DNA from: a virus
Taxonomy: Duplodnaviria > Caudoviricetes
Virus record (IMG/VR): IMGVR_UViG_3300038673_000510
Span: 52,959-116,958 of that record
Strand: one strand, 5' to 3'
Length of the DNA: 64,000 nucleotides
Position numbers and translations under genes: made by a program. The notes under the pieces were generated by a model. That model saw only the letters and a list, made by a program, of their open reading frames with translations. It was not told the origin of the DNA and made no database searches. Shown here piece after piece: positions 1-64,000 of the stretch; positions within the stretch are counted from its first letter, which is position 1; each line of letters opens with the position of its first letter.

Positions 1-1
1 T

Positions 2-280
2 ACCGGTGAAATCATGAGTTCAGTATTCGCCTTAAAATGGGCAGATAAAAACAATATTCCGATGGTTGTTATATATCATGATTATATAGGACTTGGACAG
101 TGGGCAGCTGGACATTGGAAAACAAAAGCGCCAATCTCAATAAAATATAAAGAGTTGCTTGGCAAAATAAAATGTAAAGCAGAATTCAGACACGTAAAAG
201 GTCATACTGGAAATGTATGGAATGAAGCGGTTGATAAACTTGCTGAACAAGGAAAGTTTAGAAAACTATGGAAAATATAA
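2..280 (+). CDS. rnhA: Ribonuclease HI, 5'-truncated by the window edge
   Basis: The frame is open from base 2 (TGEIMSS). Motifs IYHDYIGLGQWAAGHWK and FRHVKGHTGNVWNEAVDKLA are typical of RNase HI. Confidence 0.85.
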   Translation, partial: TGEIMSSVFALKWADKNNIPMVVIYHDYIGLGQWAAGHWKTKAPISIKYKELLGKIKCKAEFRHVKGHTGNVWNEAVDKLAEQGKFRKLWKI

Positions 281-414
281 AAAACTTTCTTAATTTATTT
301 AAGAAAAAACAATGCAATCATGTTTTTATGAAACGATATGCGTATTTACACACTCCTTATAAAATACGTTTTGAAGAATGTATTAAGTGCGGAAGATTAT
401 AAAGGATAATAACA

Positions 415-1002
415 ATGGAAAATAAAAATTTTTTTGAAGAATATCACAAAATTAATTCAGTTTATAAAAGAGATCCAAAAACTAAAAAAATAATCATCGG
501 AGATTATTCAACTCCGGAAATCGAATTCCTTAAAAACAATCAGTGGACTGCTGATGAAAAAATCGATGGAACAAATATTCGTATCGGATGGGATTGTGAA
601 AAAGTTATTATCGGTGGAAGGACTAAGGATGCTCAGCTGAGTATGGAATTAATACAGTCACTTCAGAAGATATTTACAGTTGAAAAATTCAAAAGTATTT
701 ATCCTGAAACTCCAATGACACTTTATGGACAAGCATTTGGTATTCAAGGAAAAACTTTTGGTATTCCTACTGTAGATGCTTCTGTAAAAAGATCTATACC
801 ATTATATAAAATTGAATATTATGTTGAAAGGTTTATTGATTATGCCAAAGAACATCCTGAACTGACTTTCCTTGTTACTGAAATAGGTTGTGGGCTTGCA
901 GGGTTTAAAGTAAAAGACATTGCTCCTTTATTTGTCAAAGCAATTGATGTAGAGAACATTCATTTGCCATCTAAATTCTGGCACAAGCTGGAGAACATAT
1001 GA
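415..1002 (+). CDS. Chimeric protein: N-terminal fragment of an Rnl2-like RNA ligase fused to the C-terminal part of an A1S_2505-like (macrodomain-related) phage protein
   Basis: The N-half has YHKINSVYKRD and ligase motif I EKIDGTNIRI, running to TLYG. The C-half reads YGQAFGIQGKTFGIPT...FIDYAKEHPELTFLVTEIGCGLAGF...LPSKFW. Confidence 0.7.
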   Translation: MENKNFFEEYHKINSVYKRDPKTKKIIIGDYSTPEIEFLKNNQWTADEKIDGTNIRIGWDCEKVIIGGRTKDAQLSMELIQSLQKIFTVEKFKSIYPETPMTLYGQAFGIQGKTFGIPTVDASVKRSIPLYKIEYYVERFIDYAKEHPELTFLVTEIGCGLAGFKVKDIAPLFVKAIDVENIHLPSKFWHKLENI

Positions 1003-1251
1003 GCTGCAAAAGAGCAGAAGATTATGAGAAGATAAGAAAATCATTGATAATGACAAATGAAAAATACCACCAGAAGTTTGATATATAAGGAAATAATTAT
1101 ATGAATAATGAACAAATGTTTTGGATTCTATATGGTATGTTAGCTGGTATCTTTCTGCAATTAGTATTTATAAATAATAAACTCAGAGATATTAGAGATA
1201 ACTCTCATAAAAAATAATTAAACGTGGCATAGATTGTGACAGAGGAGTAAA

Positions 1252-1521
1252 ATGAAACATCCCATAATAATTGAAAAATATAATGGAACAATGGAAGAAT
1301 TAGTTAATGATTTATCACAACTGAATTACACCTCTCTTAAATATATTTTTGATATGCTTGCTGTGAAAATAGCAAAAGATGCACAAGAAGACTTTTCAAA
1401 AGGAAGAGTTCAACTCAGTAAGGGACTTATGGATTTAGCTGAAAAATTATCAGACTGTGCTATACTAATTAACCCCATATGGAAAATATGTAAAAATCAT
1501 ATGGACTTGGGGAAAAAATAA
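1252..1521 (+). CDS. hypothetical protein
   Basis: 89-aa ORF with a GAGGAG RBS. Confidence 0.7.
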   Translation: MKHPIIIEKYNGTMEELVNDLSQLNYTSLKYIFDMLAVKIAKDAQEDFSKGRVQLSKGLMDLAEKLSDCAILINPIWKICKNHMDLGKK

Positions 1522-1549
1522 TTGTTGACGAAAATGAAAAGGTATAATT

Positions 1550-1780
1550 ATGAAATTGTCAGAAGTATTAGAAAGTTTAAGATTGAAATTCACAAGTGGT
1601 AATGCTGTTCCAGTAGAACGTGCATTTATTCTTAAAGAAGAGTATGAAGTTATTCTTAATGTAATAAATACATATCAAACGGCACTGGAAGATATTCGCA
1701 ATTTTGCAGATTATTATCCAGGTTGTGGTGAATATTCTTGTGGACAAAAAGCAATAGAAGCTTTGGAGAAAATAAAATGA
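1550..1780 (+). CDS. hypothetical protein
   Basis: 76-aa ORF with an ATGA overlap into the next gene. Confidence 0.65.
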   Translation: MKLSEVLESLRLKFTSGNAVPVERAFILKEEYEVILNVINTYQTALEDIRNFADYYPGCGEYSCGQKAIEALEKIK

Positions 1781-1974
1781 AAAACCAAATAACTGAAATC
1801 GTTCTTATTAAAGATATGAGCGCCGGCAATGAAACAGTAGGCGAATCATGGCAAGAAACAAAAATTTTTAGTGTTGATGAACCTATTACAAATCTTTTAA
1901 AATGGGCTTTTCCGGATTGCGATTATGAAAGAAAATCAAGAAAAAGAGTAACTATTACTATTCCTGAGCAATAA
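1777..1974 (+). CDS. hypothetical protein
   Basis: GGAG RBS and ATG at 1777 overlapping the upstream stop. Confidence 0.6.
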   Translation: MKNQITEIVLIKDMSAGNETVGESWQETKIFSVDEPITNLLKWAFPDCDYERKSRKRVTITIPEQ

Positions 1975-1993
1975 GAAAAAAATCACATAAGGG

Positions 1994-2022
1994 TTGACAA
2001 TAATGCAAATATAAGATATAAT
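1994..2022 (+). promoter_or_regulatory. consensus sigma70-type (early) promoter
   Basis: TTGACA (1994-1999), 17-bp spacer, TATAAT (2017-2022), upstream of the lipoprotein gene. Confidence 0.85.
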
Positions 2023-2046
2023 TAATATATAACGAGGTTAATAAAA

Positions 2047-2904
2047 ATGAATAAAAATCTAATTAGTTTCTCAATGACAATTCTTGTCATTCTCTCAATG
2101 ATCGGTTGTCAAGTTGACACCGATAAATCTGGTAAACGTAATGTTATTGTTAATAAGGCTTTTGGTTCGACAGCTGCTCCCACAAAGTCTTCACGAACAG
2201 CTGCTTCCACAAAGTCTGCACGAACAGTGTCTATTTTCAATGCTGAACGGGGCAACGACACTTTTGAGATTGTACGTGATATTAATAAAGCGAATAATAT
2301 TACAAAAATGACCACCACCTCTTCAAATCATTCAATATATACTTTTGAATATGATGAGAATAATCGTATGGTATGTATGAAAAATTATGATAACATTGAC
2401 GGTGACAGCGAGGGTGATACACTAAATGCTACATTAAAATTTTCATATTCACCAAATACTATGACAGTTGATTATATTGTTGGTACCAATCCCGATGCAA
2501 TCCCTACAAGCAGCATTGTTTATACTTATGATGTTAATGATAGTACAAAAGTTATAAGTAAAGAGGTTGATGGTACAAATTATACTTATGTATATTCAGA
2601 AGATGGGACACTTGATAAAATTATAGACACTAATGGTTTAACATATCTTGATTATACTTATGATGGTTCTGAAGTTTCTTGTTTTTCATCATCATCTGGC
2701 ATAAATTTTAAAAATAGATATAATGCAGATGGTAATATTGAATATGCATATTGCAACGCTGGTCCATCAACAGTATATTATACTTATGAAGTAACCGAAG
2801 TAGAAACGCTTCCCGAAAATTTTCTACCTTTTAATAATTATCTTGTGCTTATTGATGTTACTTATGGCTCGTTTGATGGCTTTAATGGATTTGAATACAA
2901 ATAG
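2047..2904 (+). CDS. Putative lipoprotein with YD/RHS-like beta repeats
   Basis: Signal peptide ending in the lipobox-like SMIG-C, a Ser/Thr/Ala linker, and repeated YTFEYD/YTYD/YVYSEDG motifs. Confidence 0.7.
   Translation: MNKNLISFSMTILVILSMIGCQVDTDKSGKRNVIVNKAFGSTAAPTKSSRTAASTKSARTVSIFNAERGNDTFEIVRDINKANNITKMTTTSSNHSIYTFEYDENNRMVCMKNYDNIDGDSEGDTLNATLKFSYSPNTMTVDYIVGTNPDAIPTSSIVYTYDVNDSTKVISKEVDGTNYTYVYSEDGTLDKIIDTNGLTYLDYTYDGSEVSCFSSSSGINFKNRYNADGNIEYAYCNAGPSTVYYTYEVTEVETLPENFLPFNNYLVLIDVTYGSFDGFNGFEYK
2170..2227 (+). repeat. 27-bp tandem repeat (2 copies plus a partial) in the lipoprotein linker
   Basis: acagctgctcccacaaagtcttcacga / acagctgcttccacaaagtctgcacga / acag. Confidence 0.9.
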
Positions 2905-2927
2905 TTAAATTTAAAAAAGAAATATAT

Positions 2928-2958
2928 AAGAACTCCAGCTTTTGCTGGAGTTCTTTTT
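2928..2958 (+). terminator. Rho-independent terminator
   Basis: AAGAACTCCAGC-tttt-GCTGGAGTTCTT followed by a T-run. Confidence 0.85.
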
Positions 2959-3076
2959 ATATTACAATGGAGAATAAAATGATAAGACAAGCAACTTGCG
3001 AAATAATAGTTTTGAGGACATTAAACAAATTTTTTAATTGGTTTGGTAATATCAAATTATTTGAGAGGAAAAAATA

Positions 3077-3691
3077 ATGGCAACTGGATATACGTATATG
3101 ATTATTAAAGACAAAAAAGAGCCAACATTTCAGGAGTTTGCATTTAAATGTATGCAAGCTTTTTCATGGGTATTCAGAGATAATAATCTAACAATAGAAG
3201 AAGTAATAGCAAAAGAGGGTAATTTGGAAAAAATGACAGATGATAATTATTATTCAAATGAACTTAAGGCAACACAAAAGGAACTGAAAAAACTTTTAAA
3301 AATGACCGATAAGCAGTTTGCTAATCTTGTCGATAAAGAATATAAGCAAAAAATTAAAGTTTATAATGAAAAGATGGCTGAACAAACAGAAAACATTAGA
3401 CGGCTTAATGTTAAAATTAAAGAAGTGGAAGCTTGGAATCCTCCAACAGAAAATCATGTTGCAATTAAGGAATTTATGCTTGAGCAATTAAAAATGACTA
3501 TAGATAGTGAAACTTATGATATTAATAAACCAATAGCTATATCTGTTGATGAATATAAAAAAACAGAAATTGACAAATGTACCGCTGAAATAAAATATTA
3601 TCAAGAAAAAATTGAAGCAGAACATGATAGAATAAATCATAATAATTTGTGGACAAGAACATTTTTACAGAGCATTGGTCTCTTAAAATAA
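3077..3691 (+). CDS. conserved phage hypothetical coiled-coil protein
   Basis: 204 aa with RBS GAGG. The MATGYT...TFQEFAFKC and WNPPTENH pattern is recalled from phage hypotheticals. Confidence 0.7.
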   Translation: MATGYTYMIIKDKKEPTFQEFAFKCMQAFSWVFRDNNLTIEEVIAKEGNLEKMTDDNYYSNELKATQKELKKLLKMTDKQFANLVDKEYKQKIKVYNEKMAEQTENIRRLNVKIKEVEAWNPPTENHVAIKEFMLEQLKMTIDSETYDINKPIAISVDEYKKTEIDKCTAEIKYYQEKIEAEHDRINHNNLWTRTFLQSIGLLK

Positions 3692-3741
3692 AATTACTGG
3701 AGTATAATTAAGAAAAGACTAAAAACATACGGAGTAAATTA

Positions 3742-4689
3742 ATGACTGGAAAAACTATAAAAAGTTTAACTGTTGAAGAAATTGAGAACGCAGAAGAAAA
3801 AGAACATATTGCCAGTGAGAGTGTTCGCAAAGTAAATGTTGTTAAAGAAGAAACTGTTGCTGCTAAAAAATATGATTGTAAAATGAAAGAGGAAGTTGTA
3901 TCTATTTTTGAGCCACAACCAGTACCTTTTATGCTTCCGACAAAAACAAAGGTTTATCATGGACCTGGTATTTCTAAGGATGGTAATATTTATATTCGTA
4001 GATTTACCACAAAAGAAGAGAATTCTATTCAAACATCATTATCAAAGAATCAAAAAGACAATGATCTTTCTATTAATGGTTTTCTAAAAATACTGAATAC
4101 TGCAATTGATAATTGTATTAAGTCTGATGTAAGTATTTATGAAATTCCTATTATTGATAAGGTTCCATTATTAATAAAACTTATTTCTTTATCTTATGGC
4201 AACAAACTTAAAATTGCTATTCCATGTGATGGCTGTGGGAAAGAACATGTTGTAGAGATTAATCTTGATAAAGATTTTGTTGTTAATTATGTAACCGATG
4301 AATTTGAAGTACCAAAAACTATTGCGTTAACTGGATTTTCTTTTCCAGTATCTGTTGATGTATCAATTCCTACTATAGAATTTGAAGATGCATTTGGAGG
4401 GGAAAAAGCTGAGTTGCTGAGACAATTTGAAGCGTTAATTGTGGATGCACATGGACAAAAGCCAGATGGTTCAGAAATTACTATAGAAGATATTCCATTG
4501 ATTGTAGAAAATATCGAAAAAGAAGACAAAGATAAAATCAAAGACTATATTAGTAGTTTTGAAGACATAGGAACAAATCTGCAATTAAAGCCTATGGTAT
4601 TGTGTAAAGAAAAAACATGTTCATTAAAGAACAAAAAAGTACAGCCTTTTATAGAATTAAAATTCTTATTAAATCAATTATTAGTGTAA
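3742..4689 (+). CDS. gp26: Baseplate hub assembly protein (T4 gp26-like)
   Basis: IYIRRFTTKEE, DKVPLLIKLISLSYG, CDGCG Zn knuckle and a C-terminal CxxxxC. Confidence 0.65.
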   Translation: MTGKTIKSLTVEEIENAEEKEHIASESVRKVNVVKEETVAAKKYDCKMKEEVVSIFEPQPVPFMLPTKTKVYHGPGISKDGNIYIRRFTTKEENSIQTSLSKNQKDNDLSINGFLKILNTAIDNCIKSDVSIYEIPIIDKVPLLIKLISLSYGNKLKIAIPCDGCGKEHVVEINLDKDFVVNYVTDEFEVPKTIALTGFSFPVSVDVSIPTIEFEDAFGGEKAELLRQFEALIVDAHGQKPDGSEITIEDIPLIVENIEKEDKDKIKDYISSFEDIGTNLQLKPMVLCKEKTCSLKNKKVQPFIELKFLLNQLLV

Positions 4690-4690
4690 T

Positions 4691-5608
4691 ATGCAATATA
4701 TTCCAAAGACATTATATCTTCCATCTGGCGGATTATTATATCCGCCAGTGGCTTATATACATAAACTTGATGCTTCGTATTATCTCGCCGAATTAGATGC
4801 AAATATTTATGATACAAATTTTGATAAAATTCAAAGTATCATAAAACGTTTTTGCTTACTTCCAATCGACATAAACAATATGTTATTAAGTGATATATAC
4901 TATATTTATAGTTATATATTAACTACTGATATAGTGGAAGATATTTATTTATTGAAAACAGCATATTGTTCTTCATGTGATACATTTAATAAAGTTTCTG
5001 TATCTGCGGCTAATTTCAATATACAAGTTTATAATCCTTATGATCCAATATGTTTTAATAATGAATATGTTACACTACATAATACTAAAATAAAAATACG
5101 TCATAGAATAGTACAAGATAATTTGCAATATGTGGCATTAATATCATTAGAAGAGAACGAATATGATGAATTACACATTATAAAAATGATGGTATATTTT
5201 GTTATGACGCAAATTGAAGAAATTATATATAACAATAAGTTAGTTCATAAAAAACACTGGAAAGAAGTTTTGGAGAATTTGGTTACCAGAGATTTATTTC
5301 AATTATTTAATCAGACGCTTGAGTTTAATAAAACAATTGGTATTTATGATAAATTTAAGTTTGTTTGTAAGAATTGTGGGGCTAAAAATTACTTTTGGTT
5401 TTTTGATGATATAATTGATAATAAAGTTATTACTCAAAGAACAATTAATAGAGAACAATTACTTATAATAATAAAAAGTTTTATTAGTGAAAGTAGACTT
5501 CCTTGTTTTACATTAAGCGATGTAATGAATAGACCATTACATTATCAAGAAATTTACAAGGAGGCCATTGATAGTTTGGATTTTAAAATCGGACAGGTAA
5601 TGGTTTGA
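4691..5608 (+). CDS. Second gp26-like baseplate hub protein
   Basis: LYLPSGGLLY start with CSSCD and CKNCG knuckles; same architecture as the upstream gene. Confidence 0.55.
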   Translation: MQYIPKTLYLPSGGLLYPPVAYIHKLDASYYLAELDANIYDTNFDKIQSIIKRFCLLPIDINNMLLSDIYYIYSYILTTDIVEDIYLLKTAYCSSCDTFNKVSVSAANFNIQVYNPYDPICFNNEYVTLHNTKIKIRHRIVQDNLQYVALISLEENEYDELHIIKMMVYFVMTQIEEIIYNNKLVHKKHWKEVLENLVTRDLFQLFNQTLEFNKTIGIYDKFKFVCKNCGAKNYFWFFDDIIDNKVITQRTINREQLLIIIKSFISESRLPCFTLSDVMNRPLHYQEIYKEAIDSLDFKIGQVMV

Positions 5609-6093
5609 AAATAACAATAACAGCTACAAGAATTAAAAAACAACAAAACATACAAGAAATATTTACATGGAATCCTATTACAAGATTTGCAATTGATAAT
5701 ACCAGAGGATTACCAGTAAAGTTAAGAATACAAATAGCAAAAATGTCATTACACAATAAAATAACAGATATAAAATTGATTGATATAAATTATTTTGATA
5801 ATAGTATTATGTATTTATATAATATAATAGATACAGATTTTTTTAATATACCAATTATCGAAACATGTATGATTGATTATAATCCTACATTAAGAAATAA
5901 AGACTGTAAAAATTGCCAGCATCTTAAATTTTGGAACAACCAGTTTGTCTGTTATTTACGAATGTTTCCTACGGATAAATTAGAAGGTTGTTTAGACTGG
6001 TTTGAAACAGAAACAAATAACTTGATAGAGATAAGGAAAAGACATGTATATAACCGCAAAACAGCAAGACGAAATGGTATGTTTAATAAATGA
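5605..6093 (+). CDS. hypothetical protein with a C-terminal Cys cluster
   Basis: CKNCQH...C...CLDW; TTG start overlapping the upstream stop. Confidence 0.6.
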   Translation: MKITITATRIKKQQNIQEIFTWNPITRFAIDNTRGLPVKLRIQIAKMSLHNKITDIKLIDINYFDNSIMYLYNIIDTDFFNIPIIETCMIDYNPTLRNKDCKNCQHLKFWNNQFVCYLRMFPTDKLEGCLDWFETETNNLIEIRKRHVYNRKTARRNGMFNK

Positions 6094-6733
6094 ATTTAAT
6101 TTAGAAACAAACTATGGACAAAACATCACTCGTAAAAGTAATGCCATAATGAACAATCTATATACAAATTATATGGATAAAATCATTACTGGCATTATAT
6201 TCACTCCGCAATATAGCTTTTGGCGTTATGCTGAGGCATCTGATTTGATTCAAGAAGCACGAACAGCAATATATTTATCTATATTAAAACAACAATACAA
6301 TAATGCAAAAGGAACACCATTTAATTTCTTTTCAACAGTAGTAAGTAACACATTAAAAAATTTTACAACTAAAGGCAACAGATATTATGAAAAAAAATCC
6401 AATGCTGATATTTCTAAGTTGTATAATAATCCTTCCTTAATGTACAATCAAAACCTCGACAAAAACATTCTCTTCGATAATATAATAGAAATGTTAATAG
6501 TGTATTTCGAAGATAAACCCAAATTTCAGGATTTAACAATTTTATTAGCTCAACATGTACATGTGAATAATTGTAGTAATAGTAAATTCATTAAAAAGCA
6601 TTTTATTCAATATGTTAAGGCGCATAATTATTCGCCCGCAATTGCTAATACATTTTTTAATTATTTAAAACGTTTCGCAACAAATCGTCAAATAAAAGAA
6701 TTGCTTTATTTGATAGACCATGAGTATATATAG
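6044..6733 (+). CDS. gp55: Late-transcription sigma factor (gp55-like)
   Basis: The region 2-like stretch YSFWRYAEASDLIQEARTAIYLSI...YNNAKGTPFNFFSTVVSNTL resembles gp55 (D-M-I...F-D...N-P-F-A-Y-F-T). Confidence 0.7.
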   Translation: MYITAKQQDEMVCLINEFNLETNYGQNITRKSNAIMNNLYTNYMDKIITGIIFTPQYSFWRYAEASDLIQEARTAIYLSILKQQYNNAKGTPFNFFSTVVSNTLKNFTTKGNRYYEKKSNADISKLYNNPSLMYNQNLDKNILFDNIIEMLIVYFEDKPKFQDLTILLAQHVHVNNCSNSKFIKKHFIQYVKAHNYSPAIANTFFNYLKRFATNRQIKELLYLIDHEYI

Positions 6734-6739
6734 GATATT

Positions 6740-7108
6740 ATGGAAAATTTAGAAGAACTTACAAAACTATTACGTGAATCAATAAATATGTGCAGAGAAG
6801 ACAGAAAAGCCGCTAAAGCTAATTATGAAGCTTTACGTAAACAGCTTGATGATATTCTTGAACGTGGAATGGAGAGTTCCGAGGATGGACGTGTAGAACA
6901 AGAAGTAAATAAATCACTTAAACTTGTTTTTGAAGCTGCACAAAGAGCTGATAAAGTAATTGATAGCATCACCAAAATTCTTGTTGTTCAGTTGAATAAC
7001 GAAAGTAGAGAACGTGTTGCTAATAGTCTTATAGGCGGGAATTTCCCGGGTAGTAAACAAATTGTTACTGGACCAGTTGATATTAAAATGCTTATTGATG
7101 AAGATTGA
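6740..7108 (+). CDS. hypothetical helical protein (possible terminase small subunit)
   Basis: 122-aa coiled-coil converging on the terminase gene. The function guess is positional only. Confidence 0.45.
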   Translation: MENLEELTKLLRESINMCREDRKAAKANYEALRKQLDDILERGMESSEDGRVEQEVNKSLKLVFEAAQRADKVIDSITKILVVQLNNESRERVANSLIGGNFPGSKQIVTGPVDIKMLIDED

Positions 7109-7119
7109 GGATAGAGGGA

Positions 7120-10098
7120 TTAATCATCCCTCCACGATCCTATTATACTGTTTATATCAAGTCCTTCCATTGTACATCCCATTGCATCTCCAAGTTCAAT
7201 CAATTCTTTAGTTTCGTCATCAATTTCAAAGTCATTAGCTTCCCAATATTTAATTGTCTTACTTTTTGTTTGTTGTTCTTCAAGATCATTCATAGATTGA
7301 ACAACATCACCAAAAAGTAAATGAGAAGTTACCATTTTATCTGTTGCCGCCCAACCAATATTATTAAGAAAGCAATATTGAACTAATGTCATTACTAAGT
7401 CATCATGACCAGCAAGCGCTTCAAGTTTACCAGATTTTGAATAGCCAAATCCACGAAGTTCATTTATCATACGAACGCTTCTTATTTTAACTTCTTCTTT
7501 AACAATCATAGTTTGCATAATAGCAATTCCATTCGCTCTATTTGTTGTACTCATAGGGAAACCGGGCGTTAATTCTTTTTTAGATTTCCTGTGCCAATAT
7601 AAACCTTGATACATAGTTGTTGATGCAAAATATTCAGTTACTGGACCACCAAGACCAGTACTTTCTATAGATAACTTTGCCGTATTATAATAATTACAAA
7701 TCAATTCTATGATTTGTTTAAATTTTTCTGTATCAACTTTCCCCCAATACTCGGCCACTTGTGTGCTTGTTTCTGGGTCAAATACAACTGCAGTACTAAA
7801 GTCATTTGCACGTCCAGTAGCAACGTCACAATTATGTGTCGGTATATAATTACAACAATATGTATGATCTTCTGTTTCAAAGTTATAAACTGTTCCAGTA
7901 TATTGTTGTTTTGTAACTTCGCTAATTTTTAAATATATAAATTTATTATCATCAGACAAATGACAGCATCCAATAGATTTACGAATTTTAGGATTAGGTT
8001 TAATAGTAATATCTATGTTTAATAAATTCATAAATTTAATATTTTCATGAGTTTCTATATTTAGACAATATGTTTCCTTCTGATTTACTATTCTATCTCT
8101 GATTGTAACTTGTGAATCCGCCTTACGTAATAATTTTAAATTAGAGACAACTCCTAATGAAAATAAAATATCTTGTATATCTTGTAATAATTTTAAACTA
8201 ATTGAAACAAAAGATGAACGAAAATACTTCTTTTTCGCATCTTTATCATAGTTATTCATTATTGACCCATCACCCAACAAATAACCCTTTACTAATTGAA
8301 CTTTGTATTTATTAGGAAGAAACTTTACCCACTCTGGAATTTGTTTGTTGCCAGCCCCCTTACCAAACGTTGAAATTAAAAAATCTGTAAATTGTCTTGA
8401 CGACCAATGAATTTGCATAGTATTTGTTTCGGCATTTTTAGTTGAATAAACCTTTCTATTATATTTGTTTAACAAGTTATATATTTTGTCTATTAAATAT
8501 AATTCTGAAGTTAAATTATGTGATGTTGTAATTCGACAATTATATTTTGCATGAAATGATGTATGTCCTTCCGCCAACCATAATCCAATATACCACCATA
8601 TTTCTTCATCTAATATAATATTAGAATTTAAATTAAAATCTTTTCGTTTAGATTGATATTGTTCAAAATATTTTATCATATCTAATTCTGTTGTTTTTTC
8701 ATTATTATATATGTTAGGATAACACAGCCAATCTCCTATATTAAGTTCTTGAATAGGGTAAAATTTAAAATCATGTTTCCATATTCTTGGATTATAATTT
8801 AATTTTCCGGGTCTAATTGTTTTACTTTTTGATGCAAAAACAGGATGTTCTTCTGTAAATGTTGTGGTGTTATATATATTTTCTACTCTCACAGTATAAA
8901 TATTTTTATCTTTTACTTTATGATTTATTGTTTTTATTATTTTTGTTTCTTTTCCATCAATAGAATATAAAACGTCGTTTAATGTAATATCCTCAATTTT
9001 TTTTAATCCACTTGTTGTTAAAACTTTTTCACCTGTAGGTAAACACACAACTACATATTGTTTCCCCGGCGCAGGTTCTTCCCATATCCAAAATCCCTTT
9101 ATATAATTAAAGCGTTCATCAAAGTCATCTTTCATTTCCAGCATTTTATCAAAATCCTTATAATATCCTTCTGCATCAACATCATCTGGATAAAGAAAAT
9201 CACATCTAATTGGAGATACTGGTGTCATTTTTTCAAGAATATAATTTGGTATAAGTGAGTTTTCCAAATCATAAACTTCTACACCTAAAATTTCTATTTT
9301 GTATATACGTTCGCCAAGAGTTTCCCTCATAGCTTTATGCCATTCAGCATCTTGATATTGTTCAATATCTGATGTATCTACATCAATTAAGTGAAATTTA
9401 CTTTCTTGTGGATTTTCTTGTACACCATGTAATAGAGTAAGATAGTGATTATTAATTGGATTTTGTGGAAGAGTACTAATAATAAATAATTGTGATGGCA
9501 TAGTTCTGTTTGTAAATGGCGTTCCTTGTCCTACAGCAAGAGTAGGAATTGCTGATGCCATTAAACCGCTCTGATTGTCCATCGCTGCAAACTCATCAAG
9601 TATTAAAAGTGAAATAGATCCACCTCGACCAGCGTCGCTTCCTCTTGGAATGGCGGTTACTTTACTGTTATTATGTTTAAAACTCATTGTTGTTTTTGCG
9701 AATTCATCTGTTTGTTGTTTGAGCCACAATGGAAGATGATCGTATATAAACTTTACACGACCAAGCAAATCGGTACTTTCTCTTTGGGTTAATGATACTA
9801 TTACTACATTTTGTGCTTCAAAAAATAAAGCTCTATATAAAGCATAACATGCTGTTAACGTAGAGAATCCAGTCTGACGAGTTTTCTTTGATATTATTTG
9901 TTTTTTTGATATAAATTCTTTTGCGGCTTTTTTCTGCCATCGATACATATTATCTGATAATGCAACTGCGCCTTTAGAGGGGTGAGATACTTTTACATAA
10001 TTTTCACAAAAATATAAAAAGCCGGTTTTACCCTCGACATCAGTTAATTTTTTTAATTCGATTTTTATTTCGTCGATTGTTAATTGCGATTTGTTCAT
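7120..10098 (-). CDS. gp17: Terminase large subunit containing an intein
   Basis: FLYFCENYVKV, Walker A-like KTRQTGFST, Walker B LLILDEFA, nuclease CDVATG..DFS and GHDDLVM. Confidence 0.95.
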   Translation of the reverse strand: MNKSQLTIDEIKIELKKLTDVEGKTGFLYFCENYVKVSHPSKGAVALSDNMYRWQKKAAKEFISKKQIISKKTRQTGFSTLTACYALYRALFFEAQNVVIVSLTQRESTDLLGRVKFIYDHLPLWLKQQTDEFAKTTMSFKHNNSKVTAIPRGSDAGRGGSISLLILDEFAAMDNQSGLMASAIPTLAVGQGTPFTNRTMPSQLFIISTLPQNPINNHYLTLLHGVQENPQESKFHLIDVDTSDIEQYQDAEWHKAMRETLGERIYKIEILGVEVYDLENSLIPNYILEKMTPVSPIRCDFLYPDDVDAEGYYKDFDKMLEMKDDFDERFNYIKGFWIWEEPAPGKQYVVVCLPTGEKVLTTSGLKKIEDITLNDVLYSIDGKETKIIKTINHKVKDKNIYTVRVENIYNTTTFTEEHPVFASKSKTIRPGKLNYNPRIWKHDFKFYPIQELNIGDWLCYPNIYNNEKTTELDMIKYFEQYQSKRKDFNLNSNIILDEEIWWYIGLWLAEGHTSFHAKYNCRITTSHNLTSELYLIDKIYNLLNKYNRKVYSTKNAETNTMQIHWSSRQFTDFLISTFGKGAGNKQIPEWVKFLPNKYKVQLVKGYLLGDGSIMNNYDKDAKKKYFRSSFVSISLKLLQDIQDILFSLGVVSNLKLLRKADSQVTIRDRIVNQKETYCLNIETHENIKFMNLLNIDITIKPNPKIRKSIGCCHLSDDNKFIYLKISEVTKQQYTGTVYNFETEDHTYCCNYIPTHNCDVATGRANDFSTAVVFDPETSTQVAEYWGKVDTEKFKQIIELICNYYNTAKLSIESTGLGGPVTEYFASTTMYQGLYWHRKSKKELTPGFPMSTTNRANGIAIMQTMIVKEEVKIRSVRMINELRGFGYSKSGKLEALAGHDDLVMTLVQYCFLNNIGWAATDKMVTSHLLFGDVVQSMNDLEEQQTKSKTIKYWEANDFEIDDETKELIELGDAMGCTMEGLDINSIIGSWRDD
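7831..9045 (-). mobile_element. Intein (405 aa) with LAGLIDADG homing endonuclease, in the terminase
   Basis: YVVV|CLPTGEKV ... YIPTHN|CDVATG; block B TEEHP; LAGLIDADG motifs IGLWLAEG and KGYLLGDG. Confidence 0.95.
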
Positions 10099-10203
10099 AA
10101 TTCCTACCTTTATCTTATTATATTATGTTTATAAAGAAAAAAGATCGCGCTTTTTCGATCAATACGACAATATAATAAGTAAATACTATTTTGAGGAAAG
10201 CGC

Positions 10204-12327
10204 ATGGCAGATACATTAAACGGTAATGATTTTAGAGAATATCGAGACCTCTTTGGAAGTCCCATTCAACAGCAAGCAACCGCTTCAGATGGAACAAAAG
10301 CAGAAATAGATATTCTACTTAAAAAAATTGATCGTAAGTTAAAACGTTTTACACAATCTGATAGTGAACTTATTGGTCAACCAGATTATACAATAAGTCC
10401 AAGAGAACTAATTCCTATATCTATTTTTAATAATGATGATGATTTAAACGCATTAGGCGGTTCTTCGTCTAAAAAACTAATGAATGACCTGGCTAAAATA
10501 GAACAGGAAAAAGCATTCAGATTAACTCGTTATAAAAGACTTCATAAAACTATTGAATCACCTGAAGCAGAAGGTATTCTAATGGTTTATGCTGATGAAG
10601 CAACAACAGAAGATCAGCAAGGAAGTATAATTCATATTCTCCATCCAGATAAAACAATTAAAGAAACCATTGAAGATTTATTTAGACGTTGTGATCTTGA
10701 GGATCGTTGCTGGTCTATGGTTTATAATATGTGTGGTTTTGGAGATGAGTTCTATGATGTTATTCCAGCTTTGTCAGCTGATAGAATTGCAAAAATAGAA
10801 TGGATTCCAAGAGATCAAATTGAACGTGTCGAAATAAACAATATTCTTCAGGGCTTTAGAACTGTTGATAAAAATTTAGATAATCAAGAACAAAGCGCTC
10901 TTTATACTACTTATAAATATGTAAATACTGATCAAGACACAGAAGAAAATGATCCAGTTAAAAATGCTGAAGGATTAATACACCCATTTAGAATTTTACA
11001 TTTTAGAATACCATCCGATAAATATAAACCATATGGAAAGTCTGTTCTTGATAGCATTATATCTCCAGTAGAACAATTAAATCTTATGATAAAAGCTATG
11101 TTAATTGCTCGTGTAAGTAGAGCACCAGAACGTAGAATATTTCATATTGATGTTGGCAATTTACAAGGAGAACCTGCTATTAAGTATGCTTATGATGCGG
11201 TAAATTTTCTTAAAAAGAAAAAACAACTAAGCGCAGTTGGAAATAGCGGTGGAACTACGCCAGATATGGTTCGTGATAGTTTTGGGGCCACTGAAGATAT
11301 AGTAATTCCTAAGCGTGCAGGAACAGAGGGAAATTCAATTGATACACTTCCATCTGCAAACGGCTTAGATCAAATCGGTGACATTGAATTCTTAAATAAT
11401 AGAATTTTTCCATCAACAGGAGTACCAAGAGAATATCTTTATGATACACAATTTGCATTTGCAAATACCACTCTTAGTTCTAAATCTGTTATTTTCGCTA
11501 AACGTGTAAGACGTGTTCAGCGTTTCTTTTTAAGTCAACTATATAAGCTGGTTGCTATAGAATTAAAACTTCGTGGTTTTTCTAATGAACAAATAAACGA
11601 TGTTACTCTTATGATGAATAATCCATCTAATATTGATGATAAAGAAAAAAATGAAGTTGACACGGGAATGTGGTCACTTATTAGTACCATAAAAGGAAGC
11701 AACACTGATGGTATTTTTTATCCAGATTACTTAATTTATAAAAATTATATGAAAATGGATGATGAAGAAATTGTAGAACTTCTTAAACTTGCGCAATTAC
11801 AAGCCGCTGGAGAAAATATATTTAAGTTTCTTCCTGAAGAAGATAGACCCGAAAGTGCAAAAGATCTTGGTAATAATCCTGGAACTAATGTAAATATGGG
11901 AGGGCCAGGTGGTGGTGGTGGCGGCGGAATTCCTATGGGAGGAGGAGCGCCATTAGGCGGTACCGAAAATCCAGAAGGCGGAGAAGGAACCGAAGGCGGA
12001 GAAGGAGAATTACCACCAGAGGCTAAAGGTGCTCTTGGTGAGCCAGAAGAATCAGTTGTTGATGATATTAATCCATTAAAAAATCAAGATTTATTTCTTG
12101 AGGCAATTGAGAATAAAGTAAAACTAATTAAAAAATTTCAAGAAGAACAAGCAAAAATTTTTGAAGAAGTTCAAAAGACCAGTGAAGCTCATATGTATAA
12201 GAAAAAAAGAACTATTCTGCATAATATGAATCTTTCTTATCTTGAAGAAACTGGTGAGCTTGATGGAATTGAAAATATTTTGGCTGTTAAAAACGATGCT
12301 TTTTTAGAAAGTGAAGAAGAAAAATAA
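10204..12327 (+). CDS. gp20: Portal protein
   Basis: YADEATT, PYGKSVLD, LIARVSRAPERRIFHIDVGNL and IDTLP; Gly/Glu-rich C-terminal extension. Confidence 0.95.
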   Translation: MADTLNGNDFREYRDLFGSPIQQQATASDGTKAEIDILLKKIDRKLKRFTQSDSELIGQPDYTISPRELIPISIFNNDDDLNALGGSSSKKLMNDLAKIEQEKAFRLTRYKRLHKTIESPEAEGILMVYADEATTEDQQGSIIHILHPDKTIKETIEDLFRRCDLEDRCWSMVYNMCGFGDEFYDVIPALSADRIAKIEWIPRDQIERVEINNILQGFRTVDKNLDNQEQSALYTTYKYVNTDQDTEENDPVKNAEGLIHPFRILHFRIPSDKYKPYGKSVLDSIISPVEQLNLMIKAMLIARVSRAPERRIFHIDVGNLQGEPAIKYAYDAVNFLKKKKQLSAVGNSGGTTPDMVRDSFGATEDIVIPKRAGTEGNSIDTLPSANGLDQIGDIEFLNNRIFPSTGVPREYLYDTQFAFANTTLSSKSVIFAKRVRRVQRFFLSQLYKLVAIELKLRGFSNEQINDVTLMMNNPSNIDDKEKNEVDTGMWSLISTIKGSNTDGIFYPDYLIYKNYMKMDDEEIVELLKLAQLQAAGENIFKFLPEEDRPESAKDLGNNPGTNVNMGGPGGGGGGGIPMGGGAPLGGTENPEGGEGTEGGEGELPPEAKGALGEPEESVVDDINPLKNQDLFLEAIENKVKLIKKFQEEQAKIFEEVQKTSEAHMYKKKRTILHNMNLSYLEETGELDGIENILAVKNDAFLESEEEK

Positions 12328-12346
12328 TTATTTTTTTACTAAAAAA

Positions 12347-12354
12347 GTAATATA
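12347..12354 (+). promoter_or_regulatory. putative late promoter GTAATATA
   Basis: The motif recurs in intergenic gaps upstream of structural genes. Confidence 0.55.
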
Positions 12355-12386
12355 TAAGTAATGACAATTCGGAGGAATATATATTC

Positions 12387-13646
12387 ATGAACGCAATAAA
12401 AAAAGTAACTACTATAAAAAATACTATAAATGAACTTGGCGGAACATTTGTATCATTAGTTAATGAAAACGAAGTTCTTGTTAAAGATAAAAACAATGCT
12501 GTTTGGCAAATTCCATTTATAGAATCTACAGAGAGTTATGTTTTTGATGGTACAAAAGCAACCAAAGTTCAGAAAGGAAGAATACAGCAAGATCCAATTA
12601 AAACTAATACCGCTAAACTTCGTAAAGGTATTACTAACATTTTTAAAACAGATAATTATGATGAAGCTATTTCTACTTTAAAATCTGTAATTAAAAATCT
12701 GCCTTATATAGAAGCTGAACAACCTCAAAAATGTGAAGAAACTCTTGAAGGTGGAAAAAAATGTACTGGAACTATTATAGCTGGCAAATGTACAAACGCT
12801 AATTGTCCAAGTAATGCAAAAGATAAAAAAGTATTAGAAAAAAATGAATTTAATTCTGTTACTGACGGTGCAAAAAAAATGGACGAAATGTTTGCTGAAT
12901 TCAATAAATCAAGTTATCTGTTTGATGAATCCGGCGATATTAATCTTAATGCTGCAATTACTCCAATGACAACTTTTTCAAGAGCATTTTTAATGAACGA
13001 TACAGATGTGTTCTTAGAAAAAATTGGACAATACAAAAAAATTAAACAATTAGTATCAAGTACATTAGAATCAGCCGTAACTGATGAAATTTTTTCGGTA
13101 TTAGATTGGTCGGAAAATTTTGATACTGCTCTTGCAAAGGCACTTACAATTATAAAAACACGTAAAGAAAGCATTAATATTCTTGAAACTCGTAAAGTAA
13201 TTACAGATGCAATTAAGGCAGTTTATAACGAAGAAGTTGATATGACAAAAGCTGCTCCATGGATTTATAATTTGGTGACACCAAATGAAACAGATAATAG
13301 TGTTCCATTTTTAAAATTTAGAACTGGTGCTTATACATATGAATCTTTAAAACTTATGTCTGCTGAATTAGACAAAGCTCTTGGTGCTAAAGATTTAACA
13401 GTTGAAGAACTTGAAAAACTTGGAAATTATAGAATGATTGTAGAATATATGTTACAATCGAAACAAATAAACGATCATGTGCTTACATCGATGGTTGAAG
13501 AATTTAATAAATTGTTTGTTAAAACTGATGAACAATATAAAGAATGTCCACTTGGCTGGAGAAGTAGAGACGAACAAATGCAAGGATGGACGAAAGGTTT
13601 TGCAAGTGCAATTGACAGGAATTTAACGGCAACAAAGGGAGCATAA
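12387..13646 (+). CDS. Putative head-associated protein
   Basis: Lies between portal and protease with RBS GGAGG; contains an internal Cys4 segment. Confidence 0.6.
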   Translation: MNAIKKVTTIKNTINELGGTFVSLVNENEVLVKDKNNAVWQIPFIESTESYVFDGTKATKVQKGRIQQDPIKTNTAKLRKGITNIFKTDNYDEAISTLKSVIKNLPYIEAEQPQKCEETLEGGKKCTGTIIAGKCTNANCPSNAKDKKVLEKNEFNSVTDGAKKMDEMFAEFNKSSYLFDESGDINLNAAITPMTTFSRAFLMNDTDVFLEKIGQYKKIKQLVSSTLESAVTDEIFSVLDWSENFDTALAKALTIIKTRKESINILETRKVITDAIKAVYNEEVDMTKAAPWIYNLVTPNETDNSVPFLKFRTGAYTYESLKLMSAELDKALGAKDLTVEELEKLGNYRMIVEYMLQSKQINDHVLTSMVEEFNKLFVKTDEQYKECPLGWRSRDEQMQGWTKGFASAIDRNLTATKGA

Positions 13647-13648
13647 AA

Positions 13649-13848
13649 ATGGCGGTCAGATTTCCAAACCATTATATTTAGATTATAACGTTCCCAATAA
13701 ACTACATGCAGATCAATCGCTGGTAACAGCGATTGAAGCGTTAAATAATATTGTTGAAATCAATAATGCTACTTATAATATCTTCAAAGAAATAGATGAC
13801 ATAATCGATATGAAACATCAATTACAAAAATTCGTTATACTACTATGA
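13649..13848 (+). pseudogene. Small gene with a 1-nt frameshift near its start
   Basis: RBS AAGGGAG and ATG 13649 lead to a stop after 10 codons. The -1 frame is open 13627-13848 and looks protein-like (ISKPLYLDYNVPNKLHADQSLVTAIEALNN...). Confidence 0.45.
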
Positions 13849-13883
13849 TATAAGGAAATTTTATAATTTAGGGATATTAAATT

Positions 13884-14111
13884 ATGAATCGCAATGACGA
13901 ACAAAAAGAAAAGCGTCGTCATCAATATGTGTACGGAGATAGTATAGAAGAAATATATACTAATTTACAAAATGCTCGTGATGCTGTATTAAATGCAATT
14001 GCTGGTGGGAAAGATTTATTAGAAATTACAGAACTCAGAAATATTCGTAACAAATTAGATAGAATATTGGAAATTTATAGAGATGGACGCAACAATAAAA
14101 TTGAGGATTAA
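13884..14111 (+). CDS. hypothetical protein (head module)
   Basis: 75-aa ORF directly upstream of the protease. Confidence 0.65.
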   Translation: MNRNDEQKEKRRHQYVYGDSIEEIYTNLQNARDAVLNAIAGGKDLLEITELRNIRNKLDRILEIYRDGRNNKIED

Positions 14112-14113
14112 TT

Positions 14114-14782
14114 ATGGAACAGTTTAAAACAATATATATATCAGAAGCTTTTGTACCTGACAAATTTGGGTTTACAGAAGAAATTATTGGAGAAGATGCT
14201 ACCGGTCCTATTAAAGCTCTTATTCTTGAGGGAGAATTCCAGCGTGCTGAAGCACCTAATCGAAATAAAAGAGTTTATTCTGAAAGTCTTCTTTCACGTG
14301 AAACAAACAAACTACAGCAGTTTATTAAAGAGAGAAATGGACTTTTAATGGGCATGGACCATCCACTTCCAGGTGATAATGAACAAGCTATGACGCTTAT
14401 TCAAAGAATGGGTATGTCTGAAAGTTGTGGATTATGTAAACATCTTGAAATGGCTAATAAAGTTGTTTATGGTAAAGCACAAATTCTTGAAGGCGACCAT
14501 GGTCATGGTGATAAACTTGCTGCTATGATAAGAGCAAAATTTAAGCCTGGAGTAAGTTCTCGCGGTATTGGTGGTAAAGCTTCATATCATACTTCTGAAG
14601 GATATGTGTATGTTCCTGAAGATTATAATATGATTACATATGACTTTGTATCTCAACCAAGTACATATAACGCTATTCTTTCACAAAGATTTAATGAAGA
14701 ACTTCAGTATTTTGAAAATTCTTTAAAACAATACACAAGAACTATGTGGTCTGTATTAACAGATATAAAAAGTAAATATTAA
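14114..14782 (+). CDS. gp21: Prohead core protease
   Basis: LEGEFQRAEAPNRNKRVY, GMDHP (catalytic His), GVSSRGIG (catalytic Ser), YDFVSQPSTYNA. Confidence 0.95.
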   Translation: MEQFKTIYISEAFVPDKFGFTEEIIGEDATGPIKALILEGEFQRAEAPNRNKRVYSESLLSRETNKLQQFIKERNGLLMGMDHPLPGDNEQAMTLIQRMGMSESCGLCKHLEMANKVVYGKAQILEGDHGHGDKLAAMIRAKFKPGVSSRGIGGKASYHTSEGYVYVPEDYNMITYDFVSQPSTYNAILSQRFNEELQYFENSLKQYTRTMWSVLTDIKSKY

Positions 14783-14794
14783 TTGGAGTATAAT

Positions 14795-15190
14795 ATGCAA
14801 ACCAAATATACTGATGAACAAATAAAAAGATTATTCGCTCGTAATGATATTTCTATTCTTGAACAAGCTGCGCATATTGCTGCTTCTAAATCAAATAAAA
14901 AAGCAATTAATGAAGAAGATGAACAATCAGATAAAGAAACCGATGATTTTGATAATGATGATGATCTCGATAGTATAGTTGATGCTGCAGCAACATTAAT
15001 GGATCAGTTAAGAGAACCTTGTGGTGAAATAGCAGATATATTAGTATCACAAGACTCAAGTGTTATTAATGCTTTAATCGATCATCTTGAAGATACAGGT
15101 AGTGGTTTTGAAGATACCGACGAACCACGTGATAGTGAAGCATTTAGGTTAATGAAAATCGTTTTAAAATCTTTTTATTCAAGAAATTAA
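14795..15190 (+). CDS. acidic prohead core-like protein
   Basis: GGAG RBS and ATG 14795; acidic, with ILE/INE protease-type sites; lies between gp21 and gp22. Confidence 0.55.
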   Translation: MQTKYTDEQIKRLFARNDISILEQAAHIAASKSNKKAINEEDEQSDKETDDFDNDDDLDSIVDAAATLMDQLREPCGEIADILVSQDSSVINALIDHLEDTGSGFEDTDEPRDSEAFRLMKIVLKSFYSRN

Positions 15191-15228
15191 AAAAAGTTAA
15201 AAAAAAGTAAAAAAAATTTTATTTTTAT

Positions 15229-15236
15229 GTAATATA
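15229..15236 (+). promoter_or_regulatory. putative late promoter GTAATATA
   Basis: Upstream of the scaffold/capsid operon. Confidence 0.6.
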
Positions 15237-15261
15237 AAAGTGTTATGAAATTGGAGGAACA

Positions 15262-16179
15262 ATGAAAATTCCAGAAATATTAAGCCAGATAAATCTTAAT
15301 GAAGAACAAATACAAGCTCTTGACACATTCTTTAAAGAGTGGACTGAAGAAATTAAGACTTCTGTTATAAATGAAGGTGCAATCCCTGAAGGCTATATAA
15401 AGAAAGAAGATGGTGAAAAAGCATTTAATCTTTATACACAAGATGCTGAAAAGGCTTTTGAACTTTTTAAAGAAGACAGTGAGAAGGCTTTTGAGCTTGC
15501 TAAACAAGATTGGCAAGAAGAGTTTAATGGTATTCTTGAAGCTAAACAGAATCAGTATACCGAAGCTATGGCAAAGGCAATGCAAGATATATATGAAGAA
15601 ATAGAAGTTAGAGTAAAAAATGACTTTATGGTTTCTGAAGAATATAAAGCATTCCAAAAAGTAAAAGATGCTATTGTTCCTGTTGTTATTTCTGAGAGTC
15701 AAAAAGAAATACTCGATAAAATAAAAACAGTAGAAGAAAAAGAAGCTGTTCTTGAGGCTAATGAAAGAGAACTTTCTAAGAATGTAGCTATTAATACTTT
15801 ACTTCAAGATTTTCCACAGGAATATGTAGAAACTGTTAAAAAGTTTATTTCTAAGGCAAGTACTGAAGCTGAAGTATATGAAAGATTTAATACAATTGTA
15901 GAAATGGTAGATAAGGGACTTATCAATAAAAATGGTAAAGCTACAACTGTAAATGAAGATGTTGAGCCTGCTACTAAAGCGACGTTCAGACGTAAAGTAC
16001 AGCAATCACAGCAAGCTGCGAAAGAAGTAAAAGCAAACAAGCAAACTGCGCAGCCTGTTTTTGAATCTGCAACTGGAAAAGAAACTAAACCTGCTCCTGA
16101 TAAATCTAAGGGAAAACCTGGATTAACCGATTGGGAACGCACAGTAATTGGTTTAGCGTTTCCTCAGCAGACTATATAA
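15262..16179 (+). CDS. gp22: Prohead scaffold/core protein
   Basis: Glu/Lys-rich helical protein with repeated EKAFEL units, immediately before the capsid gene. Confidence 0.75.
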   Translation: MKIPEILSQINLNEEQIQALDTFFKEWTEEIKTSVINEGAIPEGYIKKEDGEKAFNLYTQDAEKAFELFKEDSEKAFELAKQDWQEEFNGILEAKQNQYTEAMAKAMQDIYEEIEVRVKNDFMVSEEYKAFQKVKDAIVPVVISESQKEILDKIKTVEEKEAVLEANERELSKNVAINTLLQDFPQEYVETVKKFISKASTEAEVYERFNTIVEMVDKGLINKNGKATTVNEDVEPATKATFRRKVQQSQQAAKEVKANKQTAQPVFESATGKETKPAPDKSKGKPGLTDWERTVIGLAFPQQTI

Positions 16180-16210
16180 ATAAAATAAACGGAATTGGAG
16201 GATTAAGTTC

Positions 16211-17791
16211 ATGTATTATAATGAAGCTTATGAATTAAGAAAACAAGAAGAAGATAAGCTCTTCAAAAAATGGGAAGAAGCTCTGAACATAGATGGTGGT
16301 GTAAGAGACGAACACATGGCTCGTACTACAGCTATATGTCTCGAAAACTATATGTCATATCTTCATGGAAACCCACATTTAGTGGCTGAAGATCAGATTC
16401 AGACAAACGCATTCACAGGAGTTAACCTTGCTCTATTAGGTCTTATTGCTCGTGTTATTCCTACTCTTGTTGGTGCTGAACTTGTAGGTATTCAAGCGCT
16501 TCCTACACCTAAGTCTCCTATCTTCACAATGAGATGGTATTACTCAAATAACAAAGGTCAGACACGTAAAGGTGATGAACTTTGGAAATCTCCTACAGAT
16601 TTCTCAAGATTCCCAGTAGGTCTTGATGCAAATTACTCTTCACAGATTATCGTTGAAGACGTTGCTACTGGTGCAGCAGAACACTTACTTGAATTTGGTA
16701 ACACTAATGATAACATTCGTGCGACTAAGCCTTTCATCTTTGCTGGTTCTATGTACATCACTGCTTTTAATGCAGAAACAAAAGATGTTGTTATCGAAGG
16801 TTATGTACCTGGTGCTTATATGACAGCTGGTACTTCAGTTGCTTTCTCAGTTGTTCGTGCAGTTGAAACTGGACATGACGCTCTTATTACAGGTCTTACA
16901 TTCGCAAACACAGGTGGCGTTCTTGGAATTACTGGAACACGTGCTGCTTCTGTAACTATTGGCGGTTCAACAGTTGCTCTTAACTGGCGCCTAAAATATG
17001 AATACAAAGGTGAAGCTGATCCTAACGCTCCTGAACTTAACTTTGAAATCACAGATGAAACTGTTGAAGTTATCAGACGTCAGTTAAGAGGAAAATATAC
17101 AATGGACGCAGCTTATGACCTACAGAAGTTACATGGTCTTAATGTTGATGCTGAGCTTACTAACATGATGAAAATCGAGTTACAAGCTGAGATCAACCGC
17201 GAAATTGTTGCTGACCTTCGTGCTATGGCTGCAATCGTTAAAACTCTTGACTTCAATACTGTTGGTGATGGTGCTACTGGTATAACAATCCGTGGAAACT
17301 ACGATGATGCTCACAAGATTCTTCTTGATAGTATCAACACAATGTCTGCTGAAGTATTCAACATTGGTCGTTTAGGAAAAGCTAACTTCGTACTTGGAAA
17401 TCCAACTACTCTTGCTTTCCTTGATCGTGTACCTGGATTCGTTGGTGCTGGTGTAAATTACAACGGTAAAGAACTTGGTTATGCTGGTTCACTTGGTGGA
17501 AAAATGAAATTCTACATCGATCCTAACTATCCTAAGAATGAACTTCTTATAGGTTACAAAGGACCAGGTGCTCTTGATACTGGATATATCCATGCTCCTT
17601 ATCTTCCTATCATTGCTACTCCTACGATGATTAACCAGGAAACTGGAGACCCATCGAAGATCTTCTACACAAGATATGGTAAAACATATAATATGTATGG
17701 ACCTACAGGACCAAGTAATAAAATTTTGATGGGGGAATATCAATATGCTCGTCTTATCCTCAAGAATTTCCCAACAAGTTTAACATTCTAA
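16211..17791 (+). CDS. gp23: Major capsid protein
   Basis: ELVGIQALPTPKSPIF, RQLRGKYTMDAAYDLQKLHGLNVDAEL...AEINREIV, GYIHAPYLP, TRYG. Confidence 0.97.
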   Translation: MYYNEAYELRKQEEDKLFKKWEEALNIDGGVRDEHMARTTAICLENYMSYLHGNPHLVAEDQIQTNAFTGVNLALLGLIARVIPTLVGAELVGIQALPTPKSPIFTMRWYYSNNKGQTRKGDELWKSPTDFSRFPVGLDANYSSQIIVEDVATGAAEHLLEFGNTNDNIRATKPFIFAGSMYITAFNAETKDVVIEGYVPGAYMTAGTSVAFSVVRAVETGHDALITGLTFANTGGVLGITGTRAASVTIGGSTVALNWRLKYEYKGEADPNAPELNFEITDETVEVIRRQLRGKYTMDAAYDLQKLHGLNVDAELTNMMKIELQAEINREIVADLRAMAAIVKTLDFNTVGDGATGITIRGNYDDAHKILLDSINTMSAEVFNIGRLGKANFVLGNPTTLAFLDRVPGFVGAGVNYNGKELGYAGSLGGKMKFYIDPNYPKNELLIGYKGPGALDTGYIHAPYLPIIATPTMINQETGDPSKIFYTRYGKTYNMYGPTGPSNKILMGEYQYARLILKNFPTSLTF

Positions 17792-17817
17792 TAGAAGCTT
17801 AAAATAGAAATAATAAG

Positions 17818-17850
17818 AAATGGAACCAATTTTTTGGTTCCATTTTTTTT
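17818..17850 (+). terminator. Rho-independent terminator after the capsid gene
   Basis: AAATGGAACCAA-loop-TTGGTTCCATTT followed by a T-run. Confidence 0.85.
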
Positions 17851-17885
17851 GCTTTTTTAGTATAATAAATTAAAGAGGCAAAAAA

Positions 17886-18497
17886 ATGGAATATATAGTA
17901 TATAAAATAACAAATAAAGTAAACAATAAAATTTATATAGGGCTTACAAATAATTTTCAAAAAAGAAAACAAGGACACCTAAGTGATTGTTTTAATGAAA
18001 AATCTAAACGATACAATCATTTAATATATAGAGCAATAAGAAAGTATGGATTAGAAAATTTTCAGTGGGATATATTAAAAACTTATCCAGATAGAAAATC
18101 TATGGAACTTGGAGAAAAGTATTATATAGCTTATTATGAAAGTAACAATAAAAATAATGGATATAACTGTACTATAGGTGGTGACGGTGGACCAATTCGA
18201 TTAGGTATGAAAACTTCCGAAGAAACTAAAAAGAAAATTAGTCTATCATGTAAAGGTAAAGTAATATCTGAAGAACAGAAGAAACAAATTTCTGAAACAT
18301 TAAAAGGTAGAAAGCCATCAAATAATACTATTATAGCAAATAGTAGACCTATTAAAAATATAGTTACTGGTGAAATGTTTATATCAGTAAAAGAAGCTTA
18401 TGAAAAAGACCAAGTTAGCAAAAGTACTATTTTTAGAATTTTAAATGGTAAACAAGATAAAGATTATAAGCACAATTATGTGTATCAATATATGTAG
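17886..18497 (+). CDS. Free-standing GIY-YIG homing endonuclease with NUMOD3-type repeats
   Basis: IVYKITNKVNNKIYIG...R...E...GYNCTIGGDG; SEETKKKIS repeats; C-terminal HTH. Confidence 0.9.
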   Translation: MEYIVYKITNKVNNKIYIGLTNNFQKRKQGHLSDCFNEKSKRYNHLIYRAIRKYGLENFQWDILKTYPDRKSMELGEKYYIAYYESNNKNNGYNCTIGGDGGPIRLGMKTSEETKKKISLSCKGKVISEEQKKQISETLKGRKPSNNTIIANSRPIKNIVTGEMFISVKEAYEKDQVSKSTIFRILNGKQDKDYKHNYVYQYM

Positions 18498-18523
18498 AAA
18501 TTAACGTAGAATAAAATAAAAAG

Positions 18524-18553
18524 AAAAGGACCTAAAAAATTAGGTCCTTTTTT
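18524..18553 (+). terminator. Rho-independent terminator
   Basis: AAAAGGACCTAA-loop-TTAGGTCCTTTT. Confidence 0.85.
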
Positions 18554-18564
18554 ATTTGTTCTCT

Positions 18565-18572
18565 GTAATATA
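18565..18572 (+). promoter_or_regulatory. putative late promoter GTAATATA heading the first YLE-gene cluster
   Basis: Immediately after a terminator and upstream of a GAGGA RBS. Confidence 0.6.
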
Positions 18573-18606
18573 ATAGCATATATTATAGATGAGGATTTAT
18601 TTGATT

Positions 18607-19284
18607 ATGTTTAAAACTTACCTTGAATATTTGACACGTAAAGAAAGAAGTATTGCTGCTAATAATGGACAGACCAACCTTACTCAAATAAATAAAGTGA
18701 CCGCGAGAGAGGATGATAAGCTTCCAGAATGGTGGTATAGTAATTTTTATACTACTCCCGAACATGTGACAACTAAAAAAGAATATATAGATTATTATTC
18801 AGATAAAATTAGTGAGGTTACTCCCAATACTGATTATAAAAAAATAAGAAAGAGAGTAATAGTCGTTCCACAGGGTAAAGCTTATTGTGGGGATTCAAAT
18901 GAAGTAATACATAATCCTATAATTGGATATATGATGTGCCTTGGATTAATTCCTATGACTATTGATCTTTCAGATTATCAATGGACTTATGAGCCGGTTG
19001 AGGCTAAAAATCTTTTAGCACTTGAAATTGCAGCCTATGGGTCATATCAATCAGAAATATATTTTTCGGAAAGTTATAATCCTTATACTTTGAAAGATAT
19101 TAAAAAAATTATTAATCGACACTATAATGAAGTTTTAAAAAAATTATTTAATATCACTACAGATGATATTCAGTTTATGGATCACCATTTAGAAGAATTA
19201 GAAAATGATGATGAAGATGATCCAGCTTACGATGACGATGACGATGTTTTTGCTTATTATGATAATCCATTTGAAGAGAGTTAA
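18607..19284 (+). CDS. YLE-leader protein, GQTNL paralog family, copy 1
   Basis: MFKTYLEYLTRKERSIAANNGQTNL; shares LPxW, IH..I..YMMC.G and ESY with 23948 and 25038. Confidence 0.75.
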   Translation: MFKTYLEYLTRKERSIAANNGQTNLTQINKVTAREDDKLPEWWYSNFYTTPEHVTTKKEYIDYYSDKISEVTPNTDYKKIRKRVIVVPQGKAYCGDSNEVIHNPIIGYMMCLGLIPMTIDLSDYQWTYEPVEAKNLLALEIAAYGSYQSEIYFSESYNPYTLKDIKKIINRHYNEVLKKLFNITTDDIQFMDHHLEELENDDEDDPAYDDDDDVFAYYDNPFEES

Positions 19285-19683
19285 ATTATGAAAAAAACAT
19301 TAGATTTTTATTTAGAGATGATATTTCAAAAAGATAATAAAGATTTTACTAAAAATTTTAAGTATTCGGCAAAACTCGAGACAATAGAAAGACATTTATT
19401 TGGTGATTATCTTTATATATTGTCTGAAAAAGTTGAAAATAAAGTTCCATATAAATATAAATGGAAAAAAGCAAAATCAAGAAAAGATTCAGATAAATAT
19501 AATCAGTATAGAATCATAGTTGACTCAGCAACTGGCGAACCTGTTGTAAGATACGAATGGGCTACTTCAATCTTTGAATCTGATATTCCTAAAGAACAAT
19601 TTTTTAAAGAAATAAAAGATTTTGTACAAGAAGAAAAAATAAAATTAAAAAGGTTAATGGATACAATGTTTCCTAAATATTAA
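19021..19683 (+). repeat. Donor copy of the 663-bp duplicated segment
   Basis: 19309-19683 equals 21979-22353. 19021-19318 equals 22354-22652 apart from one substitution and one extra A. Confidence 0.95.
19288..19683 (+). CDS. YLE-leader hypothetical protein (original copy)
   Basis: MKKTLDFYLEMIF...; identical to 21961-22353 from YLE onward. Confidence 0.8.
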   Translation: MKKTLDFYLEMIFQKDNKDFTKNFKYSAKLETIERHLFGDYLYILSEKVENKVPYKYKWKKAKSRKDSDKYNQYRIIVDSATGEPVVRYEWATSIFESDIPKEQFFKEIKDFVQEEKIKLKRLMDTMFPKY

Positions 19684-19684
19684 T

Positions 19685-20056
19685 ATGTTAAAAATATATT
19701 TAGAAAATATATCACAAGAACGTTGGCAGGAATATATAGAAAGAATACCGATGCTTAAAGCTGGTGTTGAGGTACTTCATAAACTTGAAAAATTTGGTGA
19801 AGCATATATAGTTGGTGGCGCAGTTCGTGATATAGTTTCAGGTACTAAAGAGCCACATGATATAGATATAGCAACTAATGTGCCAATGGAAGTAATTGCT
19901 AAAATTTTTGGTAATGATAAAATCAATGATATAGGTGCCTCAAAAGATTTTGGAATAATTACTTTACAGTATAAAGGCTTTAATTATGAAATAGCTCAAT
20001 TTAGATCGGAATCTTATGTTGAACCAGATTATGTACAAAGAATAATAGAGGAATAA
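19685..20056 (+). CDS. cca: Split CCA-adding tRNA nucleotidyltransferase, N-terminal fragment
   Basis: Motif A AYIVGGAVRD...DIDIATN and YEIAQFRSESY, then 12 extra residues and a stop. Confidence 0.9.
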   Translation: MLKIYLENISQERWQEYIERIPMLKAGVEVLHKLEKFGEAYIVGGAVRDIVSGTKEPHDIDIATNVPMEVIAKIFGNDKINDIGASKDFGIITLQYKGFNYEIAQFRSESYVEPDYVQRIIEE

Positions 20057-20884
20057 AATGTACGGATATGTTTATAAAACAACGAACTTGATAAATAATA
20101 AAATTTATATAGGACAAAAGGTTTCTTCGAAATTTTTGTTATCATATTATGGTTCTGGTGTAATTTTGAAACGTGCACTTAAAAAATATGGAAAGGATAA
20201 TTTTTTAATTGAAATGCTATGTGAATGTGATTCTCAAAATGATTTAGATTCTAAGGAAATTTTATTTATTGATAAATATAAAAATGAACATAATGAACAA
20301 TGTTATAATATTGCCTCCGGTTCTAAATTTGGTGGTAATCAAATGAAATATGCTACTAACGAAAAAATTCAAGAAAAAAATCAAAAAATTAGTATTGCTA
20401 ATAAAGGAAAAAAAGCTTGGAATAGGGGTTTAACCATTAATGATCCAAGAGTTAAATTGTATGCCGATAAACATAAGGGTTTTACTTATTCAGAGGCATC
20501 TTTAGAAAAAATGTCTATAAGTGCAAAAATTAGAGCTAATAAACCAGAAAATGTTAATAGGATGAAAAATAATAATCCGGCGCAAAATCCTATTATTGCA
20601 GAAAAAATTAGTAAATCATTACAAGGTAAAATGGTATTAGATAAAAATCCTAACTGGAATACTTTAGATGAAAATAAAATTAAGGAAATGTATTTTGCTG
20701 GATATAAAATTAAAGATATAGCTAATTATTTTGAAGTTGGGACTCAATCGATTACCAGAAGAATAAAAAAATTAAAATTAGCAAAAAGATTAAGGAGTTC
20801 TTTAATATGAAATTAGGCCCTATAGAAAAATTTAATCCTAATAATCCAGAACATCTTGATCCCAAAAAATATAAAATAACTTAT
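20018..20884 (+). mobile_element. 867-bp endonuclease cassette interrupting cca
   Basis: CTTAT direct repeats at 20013-20017 and 20880-20884. In-frame removal restores FRSESYKSSGRKP. Confidence 0.6.
20058..20810 (+). CDS. GIY-YIG homing endonuclease (Seg-like) inside the split cca
   Basis: MYGYVYKTTNLINNKIYIGQ...YYGSG...E...YNI; KAWNRG, NNPA and NPNW modules; C-terminal HTH. Confidence 0.92.
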   Translation: MYGYVYKTTNLINNKIYIGQKVSSKFLLSYYGSGVILKRALKKYGKDNFLIEMLCECDSQNDLDSKEILFIDKYKNEHNEQCYNIASGSKFGGNQMKYATNEKIQEKNQKISIANKGKKAWNRGLTINDPRVKLYADKHKGFTYSEASLEKMSISAKIRANKPENVNRMKNNNPAQNPIIAEKISKSLQGKMVLDKNPNWNTLDENKIKEMYFAGYKIKDIANYFEVGTQSITRRIKKLKLAKRLRSSLI

Positions 20885-21964
20885 AAAAGTTCTGGTCGTA
20901 AACCAACAAGTGTTCAAATTGAAATGTCATTTAAAGAGGATGCTAAAAGAAGAGATTTCACTTTCAACGCTATGGCAATAGATAGTAAAGGAAATGTTAT
21001 AGATTATTTTGATGGACAACAAGCTATTCAGAGTAAAATTCTTAAAACCGTTGGTGATCCAGAACAAAGGTTTACTGAAGATTATTTAAGAATGATGCGA
21101 GCAATTAGATTTGCAAGTAGACTTGGATTTAATATTGATCCTCAAACTGGTGAGGCTATTAAAAAGCATGCCACTAAAATTTCAGGAATATCATCAGAAA
21201 GAATCTTAAAAGAACTATTAAGTATGGCAGAACAGTCTGGAAGTAAATTTGCTGATGCTATTATTGGGTTAAATGATTTTGGATTACTTCAACATATTCT
21301 GCCAGAGATAGTTTCCATGGATGAATATGAGCATGATGAAGAAACTCACCCCGAAGGAAATGTATATCAACACACGCTTGCTGCATTAAGAGCAAACGGA
21401 ATTGTTGATCCAATTATAAATCTTGCTATTTTATTACATGATATAGGGAAGACTACTACACGAACTTATAAAGATAATGGAAAGGTTCAATATCTTGGAC
21501 ATGCACAGGCGGGAATATCATTAATTGAAAAAATTGCAAATAGACTTAAGATGGACAATGATGCAAAAGACGCATTAATCTTTGCGGCCGAAAATCATAT
21601 GAAAATGCACAATTTACTTAATATGAGCAATGCAAAGATATACGCTTTAATTAAAAATAAGAATTGGAACGTATTGTATAATGTTGCTCTTGCGGACCAA
21701 AAAGCGCGGGGAAATCTCTTCCAAAAGGCCGATTGGGACAAGACTGTAGAGCGAATTGAAGATGTAACAAATAAGTATGCTAATCAAGATTTTCAAAAAG
21801 CTATTAAGAAAGTTCTTAATGGTGAAATGGTTATGCAGTTAAAGGGATTAAAACCAGGTCCAGAAGTCGGTAAAATTATTAATCAAACTATGGATTGGAT
21901 TTTAAATAAAAATATTGATATCAATGATATCGAAAAAATTAAGAGGTATATAATAAGCATATGA
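20807..21964 (+). CDS. cca: Split CCA-adding enzyme, C-terminal fragment with HD domain
   Basis: SGRKP...EDAKRRDFTFNAMA (motif B), DYFDG (C), FTEDYLRMMRAIRF (D), SSERILKEL (E), HPEGNVYQHT and LLHDIGK (HD). It has its own AAGGAG RBS at 20792. Confidence 0.92.
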   Translation: MKLGPIEKFNPNNPEHLDPKKYKITYKSSGRKPTSVQIEMSFKEDAKRRDFTFNAMAIDSKGNVIDYFDGQQAIQSKILKTVGDPEQRFTEDYLRMMRAIRFASRLGFNIDPQTGEAIKKHATKISGISSERILKELLSMAEQSGSKFADAIIGLNDFGLLQHILPEIVSMDEYEHDEETHPEGNVYQHTLAALRANGIVDPIINLAILLHDIGKTTTRTYKDNGKVQYLGHAQAGISLIEKIANRLKMDNDAKDALIFAAENHMKMHNLLNMSNAKIYALIKNKNWNVLYNVALADQKARGNLFQKADWDKTVERIEDVTNKYANQDFQKAIKKVLNGEMVMQLKGLKPGPEVGKIINQTMDWILNKNIDINDIEKIKRYIISI

Positions 21965-22353
21965 CAACTTTAGAAATGTATTTAGAGATGATATTTCAAA
22001 AAGATAATAAAGATTTTACTAAAAATTTTAAGTATTCGGCAAAACTCGAGACAATAGAAAGACATTTATTTGGTGATTATCTTTATATATTGTCTGAAAA
22101 AGTTGAAAATAAAGTTCCATATAAATATAAATGGAAAAAAGCAAAATCAAGAAAAGATTCAGATAAATATAATCAGTATAGAATCATAGTTGACTCAGCA
22201 ACTGGCGAACCTGTTGTAAGATACGAATGGGCTACTTCAATCTTTGAATCTGATATTCCTAAAGAACAATTTTTTAAAGAAATAAAAGATTTTGTACAAG
22301 AAGAAAAAATAAAATTAAAAAGGTTAATGGATACAATGTTTCCTAAATATTAA
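21961..22353 (+). CDS. Chimeric duplicate of 19288-19683 carrying the leader of the disrupted target gene
   Basis: MTTLEM leader, then identical to the 19288 gene from YLE to the stop. Confidence 0.8.
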   Translation: MTTLEMYLEMIFQKDNKDFTKNFKYSAKLETIERHLFGDYLYILSEKVENKVPYKYKWKKAKSRKDSDKYNQYRIIVDSATGEPVVRYEWATSIFESDIPKEQFFKEIKDFVQEEKIKLKRLMDTMFPKY

Positions 22354-22652
22354 CTTGAAATTGCAGCCTATGGGTCATATCAATCAGAAATATATTTTTC
22401 GGAAAGTTATAATCCTTATACTTTGAAAGATATTAAAAAAATTATTAATCGACACTATAATGAAGTTTTAAAAAAATTATTTAATATCACTACAGATGAT
22501 ATTCAGTTTATGGATCACCATTTAGAAGAATTAGAAAATGATGATGAAGATGATCCAGCTTACGATGACGATGACGATGTTTTTGCTTATTATGATAATC
22601 CATTTGAAGAGAATTAAATTATGAAAAAAAACATTAGATTTTTATTTAGAGA
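21979..22652 (+). repeat. Circularly permuted copy of 19021-19683 between TATTTAGAGA direct repeats
   Basis: The order is B-A here and A-B in the donor. Novel joint ...aaatattaa|cttgaaattgc at 22353/22354; direct repeats at 21979-21988 and 22643-22652. Confidence 0.92.
22354..22617 (+). pseudogene. Duplicated 3' fragment of gene 18607-19284
   Basis: Identical to the last 88 codons of that gene except one base; no proper start. Confidence 0.85.
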
Positions 22653-22669
22653 GAGTACAAGATCAACAG

Positions 22670-23149
22670 ATGATAAATGAAGGTTTTGTTGATAGATTAG
22701 GTGCTGGTGTTTTGACAGCATTAATCACACTTGGTAGTGTTGGTATTGGTGGCGGATTAGTTGTTGGTTTTAGTGCGTCACAAAAGAACGCTTTGTTAAA
22801 TGGTGAGACAATAAATTTTGAACTTGACAAATCAACCTCACATCTTGATTATACAAAAACAATGGCAAGACAGATGGCTTATCCAAATGGACACCCAATG
22901 AAAACTTTACCAATGAATCCAGCAACAGATTCTTCTCCGGATGAAGTAATGTTTAAAATGAAAATTGATGATAATAAAGCGAATAGTGATTTTGCTTCAA
23001 ATGGAGTTTATGTTGATATAAAGAATAAAATTATTTATGTTAGTAGAGATAGAGTAGAAAAACGTAGTCCATTTAAATTACATGGCGATGAAAAAGAAGC
23101 TAAACGATCAATTGAAAAACAACGTGGCAATATTGATAGTATGAAGTAA
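22670..23149 (+). CDS. Hypothetical protein with a hydrophobic segment; body of the gene whose original start was at 21961
   Basis: Joining 21961-21988 to 22653 gives in-frame MTTLEMYLERVQDQQMINEGFVDRL, followed by a TM-like LGAGVLTALITLGSVGIGGGLVVGF. Confidence 0.7.
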   Translation: MINEGFVDRLGAGVLTALITLGSVGIGGGLVVGFSASQKNALLNGETINFELDKSTSHLDYTKTMARQMAYPNGHPMKTLPMNPATDSSPDEVMFKMKIDDNKANSDFASNGVYVDIKNKIIYVSRDRVEKRSPFKLHGDEKEAKRSIEKQRGNIDSMK

Positions 23150-23151
23150 TT

Positions 23152-23439
23152 ATGAAAAAAAGTTTACATGATTATATTGAAACACTTGATTCTCTTGAGA
23201 ATGATGTTATTAGTATCAATTTATTTGATGATAAAATTATTCAAGCATTAAAAGATGCCAGAGATGGTGATATAATTTTTATGCCGGAATCTGATTATGG
23301 TTTTGGAGAAATATATAAAATTCACAATTGGTTAATTGTGTTTTTAATTCCTAATTTTGGCGGAATTCCAGAATTTCATAATGCCTATCGTTTATCTGAT
23401 GTTGAAGATATGATTCAAGAATTAAGAAGTTTAACATAA
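23152..23439 (+). CDS. hypothetical protein with a YIE leader
   Basis: MKKSLHDYIETLD. Confidence 0.7.
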   Translation: MKKSLHDYIETLDSLENDVISINLFDDKIIQALKDARDGDIIFMPESDYGFGEIYKIHNWLIVFLIPNFGGIPEFHNAYRLSDVEDMIQELRSLT

Positions 23440-23448
23440 TGGTATAAT

Positions 23449-23943
23449 ATGAGTTTAGCATTATATTTAGAAATTACTAACAATCATGATTTTGATCGCA
23501 ATGCTTATTTGAAATGGAAAAGAAAAAATGTAACTTACCGTGGAATAAAATCTTTTGGTAAAGATAATGAAGTGTATGGTTCTTTTGGAAGAGGACTATA
23601 CACTGTTCCATTATCAAATAAGTCTATGGCAAAACAATATGGAAAACTTTATTTCGTAGTTGGAGCTATACCAAAAAATCCCAAAATTGTACAGTCTATA
23701 AATGATGCTGAAATACTTTTACAAAAATTAATTATAGATTATTGTAAAGGACAAAATCATACAAAGGATTATGATCCTTCTTTTTTTGAAAATCATACAT
23801 CTATGGATAAAGAGCTTGTTAAACAAGGATATGATGGTTTTATAATTAAAGGCAGAGAAATTGTTAATTATAAACCCAATAATATTCTTTACTTTCCAAC
23901 GGAAGAAGAAGTAATACATCACTGGAAAAATATTGCGGAGTAA
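23449..23943 (+). CDS. Putative ADP-ribosyltransferase-fold protein with YLE leader
   Basis: VTYRG...FGRGLYT...AKQYG...GYDGFIIKGREIVNYKPNNI resembles ART-fold phage domains. Confidence 0.55.
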   Translation: MSLALYLEITNNHDFDRNAYLKWKRKNVTYRGIKSFGKDNEVYGSFGRGLYTVPLSNKSMAKQYGKLYFVVGAIPKNPKIVQSINDAEILLQKLIIDYCKGQNHTKDYDPSFFENHTSMDKELVKQGYDGFIIKGREIVNYKPNNILYFPTEEEVIHHWKNIAE

Positions 23944-23947
23944 TAAA

Positions 23948-24532
23948 ATGATATTTAGAGATTATCTTGAAATAATGACACGTCAAGAAATGCGACGTGC
24001 CGCTAACGCTGGTCAAACAAATCTTGAAAAAGTTGGTGAAGTATTGTCACGTAGCGATAGTGGATTATTGCCAAGATGGTTTCTAATATTGTTAGAAGAA
24101 CAACTCAATATGGAAAACATAAGATATAAATCAGATTTTATTGAAGTAATGAATGAAACAATATTTGATAATAAGATTAAACCATACCCACAAAACGCAC
24201 CAGAAAGTATTAGATTTATAATAACAAAAAATGGAGAATGCTTCTGGTGTGTTGCTGATGATGCTATTCATGGATCCATTCTTGCTTATATGATGTGCAA
24301 AGGTAAACTTCAAATGTTTGAAGAATTATTAGATTATGGATCTTGGTCTGAAACAATTGCATCTACTGATTATTTTATAGCTTTTATATGGGATGCTGAT
24401 GATAGTGAAACAAAATTAGCTGAAAGTTATGCTTATGAACTTGAAGAAATGGTTATGAGAAAATTATTTGTGCCACCATATAAAGATTATTTATTAAATA
24501 TAACAGGGTCATTAGAAATAAGTCCAAGTTAA
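23948..24532 (+). CDS. YLE-leader protein, GQTNL paralog family, copy 2
   Basis: MIFRDYLEIMTRQEMRRAANAGQTNL...IITKNGECFWC...IHGSILAYMMCKG. Confidence 0.8.
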   Translation: MIFRDYLEIMTRQEMRRAANAGQTNLEKVGEVLSRSDSGLLPRWFLILLEEQLNMENIRYKSDFIEVMNETIFDNKIKPYPQNAPESIRFIITKNGECFWCVADDAIHGSILAYMMCKGKLQMFEELLDYGSWSETIASTDYFIAFIWDADDSETKLAESYAYELEEMVMRKLFVPPYKDYLLNITGSLEISPS

Positions 24533-24543
24533 GAGAGAATACA

Positions 24544-25041
24544 ATGAGAAATAATTTAGCGCTTTATTTAGAATACTTACAATACCCAGAACCAGTTGAA
24601 TTAACTGATTTATATAATGAAGAAGATATTGTAAAGGGAAAAACCAATAATGGAAAGGGATGGTTTTACGCTGGCAATGATGAACATAAAAGTGAATTCT
24701 TTATGCTTAAACCTGGAGAAAACCATTGGGATCCATCTGTAGCAAAAAAGATGCAAAGTGTTGGATGGATTGATAAACCTGATTCCAATACTATGGAAAA
24801 AATATTTGCTGAAAATAAAATTATAAGATTTATTATAAATACTAATAATGAAAATGAACCAGTTACGGTTGAATCTGGTGGACAACTTGATAATTCAATT
24901 TATATTGGTATTATGAAATTAATGAAAAATAAAGTTGCTGGTCCTTTACAAAAAACAGCCAAAATAATTTGGGAATATGGAAAATCTGTTGGGCAAGCAA
25001 TTAAAAAATCATTTTCTGCGCAGGAGTGGCAATTAGCATGA
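24544..25041 (+). CDS. YLE-leader hypothetical protein
   Basis: MRNNLALYLEYLQ. Confidence 0.7.
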   Translation: MRNNLALYLEYLQYPEPVELTDLYNEEDIVKGKTNNGKGWFYAGNDEHKSEFFMLKPGENHWDPSVAKKMQSVGWIDKPDSNTMEKIFAENKIIRFIINTNNENEPVTVESGGQLDNSIYIGIMKLMKNKVAGPLQKTAKIIWEYGKSVGQAIKKSFSAQEWQLA

Positions 25042-25667
25042 TATTTAAAGATTATTTAGAAATGATGACAAGAAGCGAAATGAGACAAGCTGCTCAAAAT
25101 GGTCAAACAAATTTATTGCCTGGTCTTTCATCATTGAATAAAAAAGAAGTATTACTTCCCGAGTGGATGACAGATATGTTTGAAAATTGGGGAGCGGGAA
25201 ATGTACATGGGATGAGGTATAAATCTGATGTAATTGATAGATTTCAAAATGATGTTTTTAATGCCAAATTAAAACCTGTTCCATTTGATGTGCCAGAAAG
25301 TCTTACTAAAAGAATAAGAATTATTATTACTAAAAATGGCGAATGTTTTTGGTGTCGAGGATATAATGGAATTCATGGAAGTATTCTTGTGTATATGATG
25401 TGTATCGGTAAACTCCCGATGAAGAAAAGTTTTATTGATTATGATTATAAAGATGGATGGTGTTGGAATAATAATATAACTAAAACTTTTATAGCATTAG
25501 AAATGTTTTATGACCATAATAGAATAATTGTAAGAATGGCAGAAAGTTATCAAGAATTTTATGGAGCGCAGTTAAAACAATTATATCAAGATAAAACTTA
25601 TGAAGCTTTAGTAATGAAGTTTCTTAATTATCCTATACAAGATATAAAACTTAAATATCAATATTAA
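25038..25667 (+). CDS. YLE-leader protein, GQTNL paralog family, copy 3
   Basis: MIFKDYLEMMTRSEMRQAAQNGQTNL...IITKNGECFWC...IHGSILVYMMCIG. Confidence 0.8.
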   Translation: MIFKDYLEMMTRSEMRQAAQNGQTNLLPGLSSLNKKEVLLPEWMTDMFENWGAGNVHGMRYKSDVIDRFQNDVFNAKLKPVPFDVPESLTKRIRIIITKNGECFWCRGYNGIHGSILVYMMCIGKLPMKKSFIDYDYKDGWCWNNNITKTFIALEMFYDHNRIIVRMAESYQEFYGAQLKQLYQDKTYEALVMKFLNYPIQDIKLKYQY

Positions 25668-26149
25668 ATATGTTTGACTTGTTTTTCAATTTGTTCTTTT
25701 ACTAAATCAATATTATTTTTTATATCCTTTTCTTTAAATCTCAGAAGTGGTATTCCCAGTTCTTTTAACATATTGTTTTTGAATTTATCATTTCTGAGAT
25801 TTTTACGTTGTATTTTAGTTAAATCAGAATATTTTTGATCGCCCTCTTGATATGCCGACGCATGATAGTAATCTCCATCGCATTCAATACAAAATGTATA
25901 ATTAATCCCATCTGTAACATAAAAATCAAACTTCTTTGCTCTTCCTTTATATATAAAAATTTTTTCTTGAATATAATAGAGTCCCATAGAATCTAATAAC
26001 ACTCTTACGCGTCTTTCAATACTATTTTCTTTTTGTGTACCATCAGCATTTTTATATTGTTGCAGATTTTTAATTGCCTTAGCTTTTGCTTTTTTATATC
26101 TGTCTTTATTTTGTTTTCGTATCTTCTTTGCTGTTAATCGGTCTACCAT
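25664..26149 (-). CDS. DUF559/Vsr-like endonuclease
   Basis: NSIERRV...FDFYV...IECDGDYYH...NDKFKN...GIPLLRFKEKDI. Confidence 0.8.
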   Translation of the reverse strand: MVDRLTAKKIRKQNKDRYKKAKAKAIKNLQQYKNADGTQKENSIERRVRVLLDSMGLYYIQEKIFIYKGRAKKFDFYVTDGINYTFCIECDGDYYHASAYQEGDQKYSDLTKIQRKNLRNDKFKNNMLKELGIPLLRFKEKDIKNNIDLVKEQIEKQVKHI

Positions 26150-26206
26150 AAAATTCTCCTAATATATTTATTATACATTTTTTTTGGCGAAAAGTGTATA
26201 CTATTT

Positions 26207-26214
26207 GTAATATA
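26207..26214 (+). promoter_or_regulatory. putative late promoter GTAATATA
   Basis: Upstream of the AAA ATPase/neck operon. Confidence 0.55.
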
Positions 26215-26250
26215 ATTAAGAAATAAAACAAGTTGGGAGTATAACCAAAT

Positions 26251-27879
26251 ATGATTAATATGAAGGCTTATTTTGAAGGTGCAGTTAGTGCTAAAAATTC
26301 TGGACGTGTTGTTGATATTCTTAAATCCAGAGTATCGCGTCAAGTAGGACAACAAATATATGCTACAACTGCAATGGATGTAGTTATTAAAGATGGTAAA
26401 AAAGTTTATGGTATTTTCTTAATGTTCGAAGATGGCCATCATGCTATAAGATTAAACTGGATTTCTACTGATACATCTGCTTCAATTGATAGTATTGACT
26501 TTTGGATTCATGTGTCTAAAAATCCTCAATATTCTGCAGATACAAAAGATATGAACATAGTTCAAATTGTTGAACTTATTGACGATGTTGTTAAGGGCGT
26601 AAATCTTAAAGAAGAAGATACAATTCAAGAAAGTATAAAACCGGTATTAGAAGCAGCAGGAAAAACATTTAAAGATGTAAAAAATCTTTTAGAGAATAAG
26701 GGATATATTATTGAAAAGGATCCCGCGTTTACTGTCCGTCGTTATCTTGTAACTGATAAAAAAACAAAAGAAGTAACACCAATTCGTTATATTCCAGTTA
26801 TGGATGAAATGTATGGCGAAATAATGCAAATCGGTGTTCCTGCATTCTTAAATAAGTATAATGCTGCTGGGGGCGGAGCAAAAACTTCAGGTGGTCGTTT
26901 AAAAGCAGCATCACCAGAAACTCCAGTAGAAGTAAAAAGTTCTCCATTTGATTCATTATTTGAAGATCCACTAAATGAAAAAGAATTGTTTAAGTTACTT
27001 GAAACTGGAGTCGAAGAAGTTAAAGCTGGTTTATCAAAAACTATGATTGTATCTGGAGACCCTGGAGTTGGAAAATCGTTTACAATATTACAAGGAATGG
27101 TTGGAACCAATTTTGAGGTTTTTAAAGGAACAATCACATCTGCTGCGGCTCTTTATAAGACCTTGTTTCTTAACAATGAATCAAAGAAAACTCTCATCTT
27201 TGATGACCTTGATACTCTTCTTGAAGATAGAGAATGTGTGAATATTCTTAAAGGAGCCCTTGAAAGTGTACAAAATCCAGAAGTTAGTTATCTTAGCAAT
27301 AACTGTGTTCATCCTACTTACTACAAAGTTCTTACAGGTGAATACGACGCCAATGATCCTAAAGTACGTCAGTCTTTAAAATTACTAAAGATTGATCTTG
27401 ATGCAATGAGCGAAAAACGTCTTGAGGCTATGCAGATGAGAGCATCTGATCCATATTCTGCAGCAGCTATATTGCCTAATAAATTTGTTTTCTTATCTCG
27501 TATTATATTCATTACAAATAAATATCTTGACGAACTTCCTTCTGCCATTAAGTCACGTGGTGGTACAAAAGTAGAAGTAAACCTTACTCTTGCTGAAATA
27601 GTAAAACGTATTGGTAGCGTTCTTGATAAACTTGATATTCCAGTAGAGCCAGGTACACCTCCAATTAGTATGGCAGCAAGAAAAGCTGCACTAAAATATT
27701 GTAACGATGTTCTTATTCCTTATGGAAAAATAAAGAAACTTGATTTTAGAGGATTCTTTGAGATTTGTAAAAAAGCTTCCGGTGATGCACCACAAGAAGT
27801 TTGGTATCGTTGGGTATCTCGCATGCTTCAAGAAAGTTATGGTGAAAAAATGATTGTTGGCAAGAGGGAGAAAAGATAA
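26251..27879 (+). CDS. AAA+ ATPase with an N-terminal extension
   Basis: Walker A GDPGVGKS, Walker B LIFDDLD, sensor IIFITN, Arg finger AIKSR. Confidence 0.85.
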   Translation: MINMKAYFEGAVSAKNSGRVVDILKSRVSRQVGQQIYATTAMDVVIKDGKKVYGIFLMFEDGHHAIRLNWISTDTSASIDSIDFWIHVSKNPQYSADTKDMNIVQIVELIDDVVKGVNLKEEDTIQESIKPVLEAAGKTFKDVKNLLENKGYIIEKDPAFTVRRYLVTDKKTKEVTPIRYIPVMDEMYGEIMQIGVPAFLNKYNAAGGGAKTSGGRLKAASPETPVEVKSSPFDSLFEDPLNEKELFKLLETGVEEVKAGLSKTMIVSGDPGVGKSFTILQGMVGTNFEVFKGTITSAAALYKTLFLNNESKKTLIFDDLDTLLEDRECVNILKGALESVQNPEVSYLSNNCVHPTYYKVLTGEYDANDPKVRQSLKLLKIDLDAMSEKRLEAMQMRASDPYSAAAILPNKFVFLSRIIFITNKYLDELPSAIKSRGGTKVEVNLTLAEIVKRIGSVLDKLDIPVEPGTPPISMAARKAALKYCNDVLIPYGKIKKLDFRGFFEICKKASGDAPQEVWYRWVSRMLQESYGEKMIVGKREKR

Positions 27880-28550
27880 TGACTGTTTGTGCTAATCATA
27901 ATTGCAATAAAGAATTTAATAAAGGTAATATTAGACAAATATATTGTTCGAAAAAATGTGCACAAACAATGAGTACATTTTTTCGAACAAAAAGAAATAC
28001 ACTAAAACATATAAATAAAAAATGTTTAATTTGTGGGCAAGTTGTTATTTCAACAAAAAAGTATTGTTCTAATGAATGTGCAAAAATAGCTGTAAAAAAA
28101 CAACGTAAAGATTGGCAACAGACCCATATTTTAGAAAGCAAAGAAAATAAAAAAAGATGGAATAATACACATAAAGATTATCTTAATAATTATGAAAAAA
28201 ATAAAAAGAAAAGCAATATAAATTATAAAATTAGAAAAGTATTGGGTTCAAGACTAACTAATGTTATTAAAAGATGTAATGGAGTGAAAAGCGCATCAAG
28301 TCTTAAACTTCTTGGGTGTTCAATTGAAGATGCAAGACAATATTTGGAAAGTAAATTTCAACAAGGAATGACATGGAATAATCATGGTTTTGGTGATGAT
28401 AAGTGGCATATTGACCATATAATCCCTTGTGATGCTTTTGATTTAACAAAACCCGAAGAACAAACAAAATGCTTTCATTATACCAATCTTCAACCATTAT
28501 GGCAATATGATAATTTAAGTAAAAGTAACAAAATAGGAGTTAAAATATGA
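27879..28550 (+). CDS. HNH homing endonuclease with N-terminal Zn fingers
   Basis: Two CxxC..YCS..C repeats; GMTWNNHG...WHIDHIIPC...CFHYTNLQPLW..DNLSK. Confidence 0.88.
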   Translation: MTVCANHNCNKEFNKGNIRQIYCSKKCAQTMSTFFRTKRNTLKHINKKCLICGQVVISTKKYCSNECAKIAVKKQRKDWQQTHILESKENKKRWNNTHKDYLNNYEKNKKKSNINYKIRKVLGSRLTNVIKRCNGVKSASSLKLLGCSIEDARQYLESKFQQGMTWNNHGFGDDKWHIDHIIPCDAFDLTKPEEQTKCFHYTNLQPLWQYDNLSKSNKIGVKI

Positions 28551-29749
28551 CTGTAATATATAATGAAGCAAATGTTCCGAAATTAAAATTAGGTAGTATT
28601 AAAAATATTGTTAATGCCGAAAATAAAAAATGGGGTAAAAAATCTGCAGCATATCAAGTTATAAAAGAATTTACTGATTTAAATATGAGTGATATAGCTA
28701 TTTATGCAGCAATTTATTTAAGTAGAATAAAACAAAAACCAATGTGGACATTAGATGATTTAGTTGACCAGCTTACGCGAAAAGATTTTGTAGATGAAAA
28801 TCTTGTGCACTTTTTAGAGAAGTCACCCAAGTTTGAAGGACTTGATGATAGCGAGAAAAAAGAAAAAGCACTTTTAATCGCACAAAGTATTGCTGATAGT
28901 GAAGCTGATATTATTAACATTGTTAATGAACACATCATGGCTTCATCAGCACAAACAAATAGAACATTAGCACATCAACTTACTCCTGGTCAATTAAAAC
29001 AAATGTTGACCGTTATTACAAAAATTATTTCTACATTGCAAAAGATGTATGGAGATGATAAAGAAATAACCAAATTAGTTGATTCAATTGTTTGGTATAC
29101 TGATTCTAAAAAAAGTACATCAGTTTGGTTTAATACATTTCTTAGAGATTTAGGTGCTCATCTTGGATTAGCACTTAGAGATATAAGAGACATGAAAAAA
29201 GAAAAAGGGACTTCTGAAAAAGAATTTGCTATTCTTAATTCACTTCAAAAACAATTCGAAGGCTATCAAGTAGATTTTAATGAATATGAAGCAATGAATA
29301 TTCTTTGGCCAGAAAGTGAAAATGACATCAAAGGTATCTCTGGACTTAAACAATATTTTGTTGAAATTGAAGCATATAGAACTAAAGCCAAAACAATTAT
29401 TACAAAATATATGAAAATGAAAGATAAACTTATGAAAGTCGAATCTGAAGATGAAGAAGATAATGTAGCCATTAAAGCTTCTGAATGGTCTGATATTCGC
29501 GTTAAGATGCTTGTTAAAAAAACAATTAAAGATAATTATAATGAATTATTAACAGCTGATCTTGAAGATAGATCTAATTTTGTTAACAAGAAAGCTGCCG
29601 AATTATTACAAACACGAAAAGGACTTGAAGCATTTATGTCACAAAATAATCATGATCCAGAAAGTGAACTTGCTGGATTGCTTGCTAAAGCAATTGTTAA
29701 TCCAAATACCAACAAAGGACGTCCAGCGGATGTTAAAGAGGAAATATAA
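28547..29749 (+). CDS. hypothetical (probable virion) protein
   Basis: 400-aa ORF with a GGAG RBS in the structural region. Confidence 0.65.
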   Translation: MTVIYNEANVPKLKLGSIKNIVNAENKKWGKKSAAYQVIKEFTDLNMSDIAIYAAIYLSRIKQKPMWTLDDLVDQLTRKDFVDENLVHFLEKSPKFEGLDDSEKKEKALLIAQSIADSEADIINIVNEHIMASSAQTNRTLAHQLTPGQLKQMLTVITKIISTLQKMYGDDKEITKLVDSIVWYTDSKKSTSVWFNTFLRDLGAHLGLALRDIRDMKKEKGTSEKEFAILNSLQKQFEGYQVDFNEYEAMNILWPESENDIKGISGLKQYFVEIEAYRTKAKTIITKYMKMKDKLMKVESEDEEDNVAIKASEWSDIRVKMLVKKTIKDNYNELLTADLEDRSNFVNKKAAELLQTRKGLEAFMSQNNHDPESELAGLLAKAIVNPNTNKGRPADVKEEI

Positions 29750-29818
29750 TTATGTTTGATTTGCCAATTTGTATATTAGAATTTGGCTTCAAAAAAAACA
29801 AATTATTAAGGATATAAT

Positions 29819-30583
29819 ATGAGTTACGTAGAACAGAGAGTAGATGGTCCATCATATACTGGAAAATTTCAACCAATAAAAGATTATATTCTATTTAGTC
29901 TTGGTTATCCATTGGTGCGAATAGAATTGGAAGATAGACATCTTACATTAGCGATAATTGATGCTATTACATTATGGTATAAGAAAGCTGGAACCATAGA
30001 ATATTCTTATAGAAAAGTTATTCCTAATGGAAACATAGTAACTATTCCGGCTGATATACGTCCAGTAACTATTAAGGATGTTTTATTTCAACCTACGCTT
30101 GTTGATAGTTTTAATAGAGGACTTATAATGTCTGGTGACGAAGATGTATTAGGTAAATATGTTTTTCCTCAACAATCATTTAATAATCTTCTTGATAACT
30201 TTGATATGGTTGGATATTTTATGTTTACACAGCGACTTGAAGATTTTAAAAAGATTGTTGGAATTGATAGATTCTGGGATATAATGAATGGACAGATTAT
30301 ACTTTATCCAGCTGAAGCTTCTTTTAGCGAAGTGGCAATTGTATATCGCGCTCTCCCAGAAGAAATAGAAATTAACTCAGAACAGTGGATAAAAGAATAT
30401 GCACTTGCCAAAGCAAAACACATGCTTGCTACTGTTCGTGGTAAAATGACCGGATTTCAAGCTGCTGGTGGTAATTTAGCTGGTGATGCAGACACATTAA
30501 GATCTGAAGCAAAAGAAGAAATGCAAAATCTTCGTCAGGAACTTGATGGACTTCAGCGTCCTTTAGCGATATTCCAATGTTAA
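29819..30583 (+). CDS. gp13: Neck protein / head-tail adaptor
   Basis: IKDYILFSLGYPLVRIEL...WIKEYALAKAK...LRSEAKEEM..L..EL. Confidence 0.88.
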   Translation: MSYVEQRVDGPSYTGKFQPIKDYILFSLGYPLVRIELEDRHLTLAIIDAITLWYKKAGTIEYSYRKVIPNGNIVTIPADIRPVTIKDVLFQPTLVDSFNRGLIMSGDEDVLGKYVFPQQSFNNLLDNFDMVGYFMFTQRLEDFKKIVGIDRFWDIMNGQIILYPAEASFSEVAIVYRALPEEIEINSEQWIKEYALAKAKHMLATVRGKMTGFQAAGGNLAGDADTLRSEAKEEMQNLRQELDGLQRPLAIFQC

Positions 30584-30597
30584 AGAGGATTAATATT

Positions 30598-32097
30598 ATG
30601 GATATATTTGAAGCACCACGTGTACGACAAACAGATACTGGCGCTGGAGTGAAAACTACTGCCAAACAGTTACGGCCTAATAATGCACCAGATACAACAG
30701 CGACAGATAATACAGCTAAACCAAAACAAGAAAAAACCAAGGTTGATTTATTATGGGGAGCTGAATTAAAAGCCATATTAAGTACACAAACTAACGACAA
30801 CTATAATAATTATTTAAAAAGTATAGTTAATAATTTGGGAAGCCAAAAAGATCAATTAGTTGAACATATGGTTGATGCATATATTCGTGAAGCTTCCCGT
30901 GGAAATATTCCATATAAATATATAAACAATGGTGAACTTATATCAAAAAAAGCAAAAGAGATAAGTCCACGTAATGAAGAAAATACTATAAAAAAATCAA
31001 AAGAATATGCGTCACAAAAATTACACGAGCAATTTGATAATATTTTAAAAATGACACCAGAAGATTTTTTAAAAAGTTTTCTTGATAAATCTAAAGGTTA
31101 TGATGTTAATCATATTGAAACAGCATGTCAGCATTGGGATATTAATTTTTCTGATAAAATAACACGCGAAAGAGCAACATTTTTTCTTACTGCAGTTAAT
31201 GATAATACTAATGGAAAGTATTTAAATGATTTACAAGCTTTACATAAAGTTTTTGGTGAAGCTATAGAAAAAGAAGAAAACGGCGGAAGTTCAGGAGATT
31301 TTGTCTCTATTATACAAAATCTTGAATCCAAGTCTAAAGCCAATTATGATGCGGTTGTAACCAGTACAAAAAATATTTTAACAACTGCACAGCCTAAGAT
31401 TGATGAACAGATTAAGAATATTCAAGCTCAATTAGGTGCACAAGCTAACAATAAAATAAAAAATAGTCCAGATCAAAAAAAGAATAATCAAGCGGTTCAA
31501 AATGTTATTGGTGTGTTTGCTATGTATACTTTTTTAGCTATTATTTCATCTGTATCAATGTATGAAACTCAGGCGCATACTGAAAGTTGGACCCGGCTTA
31601 ATAGCGAAATGATAAAACTTTATAATGAGGGATTATCAGATGCTGCTAATGCTATTAAGAAAATTAAATATACTCAATTTCAACTTGGCAAACCTTATTT
31701 AACAATGGCAGATGCACTAAAAGATTTTGATAATATTATTAGAACTATTCTGACAAAACCAGAATTACTTAATAGTACATTAGAAACACTTAAGTCTCAA
31801 GGATTAGTGAATGATGCTGCAATACAAAAAGTAATTAATGATAAGGGATTGCCTAAAAAGATTATGCCAAATAGTTTACAAAAAGCAATTGCTGATCTTA
31901 ATAGAAACTTTACAAACGATAAAGTTATTAATGCGATAGTTCAAGATATATACAATAAAGCTGGAATTAAGCAAACTAAAGCAGCAAAGCTTGGCGAAAA
32001 ATTAGGTAATGCCGCAAAAAATGTTGTTAATGTTCTTGCGGCTGCGGCGCCAAAACATAAAGCAGGAGGAAATACTGATGCCGTTCAGACCAACTAA
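30598..32097 (+). CDS. hypothetical (probable virion) protein
   Basis: About 500-aa ORF between gp13 and gp14; GAGGA RBS before ATG 30598. Confidence 0.65.
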   Translation: MDIFEAPRVRQTDTGAGVKTTAKQLRPNNAPDTTATDNTAKPKQEKTKVDLLWGAELKAILSTQTNDNYNNYLKSIVNNLGSQKDQLVEHMVDAYIREASRGNIPYKYINNGELISKKAKEISPRNEENTIKKSKEYASQKLHEQFDNILKMTPEDFLKSFLDKSKGYDVNHIETACQHWDINFSDKITRERATFFLTAVNDNTNGKYLNDLQALHKVFGEAIEKEENGGSSGDFVSIIQNLESKSKANYDAVVTSTKNILTTAQPKIDEQIKNIQAQLGAQANNKIKNSPDQKKNNQAVQNVIGVFAMYTFLAIISSVSMYETQAHTESWTRLNSEMIKLYNEGLSDAANAIKKIKYTQFQLGKPYLTMADALKDFDNIIRTILTKPELLNSTLETLKSQGLVNDAAIQKVINDKGLPKKIMPNSLQKAIADLNRNFTNDKVINAIVQDIYNKAGIKQTKAAKLGEKLGNAAKNVVNVLAAAAPKHKAGGNTDAVQTN

Positions 32098-32626
32098 AAT
32101 AACAATGTTTGAACCTTCCAATCCGGAATATTCTCTTGTTGATACTATGATGGCTGAAAAAATTACAGCTTATTCACCTGAAGTATATTGGTGGTCTCAA
32201 ATAAGAGATGACGAAACTGGTGCGGCAACAAGAGATGAATTGGATAAGGTTTATGGAGAAAAGAGTTCTGGAGATGGTTATATAAATTATATAGGCCCAA
32301 AAGAAGTAAAATCAATTTTAGAACTTAATCCAATTGTGGCCGAATTTACAAGACTTGGACTTCAGCAAATAGAAGAAGTTGAAATTTATGTAAATATTGC
32401 GGCTATGGATTATTATCTTGATGGACGTTCGCCGAAGTCTGGTGATATATTAAGAGTATCATGGATTGTTACGGAAACACAAAGACGCTTTGTATTTTAT
32501 AAAGTATCTAATGTAACTCCAGTTGATCCATATAATTTCAGATATATAAATTGGCACATACATGCTGAGCAAGAAATGCTTCATGATGCGCCAGATAGCA
32601 TTAAACAATTTGCACAAAGCATGTAA
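32078..32626 (+). CDS. gp14: Neck protein / head closure
   Basis: AGGAGG RBS and ATG 32078; EVYWW..DKVYGE...FTRLGL...PKSGDIL. Confidence 0.7.
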   Translation: MPFRPTKITMFEPSNPEYSLVDTMMAEKITAYSPEVYWWSQIRDDETGAATRDELDKVYGEKSSGDGYINYIGPKEVKSILELNPIVAEFTRLGLQQIEEVEIYVNIAAMDYYLDGRSPKSGDILRVSWIVTETQRRFVFYKVSNVTPVDPYNFRYINWHIHAEQEMLHDAPDSIKQFAQSM

Positions 32627-32654
32627 AAATTTATAAAACTTATTATTGAGTTTT

Positions 32655-32662
32655 GTAATATA
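32655..32662 (+). promoter_or_regulatory. putative late promoter GTAATATA
   Basis: Intergenic, upstream of 32693. Confidence 0.55.
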
Positions 32663-32692
32663 CTATATAGCAATTAAACATGGAGAATAATA

Positions 32693-33580
32693 ATGAAACA
32701 ATCCGAATTAAAACAAACAGTAGATCAGATGTATCTTGAAGGACTTAGCAAGTCTATTAAAAGAAGTGGTATTAAAACATCTGCTCAACAACGCTATGAA
32801 GAAGCCAATGGAGAAAAACTTATAAGTAGTGCTGTATCTAAAATAAAACAAACTAAACAAGTTCAAAGTTTTATTGAAGAACTTCAAAATGGTGGAGAAA
32901 CTGTTATCAATAATTATAAAGCTGCTTTTGAGAGCGTTAAACCCGCAAGAGGATCAATAGAAGAAATTGTTGGTAAAGTTATTAAGTCTGTTGGGAAACT
33001 TAATGATAGCATGATTGCTACATTAAACAAGCAACTTGATGTTATGTTTAAGCCATCTTTTCAATCTGTTGCTACATTTGAAAGTATGAACAAAGATAAA
33101 TTTAAAAAACTTTGGGCAGAGGATGATAATGTAGATATGAACACTGGTGACACTTCTATGACTCAAGATGGCGATGGCGGCGCAGACGATCAAAAAGATT
33201 TTGATGATGAATCAGGCGAAGGAGATATTGATCCTGAGAATAAAGACGCTATGGATGAAGCCGATGAAATCCTTGGACAAATTGATCTTGTTTCTCTTTC
33301 TAATGGCGTTCGTCTTGAACTTATTGAAGCTATAATTGATAGCGCGCAGAACGCTCCAGACGATGCTATGGACAATGAAGCAAATGATGATGATTTCTCA
33401 AATTTTATGCAGTCAATTGCTGATCTTGTTGATAGTTTCCGCTATGAAGGAGAGGAAGAAGGAGAAGAAGGTTTTGATGACTTAGACGGAGATACTGGCG
33501 AAGGTTCTACCGACGATTTAGGTACTGACGATTTAGGTGCTGGAGATGAAGCAACTGGTACTGAAGAACCTCAGGTTTAA
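32693..33580 (+). CDS. Highly acidic probable head/core protein
   Basis: D/E-rich C-terminal half; YLE at residue 14. Confidence 0.65.
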   Translation: MKQSELKQTVDQMYLEGLSKSIKRSGIKTSAQQRYEEANGEKLISSAVSKIKQTKQVQSFIEELQNGGETVINNYKAAFESVKPARGSIEEIVGKVIKSVGKLNDSMIATLNKQLDVMFKPSFQSVATFESMNKDKFKKLWAEDDNVDMNTGDTSMTQDGDGGADDQKDFDDESGEGDIDPENKDAMDEADEILGQIDLVSLSNGVRLELIEAIIDSAQNAPDDAMDNEANDDDFSNFMQSIADLVDSFRYEGEEEGEEGFDDLDGDTGEGSTDDLGTDDLGAGDEATGTEEPQV

Positions 33581-33582
33581 TT

Positions 33583-33807
33583 ATGTTAAAATTTGCAACT
33601 AAAGAAATACAAAGAGAGTTTGCTCCTTATGTTGAAGAAGTATCAAGGGAGCAAATTCTTAATCAATTAGATGATATATCTAATTTTATGGCATTTGCCG
33701 CTGACTTCATAAAAAATAATGATATGGCGTCAGCGGAACGTGCATCTATGCAGGCAATTATGAAGATGCAAAGTTTAATGACTTCTCTGCGTGGTGGACA
33801 ACAATAA
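33583..33807 (+). CDS. hypothetical protein
   Basis: Tightly packed operon ORF. Confidence 0.6.
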   Translation: MLKFATKEIQREFAPYVEEVSREQILNQLDDISNFMAFAADFIKNNDMASAERASMQAIMKMQSLMTSLRGGQQ

Positions 33808-34256
33808 TGGAAATAAAAGATGGACCTGCTGGCGAAAAACAAATAAATATTGCTATCGCCAATTTATTAGATAAAATTGCCAGTCAAAGTGTAAAAGAAA
33901 AAGTTGAACATATAGAAAAAGTTTATAATGAACAATATAAAAAAGATTTTGAAACTGCTACACTTATAAATGATGCTCCAAAGTCTGGGGAACTTTCTTA
34001 TATTAAAACAAAAGTTAACGTAGAAATGAAAACTCAAGTGTATAATAAAGAAGGACACATAGAGATTAAGGCAAAAACTCACGCAGATTTATTAACATTA
34101 AAATCTCAAGATATTGGAACTGGTGATATTGCTAACGAAGAAGTTCTTGACAAATTTGGTATTGAAACTAAAAAAGCCAAAAAGAATGAGTTATCAAAAT
34201 GGTATATGAATCCACGATATCATTTAACTAATTTTAAAAGATTTTTAAGGGGATAA
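33807..34256 (+). CDS. hypothetical protein
   Basis: TAATG overlap with the upstream gene. Confidence 0.65.
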   Translation: MEIKDGPAGEKQINIAIANLLDKIASQSVKEKVEHIEKVYNEQYKKDFETATLINDAPKSGELSYIKTKVNVEMKTQVYNKEGHIEIKAKTHADLLTLKSQDIGTGDIANEEVLDKFGIETKKAKKNELSKWYMNPRYHLTNFKRFLRG

Positions 34257-34257
34257 T

Positions 34258-34542
34258 ATGACGGTGAAGTTTAATAATACAAAATCATTAAAACGAATTA
34301 ATGAAGATAAAATTGGTGGTATAAAAAGTGGTGTAACAGAAATTTTCAAATATGTTAATAAACTTACACATTTAAATCATCAAGAAATTATCACAGCCGC
34401 AAATAGACTAAGAGCTATCGTTAGTGAAACGAATGATGAACTTGAAATTAAAAAAGCAATAGAAAACTTTCAACGACAAATAGAGATTTCTTTAGATAAC
34501 ATAACCAACACAATAATTGCATTAAAGAAAGTTAGGGATTAA
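34258..34542 (+). CDS. hypothetical protein
   Basis: Operon ORF. Confidence 0.6.
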   Translation: MTVKFNNTKSLKRINEDKIGGIKSGVTEIFKYVNKLTHLNHQEIITAANRLRAIVSETNDELEIKKAIENFQRQIEISLDNITNTIIALKKVRD

Positions 34543-34548
34543 AATTAT

Positions 34549-35340
34549 ATGGCAGAAACTCAAACAACTTTTGGAGCTAAACAAGAACCATTATTTGAAT
34601 ATTTTTTGTTCGGCATATATATCATAGAATTAGGACGTTTTTTTAAAGGTATATTTAATAATTTTCAATTAACTCCGGATCATGATCCTCAAAGTGCACA
34701 AGTATATTTTGGAGCACCACGTGCTGCATTTAGATATTATATGGAAGCATTTAATGGAATGATAAAACTTCCAATGATAAACTATAATATATCTAATGCT
34801 GAACGTAAACCGGATCAAGAAAAAATTGTTTATCTTTCTGCTCGTAGTAATGATTTAAGTAATCCATCATCTATGGGTTCTATCATGCGTTTTCCTTCCA
34901 TTTACGAAATAACATATCAAGTAGATATATGGACCAACAATCTTCGCGAAAGAGATTTTATGATGCATAAACTAATCAATAAAATGCCGATGGGTGGAAA
35001 CGCATGGTTAACATATTATCCCGATAAAATCAATTATCCTGATGTATATTTACCTATGTCACATAGACTTGATTTAACTTTCAAAGATGAAACCGAATTG
35101 GATAATCTTGATATAAAAGAAAGTAGAGATAGAATCAGAACATCATGTTCTATTGTATGTACAAGAGCTTTTGTTCCTTACGATGTATATAGTGTTCCAA
35201 TGGTTGCTTGGGTTGGGTTTGAAAGTTATATCAATACTGTGAATGGCAATCAGATGCCAGATTATGATGTTAAAGCTCAGGGCATGGCAGTTGAAACTGC
35301 TCTTATAGATATAGGATTAAGTGCAATAAATAACACTTAA
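34549..35340 (+). CDS. gp15: Tail terminator / sheath stabilizer
   Basis: ELGRFFKGIFNN, VYFGAP, IKLPMINY, PSIYEITYQVDIWT; located before the sheath gene. Confidence 0.7.
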   Translation: MAETQTTFGAKQEPLFEYFLFGIYIIELGRFFKGIFNNFQLTPDHDPQSAQVYFGAPRAAFRYYMEAFNGMIKLPMINYNISNAERKPDQEKIVYLSARSNDLSNPSSMGSIMRFPSIYEITYQVDIWTNNLRERDFMMHKLINKMPMGGNAWLTYYPDKINYPDVYLPMSHRLDLTFKDETELDNLDIKESRDRIRTSCSIVCTRAFVPYDVYSVPMVAWVGFESYINTVNGNQMPDYDVKAQGMAVETALIDIGLSAINNT

Positions 35341-35373
35341 ATAAAAAATTTTTATATTTTTTCAAGTCATTTT

Positions 35374-35381
35374 GTAATATA
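35374..35381 (+). promoter_or_regulatory. putative late promoter GTAATATA
   Basis: Upstream of the sheath operon. Confidence 0.6.
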
Positions 35382-35410
35382 AATAATGATAATAATTCGG
35401 AGGAACGAAC

Positions 35411-35587
35411 GTGGCTAAATACAATATCATCGGAAACAGCTATCAATCAATAAGTACAGTTGTAAATGAAAAGATGTTTTATACTCCTAAAAAAGGACAG
35501 AATAAAACTATCGAAGTTGATAGTCTGCCAAAGACACTAATCGATTTGAGAGACAAAAATCTCATTATCATTAAAGAAATAAAGTAA
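35411..35587 (+). CDS. 58-aa protein preceding the tail sheath gene (not in the ORF track)
   Basis: GGAGG RBS and GTG; MAKYNIIGNSYQSISTVVNEKMFYTPKKGQNKTIEVDSLPKTLIDLRDKNLIIIKEIK. Confidence 0.7.
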   Translation: MAKYNIIGNSYQSISTVVNEKMFYTPKKGQNKTIEVDSLPKTLIDLRDKNLIIIKEIK

Positions 35588-35600
35588 AAGGAGATAAATC

Positions 35601-38546
35601 ATGGCTGAATCCTTAACAGGAATGATAGGTAAATCATTTGAATATGAAGAAAGAGCCAAAGTAAAAACTGTTCAAGATACTATTACTGGAACAATTGGTG
35701 CTTTTATTGGATGCGCAACTTGGGGTCCAATAAATGTTCCCACTCAAGTAACAGATTTTGAAAGCACATTTGGTACACCTCTTGTAAAGGCCGACGGAGT
35801 AGATTATTCTGGACAAGCAGCAGTACACACTCTTAGATATACACCGTTTTGTTGGTTCACTCGTGTGACTAACGGTCTTGAAAACAAAGCGCAATACAAT
35901 ATTATAAAAGCTGCAGTGCCAGCACAAATTGAAGGAACTAAAGATCTTCAAGACGTAAGTTATGTAGTATATGAAGCTGATACTAAAATATATGCAACTG
36001 ATTATAATAAAAATAATTCGCTAAAATTTAACGTAATTACTCCAGCGGGAAGTTCACCTAAGGATGTTGTTCTGGATGGTACTGCTGGTTGTACATCAAT
36101 TGTAAGTGAAGTAACACTTCCAACAGATCAAGATTATGTTAGTGGAAAATGTGGTAGTTCTACTGTTCGTGGAACATGGAATTATGCAATAGGTGATTCA
36201 CTTACTTTTGTAATTGATGGTATCACTTATAAATATGTAGTAAAACAGGAACTCGCAGATGGTTCTATGGACCCAGATAAACCTGATTTTACAAATCTTT
36301 TAGTACCTGCTACTGGAGATTATGGATCAAAATATATTGGTTCTGTAGCTATAGCAGCTTCTTTCAATGGAACATTTTCTCTTCCTGATACGCCTGCAAT
36401 TCCTGCTGCGTTTTCTGGAACGTTCCTTGTAGGTGGAGTTGCTGGTACATCTGTTGAAATTGAAGCTGATGTTGCTGGTGTTGCTGGAAATAAAACAGTA
36501 ACCGGTAACGGCACTGACACTCTTACTGTTCTTGTTGGAGCTGGTTATACTATAGTTGGTGATGGTACTCAAATACCAGATAATGGAGTTCAAATCGCAA
36601 TTGTTGGTGGTGCCGATATAGTTACAAATACATCAACATCTGTTTCGATTCTTGCTAACACAGCTGGTCTTGCTGGAAATAAAGTTGTAACAGGTAATGG
36701 TACCGATACTCTTGCTACTCTTGTTGGAGCTGGTTATACAATTACTGGTGATGGCACTCAGATTGTAAAAAGTGGTTCTACGGTAAATATTGCTGGTGGA
36801 GCAGACGCTGCTTCTTTAACTTGGGATGCTTATGTAGCTGCAACTGCAGTAAACACTTATAAGAAAAGATTTATATATGCAGTAAAAAATCATATTATAA
36901 TTCCTAAACTTGTTTCTTATTTTGGAAGCAATTTAACAACTCAAGAAAGATCCGATATTGCAGATGATCTTATTACGATTGTTGGAAATAATATTTCTTT
37001 AAATAGTATCAAAAAAGGACTTAATTCTGAAATTAAAATTTTCAGTATTCCTAAAATATATACAGCTACAAGTTCTAATCCATTAACAAGTATTGGTGCT
37101 AATACAGAATTTGCTGCTATTCAGACAGCTATTAATACTTATCTTGGTGCCGATGCTTCTGTTTCACTTGATGAAAGCACATACTTCTTTAATTTCTTAA
37201 GCGCTAAAGCTGGTGATACTTATGGAATTGAAATTGTGGAATCAGATGATGGTGTTGATAGTCTTTATGCATCACTTGGAATTAGTGCTTCTGGTATAGT
37301 ATATGGAACTGATGCTGTTGCCGACGCAGGAACATTTATTGCAAAATATACTGGTTCAGAGGGTAACACAATTACGCTTACAAAAACAAAAGAAAGCGAT
37401 GGATATTCACTCGCAATTTATTTCCAAGGATATTTAGTATCTTCTTTTTATAACTATAGTTATAATGTTGCTGATGCAAATTTCTTAGGCAAACTGATTG
37501 CTTCTGATAGTTCTGCAAGTAAAGTAATTTCTCTTGAAGTTCCTGCTGGCGTTACAAGTATTCCTTCTCTTGCTTATGGAAGTTTTGTTCTTGGTGGCGG
37601 TACCGATGGTATTTCTCCAATGCCAGGTGAAACAAAATACAATGGCGCAATTGAAGAATATAAAAACGTTGACCTTTATGTAATAGATATGATTGTTGTT
37701 AGTGGACATACTTCTCAGTCTGTTCAATCTAAATTACAAGAAATATGTGAATATAGAAAAGACTGTTTTACTGTTGTTGATGCGCCTGAGACTGTTGGTG
37801 GTCCTCAGAGCGTTGGTGGTAGTGTTGCAGCAATGATTCAGTGGCATAATGGAACTGGTGGTTATGGAAGAACAAAAGCTCTTGATAGTAAATTTGTTTC
37901 TACATACTTCCCATGGATTTCAATTCCTGATGGAACTACTGATGCGGATAGTACATGGTATGCACCTTCTGTTCGTGTTGTTGGAACAATTGCAGCTTGT
38001 GATAAATCAAAAGGACATAGATTTGCAGCTCCAGCTGGAAACGTAAATGCTCCTATTTCTTCTATCAATCATCTTGCACATTATTTAAGAGAAGATGATA
38101 AAAAAAGATTATATGCAGATGAGCTTGACAATAATATAAATCCACTTGTTTATACTACGACTCGCGGATTCTTTATTGATGGTCAGAAAAACTGTTTAAA
38201 AGGTGGAGGAGCATCAAGTCGTCTTAATGTTCTTAGAACAAGCCTTTATATTAAGAAAAGAATTTATGAACTTACTCCTAACTTCTTCTGGAAACCTTTA
38301 ACAAAAGGAACTATGGATGATTTAGCGTTTGTACTTAGAACAATAGGAACTTACCTATCTTCTAATGAAGTTCAAGCTATTAAACCTGACTTTACAGTTA
38401 CTGTTGACCAATCAGTAAATACAGATACTACTGAAGCTCAAAGAGGTCTTATTGGAGTTTTTGAATGGACACCAGTAAGAAGCATTGAAAAGATTAAGGT
38501 TATCTCAATCATCAATGACCTTAAAGTTACAGTAACATACGCTTAA
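35601..38546 (+). CDS. gp18: Tail sheath protein with large inserted domains
   Basis: GAFIGCATWGPINVP, AKYTGSEGNTI, RKDCFTVVDAP, YFPWI, APS, NINPL, SRLNVLR. Confidence 0.95.
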   Translation: MAESLTGMIGKSFEYEERAKVKTVQDTITGTIGAFIGCATWGPINVPTQVTDFESTFGTPLVKADGVDYSGQAAVHTLRYTPFCWFTRVTNGLENKAQYNIIKAAVPAQIEGTKDLQDVSYVVYEADTKIYATDYNKNNSLKFNVITPAGSSPKDVVLDGTAGCTSIVSEVTLPTDQDYVSGKCGSSTVRGTWNYAIGDSLTFVIDGITYKYVVKQELADGSMDPDKPDFTNLLVPATGDYGSKYIGSVAIAASFNGTFSLPDTPAIPAAFSGTFLVGGVAGTSVEIEADVAGVAGNKTVTGNGTDTLTVLVGAGYTIVGDGTQIPDNGVQIAIVGGADIVTNTSTSVSILANTAGLAGNKVVTGNGTDTLATLVGAGYTITGDGTQIVKSGSTVNIAGGADAASLTWDAYVAATAVNTYKKRFIYAVKNHIIIPKLVSYFGSNLTTQERSDIADDLITIVGNNISLNSIKKGLNSEIKIFSIPKIYTATSSNPLTSIGANTEFAAIQTAINTYLGADASVSLDESTYFFNFLSAKAGDTYGIEIVESDDGVDSLYASLGISASGIVYGTDAVADAGTFIAKYTGSEGNTITLTKTKESDGYSLAIYFQGYLVSSFYNYSYNVADANFLGKLIASDSSASKVISLEVPAGVTSIPSLAYGSFVLGGGTDGISPMPGETKYNGAIEEYKNVDLYVIDMIVVSGHTSQSVQSKLQEICEYRKDCFTVVDAPETVGGPQSVGGSVAAMIQWHNGTGGYGRTKALDSKFVSTYFPWISIPDGTTDADSTWYAPSVRVVGTIAACDKSKGHRFAAPAGNVNAPISSINHLAHYLREDDKKRLYADELDNNINPLVYTTTRGFFIDGQKNCLKGGGASSRLNVLRTSLYIKKRIYELTPNFFWKPLTKGTMDDLAFVLRTIGTYLSSNEVQAIKPDFTVTVDQSVNTDTTEAQRGLIGVFEWTPVRSIEKIKVISIINDLKVTVTYA
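36355..36806 (+). repeat. Internal duplicated domain in the sheath gene
   Basis: About 57-aa repeat offset by 189 bp (TSV.I.A..AG.AGNK.VTGNGTDTL..LVGAGYTI.GDGTQI...GGAD), preceded by twin AASFNGTF/PAAFSGTF strands. Confidence 0.85.
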
Positions 38547-38568
38547 TAAGGAAATAGGAGATATATAA

Positions 38569-39321
38569 ATGAATATTTTTCAAATAAGAAATATTAGAAA
38601 TAAACAAACTCTTAACAAAAACAGATTCACCTTAAAAATCGATGGTATCAATGATTTGGTGACTGCTGCTAAGAATAGTAAACTGCCATGGATCCGTCAT
38701 AGATACCTGGCAGTACGTCAAGCTCTTGGTGATGATATTGGGCAGTCTCTTGAATTATCACTTAAGAAAGTTAGTTTGCCTTCTGTTAAAATTGAAACAG
38801 CTGATATTGGTCGTTTCAATGATAGCATCAAAGCTCTTACTAAATTCGGGGCCATGGACGAAATGAGCGTTTCATTCTATGACTATGTTGATGGTAGTGC
38901 TTCAGCTATTATGCAATTATGGCATGCGTTCGTAGGTGATAAAAGAACTGGTGCAATTGGATTCAAACAAGACTTCGTAAAGAATGCTCACTTCTATGTA
39001 TATGGTCCTGATGCTCCTGGTTATGAAGTTGTTACTTCTGGCGCAGATGAAAATGAAGGTACAGTTCTTGAAGTTCCCTGGTTACAGAAATATGAAATTT
39101 GGAATCTATTTCCTAATAGCATAAGTCTTGGAGAACACTCAGATGACGCTGGTCCTCGTGAAATAGAATGTACTTTTATTCTTGATAACATCTTCCCAGT
39201 TGGTATTAGAGGTTATGGCGCTAATAATACTTATTCAGCGATTCCTGCAACAGCAGATACATCACTTTATAAGCCTGGTGCCGATGAAGTTAAGTCGCCA
39301 ACAATCGACGATCTTAAGTAA
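38569..39321 (+). CDS. gp19: Tail tube protein
   Basis: NRFTLKI, VSLPSV, SVSFYDYV, W, NLFPNSI; follows the sheath gene. Confidence 0.85.
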   Translation: MNIFQIRNIRNKQTLNKNRFTLKIDGINDLVTAAKNSKLPWIRHRYLAVRQALGDDIGQSLELSLKKVSLPSVKIETADIGRFNDSIKALTKFGAMDEMSVSFYDYVDGSASAIMQLWHAFVGDKRTGAIGFKQDFVKNAHFYVYGPDAPGYEVVTSGADENEGTVLEVPWLQKYEIWNLFPNSISLGEHSDDAGPREIECTFILDNIFPVGIRGYGANNTYSAIPATADTSLYKPGADEVKSPTIDDLK

Positions 39322-39330
39322 TATGAAAAT

Positions 39331-39360
39331 AAAAAAAGGGGACCATTGGTCCCCTTTTTT
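39331..39360. terminator. Bidirectional Rho-independent terminator
   Basis: AAAAAAAGGGGACCA-T-TGGTCCCCTTTTTT between convergent operons. Confidence 0.9.
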
Positions 39361-39503
39361 ATTGTGTTTTAGTTGAATCTATTTTTATTTGGCAACTGCA
39401 TCCTATAGGTTGTGTGTTTGCTGAACTATGAAACATAGTTATAAGGAACAAAAATATAATCATTGCAAGTGCAAGATTTTCTACTGTTAAAAATTTTTTT
39501 ATT

Positions 39504-39602
39504 TTATTCTACATAGTGTATTAATATCCCAACAAAAATTATACAACCTATAGCAAATCCAATCCCGAATAAAAACAAATCTTCAGTAAAAAACTTTTTC
39601 AT
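39504..39602 (-). CDS. 32-aa membrane peptide
   Basis: MKKFFTEDLFLFGIGFAIGCIIFVGILIHYVE; AGGGG RBS. Confidence 0.5.
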   Translation of the reverse strand: MKKFFTEDLFLFGIGFAIGCIIFVGILIHYVE

Positions 39603-39786
39603 TTTTTGTCCCCTTAGTTTTATATTCTCCACACCAATTGTGATAATTGTTCATTACTTCCGGAAAACTTGATACATTATTACTATCAAGTTGTGGCGGA
39701 TATCGTCTGCAGAAAAATTTCACATCATAAAAATCATTTTCTGTTTTTTTTACATATATACAATTTTGACATAATTCTTCATCCAT
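39583..39786 (-). CDS. small Cys-rich protein
   Basis: CQNC...CRRYPP...FP...WCGE motif; GAGGA RBS. Confidence 0.7.
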   Translation of the reverse strand: MDEELCQNCIYVKKTENDFYDVKFFCRRYPPQLDSNNVSSFPEVMNNYHNWCGEYKTKGTKNEKVFY

Positions 39787-39807
39787 TTATTGTGTCCTCT
39801 TCTCTGT

Positions 39808-41691
39808 TTATTTTACCTCTAACCTACTACTACCATTTTCCTTAATAATCGTTGTTATTGTTTCTGGTTGTAAAGCTTCTATAACTTCAGGCTGATGTGT
39901 TATATTATAAACGGCGCTCTCTTGTGCATATTTTGTTTTAATCATTTCAGCAAAAGCATTAATAGATGGTAAATCTATATTAGTATAAACTTCATCTAAA
40001 ATTATGATACCAGAATTCATGACATTAAGTCTCATTGCATCAAAAATAGCAAAGTTAAGAGATAGATTAACTTTTACTTTTTCACCAGTAGATAATTCAT
40101 GATAATCATATTGTTCGCCATTAAAAATAATAGTTTCATTAAAAAGTAAATCAAGTATCAGCGTTAATTGATCATCAAATACTTGGTCAAGATTTTGTCT
40201 TACCAGTTCGTTAAATACCGGCATAATAGTTGAAACTGCATATTGTTTTATACTGTTTTCGTTTTTAATGTTTAATATGTCATCAAGATAATCCAATTCA
40301 TTAACAATTGTGGTCAATTTGATTTTTTCATCACTAAGCTTATTAAGCTCTTTTGTTTTTGCTTTTAGATCAACCGTCATTCTTTTAAGATGTGTATCAT
40401 CTTTATTTATTTGAGCTAATTGCGTTTCTTTAATTAAAATATTTTCATTGATATTTTTTATTTCAGTTAATAAATCATCATTAGCATTTTCTTTGTATTC
40501 TTCTGGAATATCTATTTCTTCTAATTGTAACTTTAACTCTTTAAGCTTTTTTTCATATTCTAAAAGTTTTTCTGTTGCTTCTGCCCAAATTTTATGAGCG
40601 CCAGAACGTACAGCATTATTATCAACAATATGTTTATTTAAAGTATCAATATGTTGTTGAAGTTTACTTTTGTGTTTATTGTGTGTTTCTTCATCTTGAA
40701 TAACTCCACAATTATGACATTTAATAGGTTCAAGTCCATCAAGCTGATCTTGTGTTTCCGCTATATCTTCAGTATGTGTTATATTTAACTTATCAATTTT
40801 TATAATACGTTGATTTGCAGATGATATTGCAAGTTTAAGATCAATTATTTTATCTTCTATTTCTTCAATATTTTCCGTAATATCTTTTGCTGTTTTTATG
40901 TTTTTTACAAATGAATCAACATCAATATTACCGAATAAAACCATTTTCTTTTTAAGTTCATCAATTTCGTTTGTTAAATTTGTAACTTTAGTAGTCTTGT
41001 TATTTTCAAACGCTTGAATTTCTTTTTGAATATGATTAACAAGATTTGCGGCACTTACTAAATCCGCTGATATTACAGCAAGATCTTGTTGATATTGCTT
41101 TTTCTTTTTAAGTATTATATCTTGATATTTTTTTAGCTTGTCAAGTTGAATAATAGTTTCAAATATTCTCCAGCGTTCTGTTGGAGTATAATCTAAAAAT
41201 TGTTTAAGGTCTTCTCTGCTTAATAAAACAGTTTTGAGAAAGGTTTCATCATTAATAAGAACAATTTCATTAATTGCTTGCTGAGTTGATGCAATATCTG
41301 ATCGCGTAATGTCATGCCAATTTCCACCAACTGCTTCATATAAAAATAATCCGTTTTTCCCTTGTTTATGTTTTCTATATCGTTCAACACGATACTGATT
41401 ATTATTAACTGAAAAATTAAGAGCAGCTTTTAAATCTTTACCAACTCTCTTGTTAATAATTCTATCCTTATTCATTTTTTTTGTAATATTTCCATACAAA
41501 GCGAAATAAGGAATCATAGTTAGTGTGCTTTTTCCACTACCAACACTATACTTACCAGATAGAGCACTATCTCCCTCAAGGTCAAGATTTTGCGCTGTAA
41601 TTAAATGAAGTCCTTTGTCGGCAAAATTAAAATTATGCTCTCCCTCAAAACTACCGAAGTTTGAAAAATCTGTAGATTGAAATCTTAGCAT
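39808..41691 (-). CDS. gp46: SbcC/Rad50-like recombination ATPase
   Basis: NFGSF, Walker A GSGKST, CHNCG zinc hook within a coiled coil, LSTGEK signature, ILDEV. Confidence 0.93.
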   Translation of the reverse strand: MLRFQSTDFSNFGSFEGEHNFNFADKGLHLITAQNLDLEGDSALSGKYSVGSGKSTLTMIPYFALYGNITKKMNKDRIINKRVGKDLKAALNFSVNNNQYRVERYRKHKQGKNGLFLYEAVGGNWHDITRSDIASTQQAINEIVLINDETFLKTVLLSREDLKQFLDYTPTERWRIFETIIQLDKLKKYQDIILKKKKQYQQDLAVISADLVSAANLVNHIQKEIQAFENNKTTKVTNLTNEIDELKKKMVLFGNIDVDSFVKNIKTAKDITENIEEIEDKIIDLKLAISSANQRIIKIDKLNITHTEDIAETQDQLDGLEPIKCHNCGVIQDEETHNKHKSKLQQHIDTLNKHIVDNNAVRSGAHKIWAEATEKLLEYEKKLKELKLQLEEIDIPEEYKENANDDLLTEIKNINENILIKETQLAQINKDDTHLKRMTVDLKAKTKELNKLSDEKIKLTTIVNELDYLDDILNIKNENSIKQYAVSTIMPVFNELVRQNLDQVFDDQLTLILDLLFNETIIFNGEQYDYHELSTGEKVKVNLSLNFAIFDAMRLNVMNSGIIILDEVYTNIDLPSINAFAEMIKTKYAQESAVYNITHQPEVIEALQPETITTIIKENGSSRLEVK

Positions 41692-41912
41692 TATTTTTTT
41701 CCTAAGTTAGATTTAGATGTATAATTATTTGCTGCATTCCCACACTCACCTTCAGGAACAATCATCATGGGTGCTCTCTTACCAAAATATTTAGTAGATG
41801 GAGCGCCACACTTTTCGCATAGCACAACGTTATCTTTTATACTTTCTTCATATGATAGTATATGATCTTCTTTGTGTTCGCATTTTGTACAAATATATGA
41901 ATAATTAGGCAT
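41691..41912 (-). CDS. FmdB-family zinc-ribbon protein
   Basis: MPNYSYICTKC...CEKCG. Confidence 0.8.
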   Translation of the reverse strand: MPNYSYICTKCEHKEDHILSYEESIKDNVVLCEKCGAPSTKYFGKRAPMMIVPEGECGNAANNYTSKSNLGKK

Positions 41913-43014
41913 TCATTTTCTCCTTTACTGTAATTTCTAAATGTTCTAATAAATTATTTTTATTAAACGGTAGTCCGTTTTCTTGTTCAAGTTTATTTAA
42001 AAAATTTGTTATAAGGGTTTCATCATCCTGAAATGTAATCTCACTCCAACCTTTAATACTCGCAAGTTTAATTTGATCAACTAAATCCATAATGATTTTT
42101 ACTTCAAAATTTTTTTCCATAAGTTTTTGTCTAAGAGTAACCAATAATTCTTTAGATACTTTTTTAGTTACTCTTATTCTTATGTAATGATTTTCCAATG
42201 TTAACATTTCCATTGCATTAGTTTTATTAAGTTCATAAGTAATAAATTTAGGTGTAATTTCATTATCAATAAACTTATGAGTATTTGTTGCCATATCATA
42301 AATTACAAAACCATGGCTCGATAATTCGTCGCCATGTTTTGATTGAAGCGGAGATGAAACATAAGTAATGTTTTTATTTGACTGATAGCCATGATAATGT
42401 CCAAGATATACTTTATTAAATTTTTTTAAAGAAGTATTACTTACTGGCGCATCATTTATCGATCCTCCAGCATATTCATGAACTTTAAATGTTGTTACAC
42501 CAAAATGAGAAAATAAATTTACTTTACGTTTTTCAAAATCGCATAACTTCATTATACCTTTTAATTTATCGCTTATATCATTGTAAAATGGAAGAAAAAT
42601 AAAATGATAATCTTTGGTTTTATATTCCATAGGAGTATCTACTACAATGATATTTTCATAGTATCGATAATTAGCTGGCAAATTTATTTCTGATTGATTA
42701 AAATATGCTAAATCATGATTTCCTGGTAATAACACCACTGGACAAATTCGCGACATAGCATTAAACATATTATTAACTTTAATAAGTCCATCAGTATTAA
42801 CGGTATTTTTTGTATCAAATATATCGCCAAGAATAAAAATAGCGTCTACTTGTTCTTTAATACATATGTCCATAAAATTTTGCATCATAGCTTCCATATG
42901 ATAAAAGAATTTATTATTCTTTTGAAAAATATTAAAGTGCATATCAGCTATCATAGCAATTTTCGATTTATTGGTTAACTTCAACACATCTTTTTTATCT
43001 ATAGTCTTCAACAC
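41905..43014 (-). CDS. gp47: SbcD/Mre11-like recombination nuclease
   Basis: ADMH, LGDIFD, PGNHD, FSH and LGHYH metallophosphoesterase motifs. Confidence 0.93.
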   Translation of the reverse strand: MLKTIDKKDVLKLTNKSKIAMIADMHFNIFQKNNKFFYHMEAMMQNFMDICIKEQVDAIFILGDIFDTKNTVNTDGLIKVNNMFNAMSRICPVVLLPGNHDLAYFNQSEINLPANYRYYENIIVVDTPMEYKTKDYHFIFLPFYNDISDKLKGIMKLCDFEKRKVNLFSHFGVTTFKVHEYAGGSINDAPVSNTSLKKFNKVYLGHYHGYQSNKNITYVSSPLQSKHGDELSSHGFVIYDMATNTHKFIDNEITPKFITYELNKTNAMEMLTLENHYIRIRVTKKVSKELLVTLRQKLMEKNFEVKIIMDLVDQIKLASIKGWSEITFQDDETLITNFLNKLEQENGLPFNKNNLLEHLEITVKEKMNA

Positions 43015-43294
43015 AATTCTTTTCCTAAATAAAACATTTTTATTTATTATAAGTGAAACGCAAATCTCTTGCTTTAACTTTTTTTAATAAACAAGAAAAA
43101 AATAAAGCAAAAAATAAAAATACAACTTATTTGCGTTTTAGGTATAATGAATTGTGAGAAGAGAGTTGTATGTTAATTCTTATTGTATACTAATGTTCTT
43201 AAGAGGGAAAAATTTTTTTTGCATATTCTTAAAAATTTAAGCCAAGTTTTTTGCATTTGTAATAATATAAAATAAAAGCATTGGAAAGAAAACC

Positions 43295-43639
43295 ATGGAT
43301 GTGATTACACGTTATTACACAAAACGTATAAAAAATTTTAATATGACAATAAATACATTTTGTAAAGAAAAAGGAATCCCAAGCAGTTTGAATAATGCGC
43401 TTACATATAAAGCTAATATGGGGATAGGATGTTTTTGGAAAAATTTATATGTGGCTCCAAAGATTTATCTTGCTAACAGTAAATCTTTTTTAGCATACAG
43501 AGAATCATTAGATATTGATTTTCAAAACGATATTATAACTAATGACGAAATTTTTGCATTACAACAAGAAACTATTAAAAATAAACATATAAAAGAACAA
43601 TTAAAAAAAGTTATGAAGTATGACTTTATAGAGGAATAA
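43295..43639 (+). CDS. hypothetical protein
   Basis: 114-aa ORF after an AT-rich divergent intergenic region. Confidence 0.6.
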   Translation: MDVITRYYTKRIKNFNMTINTFCKEKGIPSSLNNALTYKANMGIGCFWKNLYVAPKIYLANSKSFLAYRESLDIDFQNDIITNDEIFALQQETIKNKHIKEQLKKVMKYDFIEE

Positions 43640-43640
43640 A

Positions 43641-44171
43641 ATGGTACAGATAAGAATAAAAGAAAAAGATAGAATACAATATAAAGATAAACAAAGTGAA
43701 TTTTCAAAACAAAACAGACATGGATCATTAGTAAAATCTTTTATTTTACGTAATGGTCAGTTGGAATTTTTTGACGCAGAACTTGAAACAAAAATGATAC
43801 CAAAAAAATTTAGTGAAGATATTAATAATATTCCACTAAAACAAATTATAACTGATAATTGTTCTCTTATGTTTCAAGACCCACAGAACGCATTAAGATT
43901 TTTAGTATATAATAATGGTTGGATAGAATCTGTATCTTTTGATGATCTTACAGAAGATGACGATATTCTTATCTTTGATGAAAACGAGCACGAATGGGCG
44001 CTTGCCAATATATTAGAATTAAAACGTTTTAGTACATATGTTGAAGACGAAGATCTTGAAAGAGAAGAAGCAATAACTCAAATGTTTCATGATAGTATGG
44101 CAAAAACATTTTCTCCATATATCATTAGACATTCTAAGGGAATGATAATAAATAATATATTGGTAATTTAA
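43641..44171 (+). CDS. Stand-alone degenerate Hint (intein-fold) protein
   Basis: GSLVKSF..NGQLEF, LKQIITDN, RFLVYNNGW..V..DDL...DDILI and PYII...GMIINNILVI follow Hint block order. There is no Cys1, TxxH or terminal HN. Confidence 0.5.
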   Translation: MVQIRIKEKDRIQYKDKQSEFSKQNRHGSLVKSFILRNGQLEFFDAELETKMIPKKFSEDINNIPLKQIITDNCSLMFQDPQNALRFLVYNNGWIESVSFDDLTEDDDILIFDENEHEWALANILELKRFSTYVEDEDLEREEAITQMFHDSMAKTFSPYIIRHSKGMIINNILVI

Positions 44172-44581
44172 TGAACGCAGAAAAATTAGTTAAACAGTAT
44201 AACCTAATGGTTAATGGTCCTCTTGTCGGGTATTGTAATATATTATCAGATGATAAAGTGGCAATGGGACTTATAAATGAAAATTATAAAACAAATTGTA
44301 ATGCTTGCCATGTTCCACTTGATTATTGTTTTTCTGAAATTCTAACTACAAAAAAGTTTGAAAATAAAATTAAAAAATCTGAAGATATTTCTTGTATGTT
44401 GTTTTTTGATAATTTTTCTCAATCAAAAAGCGACAAAGAAAACGAAGCGGATTTGAAAGTTATGATTAAGTTTATGAAGGCCGCACACGATGCTAATGCA
44501 AATGTTTGTTTATATTCATCAAGAAAAGAAATTCCTGAGTGTATTAAAAAATATGTTACAGTGGTAAAGTATGGGGAATAA
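44171..44581 (+). CDS. hypothetical protein, possibly a degenerate AAA/P-loop fold
   Basis: Walker B-like MLFFDNF and VCLYSS...IPECI; no Walker A. Confidence 0.45.
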   Translation: MNAEKLVKQYNLMVNGPLVGYCNILSDDKVAMGLINENYKTNCNACHVPLDYCFSEILTTKKFENKIKKSEDISCMLFFDNFSQSKSDKENEADLKVMIKFMKAAHDANANVCLYSSRKEIPECIKKYVTVVKYGE

Positions 44582-45020
44582 TTTGAATACATATCTAAAA
44601 GAAATAACAAAAACTCCACGAGCTGGAATAATTCCTTATGTTAAACACAAGGAAAAATATTATATTCCTCTTATGATTCCATCTGATCCTCTTTATGGCG
44701 GAACAGAATATCAATTAGCTAAAGGAGTAATTGAAAAAAATGATACTGCTATTGCAACTGCAATTAAAGAGTGTCAGCAAGAATTAGGATTGAATATTAC
44801 AAATACATCATTGAAACTTTTATGGAACAATAAAAAAAGTAATATTCAATGGTTTTTTTGTGAACTAAAAGAAATGTCTAAAATGATTCCAGAACCTAAT
44901 GAAGACGGAATAATAGAAACAAAAGATCCAAAATGGTTTGATTTATATGAGGCTGAACAAATTATTAAAGATTGGCAAAAGCCATTAATAAAAGTATTAA
45001 AAAGAAGATTAGGAATATGA
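44571..45020 (+). CDS. NUDIX hydrolase
   Basis: RAGIIPY and Nudix box KGVIEKNDTAIATAIKECQQELG. Confidence 0.85.
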   Translation: MGNNLNTYLKEITKTPRAGIIPYVKHKEKYYIPLMIPSDPLYGGTEYQLAKGVIEKNDTAIATAIKECQQELGLNITNTSLKLLWNNKKSNIQWFFCELKEMSKMIPEPNEDGIIETKDPKWFDLYEAEQIIKDWQKPLIKVLKRRLGI

Positions 45021-45122
45021 AAACAATACATATATCTGAAATATACAGAAGACAAAGCATATGCTTGGGTTGATAAAAATAATAAAATACAAATACATAT
45101 TTTTAAGGATATAAGATATTAA

Positions 45123-45641
45123 ATGAAAAGAAAAATAATGGTTCCAATTGGAACTACTTTCTTTGATTATCCAGATAATTCATCGTTATCTACGATAATT
45201 TATTTTTTGGGTTGTGATCACGATTGCAAGTTATGTCATAATCCAGAATTAAGAAATGTAGATCATCCACTTGGATTTGAATGTGACATTGATATATTGC
45301 GTGATTGTTTAAAAGATAAGTGCAATAGAACTCGAACAAAAAATGTGGTTTTTAGTGGTGGTGATCCACTTCATAAAAACAATTTAGAATTTGTTAAAAA
45401 GTTTTTAGTAAAGTATGGCAAAGAGTTTAATGTATGTATATATACCGGATATTCAATAAGTGTAGTAAAAGAATTTGGTCTTATAAATTTTCAATATATT
45501 AAAACCGGTAAATATGATGATAGTATGAAAATTGATGCAAAGAAAACAGATGAATATTTTCAACTTGCATCAACTAATCAGGCTATATATGATAATAATT
45601 TTAATTGTCTTTCTGTAAAAGGAAGAATGGAGTTTAGATAA
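45123..45641 (+). CDS. nrdG: Anaerobic RNR activating radical-SAM enzyme
   Basis: GCDHDCKLCHNP (CxxxCxxC), FSGGDPL, IYTGY, STNQ. Confidence 0.93.
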   Translation: MKRKIMVPIGTTFFDYPDNSSLSTIIYFLGCDHDCKLCHNPELRNVDHPLGFECDIDILRDCLKDKCNRTRTKNVVFSGGDPLHKNNLEFVKKFLVKYGKEFNVCIYTGYSISVVKEFGLINFQYIKTGKYDDSMKIDAKKTDEYFQLASTNQAIYDNNFNCLSVKGRMEFR

Positions 45642-48600
45642 TGTTTGAAAGATCAGAAATAAAACAAGCTGTTAGTAGTGTATATAAAACACTTGAAAGT
45701 AGAATTATAAAAGAATATCATATTCATGATGTTGAAGAAGCGGAAAAAATTACAGATCAACTTCTTAAAATCCACGGCATGGATAGAGAACATTTTTCTA
45801 TTATAAAACAAGTAGAAGATTTATTAACTGGAAAATTGAATGATAATAGCGTTGATGATAATAGCAACAAAGGCGAAAAAACTATAAAAGGAATTTTAAA
45901 AGAAGCATCAAATCCAATCGATAAAATAATTGGATATAGATATTTATATCGTAAAATGGCAGAAGTATATGGAAAGAAAGAAGCAAAATATCTTACATCT
46001 TTAATGTATGATTATACTCTTGCTTTATCAGACTCAACCAATATTATGAATCCTTATTGTTGGGCATTTGATTCCAGCAAGCTTGTAACTATGGGAAAAC
46101 CATTTGGTCAGCTTCCATCTGGAAAAGTAAAACGTCTTGATTCTTATATTTCACTTCTTAATGAAGTGATACATCAGATGAGCAACCATCTTGCTGGAGC
46201 AATTGCTATTGGTCCGTTCTTTCTTGATATTGCTCATTTGTTAATGATTAATGAAAATAAAACAATAGAAGATTTAAATAATTCAGAGTATAGAAAATAT
46301 ATTAAGAATCAGTTTCAAAGAATGATTCATGGTGTAAATTCACTTTCAAGAAGTGGTGGGGTTGAATGTGTAACCGCCGATACAGAAGTTTTAACTCCAT
46401 ATGGATTTAAGGGATATAGTGAATTAAAAAAAGGCGATGATATATATACTTGGAAAGATGGATCATTAAATATTCAAAAAGTTCAGAGAGTAAATATAAA
46501 AGAATTCGATGGAGAAATGATAGAATTTTCAGGAAGAGATATAAATCAAACTGTGACATTTAATCATAATGTTCTTCATAAAAAAAATAATAGTGAAATT
46601 TATGAATTAAAAAATGCAGAGGAATTATATAAAGAGAAAACACCAACTATAATACCTATAGCTTTTAATAATATTTTAAATGACAAGGACTATAATATTT
46701 CAGACGATTTACTACAATTAGCCACCATTGTTTTTTGTGATGGACATTTTGAAGTACAAGAAAAAAAAGCAACAAGAATTAGTATTACAAAATCTCTTTC
46801 AAGATATGGAATAAAAGAAATAGATAATTTACTTAAAAAACTTGGTTATACATATTCCGAAACAATACGAGAAGGAACATTTTCTGGATGTAATATTTCG
46901 TCTGTATTAAAAGCAAAAACATATAAAACTAAAACATATAGGTTGTCTACTGTAGCTTCTAAAGAAATATGTGCTTTGTTTAATAACACAAAAAAAGATA
47001 TTCCGGATTGGTTTTTATCTTTAAGTAAAAGACAATCAAATCTTGTATTAGATACATGGATGAAATACGATGGTTGTGGTCATATTGATGGACATATAAA
47101 ACTTCAATGTGATAATTATATTATAGCTGATAAACTTCAGCATATAGCAGTTAGAGCTGGATATGGTAGCAGAATTACCGAGCGCTTAATAGGAAATAAT
47201 AAAACTGCGACTATATATCTTTTGTTATATAAACAAAAAAATAAAAGTTTAGCTAAAAAGAAAAAAATACAATATAATGGCATAGTTTGGTGTCCAACAA
47301 CAGACGATGGAATAGTTATATATCGGAAAGAAGGTAAAATCTTTATTTCTGGTAATTCTCCATTTACAAACGTTTCTTTATTTGATCGCGAAAAACTTAA
47401 GAAACTTGTTGGAGAAGAATATGCTTGGTACTATATGAATGATAACGGTGAAGCATTATTTACTACTGAACAAGTAATAGATTTTATTATAGAACTTCAA
47501 AATATATACATGGAATTTTTTGATTGCGGTGATCCTCTTAATGATGGTATGCCATATCGTTTCCCGGTATCAACGCTTAATATTTCAAAGAAAAGAGATA
47601 AAAATAATAAATGGATCATAGAGGATAAAAAATTTCTTAAGTCTGTATGTAAGAAAGATATTTATCGTTATAATATCTTTGTATCAGAGGGGAATAAGGT
47701 AGCTTCATGTTGTTTTGAAGGATCACAGACTATATTAGCAAGAAATAGCAATGGAGAATTTATAACAACCATAAAAGACCTTGTTGAAAATATTCCTAAC
47801 AATACTAACACTTCTATTTATCATAATGGATTTTGGAAGAAGTTTGATAAAGTTAAGATAGATTATTGCGGAAATTTTATTGAAATAATAACTGAAAACA
47901 ATAAAAAAGTTATTGTTACTATGGATCATAAATTTCCAACATTAGTAGGTGATAAAAAAGCAGAAGATATAACCGTAGATGATTATATTATGTTTTCAAC
48001 TAAGACGTCCAATAAAACTCAAAAATACGATTCTTTAACTTATGAGCAAGGATTTTTAATTGGTTGTTTTCTTGGCGATGGTAGCTATGGTAAAACAGCT
48101 AAGGGTGTATATACTCACATGCAGCTATCGCTTAATGAAAATTGTATAGATAGTATTAAAGAAAAAGTAGACAAAGCAATATCTCAATGGGGAATAAATT
48201 ATACTTCTAAAAAAGCAGCCGCTAAAAATAATGTACATCCATTACGTATCTATAATACAGAATTAGTAAATATTTTATTGTATTATGCTCCTCATCATAC
48301 TGCCCAAAATAAATATTTTAATGAAGCATTATTAGGACATTCAGAACAATGTAGAAAAGGAATACTTGATGGTTGGTATGCCACAGATGGTGGAAACAGT
48401 AATAGATGTTATTCAGTATCTAAAAAATTAATAGACCAAATGGAAACTTTATGTACAACATTGGGAATACAAACAAGAATAGATGTGTTTGATAGAAGAG
48501 ATGAGGAGACTTATATAAGAGGAGAAAAAATAAATCATAATTTTTTAATTTATAGTTTAAGATTTTATGATACTCAATTTAAGTCAAAAGATATTGCATA

Positions 48601-49672
48601 TAAATGGCACAATAATTCTATTTTCTTTAAAATTAAAAGTGTTAGACATATTGAAAATAAGGATAACTATGCGTATTGTGTTGAAATAAAAAATGATGAA
48701 CCTTATTTTACTTTGGCGAATGGAATAATTTCACATAATTGTCGTCTGCTTTCTGATCAGGATAAAGTTGATCTCGCATCTCAAGCAAATAGCTTTGGTG
48801 CGGGTGGATCTATTTCTCTTGGTAGTCATAGAGTTATTACAATTAATCTTATGCGTGCAGCATTACAAGCAAAAGATATGGATGACTTCCTTGCAAGAGT
48901 AAATAAAGCGACCTATGATAGTAAAAAAATTCTTTATGCTCATAAAGAAATGTTAAAAGATCTCAAACCATATCAGTTGTTTGTAAATAAAGGTTGGATA
49001 CAACTTGACAGAATGTTTTCTACAATAGGACTTATGGGATATGTAGAAGCTACCGAAGTTCTTAAGAAAAAATTTAAAGATAAACGCGATATTATGCAAA
49101 TGATGTTTGATGAAGTAAACAATACTCTTGCAAAAGGTAATGAACAATATCCTGGATGTTTCTTTAATATTGAGCAAATTCCTGGTGAAAGTATGTGTCA
49201 TAGGTTATCTAAATCTGATAAACTTTTATTTGGTGACGATGCAGTTCCTTTTGACATTTATGCTAATCAGATAGTTCCATTGTGGAATAAGACACTTTCA
49301 ATATGGGATAAGATGGAAATAACCGGAAAATATCTCAAGAAACTTTCTGGCGGTGGAATTGAATGGATAAATGCTGGTGAACATATTACACCTAAACAAG
49401 CTGAAGGCCTTATTGATTATGCTGTTGAATGTGATCTCGAACACTTTGCAATTAATGGTGCTTTTTGTAAATGTGAAGATGGTCATGTTATTATAGGCGA
49501 TAGAGATACTTGTGCTAAGTGTGGAAAACCAATTGTTCAGAAGATAACAAGAACCGTTGGATATTTTGTCGACGTAGCTGATATGAGCACTCAGAAAGTA
49601 GAATATGATTATAAACGTAGAAAAGAACACATCAATGGAGATTTTGAATCAAAAATTATATTAAATTCGTAA
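45641..49672 (+). CDS. nrdD: Anaerobic (class III) ribonucleotide reductase with two inteins; 670 aa after splicing
   Basis: NPYC, E|SPFTN, ASC|CRL, NIEQIPGES, C-terminal CxxxH..CxxC, glycyl-radical loop TRTVGY. Confidence 0.95.
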   Translation: MFERSEIKQAVSSVYKTLESRIIKEYHIHDVEEAEKITDQLLKIHGMDREHFSIIKQVEDLLTGKLNDNSVDDNSNKGEKTIKGILKEASNPIDKIIGYRYLYRKMAEVYGKKEAKYLTSLMYDYTLALSDSTNIMNPYCWAFDSSKLVTMGKPFGQLPSGKVKRLDSYISLLNEVIHQMSNHLAGAIAIGPFFLDIAHLLMINENKTIEDLNNSEYRKYIKNQFQRMIHGVNSLSRSGGVECVTADTEVLTPYGFKGYSELKKGDDIYTWKDGSLNIQKVQRVNIKEFDGEMIEFSGRDINQTVTFNHNVLHKKNNSEIYELKNAEELYKEKTPTIIPIAFNNILNDKDYNISDDLLQLATIVFCDGHFEVQEKKATRISITKSLSRYGIKEIDNLLKKLGYTYSETIREGTFSGCNISSVLKAKTYKTKTYRLSTVASKEICALFNNTKKDIPDWFLSLSKRQSNLVLDTWMKYDGCGHIDGHIKLQCDNYIIADKLQHIAVRAGYGSRITERLIGNNKTATIYLLLYKQKNKSLAKKKKIQYNGIVWCPTTDDGIVIYRKEGKIFISGNSPFTNVSLFDREKLKKLVGEEYAWYYMNDNGEALFTTEQVIDFIIELQNIYMEFFDCGDPLNDGMPYRFPVSTLNISKKRDKNNKWIIEDKKFLKSVCKKDIYRYNIFVSEGNKVASCCFEGSQTILARNSNGEFITTIKDLVENIPNNTNTSIYHNGFWKKFDKVKIDYCGNFIEIITENNKKVIVTMDHKFPTLVGDKKAEDITVDDYIMFSTKTSNKTQKYDSLTYEQGFLIGCFLGDGSYGKTAKGVYTHMQLSLNENCIDSIKEKVDKAISQWGINYTSKKAAAKNNVHPLRIYNTELVNILLYYAPHHTAQNKYFNEALLGHSEQCRKGILDGWYATDGGNSNRCYSVSKKLIDQMETLCTTLGIQTRIDVFDRRDEETYIRGEKINHNFLIYSLRFYDTQFKSKDIAYKWHNNSIFFKIKSVRHIENKDNYAYCVEIKNDEPYFTLANGIISHNCRLLSDQDKVDLASQANSFGAGGSISLGSHRVITINLMRAALQAKDMDDFLARVNKATYDSKKILYAHKEMLKDLKPYQLFVNKGWIQLDRMFSTIGLMGYVEATEVLKKKFKDKRDIMQMMFDEVNNTLAKGNEQYPGCFFNIEQIPGESMCHRLSKSDKLLFGDDAVPFDIYANQIVPLWNKTLSIWDKMEITGKYLKKLSGGGIEWINAGEHITPKQAEGLIDYAVECDLEHFAINGAFCKCEDGHVIIGDRDTCAKCGKPIVQKITRTVGYFVDVADMSTQKVEYDYKRRKEHINGDFESKIILNS
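46367..47356 (+). mobile_element. Intein 1 in NrdD (330 aa, LAGLIDADG-like, ends Gly-Asn)
   Basis: GGVE|CVTADTEVLT ... VWCPTT...KIFISGN|SPFTN. Confidence 0.92.
47711..48739 (+). mobile_element. Intein 2 in NrdD (343 aa, LAGLIDADG)
   Basis: VASC|CFEGSQ ... TMDH ... IGCFLGDG, DGWYATDG ... NGIISHN|CRLL. Confidence 0.95.
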
Positions 49673-49676
49673 TATA
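49669..49676 (+). promoter_or_regulatory. putative late promoter GTAATATA followed by AATAT repeats
   Basis: Overlaps the nrdD stop, upstream of the operon containing the putative lysin. Confidence 0.45.
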
Positions 49677-49708
49677 AGAATATAATATAATATAATGAGG
49701 TGACGTAA

Positions 49709-49924
49709 ATGAATTTTAAATTTTATAATGAAGCGGAAATTAATTATGATATAGAAAAATCTTGGCAGACAAAGCAGAGTAATAACCCAAAGGCATTCTT
49801 TGGGTTTTCTGATTTTCATAATAACTATAAATTATATTTTTATCCTTTTCAAATTACATATGAAAACTTTATGACAATGGATAGTTGGTATTCAGAAGAA
49901 ATGAAAAAAATATCAAATGGGTAA
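49709..49924 (+). CDS. hypothetical protein
   Basis: GAGGTG RBS. Confidence 0.55.
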   Translation: MNFKFYNEAEINYDIEKSWQTKQSNNPKAFFGFSDFHNNYKLYFYPFQITYENFMTMDSWYSEEMKKISNG

Positions 49925-50198
49925 AGGATCGTTTCAATATGCTAATGGAAGTTGCAATGTATATTTTAAAACCAAAGAAGGATTATTAGAATTTATAAAA
50001 GATTTTAATATTCAAAAAATGCCAATTCCTAAAATTGAATATGAAGTAAAATTAAAGAATGGTTTATATATAAAATTAATTGATGGATTTTATACTGAGG
50101 AGGACGCAAAAGAATATGCTGATAAACTTATTGCTAAAAAATCTGCAGACTCTTATGAAATCAAGCAAAACGGAGCAGTTCTACTTAAGGAGATATAA
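49917..50198 (+). CDS. hypothetical protein
   Basis: 93-aa operon ORF. Confidence 0.55.
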   Translation: MGKGSFQYANGSCNVYFKTKEGLLEFIKDFNIQKMPIPKIEYEVKLKNGLYIKLIDGFYTEEDAKEYADKLIAKKSADSYEIKQNGAVLLKEI

Positions 50199-50199
50199 T

Positions 50200-50805
50200 A
50201 TGACGGATCAAGAAAAAATAAAATGGCTCACAGATTATTATAATAAAAAGAATTATCCAATAGATGATATAAACATCATTGGAATTCGTGATGAAAAAGA
50301 TATGGATAAAGATAAAATAAATGATTTCCTCGGATATTGGACAAGAGATGAAATTTTTTTATGTCCCGGAACAACTGATCCAGGTGTATATTGGACAAAA
50401 GATCCAGCAAGAAATTCTGAAGGAACATTTCATTTACTTGATGGATTTCATAAAGCAATTTGGTGTGTTGGCACTCATAGAGGATATGAAGCCCTTGCAA
50501 ATGATTGGCGCTATTGTAAACCTACTTCAGGCTGGAGAGATTTAGATTATGATTTTGTTCGCGATCCAACTGATGTTGTTACATGTGATTATTATGGAAT
50601 TAATTTTCATCATATGAGCGCCAACACTGTTGTAGATAAAGTTGGTATGTGGAGTGCTGGCTGTCAGGTAGTTCAAAAAATTGATGATTTCAATAAAATT
50701 ATGAAAGCAGTAAAAAATAGTGGAATGTACAAACATAATCCAGGTAAAACTGTTTTTAATTATATGATGTTTAAAATAGAAGACGTAAGAGGGATTTTAG
50801 TATAA
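50200..50805 (+). CDS. Putative cell-wall enzyme / endolysin with an L,D-transpeptidase-like catalytic motif
   Basis: AAGGAG RBS and ATG 50200; NIIGIR, TTDPG, GINFHH...WSAGCQV (His...SxGC). Confidence 0.6.
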   Translation: MTDQEKIKWLTDYYNKKNYPIDDINIIGIRDEKDMDKDKINDFLGYWTRDEIFLCPGTTDPGVYWTKDPARNSEGTFHLLDGFHKAIWCVGTHRGYEALANDWRYCKPTSGWRDLDYDFVRDPTDVVTCDYYGINFHHMSANTVVDKVGMWSAGCQVVQKIDDFNKIMKAVKNSGMYKHNPGKTVFNYMMFKIEDVRGILV

Positions 50806-50967
50806 AAGTTTTTATAAACAACAAAATATTAAAAAAAATTATTTTTTTTTAAAAAAAGTTGTACCATTTTTTAAAATTTTTTGTATATTATAATATAGGC
50901 ATGAATAATTTTCAGCCTAATGGTACTCTTTGGAGACCAATAATAAATATATTAAGAGAGGCATGTT

Positions 50968-51402
50968 ATGACAAGCATAATTGCTCCATCACAAAGAAAA
51001 AATTTAATTGAACAGATGTTTGACGACATATTCAGGGATTTTCCAGTTGCTTATGTACGTAGTTCGTATGAAGGGTTTCCAATATCAAATGTATTGGTAA
51101 ATAAAAAAACTGGCGATCTTAGAATTGAAGTTGCATTGACTGGATATAAACCAGAGAACATTGAAGTAAGTTTAGGTAATCAAGTATTGATTATCCGAGG
51201 TAAAGCTGATACAGAAGAAATAGAAGATTTTATGTATGTTCATCAGAAGATAAGAGAAAGAAGTACATTTGAACGTAGATTCGCAATTCCTAAAGAAATA
51301 AATACAGAAGGAATAAAAGTAAAAAATCAAAATGGATTGCTTGTTATTGATTTACCATTTGATAAAAAAATTACCTCGGAAAAAGTATTGAAAATAGAAT
51401 AA
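50968..51402 (+). CDS. Small heat-shock protein (Hsp20/IbpA family)
   Basis: FPISNV...IEVALTGY..ENIEV...FERRF...NGLLVIDL. Confidence 0.9.
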   Translation: MTSIIAPSQRKNLIEQMFDDIFRDFPVAYVRSSYEGFPISNVLVNKKTGDLRIEVALTGYKPENIEVSLGNQVLIIRGKADTEEIEDFMYVHQKIRERSTFERRFAIPKEINTEGIKVKNQNGLLVIDLPFDKKITSEKVLKIE

Positions 51403-51432
51403 AGTAACAGACGTTTATCTCTCCACAAAAAG

Positions 51433-51504
51433 AAAGGGAATATTCCATCAGGAAGTTCCCTTTTTTATTATTTTTAAAAGACCATCATAGGATGGTCTTT
51501 TTTT
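51433..51504 (+). terminator. Tandem Rho-independent terminators
   Basis: AAAGGGAA..TTCC-atca-GGAA.TTCCCTTTTTT, then AAAAGACCATC-atag-GATGGTCTTTTTTT. Confidence 0.8.
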
Positions 51505-51526
51505 ATCTATTTTTGTACTCAAAAGA

Positions 51527-51534
51527 GTAATATA
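51527..51534 (+). promoter_or_regulatory. putative late promoter GTAATATA heading the second YLE-gene cluster
   Basis: Follows the terminators and precedes an AAGGAG RBS. Confidence 0.6.
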
Positions 51535-51552
51535 AATTAAAGGAGAATAATT

Positions 51553-52332
51553 ATGAATGTTATATCTTTTAATATAGATTTTGGAACCATGTCATATAAA
51601 GGTAATAAGGCAATTTTTCCATTTGCGGTTGTATATCAAACGCAATCGAAAAAGATAGAACAATATTGCCAAAAAACATGGCCGAAACTTATGACACATG
51701 AAATTTATACTCCCGAAGATAATCTTCAAAAATATAAAATGTATTCTTATATTAAAAACAATTTAACTTCATCAGATTTAAACGATCTTCATAAAACTAT
51801 TTATGAACGCAACTGGATGTCTCCTTTAGACTTTAATGATAAAATTTCAACAATAGAAATTACAGAATATGGATGTAAAACTTGGTCTGATCCTAATATT
51901 CCATATCTTGAATTAAAGGGTATTATTATTATAGATATGATTGATATGTTCCATTGCTATATAAAAAAAGGATGGATAACATTTGAAAATAAAAGCGGTA
52001 TTCTATCTGAAAATCCTACAATTAAAATAAATAAAAGTCTGCCATTTATTATAAGATATAATAGCTCTCAAACTCCATTTGATATAATCTTAAAAGAAGT
52101 AACAAAGCAATTAAACACTAACGGGTCGGCACTTCTTAAAATGATACATACTAAAATTAAGATAAAAGATTTTGCCGGATATAAAAAGAATATTACATGG
52201 GGACTTGATAAAAGTATTATCAACATTGAAATTAAAGAAAAAATAAAATTATTAAAAGATAAAGCACTTGCAGAACCAATTAAATATGGATTGCTTGGAT
52301 TAGGTGCACATTATTTATTAAGAGGAAAATAA
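51553..52332 (+). CDS. hypothetical protein
   Basis: 259-aa ORF with a strong RBS. Confidence 0.7.
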   Translation: MNVISFNIDFGTMSYKGNKAIFPFAVVYQTQSKKIEQYCQKTWPKLMTHEIYTPEDNLQKYKMYSYIKNNLTSSDLNDLHKTIYERNWMSPLDFNDKISTIEITEYGCKTWSDPNIPYLELKGIIIIDMIDMFHCYIKKGWITFENKSGILSENPTIKINKSLPFIIRYNSSQTPFDIILKEVTKQLNTNGSALLKMIHTKIKIKDFAGYKKNITWGLDKSIINIEIKEKIKLLKDKALAEPIKYGLLGLGAHYLLRGK

Positions 52333-52333
52333 A

Positions 52334-52606
52334 ATGAGTAAAAGTATATTTGAAGTTTATTTTGATAAAATAAATCAGTCTTATAAAGATCTAAATCCAA
52401 CTATAAATACACAAGGTGGAAAACCTAAAAAGGCTTTTGTTAAAGTATCCACAGAAGATAGAATGGCAAAAAAACATGGAGTATCAAAAGATAAACTATG
52501 TGGTCATTGTTATGGCACTGGGAAAATTAAAGATGAAGATAAAAGCGATACGAATAGAATATTTAGAAAAGCATGCCCAAGTTGTGAAGGCAAAGGACAT
52601 TTCTAA
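52334..52606 (+). CDS. small protein with a DnaJ-type zinc finger
   Basis: CGHCYGTG and CPSCEGKG. Confidence 0.75.
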   Translation: MSKSIFEVYFDKINQSYKDLNPTINTQGGKPKKAFVKVSTEDRMAKKHGVSKDKLCGHCYGTGKIKDEDKSDTNRIFRKACPSCEGKGHF

Positions 52607-52710
52607 TGAAACAAACATTCTTAGAGTATCTTACTCGTGCTGAAAAATTAAGAGCACTTAGTAATGGACAAGAAGGATTAAAAGATTCTATTATTATACA
52701 GATTTTATAA
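52606..52710 (+). pseudogene. Truncated fourth member of the GQTNL paralog family
   Basis: MKQTFLEYLTRAEKLRALSNGQEGL then a stop at codon 35; resembles the 18607 N-terminus. Confidence 0.5.
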
Positions 52711-52772
52711 TAAATAAAATTAAATTGCCATTCATGTTAAAAATATATGATGGTCATAAAGATTGGGATTAA

Positions 52773-53372
52773 ATGAAAATATTTTTAAAAGCAATACATG
52801 AAGATAAAAATCTTAATTCGTCAAATATTATAGTAACTTATCAAGGAAGATTTAGTCCGCCAACTCGTGCACATATTTATGTTTATAAGACTTTGTGTAA
52901 TGAATTTGGTCCAGATAAAATTTACATATTAACTGCTGATCCCAAAAAATTGGACGAAAAAAATCCATATACATTTGCAGAAAAAAAAGATATGTTACAA
53001 GCTGCTGGTGTACCATCTGATAAAATTAAACAAATTATTGGTTCAGCATATAACTGGAATGTTATTGCTAATGCAGTTGGGATAACTAATCCAAATGAAA
53101 CTGTTTTGGTTGCATCAATGGGCGCTAAAGATGCAGAAGAAAGAACTAAATATGGAACTTATTATAAAATTTATAATGACAAAATCCCATTAGAAGATAT
53201 GACAAATCGTGGTTATATAAAAATAATAGCCAATATGAATATTGATGGAACTGAAACTCCTGTAAATGCATCAAGTATGCGTAAGGCTATTTCCGAAAAA
53301 GACATAGATATAATAAAACAAAATGTAGAACCAGGAGTATTTAATTGGTTAAGGGAGAATAATAAAATATGA
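52773..53372 (+). CDS. Cytidylyltransferase-like (HxGH-type) nucleotidyltransferase
   Basis: GRFSPPTRAH, KNPYTFAEKK, NASSMRKAI. Confidence 0.8.
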   Translation: MKIFLKAIHEDKNLNSSNIIVTYQGRFSPPTRAHIYVYKTLCNEFGPDKIYILTADPKKLDEKNPYTFAEKKDMLQAAGVPSDKIKQIIGSAYNWNVIANAVGITNPNETVLVASMGAKDAEERTKYGTYYKIYNDKIPLEDMTNRGYIKIIANMNIDGTETPVNASSMRKAISEKDIDIIKQNVEPGVFNWLRENNKI

Positions 53373-53737
53373 ATTTAAGCGAATATTTAAAAAAATACAA
53401 CGAGGAAAACGCAATAGTTGACCTTAAGCCAGATCAGCTTAATAATGCTGGTGGACTTATATTAAGAATAAAAATTGGTAATGCTATGGAATCAGTAGCA
53501 ATTCCAAAAGGTGAATTTGTACCACTCGACCAAAACGGAGAAACATATAATATTCTTTTAAATGATTCTGTTATATCGCGTATTCAAAGTGCCATATTAA
53601 AAGCTAAAGGAAATAATTCGCAATATACTTCTTTTGCTGAAGCTATTAGTTCATTTAAAGGACAAAAGATTAAGGTCTATTTAAACAAAGCAGAGATATA
53701 TTATAATACAGATACTGGAGCATTAAACTTCCGATGA
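53369..53737 (+). CDS. hypothetical protein with a YL leader
   Basis: MNLSEYLKKYNEE. Confidence 0.65.
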   Translation: MNLSEYLKKYNEENAIVDLKPDQLNNAGGLILRIKIGNAMESVAIPKGEFVPLDQNGETYNILLNDSVISRIQSAILKAKGNNSQYTSFAEAISSFKGQKIKVYLNKAEIYYNTDTGALNFR

Positions 53738-54120
53738 ACTTATATCAATATTTAGAAGAAACAACCGACATTGCAATGGGTATTAGATATGTTGAAAACG
53801 CTTTAACATCATTATATTCACTTGTAGAATATTTAAAAGATGAAAATAAAAATCAAATAAGTATTCAAAGAAAACAACAATATACTAATGAAAACCTTAT
53901 GAAAGCAGTTGGCTTCTTTGGTCTTCATGAATATATCGGTAAAGCTATACCAGGTTCATTAGCAGATAAAATAAATATGTCAATTACATCATTAAGTAAA
54001 ATATTGACAGATTATAATAATGGTATTGATGATGGACTTGGATGGGGTAAAGTTTGCGCTGATATTATTGCATCAATAAATACACAAAACAAGGAAATAA
54101 ATAATGATACCATTAAGTAG
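53734..54120 (+). CDS. YLE-leader hypothetical protein
   Basis: MNLYQYLEET. Confidence 0.65.
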   Translation: MNLYQYLEETTDIAMGIRYVENALTSLYSLVEYLKDENKNQISIQRKQQYTNENLMKAVGFFGLHEYIGKAIPGSLADKINMSITSLSKILTDYNNGIDDGLGWGKVCADIIASINTQNKEINNDTIK

Positions 54121-54601
54121 AAAATTAGAAAGTATAGTACCTAAGCAATATAAAAAAACATTTTCTTTATATCATGAAGATGATACTCAATTTAGTCTTT
54201 CATCATCACCAAAAAAAGCAGAAGGTGGAATGTCGGCTCAAGATAGTGCGCCTGCACCTGAAGCAACTAATGATGCTCCACCAGTTGAACAATCTATAGA
54301 ACCAGCTAAAGGTGATAAAGATAAAAGTTCGTGGCTTATTAAAAAACTTGTTGGAACATTAAGATATGCTGGAGCAATGAGTACCGAAATGCGTGGAGCC
54401 GTTCCAGATGAAGCTATGGAAATAATAGAAAAACTTGAAAGCGAACTGGAAGAATTAGCCAAATCTCTTGATCCATTTGTTACAGAAAGTCATGGAGATA
54501 CAGAGGAAGAACAATCTCCAGAAGAACCACAACAAAATGCAGAACAACCAGAAGAACAAAATACAGAACCACAACAAGATAATACTACTAAAGAGGTATA
54601 A
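54104..54601 (+). CDS. hypothetical acidic low-complexity protein
   Basis: PEEPQQN/PEEQN repeats. Confidence 0.6.
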   Translation: MIPLSRKLESIVPKQYKKTFSLYHEDDTQFSLSSSPKKAEGGMSAQDSAPAPEATNDAPPVEQSIEPAKGDKDKSSWLIKKLVGTLRYAGAMSTEMRGAVPDEAMEIIEKLESELEELAKSLDPFVTESHGDTEEEQSPEEPQQNAEQPEEQNTEPQQDNTTKEV

Positions 54602-54927
54602 TGATGAATTGGGATGATATGACCAAAGAACAAAAGCAAGATTTTATTGCGGATTATACCGATAAACACAATACCACTTTATCTCTTTATGATGAAGTTA
54701 TGGGATTAATATTTTATAATGATATGATAAATAATTGGTGGATGACTGGTGATAATGATGCACAAGAACAAATCTGGTCATCGTTAACTTCTTCTGAAAA
54801 AATATCTAAGGTTGAAGACGAAGTGTTATCATGGGATAAAACAATTTTAATTGAATTTTTAATTGATAATATGAATAGTCAACAAATAGAGACTTTTAAA
54901 AATATATATAATGAGATTAATAAATGA
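54601..54927 (+). CDS. hypothetical protein
   Basis: GAGG RBS; repeated W..(M/L)T..(Q/E)K units. Confidence 0.6.
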   Translation: MMNWDDMTKEQKQDFIADYTDKHNTTLSLYDEVMGLIFYNDMINNWWMTGDNDAQEQIWSSLTSSEKISKVEDEVLSWDKTILIEFLIDNMNSQQIETFKNIYNEINK

Positions 54928-56177
54928 ATTTTCTTGATTATCTTGAAGATATACAATCGGCGGGCCCAAATTTACATCAAACACATCTTGAAGATGAAAT
55001 ACTAAGTTATGGTAAAGATGGAATGCTTTATATCGCTGAAATATTACAAACGATAGCTAAAGATGGATTAACTGATAAATTTAAAATAACAGTTAAGTTT
55101 GATGGCAGTCCTGCATTAATTTTTGGTATATTACCATCAGATGTTACAACATCAAATGGCGTATCAATGAAGAAGGGGAGTTTTTTTGTTGGCACTAAAG
55201 GTGTTTTTAATGCAACACCAAAAATTGCCCCAACTGCAAAAGCTACTGAAGAATTATATGGCGGCGAACTCGGAAAGATTATGGGATTTGCTTTCGAGTA
55301 TTTACAAAAAATATATCAAGGAAACAATGTATATCAAGGCGATTTAATGTTTGCTGAAATAGCAGATAGAAAAAAAGTAATTCGTGTAATTGATAATCAA
55401 AAATATTTTACATTTAAACCCAATACAATTATATATACTATTCCAGTATCATCAGAAGAAGGACAAAAGATTTATAACAAAAAATTTGGTATTGTTGTAC
55501 ATACAAAATATACCGGCGAAAATCTTGATGACATGCACATTTCTTTTAATGTGTCAGAAAATGAATTTAAAATAAATTCAGACGTTTGGTTGGTAGATGC
55601 TAAACGCAAAAACATTAATGGTGGGTCATTATTACTTCCTGAAGATGCAAAACGAATAGATGGAATGGGAAGATATATTATTGATAATTTAAATAAAATT
55701 GAAGATAGTTTTTTTGATGATATGAAAAAATTTCAGCCTGAATATTTATTTGCCACATTTCTTAATGTAAGAATCAGAAATGGAAATAAAAAAATCATTG
55801 ATGATATAGATGCATTTATAACAGAGTTTAAAGAATGGATGACCAGTAGAACAGAAAGCGAAAAACGTACTATTAAAACCGATAAAGGTAAAGCAAGACG
55901 CGATGAAATACTAAAAAATAATTTAGCTATTATAGATAACAATAAAGAGTCTTTTGTTCAATTATTAAAGGTATATAAAGTAGTTATAAAAGCAAAAAGT
56001 ATGATTATAGAAGCATTAAATAATTCTACTCAAAGTTTACAAACATTTTTACAAACTGACGCCGGATTAATTCGCACAAATCCAGAAGGATATTGTGTGG
56101 TTAATATAAATGAAAAAATAAGTAAATTAGTTAATAGATTAGAATTTTCAAAGGCTAATTTTCAGAAAGATATTTAA
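54924..56177 (+). CDS. RNA-ligase-fold covalent nucleotidyltransferase (DUF6267-like) with YLE leader
   Basis: HQTHLED, motif I TVKFDGSPA, YQGDLMF, GIVVHT, motif IV PEGYCV, motif V KLVNRLEFS. Confidence 0.7.
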   Translation: MNFLDYLEDIQSAGPNLHQTHLEDEILSYGKDGMLYIAEILQTIAKDGLTDKFKITVKFDGSPALIFGILPSDVTTSNGVSMKKGSFFVGTKGVFNATPKIAPTAKATEELYGGELGKIMGFAFEYLQKIYQGNNVYQGDLMFAEIADRKKVIRVIDNQKYFTFKPNTIIYTIPVSSEEGQKIYNKKFGIVVHTKYTGENLDDMHISFNVSENEFKINSDVWLVDAKRKNINGGSLLLPEDAKRIDGMGRYIIDNLNKIEDSFFDDMKKFQPEYLFATFLNVRIRNGNKKIIDDIDAFITEFKEWMTSRTESEKRTIKTDKGKARRDEILKNNLAIIDNNKESFVQLLKVYKVVIKAKSMIIEALNNSTQSLQTFLQTDAGLIRTNPEGYCVVNINEKISKLVNRLEFSKANFQKDI

Positions 56178-56194
56178 TATAAAAGGATAGAGAA

Positions 56195-56452
56195 ATGAAG
56201 AAAATTATTTTTATGATACTTACATTATGTATAGGATTTGGTCTTACACTTTCAGCAAAAGAATATTTTGAAGACAGTTATTATTATTGTGGTCATGATA
56301 CTTTTGTTAAATATAATGGAGTAGATAGTAAAGAAAAACAACTAAAAGCCAAAAAAGAATTTGGCTGCGACGTTCAATACGTAATGGGCGGCGGAGACGC
56401 TGTTTATTATAATTGGAACGGTCAAGTAATGGTTATAGGAGAGGTAAAATAA
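56195..56452 (+). CDS. small secreted protein
   Basis: Signal peptide MKKIIFMILTLCIGFGLTLSA. Confidence 0.7.
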   Translation: MKKIIFMILTLCIGFGLTLSAKEYFEDSYYYCGHDTFVKYNGVDSKEKQLKAKKEFGCDVQYVMGGGDAVYYNWNGQVMVIGEVK

Positions 56453-56802
56453 TGTCATTATTAAAAACATATTTAGATAAAGTATACAACGAGAGAATGG
56501 AAGGAAGTATGGCACCAGGTGCAACTTCAAAAGAATTTACAACAGGTAAAGGCACGGCTGGTGTAACAACAACTTATAAACTTGAACTTGCTGGTAATAT
56601 AATCACAGGTTATATTGGCAATGAACAAGTAAATATTTCTATTCAAGATTTTTCTGCAAAGTATCCAGAGATTGCTAAAGAAGTTCTTGAAAAATTAAAA
56701 GCCGATGGTTCTGCTCATTATACACCTAATGATACATCTGCAATAGATTTTGTAAAAAATCCACAAACGAAAAATACATTACAAGCTACACCAGATAAAT
56801 AA
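56452..56802 (+). CDS. hypothetical protein with a YLD leader
   Basis: GGAGAGG RBS and ATG 56452; MSLLKTYLDKVYNE. Confidence 0.65.
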   Translation: MSLLKTYLDKVYNERMEGSMAPGATSKEFTTGKGTAGVTTTYKLELAGNIITGYIGNEQVNISIQDFSAKYPEIAKEVLEKLKADGSAHYTPNDTSAIDFVKNPQTKNTLQATPDK

Positions 56803-56812
56803 GGAGAATATA

Positions 56813-57520
56813 ATGATAGAATTTAGTGCAAAAAATAAAAAGTTAGAAAACTATATTACAGAGATGGGTGTTACTTATGGTCAAGGTCATAAACGCGACC
56901 CATTTGAAAGCTTCGATGATTTTCAAAAAGCAGTGTATGATAGTGATATAGCCTCAAGTATGGATTGTGACTACGATCCGCAAGAAGCTAAATGGAGAAA
57001 ATTCGCTGAAAATAGTGGATATGATGGACTAAAAGAACTTGCTAATGCTGTAGCAAAATTAGCGGGAACTGATCCACATGCGCAATTCCCGGGCATTGAG
57101 GGTCTTGCGGTTTTAACTCAAAATAAAGCTCTTCTTGAACTGTGCGATTATGCTAATGTCGGTAATTATGATATATTTATTACCAGCATGTTCTATGGTG
57201 GCAATAGAATGAAGAATTGGAAAAAATATGCTAAACCATGGATTACACCACAAGTATTTATTGATGAACTTGTTGAAGCTGTCGACAATTTATCTACAAT
57301 TGATGTAATTAGCACAGTTGAAAAAGTAGGAAAGAATATAGTTCGTATTACGTTCGGAAGTGAAAAAGCGCAAAATACACCAAATGATGTTAATTCGTTT
57401 TCAGCTGAAGATGAAAATAAAAAAACAGTTCATAAAGCGCTTGAAGCCGCAGAGGGTCTTTTAGATTTTAGTATAGCTGAAAAATTTGAATCAAATGTTT
57501 GGACTATAGCTGTAAAATAA
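56813..57520 (+). CDS. hypothetical protein, tandem paralog A
   Basis: Shares KKLENYI.EMGVT, RDPFES, GYDGLKELANAV, PGIEGLA, SMFYGGNRMK and IAEKFESNVWTI with 57533. Confidence 0.8.
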   Translation: MIEFSAKNKKLENYITEMGVTYGQGHKRDPFESFDDFQKAVYDSDIASSMDCDYDPQEAKWRKFAENSGYDGLKELANAVAKLAGTDPHAQFPGIEGLAVLTQNKALLELCDYANVGNYDIFITSMFYGGNRMKNWKKYAKPWITPQVFIDELVEAVDNLSTIDVISTVEKVGKNIVRITFGSEKAQNTPNDVNSFSAEDENKKTVHKALEAAEGLLDFSIAEKFESNVWTIAVK

Positions 57521-57532
57521 GGAATAAAAATA

Positions 57533-58231
57533 ATGATAACATTTAATGCTAAAGATAAAAAACTTGAAAATTATATTATTGAAATGGGCGTAACATTTGA
57601 AACTGGTGGTCATCGCGATCCATTTGAAAGTCTTGATGATTTTATTCATGAGGTAAATGAAACATATCGTTCTGATTCCAAGGAGGACGTTATTAAGTCA
57701 AGTTCTGAATGTGAATATAATACACAAGAAGGACCATGGAGAAAACTTGCTTATCGTTGCGGATACGATGGACTAAAAGAACTTGCTAATGCTGTGGTAA
57801 AATTAATGGGAACAGACAAACATATTGCATGTCCTGGTATTGAGGGACTTGCTGCATTAACAGGAAATAAGGTTCTTATGGATGCTTGTGATTATGGTTA
57901 TACAGGCAAAGCAGATCAATTTGTGGTTAGTATGTTCTATGGTGGCAATAGAATGAAAGAATGGAAGAAATATGCCGCAGGCTACATTACTCCAGAAGCT
58001 TTTATTAATGAAATGGTAAATCTTGATAGCTATGGACCTTCAGACGTATATGGTTTTGATAGCGTTATACCAATTGGTAAAAATATGATTCGTGTAGTCT
58101 TTATTCAATCAGAACAAACTAATAATAAAAAAACTCAGTTTCATAAGGCTCTTGAAAATGCAGATTCATTACTGGACTTTGGAATTGCAGAAAAATTTGA
58201 ATCAAATGTTTGGACTATATCGGTAAAATAA
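57533..58231 (+). CDS. hypothetical protein, tandem paralog B
   Basis: Same conserved blocks as paralog A. Confidence 0.8.
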   Translation: MITFNAKDKKLENYIIEMGVTFETGGHRDPFESLDDFIHEVNETYRSDSKEDVIKSSSECEYNTQEGPWRKLAYRCGYDGLKELANAVVKLMGTDKHIACPGIEGLAALTGNKVLMDACDYGYTGKADQFVVSMFYGGNRMKEWKKYAAGYITPEAFINEMVNLDSYGPSDVYGFDSVIPIGKNMIRVVFIQSEQTNNKKTQFHKALENADSLLDFGIAEKFESNVWTISVK

Positions 58232-58232
58232 A

Positions 58233-58523
58233 ATGCAAACAAAATTAAGTGTATACTTAGAAAAAATAAACACATCATCCTCAATTAACTTTGAGGATGA
58301 TTTTTTTAAAGCCGGAAAATATAATGCTTATATAGCAACATATGGTTCTTTGGATTATGATGAAGAAGAACTTAATATGGGTATTGAAATAGAAATGGAA
58401 CATACTTCTGATCCTCGTATTGCTCGTAAAATAGCATTAGATCATTTGGCTGAATTTCCAAAATATTATACTGCGCTTAAAGAAATGGAAGCAAAACTTC
58501 GTAGAGAGACGAAAAATAAATGA
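58233..58523 (+). CDS. DUF5661-like protein with YLE leader
   Basis: ELNMGIEIEMEHT.DPRIARKIALDHLAEFPKYYTAL. Confidence 0.75.
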   Translation: MQTKLSVYLEKINTSSSINFEDDFFKAGKYNAYIATYGSLDYDEEELNMGIEIEMEHTSDPRIARKIALDHLAEFPKYYTALKEMEAKLRRETKNK

Positions 58524-59746
58524 AATTTTATTTAGAAAATATATATTTTGAAGGTAAACAACAAGCCCTTCAAATACTTGAGAAGAATGGTTTTTCAGGA
58601 TATGAATATAATCAAATTGAAAAACTCGATCCAACTTCGCCTAAAAATAAATACGTTGAATTATTAGCAAGACTATATATACAAGATGACAATTTTATAA
58701 AAAAAGCTATCAAAGATAAAATAGCAGATAAACTTGCCACAATAGAACAGCGTCATCAAACAATAACTAAAGTAAAAGATTATAATGATCTATTATCTCA
58801 GCTTCAAACTAATTTAGAAATTATTACTAAAGGTGATAAAAAACTTGGCATTAAGGGAATGACAGAAGGAAAAGACTTTATTAAAATTCCACTTAATACT
58901 CAAGAAAATATTCAAGCATATATTCCTCTTAGCTATAAAGCAAGTAAAGTTATAGCTTCTAAACAAGTTGGAAATTGTGTTGGAGAATGGTGTACAGCAA
59001 AACAAAAATCCAGTGAAGACTGGGATAATTATATATATGATATGGGTGGTATACTTGTTTATATTGTAGATGCTTCTGAAACAGCATCGGCGCCAACATT
59101 ATCCGATGAAAATATTAAAGTAGATAAATATGCAATATATTTTTATAGTGGTGAAACAGCAAGTGAATATTCTGATAAATTAGCCAATAAACATGTTGAA
59201 AATGGTGAGTTAGCAGAAGGCTTTGATATGAATGATAAAAGTCTTGATCCAACATTTATACCATTCTTTAAAACATGTCAACAATATGTACAAAAGAACT
59301 GGGAAACAATAAAAAAATCTCATGGTAAACTTGATATTAATATAGTAACAGAAGAAATGTTCTTAATAAATTATATATATAATAATAAAGAATTTAATAA
59401 TTTTGTAAATTTATTATTTAATAGAGATCAAATTAAGTATGGTGAATATAATGACACTATTGAATTAATAAATAAAACCGCATTTATAAGAAAAAAGAAT
59501 ACATTAGATTATGATATTATAGTTGGTTTTAATAGTGAAAAATTATTAAAGGATCATCCAATACAAATGCCATTAAAAGGTGGATATGGTCGACTTGAAA
59601 CATCTTTTATAAATAATGCACATGAATACATCACAAAAATTTTTATTCCAGAAGAATATAGAGAAAATTTTGAAGCATTATTAGCACGAAAAAATATGCC
59701 CGCAAATAAATATTTATTTGTTTACAAATTATCATCAATGCTATAA
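58520..59746 (+). CDS. YLE-leader protein with a PcfJ-like WCT motif
   Basis: DPTSPKNKYV; PLSYKAS...GEWCTA. Confidence 0.55.
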   Translation: MKFYLENIYFEGKQQALQILEKNGFSGYEYNQIEKLDPTSPKNKYVELLARLYIQDDNFIKKAIKDKIADKLATIEQRHQTITKVKDYNDLLSQLQTNLEIITKGDKKLGIKGMTEGKDFIKIPLNTQENIQAYIPLSYKASKVIASKQVGNCVGEWCTAKQKSSEDWDNYIYDMGGILVYIVDASETASAPTLSDENIKVDKYAIYFYSGETASEYSDKLANKHVENGELAEGFDMNDKSLDPTFIPFFKTCQQYVQKNWETIKKSHGKLDINIVTEEMFLINYIYNNKEFNNFVNLLFNRDQIKYGEYNDTIELINKTAFIRKKNTLDYDIIVGFNSEKLLKDHPIQMPLKGGYGRLETSFINNAHEYITKIFIPEEYRENFEALLARKNMPANKYLFVYKLSSML

Positions 59747-59781
59747 TATAATAAATAAATCTTTAATATAGAGAGCAATTA

Positions 59782-60870
59782 ATGAACGACTCAATCATAC
59801 AAATATTACATCACAATAGAGATAGACAGAAGTTAATAAATCAAATAGATGACTACATTAAAAATATGATGAATACTACAATAGCTATTTCTTTATATCA
59901 TTTTAATGTGTTCTATGATTTTATTACACCATTTAATGAAGCACAAGTAGTAGTAAGCAATTATAAACAATATATCGATGAAGATATTGCTATCAATGAT
60001 ACTTCTTGTATTTACTCCATGGAACAATCATCAGCAGTAATACAAGATATGCATAATAACTTAAATACAACATCATGTGTGCATAATAGTTTTTTAAAAG
60101 AATGGTTAAATAAACGTGGTGTAGAAGATGATCAAATTTTAAAATACGGTTTGATGGATCTATCACATATTAATAAATATAATATGTTTGAACAAAACGC
60201 AACTGGTGGAACAATCCATCCTGCTTTAAGACATTGGATAAAAGATGATGCTTCTCCAACAGGTGTTCCATCCGGTATTATGACGCCAGTAGTAGATTTA
60301 TGGGGAAACATAGTTGGATGTCACAATCGATTTCTTTCTACTGTTCCTAAAATAAAATTTGCTTCATCTATTCCCAATTTTCATTTATTCACAAACTTAA
60401 GAATTAATAGTAAACCAATAAAAATATTTATTGTTGAAGGTGTATTTGACGCACTGGCAATAGATAAAATGAATCCTAATTATCATTGGATAGCGCCAAG
60501 CACGGGATTTTGGACAGAAGAACAATTGATTAATTTATTATTTACTATATCACATTTTAATTCTGCTGAAATAATTTGTGCTTTTGATAATGATAGAGTT
60601 GGATTAAAAAGTAATATAATATTAGCTAAAACACTTTTAAAAACAAAATATAATGTTAATATTATGAATTTTAAAAATATAGAAGCAAAAGATCCGGCGG
60701 AAGCAATTAATAAATATAAAATGACTGAAGATTGCTTAGCTAAAATAGATATTAAAGTTGCTTTAGAAAAATTTATAAATATGCCGTATGAACCTTTTAA
60801 AAAATTTGAAGATTATCTCGATAATCGTCATGCTTCATATAGTATTGATAATTATCATTGGAGTGAATAA
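59782..60870 (+). CDS. DnaG-type TOPRIM primase lacking an obvious Zn-binding domain
   Basis: WLNKRG, PVVDLWGNIVG..NR, IVEGVFDAL, AFDNDRVG, KDPAE. Confidence 0.8.
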   Translation: MNDSIIQILHHNRDRQKLINQIDDYIKNMMNTTIAISLYHFNVFYDFITPFNEAQVVVSNYKQYIDEDIAINDTSCIYSMEQSSAVIQDMHNNLNTTSCVHNSFLKEWLNKRGVEDDQILKYGLMDLSHINKYNMFEQNATGGTIHPALRHWIKDDASPTGVPSGIMTPVVDLWGNIVGCHNRFLSTVPKIKFASSIPNFHLFTNLRINSKPIKIFIVEGVFDALAIDKMNPNYHWIAPSTGFWTEEQLINLLFTISHFNSAEIICAFDNDRVGLKSNIILAKTLLKTKYNVNIMNFKNIEAKDPAEAINKYKMTEDCLAKIDIKVALEKFINMPYEPFKKFEDYLDNRHASYSIDNYHWSE

Positions 60871-62288
60871 TGAAACTTAAATTAAATAGTTATTTAGAAA
60901 TGGCAAGAGCAAAAGACCCTGCAAAAGAATTAATAGGATTTATTCTTGAAAAACTTGATGAACAAGGATTCAATAGAACAAATAAAACAGACACGAAAGT
61001 TAACTTTCAAACTGAGAATCCTAAAGAAATAAAAACAATAATAGAATCAACATTACCAGGTTTGGCATGTTCAATTGGACAGCCAATTATGTCTAAGGCA
61101 CTTGGAGGATTATCAAATACATTCCCAACATATGAACTTAAATTAACAAAGAATTTTACTTACGGTGATACAGTATATCCAAAAGGATTAATACTTCTGG
61201 TTGCTAATACATTCCGCGGTGGTATGCTTGGTGATAAATCATTAACTCCTAATGAATTACGTCTTGAAGATGTTAAATGGCTAAAAGCAAATGATATACA
61301 AAAAACTGTATTAAAGAATATTGATCCTAAACTCGGCGAGAATACAAAACATTTTGCCGAAATGTTAATGAATGAAGTAATTACAAAAACATCTCTTAAG
61401 GCTAAAAAAGATGGATTAATTGATGTTGAAGATAACGAACAAACTATAATAAAACTATCTGATACTACATTAGCACTAATTAACACTATGGATAGTAGAG
61501 ACCTTAATATTATTGGAAAGAATTTTGGTGAAGTTCTTGGTGGTATTTATTTCTTTAAAAAATATGGTGCAACAAATGTACAATATCCAAGCCAAAGTAA
61601 TTTTCCATTAATTGACTTTATTGTTGATGATGTAGTTTATGTATCTGCTAAATATGCTTCTGGCGCGGCACCATCAATTAAAATACTCGCTGAAAAAGTA
61701 CAGGAAAATCCAAAAGCATTTGTTAAAGTAGACAGAAGACTTAAAAGTATTCTTAATGCTATGCTAAAAGAAAGTGTATTTTTTTCTTATATAAATGCCG
61801 CAAAAGAAATGGATAGTGTAATTTATCATCAAATGATGAAGTATAATTTAATTACTGATGATGAAAAAGAAAGCAAACAATTAATGAATGATTTTCTTAT
61901 AAAGAAGTTTAATAGTTTTAAACAAGATGAAGAAAAGATGGCAAAATTTCTTCAGAAAGAATTCTGGCAATATGCTAAGAGCGCACCAGATCTTGATAAT
62001 GCAATGGAAAAATTACGTTCTGGAGTTAAAACGGAAGGTATTATATTCTATCCAATGGAAAGTGAATTGGTTGACATAATGAATAAAGATGAAGCAATCT
62101 TATCGGGATTAAAAACAATTACTAAAACTATTGGAGTAAAACAATTATATTTTAATTTTGAAATCAATAAAAAGAAACAGAATCTTACGTTTTTAATTAA
62201 GTTCTTCGGCACAAAAGATTTCAAATTTGCACTCACAAGCAGTGTAAATATGTATTTAAATAGTAATTTATCGTTCAAAATGACATAA
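60870..62288 (+). CDS. YLE-leader protein with a putative PD-(D/E)xK nuclease fold
   Basis: KNFGEVLG...YPSQSNFPLIDFIVDDVVYVSAK. Confidence 0.55.
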   Translation: MKLKLNSYLEMARAKDPAKELIGFILEKLDEQGFNRTNKTDTKVNFQTENPKEIKTIIESTLPGLACSIGQPIMSKALGGLSNTFPTYELKLTKNFTYGDTVYPKGLILLVANTFRGGMLGDKSLTPNELRLEDVKWLKANDIQKTVLKNIDPKLGENTKHFAEMLMNEVITKTSLKAKKDGLIDVEDNEQTIIKLSDTTLALINTMDSRDLNIIGKNFGEVLGGIYFFKKYGATNVQYPSQSNFPLIDFIVDDVVYVSAKYASGAAPSIKILAEKVQENPKAFVKVDRRLKSILNAMLKESVFFSYINAAKEMDSVIYHQMMKYNLITDDEKESKQLMNDFLIKKFNSFKQDEEKMAKFLQKEFWQYAKSAPDLDNAMEKLRSGVKTEGIIFYPMESELVDIMNKDEAILSGLKTITKTIGVKQLYFNFEINKKKQNLTFLIKFFGTKDFKFALTSSVNMYLNSNLSFKMT

Positions 62289-62383
62289 TTATTCAGATAG
62301 TTTATTCGCGTTTTATATATAATAAAATATGAATAAACAATATCTATATTTAGTAAGAACAAAGGACAATAGCAAATTTAAGA

Positions 62384-62635
62384 TTGGTTGTATATCCAAC
62401 CAACCTTAAATCTCGAATATGGAATTACAGAACACATAATATAGACGCAGAACTTGTCGGGTATGTAGAAGTACCCGGCAAGAAATATGAACGTTTTGTG
62501 CATCTTACGTTATTATCTAAATATTTTCCTTGTAGAATAAAAGGTAAAACAGAATGGATGGAAGGTTATATAGATATTAAAACATTCACCAATATTGTCA
62601 ATGAGGAGATTAAAAAAAATGCAACACGCCTATGA
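62384..62635 (+). CDS. hypothetical protein
   Basis: 83-aa ORF; start uncertain. Confidence 0.4.
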   Translation: MVVYPTNLKSRIWNYRTHNIDAELVGYVEVPGKKYERFVHLTLLSKYFPCRIKGKTEWMEGYIDIKTFTNIVNEEIKKNATRL

Positions 62636-62936
62636 TCTAAATGATTGCTTTCCCATATCTACTGCCGCAATGATGGCGAGATTAAAAAAGTTAAATACAT
62701 ATGATGAAACAAAAGATGATAAATTATCTTTTAAAAATATTATTAAAAAAATGAAAATGAAAAAATATTTAAATAATCTTTGGAAACGATTCAAAATAAT
62801 AATTGCAACACCTATTGTTGCAATTTTACTTATTGTATATATAATATTAGCATTGCCATTTTGGATAATAACAGGAAAAAACATATTCGATTATGATCCA
62901 ACAAAAGGATTGTCAAAATGGGTAGAACTGGATTAA
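62595..62936 (+). CDS. small membrane protein (true start probably further downstream)
   Basis: TM segment IIIATPIVAILLIVYIILALPFWIITG. Confidence 0.5.
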   Translation: MSMRRLKKMQHAYDLNDCFPISTAAMMARLKKLNTYDETKDDKLSFKNIIKKMKMKKYLNNLWKRFKIIIATPIVAILLIVYIILALPFWIITGKNIFDYDPTKGLSKWVELD

Positions 62937-63223
62937 TAAGCGATGGTTATCACACATTTGATGAACTATATGAACATAGACATAATTTATTTGCAGCGCT
63001 AATTAAAGTTTATGGTGGATGGAAGTCTTTGTATCATGACGATGGCTCATCATATGATGGATGGTTCATAGCAGGAATTAATCTTCCAACAGGAATGATT
63101 ACATATCATATTCCCATGGCATATTGGGATTCTTTTCCTGGAGAAGAATTAAATATGGCACCTCATTGGGATGGACATACACCTAACGATGTAATCAATA
63201 GATTAAAGGAATTTTGGCAATGA
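62918..63223 (+). CDS. WDGH-motif phage protein
   Basis: ISDGYHTFDELYEHR...WKS..H.DG...ITYH...WDGHT. Confidence 0.8.
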   Translation: MGRTGLISDGYHTFDELYEHRHNLFAALIKVYGGWKSLYHDDGSSYDGWFIAGINLPTGMITYHIPMAYWDSFPGEELNMAPHWDGHTPNDVINRLKEFWQ

Positions 63224-63312
63224 AACACAAAAAGAACAAGAACCAAAAATAAATATTTCAGCCGGCTTTATAGTTAGAAAATATGACACAATAAATATAT
63301 AAAAGGAAAGAA

Positions 63313-63618
63313 ATGGTAAAACAATATAAAAAGAAATCAGTAATAATTGAAGCACTACAATGGACAGGAAACAATCATAGAGAGATGTGGGATTTTCTTG
63401 AAGATAAGCCTGATGAAGCTATTGCGCCTATAGGCAAAAACTTTTACATAGATTTTAATAAAAATCCAAGTGGATTAGTTATTAAAACAGCCGAGGGTGA
63501 ACATATTGCCAATCTTGGTGACTTCATTATCAAAGGTGTTAAAGGCGAATACTATCCATGTAAACCAGATATATTTGAAATGACTTATACTGAATGTACC
63601 GAGGATGAATTAATATGA
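63313..63618 (+). CDS. conserved phage protein (PGDYG-like)
   Basis: YKKKSVIIEALQW...IKTAEG...GDFIIKGVKGEYYPCKPDIFEMTY. Confidence 0.8.
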   Translation: MVKQYKKKSVIIEALQWTGNNHREMWDFLEDKPDEAIAPIGKNFYIDFNKNPSGLVIKTAEGEHIANLGDFIIKGVKGEYYPCKPDIFEMTYTECTEDELI

Positions 63619-63812
63619 AAATAAAAACAATTAAAGATAAAGACCAATTATTCCCAATTCCCAATTGTACTAAATTATATGTAGCAGATACAATTTTTTA
63701 TAATGTCATACCTAATTCTGATCCTGATTTTCCGAATACATATAAAGGTAATGATGAATGGGGCAGAGATACTTTACTTTTTCCAGAAGATTTTATTATA
63801 TTGGAAAATTAA
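63615..63812 (+). CDS. hypothetical protein
   Basis: ATGA overlap and GAGGA RBS. Confidence 0.55.
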   Translation: MKIKTIKDKDQLFPIPNCTKLYVADTIFYNVIPNSDPDFPNTYKGNDEWGRDTLLFPEDFIILEN

Positions 63813-64000
63813 TCATGAAACTAAATATAATTAATTCAATATGGTTAAAGAAGGGGTCAGATGCTTTTTTTGAAGAAATAGCGGTTAAGGCAATTAAGAA
63901 GATGCGATGGACTGATAATAGGGAATTTCCATTGGAATATTCAACTGATTATGATGTAATGTTGCATCCATTTATAGAAATGGCAAGAGAGATTGATAGA

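Follow-up and report, generated by a model that had tools for sequence, protein, structure and literature searches.

How did the same 663-bp stretch come to lie twice in an accessory gene array of a T4-like phage, the second time with its two parts in rotated order? T4-type phages carry rapidly changing arrays of small accessory genes, many of which act in counter-defence, and how such arrays acquire and reorder their genes is understood only in part. The window we analysed (64,000 nt in total) belongs to a metagenomic record of an uncultured, distant T4-like phage (116,958 bp, ~63% complete). The genome in which the rearrangement took place is that of a T4-type myovirus, with a gp23-like major capsid protein (27% identity to T4-type phages across 96% of the protein) and a gp21-type prohead protease (Peptidase_S77, 61 bits). 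The phage also encodes an ATP-dependent DNA ligase; searches of the 63%-complete fragment for UvsX/RecA, topoisomerase II, and endonuclease VII gave no match.

Structure of the duplicated locus

The unit consists of the 3′ end of gene A followed by the whole of gene B, and its second copy, in the order B-A, is found 2,295 bp away from the donor (Table 1). The initial annotation had described this geometry, together with a 1-nt joint at the stop of gene B, a 10-mer shared by donor and insert edges, an in-frame gene restored by deleting the insert, and two differences between the copies. Our alignment, flank extension, and sequence searches agree with each of these, and the coordinates are confirmed to the base.

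Table 1. Features of the locus and its surroundings, numbered by position in the window.
Feature	Position	Strand	Description
GIY-YIG gene (first endonuclease)	17886-18497		profile match
Gene A, full-length donor gene	18607-19284	+	225 aa from MFKTYLE; ORF list
Donor segment A	19021-19308	+	288 bp; 99.3% identical to 22354-22642
Gene B	19288-19683	+	131 aa; ORFan
Donor segment B	19309-19683	+	375 bp; gene B body, YLE codons to last base of TAA stop
TATTTAGAGA in gene B leader	19309-19318	+	permutation point of the unit; Tyr-Leu-Glu codons plus 1 nt
cca, CCA-adding tRNA nucleotidyltransferase gene	19685-21964	+	split; between donor and insert
Free-standing GIY-YIG homing endonuclease gene splitting cca	20058-20810	+	PHROG homing endonuclease, 8e-30
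Chimeric gene B′	21961-22353	+	130 aa; X leader MTTLEMYLE in frame with B body
Left crossover zone TATTTAGAGA	21979-21988	+	
Head-to-tail joint TAA/CTT	22351-22356	+	last base of B stop joined to gene A codon 145
A′	22354-22642	+	289 bp; start-less 3′ gene A fragment plus transferred B leader
Frameshifted transferred leader	22621-22680	+	ATG and A8 run giving MKKNIRFLFRESTRSTDDK-stop, out of frame with X
Right crossover zone TATTTAGAGA	22643-22652	+	
Gene X, present form	22670-23149	+	159 aa from internal ATG, leader absent
DUF2726/DUF559-like nuclease gene	25664-26149	-	profile match

Donor segment A starts exactly on a codon boundary, at codon 145 of gene A. It runs through the last 88 codons and the stop codon of that gene and across a spacer of 3 nt into gene B, of which it takes in the initial 7 codons that precede YLE. 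Segment B is 100% identical to its counterpart in B′ (21979-22353), while A and A′ differ only by a G>A change (19280 vs 22613) and by the length of an A run (A7 at 19291-19297 vs A8 at 22624-22631). Owing to the extra A, the insert now measures 664 bp, compared with 663 bp for the donor unit. The joint between B′ and A′ reads ...AATATTAA/CTTGAAATT, with a microhomology of 1 nt (A); identity extends into the flanks by 1 nt on one side and 0 on the other, and A′ opens on a codon boundary, in frame after the TAA of B′.

The insert is bracketed on both sides by TATTTAGAGA, which is also the A/B boundary of the donor. A fourth copy, at 23952, is in another reading frame, and the 64-kb window thus contains 4 occurrences vs 0.52 expected. 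Around the 10-mer, the leaders of B and X match at 16 of 19 bases. When the insert is removed in silico (21961-21988 joined to 22653-23149), an open frame of 174 codons results, starting MTTLEMYLERVQDQQMINEG. A self-BLAST of the whole contig returns the A/B duplication as the only repeat with >89% identity; as such, it is far beyond chance and represents a single young event. A′, being a start-less 3′ fragment that begins in the middle of the 225-aa gene A, sets the polarity: the derived copy is the one downstream.

Gene A is one of three paralogues in the array, the other two starting at 23948 and 25038, and these have in common MIF(R/K)DYLE...AA(N/Q)(A/N)GQTNL. A homologue with an MDMKRYLE leader is present in the relative L004 (28% identity), and neither Pfam nor PHROG gave a match. 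For gene B, no homologue besides its own two copies was found among 5.8 billion proteins, and an Atlas search gave no usable match. The cca gene is divided into an N-half (19685-20056) and a C-half (20807-21964), which match positions 1-74 and 69-125 of the Pfam PolyA_pol head, respectively, in addition to RNA-binding and HD domains; the split matches no intron model. The ATG of B′ overlaps the stop codon of the C-half.

In the A′ region, gene callers record only one ORF, of 64 aa and with a TTG start. The transferred ATG (22621) opens a 19-codon ORF terminated by TGA; in translation, the same leader with a donor-type A7 run would read MKKTLDFYLERVQ..., in frame with X. Because the extra A puts this ATG out of frame, X starts only at the ATG at 22670. 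Gene X could be assigned to no family, and its product has a hydrophobic helix close to the N-terminus; the sole close match of X is itself, next to weak matches to repeats in giant proteins. Its 174-aa form is absent from the protein collection searched, where no alternative X is on record. The net outcome is that B is duplicated intact, the A fragment is dead, and X is leaderless. The initial annotation had spoken of a cargo gene duplicated and of leaders exchanged between two genes: the duplication holds, as does the X leader on B′, but the leader handed to X is frameshifted. The frameshift caused by the extra A was overlooked there.

Routes to the rotated copy

The permuted order requires a joint between the end and the start of the donor, as well as crossovers inside the 10-bp in-frame Tyr-Leu-Glu codons. 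We find that the locus was probably produced by a recent rearrangement within the genome, comprising a head-to-tail joint, entry into X at TATTTAGAGA, and a later frameshift of the leader; the permuted order and all three junctions, verified in the sequence, argue for it. Specifically, the geometry suggests that the 663-bp unit would first have gained its head-to-tail joint through a non-homologous event with 1-nt microhomology, either as a free circle or as a tandem duplication that ordinary homologous recombination could have looped out. The junctions show that one unit then recombined into gene X, 2.3 kb downstream, at the only other in-frame copy of TATTTAGAGA, which encodes the Tyr-Leu-Glu of the short N-terminal leader common to B and X. 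The products, X-leader::B and B-leader::X, were in frame on both sides because both crossovers fall in the same codon phase. The extra A in the A7 run later frameshifted B-leader::X. On this reading the event is recombination at short homology, as documented in T4, in which the conserved coding leader acts as portable homology and a dedicated recombinase is not needed.

The circle proposed in the initial annotation, integrated by a single crossover, is consistent with the head-to-tail joint and the 10-bp crossovers. However, the same three junctions arise from a free circle, from a looped-out tandem duplication, or from repair synthesis off either, and they do not distinguish the circle from the tandem or repair routes. 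The locus, a single case, fits a copy made by way of a small circle of DNA or of a tandem repeat.

An origin by copy-choice, with no head-to-tail DNA intermediate, appears unlikely to us. Here, the 3′ end of replication or repair would switch template three times, from the X leader to the B leader (10 bp), from the end of B to the middle of A (1 nt), and from the B leader to X (10 bp), which yields identical junctions. T4-type replication is recombination-dependent and prone to template switching, and three nuclease genes within 6 kb could start break repair (Table 1). All three switches must nevertheless occur in one synthesis tract, one of them backwards on 1-nt homology, whereas a single illegitimate joint, followed by one step of reciprocal exchange or annealing, is enough for the circle or tandem route, and no sequence feature favours copy-choice.

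We regard it as quite unlikely that the locus reflects the assembly or the sampled population, i.e. that real junction reads from separate molecules (strain variants, free or amplified mini-circles, or library chimeras) were threaded into one path. The metagenomic and incomplete nature of the contig leaves room for this, near-identical strains occur in other samples, and the two copy differences could be strain alleles. However, the identity shared at the three junctions (10, 1, and 10 nt) is below any usual assembly k-mer, and two sites distinguish the copies; a graph assembler therefore had no means of creating these junctions, which together form one coherent in-frame insertion. Two public contigs of differing length (not necessarily independent assemblies), the longer of 194,212 bp, encode B, the exact B′ protein, and the A′ ORF specific to the insert, and there is no other form of X on record. 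Even under this reading, the B-A joint is still a real head-to-tail molecule.

Logan assemblies bear on the same point. Modelling the genome at k=31 places repeated blocks in A, B, B′, and the A′ ORF and in no other gene, and 3 of these 4 are exactly those missing from Logan. Against this, full-length gene A is labelled present, which is awkward for a duplication at equal coverage because a k=31 assembly should lose a segment found in two equal-coverage contexts; this may point to a heterogeneous population or to a loosely assigned source label. None of the relatives carries B, cca, or X, so there is no empty site for comparison.

A by-product of homing, in which a GIY-YIG break near cca led to sloppy repair that copied the upstream neighbour to the downstream side of cca, is very unlikely in our assessment. 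A single nucleotide separates the donor from the cca start, and the gene in which the insert begins overlaps the cca stop, so the two copies bracket the endonuclease-bearing gene. This bracketing is also explained by the X leader being the nearest perfect 10-mer, and the 663-bp unit contains no endonuclease gene; moreover, a break by itself makes no B-A joint. Homing could instead have supplied the break that triggered the within-genome rearrangement we prefer.

It is highly improbable that YLE-leader DNA acts as the recognition site of a site-specific recombinase or nuclease that moves cargo genes in the manner of integron cassettes, a reading already disfavoured: the insertion is in frame and precisely at a YLE site, and ~17 ORFs in the 117-kb contig, with further ones in L004, L005, and L006, begin M-x(2-7)-Y-L-E, but the unit does not have YLE sites at both ends, its joint lies at the B stop and inside A with 1-nt homology, the contig contains no second event, and the nucleotide conservation of the leader matches the expectation from its amino acids and AT-rich codon use. 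As the initial annotation had noted, no integrase or transposase is visible: profile searches of the ~63%-complete record found no integrase, resolvase, or rve (DDE) transposase domain, and no match to the tyrosine and serine recombinase families PF00589 and PF00239, while controls matched.

Movement as a transposon or insertion sequence was considered and rejected, as there is no rve (DDE) domain and the insert ends have no inverted repeats. The 10-bp flanking repeat is homology rather than a target-site duplication, since it already exists in the donor at the permutation point.

Comparison with known systems

Mini-circles of 400-1,400 bp have been detected in T4-type phages by inverse PCR (Arbiol et al. 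2010; PMC2839356), and their integration, through reversible excision and integration via a short shared sequence, was later proposed from presence/absence between phages only (Comeau et al. 2014; PMC4122927). A search of the 2010 paper by key terms turned up nothing on reintegration. The route via mini-circles has thus been proposed, and the rotated integrated copy, which is the scar expected from mini-circle reintegration, is undescribed in the literature we found and searched.

The locus resembles these PeSL mini-circles in that an accessory piece of a few hundred bp in a T4-type phage suggests a circular intermediate, and 663 bp falls within the reported range of circle sizes. By contrast, PeSL cassettes, which combine an early sigma-70 promoter with a terminator stem-loop, are absent here, and the breakpoints are all in ORFs. 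PeSL circles join two homologous flanking elements, whereas the joint 19683/19021 has a 1-nt microhomology; the shared sequence here is 10 bp of leader codons, and an integrated permuted copy is visible. On the plus strand, terminator-like hairpins are found only on either side of the first endonuclease gene, at 17815-17848 and 18522-18553. In the array (18589-25667) there are none, except for a minus-strand consensus match at 24001-23977, and promoter-like matches show no excess over shuffled sequence.

The internal-protein (IP) locus of T-even phages, where genes are shuffled between relatives (Repoila et al. 1994, as cited in PMC3012670 and PMC4122927), encodes unrelated injected proteins described as having only an N-terminal capsid-targeting leader in common (PMC3012670, PMC4122927, PMC12373910). 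Both loci have arrays of unrelated small genes with an N-terminal leader of ~10 residues ending in Glu, and the T4-type prohead protease gene is present here; packaging and cleavage of the YLE proteins are putative. Unlike the IP leader, the YLE leader is also found on enzymes. The IP literature searched details no mechanism; here, the crossover is mapped to leader codons.

Tandem segmental amplification in T4 occurs at 6-10-bp microhomologies (Srikant, Guegler and Laub 2022; PMC9391042, with earlier T4 studies cited therein), and likewise duplicates a small accessory gene through head-to-tail joints without a dedicated recombinase. Those copies are tandem and in register, whereas ours is distant and circularly permuted, and their joints of 6-10 nt compare with insertion junctions in 10-bp identity and a head-to-tail joint of 1 nt in this phage. 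Integron cassettes are alike in that a circular cassette enters at a short conserved site and its cargo is expressed from resident signals, but here an integrase is absent, the two ends of the unit do not both carry an attC-like site, and crossing over took place within coding sequence.

The YLE leader and array growth

The YLE leader is present on unrelated genes, including those of enzymes such as the CCA-adding enzyme. Most other YLE leaders use TATTTAGAA, and the insert therefore went to the X leader, the nearest perfect in-frame match to the donor.

YLE-leader DNA might serve this phage clade as a 'plug-in' point that is used repeatedly and under selection, providing a general route of array growth and reshuffling, a reading that we consider doubtful. 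If true, circularised leader-bearing pieces would be inserted in frame after a leader and translation start already in place, because a crossover within leader codons has a fixed phase for any such circle; this would give a new leader-tagged, possibly virion-packaged, protein at once, and the locus would be the first example caught. The initial annotation had suggested that such inserts shuffle and expand the array, but this is a single event, and young or permuted repeats are otherwise missing from the contig. A lone event in one uncultured phage is a lead for seeking permuted inserts at leader codons rather than a demonstrated general mechanism. If confirmed by reads, it would mean that ten bases of conserved coding leader suffice for in-frame capture, with one cargo gene duplicated, leaders swapped, and by-products (the dead A fragment and the frameshifted leader) already decaying.

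One hint that related phages may differ by whole cassettes with breakpoints at the leader comes from a 164-aa gene, whose 94%-identical homologue in other samples carries an unrelated 30-residue in-frame extension that ends exactly at the MSLALYLE start.

A permuted second copy of the A-B segment

The donor segment consists of part A (19021-19308, the 3' part of gene A plus the leader of gene B) followed by part B (19309-19683, the body of gene B), and its second copy sits inside the leader of gene X in the opposite order, B' (21979-22353) before A' (22354-22642). The rotated duplication claimed in the initial annotation is borne out: B and B' are the same base for base, while A and A' differ only by a G>A change (19280/22613) and a run of seven A that has become eight in the second copy. 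We thus regard the permuted duplication, as read from the sequence, as confirmed. At the B'|A' joint, the final base of the TAA of B abuts codon 145 of gene A, with one A in common, and A' is in frame behind this TAA. The 10-mer TATTTAGAGA lies at the donor A/B boundary and on each flank of the insert, and occurs four times in the window compared with 0.52 expected. Around it, the leaders of B and X match at 16 of 19 bases. Other YLE leaders (short N-terminal leaders with Tyr-Leu-Glu, common to otherwise unrelated small genes) mostly carry TATTTAGAA, so the leader of X is the nearest perfect in-frame match. As had been proposed, a gene with an open frame of 174 codons, MTTLEMYLERVQDQQMINEG..., reappears when 21989-22652 is removed. 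When the whole contig is compared with itself, no further repeats exceed 89% identity, which indicates a single young event rather than a pattern; the idea that the insert illustrates how the array is shuffled and expanded would generalise from this one case.

The second copy could also be an assembly artefact, but several points argue against this. The three junctions have 10, 1, and 10 nt in common, too short to mislead a k-mer graph, and jointly form one coherent in-frame insertion, while two sites distinguish the copies. By exact-sequence look-up, two contigs (NCBI and JGI/IMG; the longest 194,212 bp) also encode each form of B and the 64-aa A' ORF specific to the insert, and X is on record as its 159-aa form only, the 174-aa empty-site form being absent from 5.8 billion clusters. 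In a k=31 model of the genome, repeated blocks touch the A, B, B', and A' ORFs only; three of these four are missing from the public assembly collection Logan, where flanking genes are all present. The exception is full-length gene A, labelled present in Logan, which could reflect a loose label or a population with the A segment unduplicated.

Polarity, routes, and known systems

A' starts mid-gene, with neither a start codon nor a ribosome-binding site, so the downstream copy is the derived one and the reverse polarity is rejected. The B-A order, combined with near-100% identity to the A-B donor, requires that, before copying or in its course, the end of the unit became joined to its start. 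The minicircle interpretation is partly supported: head-to-tail joining is required by the geometry, but the junctions do not separate a circle from tandem or copy-choice intermediates. As all routes yield identical junctions, a free 663-bp circle is a plausible rather than demonstrated intermediate. Two histories are the simplest: an end-joining-type event might make the circle directly, or a tandem duplication with the identical joint might arise, from which ordinary homologous recombination could loop out a circle permuted at any point. In both, the 10-bp identity would then be the site of integration, or of repair synthesis and annealing. The nearby homing endonucleases could be the source of the initiating break; the 663-bp unit has no homing endonuclease gene inside.

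Pure copy-choice synthesis, with no head-to-tail intermediate, would leave the same junctions, but it needs three template jumps in a single tract and we consider it improbable. Multi-step tandem duplications and deletions alone at YLE sites are disfavoured, because they would take about four events, whereas the circle and tandem-loop-out routes take two or three. A dedicated recombination system is unlikely: the earlier statement that no integrase or transposase is visible holds for the 117 kb, in which no tyrosine recombinase, serine recombinase, or rve-type (DDE) transposase is found. A transposon is rejected, as there is no transposase, the ends are not inverted, and the flanking 10-mer already exists in the donor, which makes it homology and not a target-site duplication. 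An integron-like system is likewise rejected: the 117 kb show no recombinase, and the joint of the unit itself falls away from the YLE sites.

The exchange of leaders between the two genes holds in one direction. The leader of X is now on one intact B, but the leader that B passed to X is frameshifted: with the extra A, the start codon that came with this leader (22621) no longer reads into X but heads a 19-codon ORF, and ATG 22670 is left as the only possible start of X. The G>A change is 8 nt upstream of the transferred start, in a purine-rich stretch (the ribosome-binding site of B), which places the two copy differences within 19 bases of the translation start that was transferred. What is left today is a pair of intact B genes, one of them with the X leader, a start-less A fragment, and a leaderless X.

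Arbiol et al. (PMC2839356) describe 400-1,400-bp mini-circles in RB49 and phi1, detected by inverse PCR, that arise between promoter-stem-loop (PeSL) cassettes of T4-type phages, and propose that excision is reversible. Comeau et al. explained differences between phage pairs via mini-circle integration, tied to the T-even internal-protein locus (PMC4122927), whose genes have an N-terminal packaging leader as their sole common part (PMC3012670, PMC12373910), and Srikant et al. showed that T4 amplifies segments in tandem at microhomologies of 6-10 bp (PMC9391042). In how it works, the locus studied here resembles these cases. However, it falls outside the PeSL class, since it lacks PeSLs, its circle was joined without homology, and the crossover is in coding leader DNA; in contrast to the T4 amplifications, its duplication is not tandem. 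An integrated copy in permuted order like this one did not come up in full-text literature searches. From just one event in a single uncultured phage, the locus is probably a clean natural scar left by a process previously inferred chiefly from PCR products and presence/absence comparisons.

Genomic setting of the locus

The IMG/VR virus contig (116,958 bp; G+C 30%; estimated completeness 63%), of which the window takes up bases 52959-116958, encodes a major capsid protein with 27% identity to T4 gp23 across 96% of its length, i.e. a distant relative, together with an ATP-dependent DNA ligase and a gp21-type prohead protease (Peptidase_S77; 14210-14680). DNA searches of INPHARED phages in near and distant modes gave weak matches to the GIY-YIG gene only, and a protein search with gene A gave none; GenBank phages include no close relative.

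Features of the capsid-to-nuclease region (window coordinates)
Feature	Position	Strand	Remarks
Major capsid protein	16211-17791	+	
GIY-YIG homing endonuclease	17886-18497	+	flanked on both sides by terminator hairpins
Gene A	18607-19284	+	
Gene B	19288-19683	+	
cca N-half	19685-20056	+	
Second GIY-YIG endonuclease	20058-20810	+	
cca C-half	20807-21964	+	insert region directly after
Gene X	ends at 23149	+	current ORF 22670-23149; then five further small genes to 25667
DUF2726/DUF559-like nuclease	25664-26149	-	161 aa; restriction-endonuclease-fold; closes the leader-gene array

Neighbouring genes overlap or abut throughout the array (18589-25667). Its coding strand has no terminator-like hairpins (one consensus match is on the minus strand, 24001-23977), promoter-like sites are not in excess, and Rfam matches nothing inside the array. 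The DUF2726/DUF559-like gene may be a third selfish nuclease within 8 kb.

The CCA-adding tRNA nucleotidyltransferase gene (cca) is split inside its PolyA_pol head domain by a free-standing GIY-YIG endonuclease gene, with tightly abutting stop and start codons (19685-21964); its two ORFs cover positions 1-74 and 69-125 of the profile. A group I intron in cca as the mobile vehicle is rejected, as Rfam and intron models give no match. A related GIY-YIG endonuclease (41-46% identity) is directly downstream of the major capsid gene both here and in four relatives, on the same strand as the capsid gene here and in L009 (L009:1700-2326, +) and on the opposite strand in L004 (L004:8401-9039, -), L007 (L007:11672-12034, -), and L008 (L008:3480-4103, -).

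Relatives and YLE leaders

Scans of IMG/VR with X, B, and the cca C-half found no relatives, and the 28-mer of the X leader is absent from the metagenome collection scanned. A word-indexed search (X and B) and exhaustive HMMER (X) returned only self-matches, plus weak repeat matches for X, and an Atlas search with B gave nothing usable. Capsid protein scans did recover relatives (capsid-anchored loci L004-L017, 50-90% identity), which vary in what follows the capsid gene; B, cca, and X are all missing from these loci, so they offer no empty-site comparison. L004 carries an A-family homologue with the leader MDMKRYLE (L004:9910), and L005 and L006 have runs of small genes starting M-x-YLE (L005:15626-17653; L006:11961-14237), which makes the leader clade-wide. 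It is also found on small genes of relatives with only 58% capsid identity. L005 and L006, the one close pair, are 99.7% identical and differ solely in how many copies they have of a tandem repeat of 120-129 bp inside a gene, rather than in a cassette bounded by leaders. Specifically, L006:13764-14149 has two extra in-frame repeat copies compared with L005:17429-17565, in a 200-aa protein starting MKFGKYLK.

Across the whole contig (G000:C1), about 17 otherwise unrelated ORFs start with M-x(2-7)-Y-L-E, and in most cases the third residue ahead of the Tyr is hydrophobic (window 18607-25667 and 53734-60870; G000:C1:5947, 22823, and 23336). Judged by sequence, the leader is compatible with a capsid-targeting or cleavage signal, given the prohead protease gene. 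In other samples, the 164-aa gene at 23449-23943 has a 94%-identical homologue (proteins P0015 and P0016) with an unrelated 30-residue in-frame extension at the N-terminus. Nothing in this genome corresponds to the extension, which ends exactly at the MSLALYLE start, similarity beginning at its Met; this hints weakly at a change of neighbours at leaders. Inside B, 19397-19422 (HLFGDYLYIL) matches 23952-23977 (MIFRDYLEIM, the leader of an A-family paralogue) at 21 of 26 nt, and may be the decayed internal leader of an older fusion, or chance.

Protein X has an N-terminal region with a hydrophobic helix, and its central part is weakly similar (22-28% identity; E 1e-10 to 4e-6) to a domain of which giant proteins of 1,383-3,231 aa (P0024-P0027) carry as many as 13 copies. 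In the second leader-gene cluster, tandem paralogues of 235 and 232 aa (56813-58231; blocks of 75-80% DNA identity) show older tandem duplication in leader-gene arrays. A family of repeats of about 70 nt with 80-89% identity is scattered in the early region upstream of the window (G000:C1:7081-7367, 10562-10642, 18995-19071, 36073-36152, 36346-36431, and 43601-43689), and its members may be cassettes with a regulatory role or genes for small RNAs.

Follow-up and report, generated by a model that had tools for sequence, protein, structure and literature searches.

What is the same short peptide doing at the start of so many otherwise dissimilar phage proteins? The window analysed here, 64,000 nucleotides long, is part of the 116,958-bp record of an uncultured T4-like phage, in which we called genes anew and obtained 173 ATG-started proteins. 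The tripeptide Y-L-E lies inside the first 14 residues of 16 of these 173 proteins, against seven occurrences in the 30,454 remaining positions of the proteome, a 34-fold N-terminal enrichment (binomial P 2e-19, whole record). No other N-terminal tripeptide comes near it in enrichment, the runner-up reaching P 3e-6, and as a leader Y-L-E marks about one tenth of the phage's proteins. All 13 exact Y-L-E leaders named in the original prediction are present at their starts (18607, 19288, 19685, 21961, 23449, 23948, 24544, 25038, 53734, 54924, 58233, 58520 and 60870), and its expectation of enrichment over the whole proteome is borne out.

These tests, together with a control in which only 1 of 664 internal methionines is followed by YLE within the next 14 residues, rule out chance as the origin of the leader. 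Paralogy alone is also ruled out as the source of the shared start, since 13 independent families are left after collapse and the enrichment persists among them (P 7e-15). About 20 unrelated proteins had been proposed to carry the leader; the sharing holds, but the count and the unrelatedness give way to about 13 families without detectable mutual similarity, whose Pfam domains differ or are lacking, with paralogues and duplicates among their members. Genes 18607, 23948 and 25038 and one gene outside the window are paralogues (family A), and 19288 and 21961 are duplicates (family B).

Tagged genes and the protein bodies behind the leader

Most tagged genes of the window fall into two clusters, listed here with the promoter-like word that heads each; G001, G002 and L005 are relatives.

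Cluster 1
18565..18573, + strand: GTAATATAA promoter-like word, 41 nt upstream of 18607
18607..19284, + strand: tagged, MFKTYLE; family A (QNGQTNL paralogues); no Pfam or PHROG family
19288..19683, + strand: tagged, MKKTLDFYLE; family B
19685..20056, + strand: tagged, MLKIYLE; N-terminal half of a CCA-adding/poly(A) polymerase-type nucleotidyltransferase (Pfam PolyA_pol)
21961..22353, + strand: tagged, MTTLEMYLE; family B copy, 98% identical to 19288
23152..23439, + strand: variant leader, MKKSLHDYIE
23449..23943, + strand: tagged, MSLALYLE
23948..24532, + strand: tagged, MIFRDYLE; family A
24544..25041, + strand: tagged, MRNNLALYLE
25038..25667, + strand: tagged, MIFKDYLE; family A
26251..27879, + strand: variant leader, MINMKAYFE; 542-aa protein with its own GTAATATAA word upstream; the G001 orthologue starts MLKKYFE

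Cluster 2
51527..51535, + strand: GTAATATAA promoter-like word, 25 nt upstream of 51553
52334..52606, + strand: variant leader, MSKSIFEVYFD; DnaJ-type zinc-finger-like protein
53369..53737, + strand: variant leader, MNLSEYLKKYNE; similar start, MKFGKYLKSKYNE, in L005
53734..54120, + strand: tagged, MNLYQYLE
54924..56177, + strand: tagged, MNFLDYLE; DUF6267 protein, Pfam profile from residue 16
56452..56802, + strand: variant leader, MSLLKTYLD; the G001 orthologue, 61% identical, starts MSKFDTYME
58233..58523, + strand: tagged, MQTKLSVYLE; DUF5661 protein
58520..59746, + strand: tagged, MKFYLE; 408-aa protein with distant tagged G002 homologues (MFNIYLE, MNIFTTYIE)
60870..62288, + strand: tagged, MKLKLNSYLE; 472-aa protein

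As had been predicted, GTAATATA heads both clusters, in the form tGTAATATAA, with 41 nt separating it from 18607 and 25 nt from 51553. Preceded by a T-rich stretch, GTAATATAA recurs at 15230 ahead of the scaffold gene, at 26208 ahead of gene 26251 and at 35375 ahead of the sheath operon. The word may be a late promoter, though it precedes a Toprim gene as well.

The proposed variant leaders fared unevenly. Those of 26251 (YFE) and 56452 (YLD) stand, their orthologues keeping the leader as YFE and YME, respectively, and those of 23152 (YIE), 52334 (YFD) and 53369 (YLK) are acceptable as fits to the pattern [F/L]-x-x-Y. The NUDIX gene (TTG start, YLK) and genes 56813 and 57533, in which the Tyr is residue 14, are doubtful. 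NrdD, gp46/47, the Toprim gene and the GIY-YIG genes do lack the leader, as originally noted.

Tagged proteins outside the window include an HD-domain hydrolase and a P-loop kinase. Pfam domains start after the leader, AAA_33 at residue 15, HD_4 at 23, DUF6267 at 16 and PolyA_pol, the head domain of the 19685 gene, at 40; judged by these boundaries, the leader is an add-on to the protein bodies. The C-terminal half of the split CCA-adding enzyme (20807-21964) carries no tag. The cyanophage DUF6267 homologues (P-HM1, S-PM2) have no leader and start directly at the conserved LxHLEDEIL, DUF6267 was not found in five related records, and homologues of the DUF5661 protein (58233) in relatives have no clear tag. 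In T4-like cyanophages DUF6267 adjoins T4-GC190, a cytidylyltransferase, with its C-terminal part placed in the same ORF in S-PM2. This cytidylyltransferase has been detected in purified S-SM1 virions (PMC3037559 Table S8). Most tagged proteins are small orphans in fast-changing tandem arrays, and searches for relatives or folds of family A and of the 472-aa protein (60870) gave nothing useful.

Distribution among relatives and selection on the peptide

The whole relatives G001 and G002 (51-52% capsid-protein identity) encode 19 and 32 N-terminal YLE proteins, a 29-fold enrichment in each (P 2e-21 and 2e-35), and in ten related loci around the capsid gene an N-terminal YLE is found on 28 of 211 genes (40-fold). 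Nearly all of the 61 tagged proteins from relatives are without a Pfam family. Across 849 genes of 70 other T4-like loci no YLE tag was found, the few matches being conserved core proteins, and G004, a relative of 290 kb, shows no enrichment, with only about seven leaders. These comparisons rule out a general T4-like habit; by its distribution, the leader is a feature of one clade. Its consensus is [F/L]-x-x-Y-L-E, ending at residues 6-11 from the start: the Glu is residue 6-11 in 46 of 49 leaders, and, numbering from the Tyr as position 0, 80 of 90 leaders have F or L at -3.

Leader codons vary synonymously within this genome. The Leu of YLE, here TTA, is mainly CTT or CTC in G001 and G002, and the spelling of this peptide in relatives is TATCTTGAA, TATCTCGAA or TATCTTGAG. 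Because codons vary here and relatives use CTT/CTC and not TTA, the leader signal is, on the evidence of codon usage, selected at the protein level and not at the DNA level. This variation, here and in relatives, leads us to reject a DNA- or RNA-level motif. A signal in the mRNA, either a coding start rich in A/U that aids initiation or an operator through which a RegA-like repressor would control the translation of many genes at once, would suit a motif that lies within 30 nt of the start codon and is mostly TATTTAGA(A) in this genome, but we find it hardly credible: besides the relatives' different spellings, the leader lies anywhere between 9 and 24 nt from the AUG, TATTTAGA is found in frame a single time outside leaders and shows no excess in other frames or between genes, and the natural synonymous variants suggest that recoding leaves expression unchanged.

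The word TATTTAGA is present in 12 leaders (11 of the 16 YLE leaders and one YLD variant), and its 20 copies on the + strand, where about 11 are expected, include these 12. Set against codon bias, its presence in leaders is mostly due to TAT, TTA and GAA being common codons, with TTA somewhat over-used for the leader Leu (12 of 16 against 42% expected, P 0.007). The original prediction had also suggested that the word doubles as a recombination site. One real duplication joint speaks for this, as the identity between 19288 and 21961 begins exactly at the Tyr codon of YLE, but the word is not conserved in relatives and the DNA flanking the motif is dissimilar (35-40% identity), which leaves the idea weak.

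The same joint would be expected if the shared start were functionless, a relic of duplication or recombination at a common 5' end by which new bodies inherit an old first exon-like stub; the tandem arrays with their paralogues and some over-use of TATTTAGA agree with such an origin. We nevertheless consider it quite improbable. The peptide is retained while its codons change, both within the genome and between relatives (51-84% capsid identity), the DNA around it is not alike, orthologues keep the leader while their bodies diverge, and bodies of old, independent history (DUF6267, AAA_33, HD_4, PolyA_pol) bear it as an add-on.

Likeness to the T4 capsid targeting sequence

The original prediction had taken the leader for a capsid-targeting and protease signal on an injected payload, and had counted on a homologue of the T4 protease gp21. 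That homologue is present, its Peptidase_S77 match exceeding the curated cut-off, in the gene order portal-protease-scaffold-like gene-major capsid protein.

14114..14782, + strand: prohead protease, T4 gp21 family (PHROG 207 head maturation protease E 1e-31; Pfam Peptidase_S77 E 5e-17)
15262..16179, + strand: scaffold-like gene in the place of T4 gene 22, between the protease and capsid genes
16211..17791, + strand: major capsid protein, 27% identity to T4-type capsid proteins

The scaffold-like gene, for which no Pfam or PHROG family match was found, owes its assignment to position and is the presumed docking partner of the leader, as the gp21-family protease is the enzyme presumed to remove it. 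In G001 and L014, five small tagged genes lie between the protease and scaffold genes, and L004 and L005 have tagged genes between the neck and sheath genes.

Processing of the T4 capsid targeting sequence (CTS) depends on I8 and E10, and gp21 follows the rule L/I-x-E. The L and E of the leader are adjacent, at +1 and +2, a spacing one residue shorter, and the core differs, Y-L-E here against F-I-A-E or F-T-S in T4. The -3/0 spacing, in contrast, is i, i+3, the same as that of residues 4 and 7 of T4 IPIII, which carry the targeting function (PMC9026906). The last leader residue is Glu, the residue after which all known proteases of the gp21-type family cut (PMC5694885). Alignment of the major capsid protein (T4 gp23 and 12 clade members) places a conserved A-I-x-L-E45-N-Y opposite the gp23 cleavage site of T4, although it is weak there, and the invariant x-L-E45 of the capsid protein would fit an x-L-E cleavage rule. 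Counts of x-L-E or L/I-x-E in head proteins are too few to define the specificity of the protease.

The flanks also resemble T4. G002 leaders read MKTFKHYLEAVH and T4 IPI reads MKTFKEF, and one relative's leaders (MKTFKHYLE) have MKTFK in common with IPI, a likeness built of A/U-rich codons, which gene starts often have. A flank-only profile, restricted to columns not used for picking leaders and scored on 268 T4 ORFs, ranks IPI first and IPIII and IPII 11th and 12th (chance about 2e-3 for two distinct leaders); a full-width leader profile did not pick out the internal proteins among the T4 ORFs. For the tagged P-loop kinase, a poor AlphaFold model (pLDDT 55) made from the single sequence places at most a short helix, residues 3-8, ahead of the first strand.

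After comparison with relatives and T4, a capsid-targeting and processing leader of the T4 type is the best-supported reading, and it is partly supported. We lean towards a diverged, greatly expanded T4-type CTS, and the likeness to this head-loading tag suggests that the phage probably loads its head with a varied set of proteins and injects them. We infer that tagged proteins would enter the head, be cut after Glu and be injected. The leader, M-(K/N/T)-[F/L]-x-x-Y-L-E, 6-11 residues long and probably one turn or two of an amphipathic helix, would dock a new protein onto the prohead scaffolding core; the protease (14114-14782) would then remove it after a Glu; and the mature protein would stay alongside the DNA inside the head until injection brings it into the next host. 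Two bearers would be odd cargo: half of a CCA-adding enzyme that is split in two, and a DUF6267 protein with untagged cyanophage relatives.

The leader could instead be a protein-level address for a fate other than injection, either a handle for a shared partner (a chaperone, protease adaptor or multi-enzyme complex) or a mark of prohead-core proteins that are degraded at maturation and so not delivered. Selection on the peptide and not the DNA agrees with this, as do the several bearers that are ordinary cytoplasmic enzymes. The charge and size signature of DNA-associated internal proteins was not found, tagged proteins being neither more basic nor shorter than untagged ones, and T4 gp61.1 has a CTS-like start (MKTFKEFIKE) with, to our knowledge, no head-protein role. 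We regard such an address as unlikely, given that the two most conserved leader positions fall on the T4 targeting residues, that tagged genes of relatives sit inside head and neck operons, and that no candidate partner enzyme was found in the record. A search of the record for a modifying partner of the radical-SAM type gave as its sole match an NrdG-like gene beside NrdD.

Returning to capsid targeting, we tentatively propose a bolder form of it, in which this deep-branching T4-like lineage would use its diverged CTS to load dozens of proteins per virion, about one tenth of its coding capacity. The cargo, with RNA-repair and alarmone-degrading enzymes, would be injected as an immediate counter-defence kit, and the head would serve as a general delivery device with a portable address readable from sequence. 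If the leader serves as the T4 CTS does, a short motif would tell which proteins an entire uncultured lineage of phages packages and injects, and dozens of orphan proteins would become candidate first-minute effectors against host defences. Head loading by CTS would be old within the T4 superfamily and expandable more than ten-fold, and phage-based protein delivery would gain a second, different tag.

Comparison with known head-loading systems

The T4 CTS is known from three T4 proteins and a few T-even relatives. Like the leader, it is an N-terminal peptide of about ten residues on otherwise unrelated proteins, with aromatic or hydrophobic residues at a spacing of three and, after them, an aliphatic residue and Glu, and some members of both start M-K-T-F-K. 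Both systems encode a gp21-family (Peptidase_S77) protease and keep the genes concerned in fast-changing arrays. In contrast to T4, the Glu of the leader is one position closer, each genome encodes 16 to over 30 bearers, recognisable enzymes among them, where T4 has three, the capsid protein is only about 27% identical, and the leader is known from sequence alone.

The giant phages phiKZ, 201phi2-1 and SPN3US have head and ejection proteins with N-terminal propeptides (PMC5694885, PMC7411985, PMC10052503). There, a related prohead protease processes many head-packaged proteins after Glu; ejection of a large, varied cargo is an established possibility. Their propeptides, found by mass spectrometry, are mostly long (up to more than 100 residues) and have nothing in common beyond an A/S/G-x-E cut site, whereas the leader described here is short and nearly invariant and has been seen only in sequence.

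The variable internal-protein loci of T-even phages encode CTS-like basic proteins in T2, T6 and relatives (PMC9026906). They differ from the present arrays, which hold up to about 15 tagged genes and account for about 10% of the proteome, and whose leader DNA is unconserved between relatives. What they share is recombination at the leader, seen here in one joint, and mature parts that turn over fast behind a constant leader, a pattern read as an arms race with host defences.

The YLE leader and its bearers

The original prediction was that about 20 unrelated window proteins share a short N-terminal leader ending in Tyr-Leu-Glu (YLE), and all 13 exact leaders it claimed are present at their start codons. 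Using gene calls made independently of the motif, we found that 16 of the 173 proteins of the whole record have YLE among their first 14 residues; elsewhere in the proteome it occurs 7 times in 30,454 positions, so the N-terminal excess is 34-fold (P 2e-19). No other N-terminal tripeptide of the record comes near this enrichment, and only 1 of 664 internal methionines, examined as a control, is followed by YLE. The term "unrelated" needs narrowing, since some bearers are paralogues or duplicates: family A, which shares QNGQTNL, has three proteins in the window and one outside it, and 19288 and 21961 (genes are named by window start codon) are 98% identical. Even so, 13 independent families are left (P 7e-15). 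Further bearers are encoded outside the window:

HD_4 hydrolase, leader DYLTE
AAA_33 P-loop kinase, leader MNLKQYLE immediately before the Walker A strand
Four small proteins

We aligned 90 leaders at the tyrosine to define their anatomy. The glutamate is usually residue 8-10, and hydrophobic residues at i, i+3, i+4 and i+7 lie on a single helix face.

Residue preferences in 90 leaders, numbered from Tyr
-4: T/K/N
-3: F or L (80/90)
-2: K/N/Q
0: Y
+1: L (M, I)
+2: E
+4: V/A/I

By sequence comparison, the leader is an add-on to the protein bodies. Pfam domains of tagged proteins begin downstream of it, and the DUF6267 protein (54924-56177) has about 15 extra N-terminal residues compared to the cyanophage homologues of P-HM1 and S-PM2. 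Those homologues lack the leader and start directly at a conserved L-x-H-L-E-D-E-I-L.

A CCA-adding-type enzyme (19685-21964) is interrupted by a GIY-YIG gene (20058-20810); its N-half has the leader and PolyA_pol head positions 1-74, and its C-half, without a leader, restarts at profile position 69 and includes RNA-binding and HD domains. A 295-aa neck-module protein (32693-33580), whose C-terminal half is extremely acidic, carries YLE as residues 14-16. Homologues keep this feature (FYLEEL in locus L004, FYMEQF in locus L016), which may be a longer leader form carried by a conserved protein of the head or neck.

Distribution among T4-like phages

The whole record, from an uncultured phage, is 116,958 bp at 30% G+C, and the window is its right-hand 64 kb. 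The phage is a distant T4 relative, and its major capsid protein shares about 27% identity with T4-type proteins. CheckV completeness is 63%, and a separate 194,212-bp contig encodes a capsid protein identical letter for letter, so about one third of the genome is missing from the record, possibly with more tagged genes. The head module and sheath are arranged as follows:

10204-12327, portal
14114-14782, prohead protease, Peptidase_S77 (gp21-type)
15262-16179, scaffold-like gene, between protease and capsid genes
16211-17791, major capsid protein
35601-38546, sheath, downstream of the head genes with neck and tube genes

Elsewhere, the anaerobic ribonucleotide reductase gene (45641-49672; 1,343 residues) has an internal LAGLIDADG-type match, which suggests an insert, intein or other.

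Relatives were gathered by capsid-protein searches (44-87% identity). Around the capsid genes of ten related loci, an N-terminal YLE is encoded by 28 of 211 genes, a 40-fold excess. A set of 70 loci (849 genes) from other T4-like phages has no YLE tag; its few matches are the starts of conserved UvsW, portal and scaffold proteins. Counted over whole records, relatives G001 and G002 (51-52% capsid identity, 36-38% G+C) carry the N-terminal YLE on 19 and 32 proteins, a 29-fold excess in each case (P 2e-21 and 2e-35). In a relative of 290 kb (46% capsid identity) there are only about seven leaders, and the enrichment is not significant. The leader is a feature of one lineage.

Most bearers are orphan proteins of small size, encoded in tandem arrays. 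A Pfam search of 61 tagged proteins of the relatives gave almost no match, and for most tagged proteins of the present phage no homologue was found in the relatives. The few orthologues present retain a leader (56452, YLD/YME; 26251, YFE/YFE; the 58520 family, YLE/YIE). Among the arrays of tagged paralogues, the largest seen is in G002 (191 kb), where about 13 tagged genes follow in tandem on one strand at 125-135 kb (loci L123-L124); most of their products have 100-160 residues and start MKTF-x-x-YLEAVH.

Peptide signal versus nucleic-acid signal

Within the genome the codons of the motif are TAT or TAC for Tyr, TTA or CTT for Leu, and GAA or GAG for Glu, and in G001 and G002 it is mostly TATCTTGAA, TATCTCGAA and TATCTTGAG. 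Because the codons differ in this way and the distance from motif to ATG is variable, selection acts on the peptide, and we consider an mRNA signal very improbable. TATTTAGA looks frequent because TTA is somewhat preferred as the leader Leu codon (12/16 versus 42% at the starts of other genes, P 0.007).

It had also been proposed that TATTTAGA doubles as a recombination site. A segment (19020-19683) that takes in the 3' end of 18607 and the whole of 19288 recurs at 21966-22630, circularly permuted (A-B, then B-A) and 99-100% identical; the copy leaves a 64-aa fragment ORF (22423-22617), and its left joint to the resident gene falls exactly at the Tyr codon of that gene's leader. This one joint agrees with the proposal. 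Apart from this event, the DNA common to the leaders is 8-9 nt, their flanks are 35-40% identical and the relatives use other codons, and the proposal is weak. A functionless relic of recombination is an unlikely explanation of the leader.

Head genes, possible cleavage and the T4 capsid targeting sequence

Cluster 1 of tagged genes (18607-25667) lies between the capsid and neck genes, and tagged genes in L004 and L005 lie between neck and sheath genes. At locus L014 of G001, the prohead protease and scaffold genes are separated by a run of five tagged genes (72-165 residues, one product with a lysine-rich body). In T4, the genes for core proteins gp67 and gp68 adjoin the protease gene within one head operon. 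The predicted promoter-like word, tGTAATATAA with a T-rich tract upstream, does precede both clusters, and also the scaffold-like gene, gene 26251 and the sheath operon. It precedes a Toprim gene as well, so it is at most a candidate late promoter.

Proteases of the gp21-type family from T4, phiKZ, 201phi2-1 and SPN3US all cleave after Glu, e.g., SLE-13 and ALE-111 (PMC5694885). In the clade's capsid protein, A-I-x-L-E45-N-Y is invariant within an otherwise variable N-terminal region and stands opposite the T4 gp23 site L-T-E/A, although the alignment is weak there. This motif would fit a cut after x-L-E, hence directly after Y-L-E; counts of x-L-E-type motifs in the head proteins are too low to fix the specificity of the protease.

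An indirect experimental link to virions may come from cluster 2, where a cytidylyltransferase-like gene (52773-53372) is close to tagged DUF6267. In T4-like cyanophages, DUF6267 (T4-GC71) likewise adjoins cytidylyltransferase T4-GC190, and S-PM2 p142, annotated 'cytidyltransferase', is the C-terminal part of DUF6267 fused in frame to the transferase. T4-GC190 was detected in purified S-SM1 virions with 25 peptides (PMC3037559).

The T4 capsid targeting sequence (CTS), residues 1-10 of IPIII, is removed inside the head and brings foreign proteins into the capsid (PMC8442874; PMC9026906). We built a profile of the clade's leaders and used it to score 268 T4 ORFs at their N-termini. When all columns are used, the selected Y-L-E core outweighs the rest, and the internal proteins of T4 are therefore not prominent. 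When the profile is limited to the flanking columns, which were not used in selecting leaders, IPI ranks 1 and IPIII and IPII rank 11 and 12, a chance of about 2e-3 counting two distinct leaders.

Rank 4 in the flank-only profile is T4 gp61.1 (MKTFKEFIKE; NC_000866, 18966-19130), an unstudied 54-residue ORF beside primase gene 61 whose start nearly duplicates the IPI/IPIII leader. T4 nrdC.1 (48393-48635) starts MTKRKEYMETAEK, which fits the clade's Y-[LM]-E leader. Both lack annotation as head proteins. Tagged genes 58233, 58520 and 60870 of the window likewise flank a Toprim primase-like gene (59782-60870).

Taken together, we favor the leader being a diverged, much expanded CTS as the best and rather probable explanation. 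Against it, the core differs from that of T4, A/U-rich codons at gene starts could account for part of the flank likeness, charge and size are alike in tagged and untagged proteins, and half of a split CCA-adding enzyme is an odd cargo. A different protein-level address is a less likely but real alternative.

T4 IPII and IPIII start MKTYQEFIAE, and suppressor analysis assigns residues 4 and 7 to targeting and residues 8 and 10 to processing (PMC9026906). The aromatic residues 4 and 7 are spaced by three, as are the leader's two best-conserved hydrophobic positions, and Ile at residue 8 corresponds to the leader's Leu, and the leader's Glu comes one residue earlier than in T4. IPI starts MKTFKEFTST, and this M-K-T-F-K is common to G002 leaders such as MKTFKHYLEAVH and MKTFNDYLEAVH.

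Follow-up and report, generated by a model that had tools for sequence, protein, structure and literature searches.

How can a gene that is interrupted within its coding sequence by a homing endonuclease gene (HEG) still yield an enzyme? This question is raised by a cca gene, for a CCA-adding enzyme, on a 64,000-nucleotide stretch of DNA from a virus of the Caudoviricetes (hereafter the window), sampled in a bioreactor metagenome. In the window, cca consists of two ORFs in the same frame, with a GIY-YIG gene packed between them. The anatomy of this locus was computed, as were the conservation, the second site, the fused form, the mobility, and the predicted fold of two short peptides that flank the break. 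The features are as follows.

19685 to 20056, plus strand: N-half of cca, 123 aa, from motif A (GGAVRD, DIDIAT) to FRSESY, then the tail (ORF; Pfam; alignment A2)
20018 to 20053, plus strand: tail peptide VEPDYVQRIIEE, N-half residues 112-123, core Y-V-[QR]-[KR]-I-[IL], seen in more than 25 N-halves
20058 to 20810, plus strand: free-standing GIY-YIG HEG, 250 aa, with a C-terminal HTH (PHROG 314; weak Pfam match)
20792 to 20797, plus strand: AAGGAG ribosome-binding site (RBS) for the C-half, within the 3' end of the HEG and 9 nt ahead of the ATG
20807 to 21964, plus strand: C-half of cca, 385 aa, with the rest of the flexible loop (KSSGRKP), motifs B-E, RNA-binding neck, and HD domain (Pfam; 1MIV)
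20807 to 20884, plus strand: head peptide MKLGPIEKFNPNNPEHLDPKKYKITY, C-half residues 1-26, comprising strand 2, a short helix, and strand 3 (profile A1)
19960 to 20920, plus strand: co-conversion tract, 98-100% identical to locus L014, which spans the HEG with tail and head and reaches about 60-100 bp into cca at either end (sliding identity)

The N-half ends with a TAA at 20054-20056, which leaves a 1-nt gap to the GIY-YIG ORF, and the stop of the HEG overlaps the start of the C-half in an ATGA. An earlier note on this DNA, made from the letters alone, had described the same layout, and its coordinates, gap, overlap, and RBS are all as it gave them. It had also pointed to CTTAT direct repeats bounding the insert. 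Both copies are present (20013-20017 and 20880-20884, 867 bp apart, so that the insert is a multiple of 3), but the window contains 134 copies of CTTAT in all, and the repeat is for this reason not significant. A target-site duplication was rejected on the same count and because homing endonucleases do not make such duplications; the CTTAT pair reflects [ST]-Y codons at both flanks. No tRNA genes are encoded within the window. Megablast searches of GenBank phages with positions 18500-23200 gave no match, tblastn against named phages gave matches of at most 33% identity, and a scan of viral contigs with the C-half gave no confirmed relative.

The N-half matches the Pfam profile PolyA_pol at profile positions 1-74 (E = 6e-14), and the C-half matches the same profile at positions 69-125 as well as PolyA_pol_RNAbd (7.6e-12) and HD (1.1e-6). 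All the catalytic motifs that the earlier note had considered intact (GGxVRD, DxD, RRD, EDxxR, and H..HD) are found in the two halves. In the motif A of the N-half (GGAVRD, DIDIAT), G44, G45, R48, D49, D59, and D61 are invariant (alignment A2); in the C-half, R48, R49, and D50 of RRD, E91, D92, and R95 of EDxxR, and H181 ... H211 D212 are invariant or nearly so (alignment A3). Ninety-odd unsplit homologues share a constant loop, FRxDGxYxDGRRPxxV. Homology of the window halves to these unsplit relatives ends at FRSESY and restarts at about G30-R-K-P. The break at FRSESY had been placed there before, and it agrees with the loop of the unsplit homologues and with the alignment of the C-half to residues 92-210 of the Geobacillus stearothermophilus enzyme 1MIV (E = 8e-29), which begins at C-half residue 30. 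The segment from FR to RRD measures 26-29 aa in all unsplit homologues examined and lacks the two peptides. The loop comparison and the start of the 1MIV alignment at residue 30 thus agree that the tails are absent from unsplit homologues, and the head peptide has no counterpart in 1MIV.

The same tail (..Y-V-R-K-I-I..stop) and the same head (MKLGPxEPYNPNNPEHxDPxKYxI..) occur in dozens of metagenomic phage cca genes. The head is kept in at least 24 C-halves and the tail in at least 25 N-halves, the proteins being 46-57% identical overall. Mean column identity of the head is 72%, compared with 56% for the C-half overall, which places it among the best-conserved stretches of the C-half. For the module formed by tail and head, the codons have a median dN/dS of about 0.18 at a dS of about 1.5, which indicates purifying selection; for the cca pieces dN/dS is 0.14-0.25. 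Charges of tail and head co-vary (KPK with EYE; EPD with TYK), although this pattern is only a hint, since both peptides are linked in one cassette and the co-variation could come from this linkage and not from contact.

A head profile of 31 positions, searched against 1.84e9 representatives, also places the peptide at a second site of cca, after the HPEG of the HD domain. At this HD site the module is either split by a Vsr/DUF559-like nuclease or present as a continuous insertion of 36 aa, and the tail homologue reads AKVRKILK or AYVRKILK. In two loci (L014 and L015) cca is in three pieces, each of its two breaks being flanked by this tail and head, and the head-coding DNA of the loop site and the HD site is 75% identical over 60 nt. 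The earlier note had suggested looking for the peptides beside nucleases elsewhere, and the same pair does bracket a nuclease at this unrelated HD-domain break. Continuous modules at the HD site are found in P0004, P0087, P0166, P0169, and P0171. The fused form of P0004 (locus L018), at residues 268-303, reads HPEG-AKVRKILK-EE-LGPEEDYDPKNPEHNDPTKYIIVKTG-NV and is separated from L014 by a clean 883-nt indel, the remaining DNA being 97-99% identical. In L016, a Met is kept exactly at the position of the head initiator (IIRE-M-RLGP). About 95 of 100 homologues have no insertion at all at the HD site. No protein among the homologues examined has an uninterrupted module at the loop site. Continuous peptides, which the earlier note had named as evidence against its proposal, were therefore found at one of the two sites but not at the other. 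The head peptide yielded no candidates in proteins longer than 674 aa, which is weak evidence. In the 117-kb record from which the window derives it matched only at the cca site, scanning every retrieved locus for the motif in six frames returned only cca sites, and profile and motif searches found no other host gene outside cca/HD proteins. At the level of sequence, portability is shown between sites and not between protein families.

The window HEG matches SegE_GIY-YIG (6e-4) and GIY-YIG (4e-3) of Pfam below the curated cut-offs, and PHROG 314, annotated as 'homing endonuclease', at 8e-30 over residues 1-238; its C-terminal residues 187-246 match a regulator-type HTH. Across the relatives, GIY-YIG genes of at least three unlike kinds occupy the slot between tail and head; elsewhere it contains a Zn-finger ORF, a decayed HEG together with an IS605 element, or no more than 63 nt. 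In three loci (L003, L005, and L012) a different gene has replaced the HEG in the same slot, L006 carries a 97-aa HEG stump, and L007 and L008 carry an IS605 element. The spacer ORF of L012, read by eye as HNH-like, gave only weak Zn-finger matches with Pfam and PHROGs and was for this reason left unclassified. In L013, the HEG is gone and the halves are separated by 63 nt with their own GAGGAAAAGGA ahead of the ATG, and the module is kept. Given that the layout of independent halves (stop, RBS, and ATG) is conserved in at least 10 loci, including the one with the 63-nt spacer, we infer that the halves are translated separately. The earlier note had regarded the peptides as belonging to the GIY-YIG element. 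This does not hold, since nucleases of several unlike kinds, or none at all, are found in one and the same module, and two near-isogenic alleles with and without HEG differ by the nuclease only.

At this fixed site, presence or absence of the HEG is polymorphic (L013, L006, L003, L005, and L012), and the L014 tract shows co-conversion of the flanks. The window HEG and the copy in L014 are 98% identical in amino acid sequence, whereas the flanking cca DNA outside positions 19960-20920 or so is only 60-75% identical. A tract of 98-100% identity within such divergent DNA points to recent homing with co-conversion, in which HEG, tail, and head would have moved together. One contig from a metatranscriptome library is of the L014 type up to 19940 and of the window type beyond it. 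On the cca tree the split alleles are dispersed, with at least 17 state changes among 121 rows when the module region is left out, and most of them have an unsplit allele as nearest relative; in this tree, which was calculated with FastTree only and is unrooted, gains are not separable from losses.

For splicing as a way of restoring the enzyme, no intron or intein signal was found. A group I or II intron carrying the HEG was rejected, because no Rfam family matches within 19000-22800 at E<=10, only about 40 and 74 nt of the insert are not HEG sequence, and the total gap in L013 is 63 nt. An intein or split intein was rejected as well: neither half has a Pfam intein match, the tail starts with V, Q, or I, junction Cys, Ser, or Thr residues are lacking, the flanking peptides comprise about 38 aa, and the fused forms keep the module. 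The earlier note had seen neither an intron core nor an intein motif, and the Rfam search at E<=10 and the Pfam search, both empty, bear this out. Contigs from RNA libraries (three metatranscriptome runs, with one DNA run, over 19200-22400) contain parts of the HEG and the N-half/HEG junction only; none of them joins across the insert, and their cover is too thin to bear on splicing or expression, DNA carry-over being possible.

The AF2 model of P0004, in which the module is naturally fused, has a mean pLDDT of 92.9 (about 83 for the module), with strands at 269-273 and 278-283, a helix at 289-292, and a strand at 297-301, the HEG slot lying between strands 1 and 2. The fused module is thus predicted to form a three-stranded mini-sheet (strand / strand-helix-strand) whose first turn is the nuclease slot, much as the earlier note had drawn it ('one beta-strand plus a hairpin'), and the tail core Y-V-[QR]-[KR]-I-[IL] is predicted to be its strand 1. 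Modelling both window halves together, as had also been proposed, places the tail against the head with an ipSAE of 0.74 (best control, 0.00); the mark applied to this score is reached by 58 of 80 solved complexes and by 2 of 110 mismatched pairs. At least 93% of contacts are common to the runs, partner pLDDT is at least 78, and the predicted interface involves tail residues 105-123 and head residues 1-9, 11, 16, and 20-30, with one contact (C:23-N:118) at an error of 1.0 Å. Most low-error contacts in the complex model are formed by core strands, for example C:56-60 with N:40-47, and most of the passing score may stem from likeness to intact CCA enzymes of solved structure; for the contact of tail with head, no solved structure offers a counterpart. 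Conservation across split alleles of 46-57% identity, a dN/dS of about 0.18, the AF2 fold, and the complex model support the view, first put forward in the earlier note, that the added peptides behave as a functional split mini-domain.

The explanation that we consider probable is that of a CCA enzyme encoded by genes in pieces, in which the tail/head module bridges the break without splicing and spreads with the nuclease by homing. A free-standing GIY-YIG HEG would interrupt the head domain at its flexible loop, the N-half would end at its own stop, and the C-half would start from its own RBS and an ATG overlapping the HEG stop. Bridging the break would be a module of about 35 aa, with a C-terminal tail strand, YV[QR][KR]I[IL], upstream and an N-terminal head, LGPxEPYxPNNPEHxDPxKYxI, downstream, which may pair as a small sheet of three strands and so hold the pieces together in the normal class II fold; the first turn of this sheet would be the slot for the nuclease gene. 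The halves would then associate physically, the enzyme would be active, and the nuclease would cut DNA, as we infer. Since such a module would tolerate being whole, split, or split with 0.06-2 kb of DNA between its parts, it could serve homing endonucleases as a splicing-free safe harbour within coding sequence. Module and nuclease would spread into other cca alleles by homing with co-conversion, and subsequent decay, replacement, or loss of the nuclease would leave the module in place. A wider reading, for which the chances seem about even, is that the tail/head pair constitutes a general, transplantable, split-tolerant β-sheet module, a third solution beside introns and inteins, which, once placed in a surface loop, would let a protein be encoded in pieces that reassemble non-covalently, and which would move between sites and possibly genes with a nuclease in its first turn.

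As the fused HD-site modules demonstrate, the peptides can exist free of a nuclease, and they might therefore represent a mini-domain that was inserted earlier into some phage cca/HD proteins and possibly has its own function; it would have become a favoured homing site and been colonised by nucleases that did not bring it along. The five proteins with a continuous HD-site module, the near-isogenic pair that differs only by a nuclease within an existing module, and the several unlike nucleases, or none, in the same slot would all fit such an origin. We nevertheless consider it unlikely, since the same sequence is present at two sites of one enzyme and must therefore have moved, and since the tract that was co-converted along with the HEG includes both tail and head. 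In addition, an old domain would not be expected to be missing from the HD site of about 95 of 100 homologues and to be unknown in uninterrupted form from the loop site, or to leave split alleles scattered among unsplit ones, and the Met of L016 at the head initiator position is what a fused former split would retain.

Much less probable still is that tail and head are passive leftovers, a run-on to a stop and a leader from a start, and that the halves reassemble by the native interdigitated head fold alone. The halves of Aeh1 NrdA do heterodimerise without their tails (PMC3045599), and the prevalence of core-strand contacts in our complex model would agree with such leftovers. However, a leftover would hardly reach 72% column identity in a protein averaging 56%, keep a dN/dS of 0.18, persist in L013 after complete loss of the HEG, and be used again at a second site. 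The least probable reading is that splicing at the RNA or protein level, or else ribosomal bypass, restores cca, or that the gene is dead. The common frame of the halves and the insert length, a multiple of 3, would suit a restored product, but the absence of intron families at E<=10, of intein domains, and of junction Cys, Ser, or Thr next to peptides of about 38 aa argues against it, as do the gaps of relatives, which measure just 63 nt or contain an IS element or the remains of a HEG. The conserved ATG and RBS, the intact catalytic motifs, and a dN/dS of 0.14-0.25 argue against a dead gene.

The preferred reading, a module that bridges the break, has precedents. In Aeromonas phage Aeh1, the ribonucleotide reductase gene is reportedly arranged as nrdA-a / mobE / nrdA-b (Friedrich, 2007, is said to have described it). 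As in the window, an enzyme gene is split in its catalytic core by a free-standing HEG that overlaps the downstream half, C- and N-terminal tails occur that are absent from unsplit homologues, and neither RNA nor protein is spliced; the host gene and nuclease differ (RNR and HNH in Aeh1, cca and GIY-YIG in the window). The mobE-associated tails are essential for the split NrdA (Crona et al., 2011, PMC3045599), although they promote dimerisation and not the joining of the halves (PMC3045599). There the tails are an 'antidote' to fragmentation, a role that by analogy is proposed for the cca peptides. The Aeh1 tails are unique sequences of one phage, whereas the cca pair, judged from sequence alone, is a conserved module in dozens of lineages, with two sites, interchangeable or absent nucleases, and a fused form. 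In T4 gene 39/mobA/gene 60, which encodes a topoisomerase, the enzyme gene is likewise split by a HEG cassette that moves as a unit (Bonocora, 2011; cryo-EM in PMC11461880), and the roughly 70 aa contributed by the cassette at the break have no equivalent in unsplit homologues and are thought to help assembly (PMC11461880). The T4 cassette carries a 50-nt ribosomal bypass, whereas none is needed or seen in the window, and the cca module, of half the length, recurs at a second site. Fractured genes that combine split inteins with a nested HEG (Dassa et al., 2009, PMC2677866) share the layout of half, nuclease, and half with complementary peptides at the break, and Vsr/DUF559-like nucleases are a further likeness, being among the occupants of the HD site. 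Split inteins, however, ligate covalently, comprise about 130 aa, and rely on Cys, Ser, Thr, and Asn junction residues; the cca module comprises about 35 aa, lacks such residues, and is retained when fused, and the association proposed for it is therefore non-covalent. A splicing-free way for a homing element to neutralise its own insertion, as the earlier note had proposed, is partly supported by the evidence for the module but is not new in principle, being known from Aeh1 NrdA (PMC3045599) and proposed for T4 gp39/gp60. What is new is a sequence-defined, reusable module. No split phage CCA-adding enzyme was found in the literature searched.

For HEGs that invade essential coding sequence and yet spare the host gene, Aeh1 NrdA has so far been the one tested case and T4 gp39/gp60 a suggestive second, the tails being unique to each. 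The cca locus offers a family-wide natural experiment, in which one short peptide pair occurs split with five kinds of nuclease, split with none, split with an extra IS element in the gap, fused into a continuous insertion, and at two positions of one enzyme. Whether such tails are adaptive, how they arise, and whether they are movable become testable questions, and the pair (about 10 + 25 aa) is a possible small natural heterodimerising tag for split-protein engineering.

The position of the break is also of interest for the enzyme itself. Class II nucleotidyltransferases need a flexible loop for A-addition, and it is this loop that switches them from C- to A-addition. Known class II CCA-adding enzymes are single polypeptides with neither break nor insertion at the flexible loop, whereas the window enzyme is split there; its halves together hold all head, neck, and body motifs of the class II enzyme 1MIV and, unlike 1MIV, a C-terminal HD domain. 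Because the break adjoins the A-addition loop, the activity of the split enzyme could be altered to CC-adding or A-adding only, and because it lies beside the loop that switches from C to A, the split enzymes constitute a natural test of how much freedom this loop needs. The conserved part of the loop, Y..GR[RK]P, is kept on the C-half, and its N-terminal anchor is replaced by the module.

The cca locus of the window (19685-21964) consists of three tightly packed ORFs, with a nuclease gene lying between two pieces of the gene for the CCA-adding enzyme:

19685-20056, cca N-half, 123 aa, matching positions 1-74 of the PolyA_pol head (Pfam)
20058-20810, homing endonuclease gene (HEG), 250 aa, beginning 1 nt past the N-half stop codon
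20807-21964, cca C-half, 385 aa, with Pfam matches to PolyA_pol 69-125, PolyA_pol_RNAbd, and HD

The ATG of the C-half overlaps the HEG stop codon as ATGA, and AAGGAG is found 9 nt ahead of this ATG. The product of the middle ORF matches PHROG 314 (8e-30) as well as, below the cut-off, the Pfam families GIY-YIG and SegE, and by homology it is a homing endonuclease of the GIY-YIG type. At E ≤ 10, an Rfam scan of the cca locus shows no intron, and Pfam detects no intein domain in either cca half; contigs from RNA libraries at this locus are sparse and too few to address expression or splicing. The break abuts the flexible loop of the head domain, and the conserved Y..GR[RK]P is kept on the C-half. 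The CTTAT repeats reported in the earlier note to flank the insertion are located where it placed them, but carry no weight alone because this pentamer is present 134 times in the window. The best reading, for which all evidence is computational, is that of a CCA-adding enzyme with its genes in pieces, whose halves would be rejoined without a covalent bond via a small split β-sheet. This sheet would be formed by a module of about 35 aa, i.e., a tail peptide at the C-terminal end of the upstream piece and a head peptide at the start of the downstream piece; the nuclease gene would be housed in its first turn, and module and nuclease would spread jointly by co-conversion.

Searches with the C-half identify two classes of relatives. 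In unsplit proteins, which are about 460-500 aa long, the loop is constant (FRxDGxYxDGRRPxxV or the FRKDSYQTELQGKGAN variant), with a spacing of 26-29 residues from FR to RRD. Split C-halves, of which there are more than 20 (383-417 aa), invariably start with MKLGPxE[PK][YF][ND]PNNP[DE]HxDxxKYxI..Y..TGR[RK]P. Searches with the N-half identify about 25 proteins, roughly 120 aa in length, with FRx[DE]xY-x-x-[PI]-[KD]-x-V-[RQ]-[KR]-I-[IL] just before the stop codon. These split relatives are only 46-57% identical to the cca proteins of the window, and the added peptides are a conserved pair and no local accident. Tail and head seem to be translated and under selection, since mean column identity is higher for the head (72%) than for the whole C-half (56%) and median dN/dS for tail and head codons is 0.18, at saturated dS. 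Charge patterns match as well, KPK..VRK-type tails pairing with ..EYE.. heads and the EPD..VQR tail of the window and of the contig locus L005 with ..TYK..; this pairing may hint at contact, although it is not independent evidence because both peptides belong to a single cassette and are therefore linked.

A head profile of 31 positions (A1) was run against a set of 1.84 billion representative proteins. Among the 14 matches listed, part of which are loop-site C-halves, there are HD-domain fragments of 225-251 aa in which the head peptide comes first and is directly followed by the sequence past the HD motif HPEG (e.g., ...LGPEEDYDPTNPEHNDPTKYVVVKSG|NVYQHT), a 192-aa middle piece with the loop-site head at its start and HPEG-AYVRKILK-stop at its end, and continuous proteins that carry a tail-head fusion past HPEG (P0166 and P0171; degenerate in P0169). 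At two contig loci, L014 and L015, cca is in three pieces, in the order N-half, GIY-YIG, middle piece, DUF559/Vsr-like or NUMOD3 nuclease ORF, and HD piece, with the same tail/head pair at both breaks. The earlier note had named the presence of the peptides beside endonucleases in other split genes or sites as support for a portable module, and this second break in the HD domain is such a case. Head-coding DNA from the loop site of the window (20813-20872) is 75% identical over 60 nt to that from the HD site of L014. The module has thus changed its place within one and the same enzyme, since both breaks share the pair and the HD site is normally free of insertions among about 100 homologues (HPEG, 26 residues, then HDxGK). 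In hosts other than cca/HD proteins the module was not found among the A1 matches, the record of the window, proteins of more than 674 aa, and the fetched loci. The HD-site nuclease of L014 (3650-4511) is encoded by two overlapping ORFs, one of 77 aa bearing Myb-like and NUMOD3 motifs, the other of 222 aa with a DUF559/Vsr-like domain, and may be a frameshifted, decaying HEG.

Slot contents were compared at ten loci retrieved by exact protein look-up.

Table. Occupants of the loop-site slot between the cca halves.
Window, L011, L014: NUMOD/HTH-type GIY-YIG
L003, L009, L010, L015: different GIY-YIG (MIIYxAxNK..YIGQT)
L005: LEM-3-like GIY-YIG
L012: 295-aa Zn-finger ORF without family match
L006: 97-aa GIY-YIG stump
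L007, L008: GIY-YIG stump and IS605 TnpA/TnpB, gap of 1,995 nt
L013: 63 nt and RBS only

Tail and head are kept at all loci compared, whatever occupies the slot. Since they are present across all slot states, including the 63 nt of L013, splicing is excluded as a general solution, and the comparison shows that the split-plus-module state persists stably without any nuclease. The IS605-type TnpA (Y1) and TnpB genes are inserted in the cca spacer (L007:2362-3836 and L008:2168-3642), adjoining an 87-aa GIY-YIG stump, and L006 encodes the same protein pair as L007 and L008 without the IS element.

Over 19685-21357, DNA of the window and of L014 is 58-82% identical, except from about 19960 to about 20920, where identity rises to 98-100%; this tract comprises HEG, tail, head, and, on either flank, 60-100 bp of cca. 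For the HEG dN/dS is about 0.9, based on a handful of differences, versus 0.14-0.25 for the cca pieces. In a FastTree phylogeny of 121 rows, built from the cca body only (from 30 residues after RRD, leaving out module and conversion tract), the 24 split rows imply at least 17 state changes, and support is ≥95 for at least seven sister pairs of a split and an unsplit allele. For most split alleles, the closest relative is unsplit and not another split allele (P0050, 81% versus 64%; P0035, 71% versus 47%; L014, 96% versus 73%). As the module is one homologous sequence and yet split alleles are scattered, the distribution requires recurrent events: horizontal acquisition when the cassette homes into intact alleles, loss when intact alleles convert split ones, or a combination of the two. 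One loss is seen directly in L018, where a third GIY-YIG and a foreign cca 5′ part stand in place of the loop-site cassette region. L018:894-3287 (also L019) contains a 52-aa remnant of an L014-type N-half, this GIY-YIG (242 aa), and a complete cca of 506 aa; flanks are still 97-99% identical to L014 while the loop-site cassette is erased, which looks like competition between homing endonucleases.

The complete protein of L018/L019 (P0004) shares 96% identity with L014 over the cca body and is unsplit at the loop site, and at its HD site tail and head are continuous (HPEG-AKVRKILK-EE-LGPEEDYDPKNPEHNDPTKYIIVKTG-NVLDHT). At the DNA level, L014 and L018 differ by a clean indel with flanks 97-99% identical on either side, 883 nt in L014 (stop codon, nuclease ORFs, and a 12-codon leader) corresponding to GAG in L018. 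This is a textbook HEG+/HEG- allele pair with the polymorphism inside the module. Such fused modules at the HD site favor the main rival explanation, namely that the module is an older mini-domain colonized by nucleases and not brought by them, which we consider unlikely. The change in P0004 can be read either way; in contig locus L016, ..YVRRIIRE-M-RLGPLEPFDP.. has a Met exactly at the position of the head initiator, as would be expected from fusion of a once-split module.

An AF2 model of P0004 from a 74-row alignment (mean pLDDT 92.9, pTM 0.90; about 83 for the module) shows the module as strand 269-273 (KVRKI), strand 278-283 (LGPEED), short helix 289-292, and strand 297-301 (YIIVK), with the nuclease slot (K275/L278) at its first turn. 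When split, the module is predicted to draw one strand from the upstream piece and strand-helix-strand from the downstream piece. Complex models of the two halves of the window reach an ipSAE of 0.74 in 3/3 runs (best control, 0.00), a mark attained by 58/80 solved complexes and 2/110 mismatched pairs, a calibration that is only rough as own alignments were used. Runs share at least 93% of contacts, at partner pLDDT ≥78. The bulk of this score may reflect likeness to known structures, because the fold that the halves make up together has been solved as a single chain (1MIV, the enzyme of Geobacillus stearothermophilus). The predicted interface involves residues 105-123 on the tail side and residues 1-9, 11, 16, and 20-30 on the head side, and the pair C:23/N:118 is among the lowest-error contacts. 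The tail-head region is without counterpart in 1MIV, whose alignment starts at C-half residue 30, and the predicted tail-head contact is the informative part of the model.

That tails can rescue an enzyme split by a HEG is a principle already published. For the split NrdA of the Aeromonas phage Aeh1, tails that originated together with the mobE insertion are indispensable and were termed a "molecular antidote" to fragmentation (PMC3045599), and T4 gp39/gp60 has an insertion of roughly 70 aa from the mobA cassette (PMC11461880). Split-intein fractured genes have the same layout as the split cca (PMC2677866). In the literature we found neither a split phage cca nor a sequence-defined tail pair that many lineages conserve, that serves at two sites, that is not tied to one nuclease family, and that also occurs fused.

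The IMG/VR viral record containing the window has 117 kb, a G+C content of about 30%, and a CheckV completeness estimate of 63%. Just upstream of the cca locus there is a gp23-like capsid ORF (16211-17791, 526 aa), and further T4-like features are present. Directly after this ORF, a second, free-standing GIY-YIG gene (17886-18497, 203 aa) resembles the cca-borne HEG at its N-terminus (44 nt, 80% identity). A permuted duplication flanks the cca cassette on both sides (19020-19683 and 21966-22652). In it, 19296-19683 is repeated at 21966-22353 (99%), and directly after this repeat come a copy of 19020-19297 (22353-22630, 100%) and, once more, the initial 28 nt of the 19291 segment. Because of these repeats, ORF 19288-19683 has a second copy, ORF 21961-22353, and a 64-aa ORF duplicates the C-terminus of ORF 18589-19284. 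Among the other loci, L005 has its split cca between a T4-type portal gene and the genes for prohead protease and gp23, and its N-half carries a fused N-terminal extension, about 340 aa long and without family match (1771-3180). Further mobile or tRNA-related neighbors of the split cca are a terminase large subunit with a LAGLIDADG intein in L009 (4787-6306) and Thg1-like ORFs in L010 (4940-5498).
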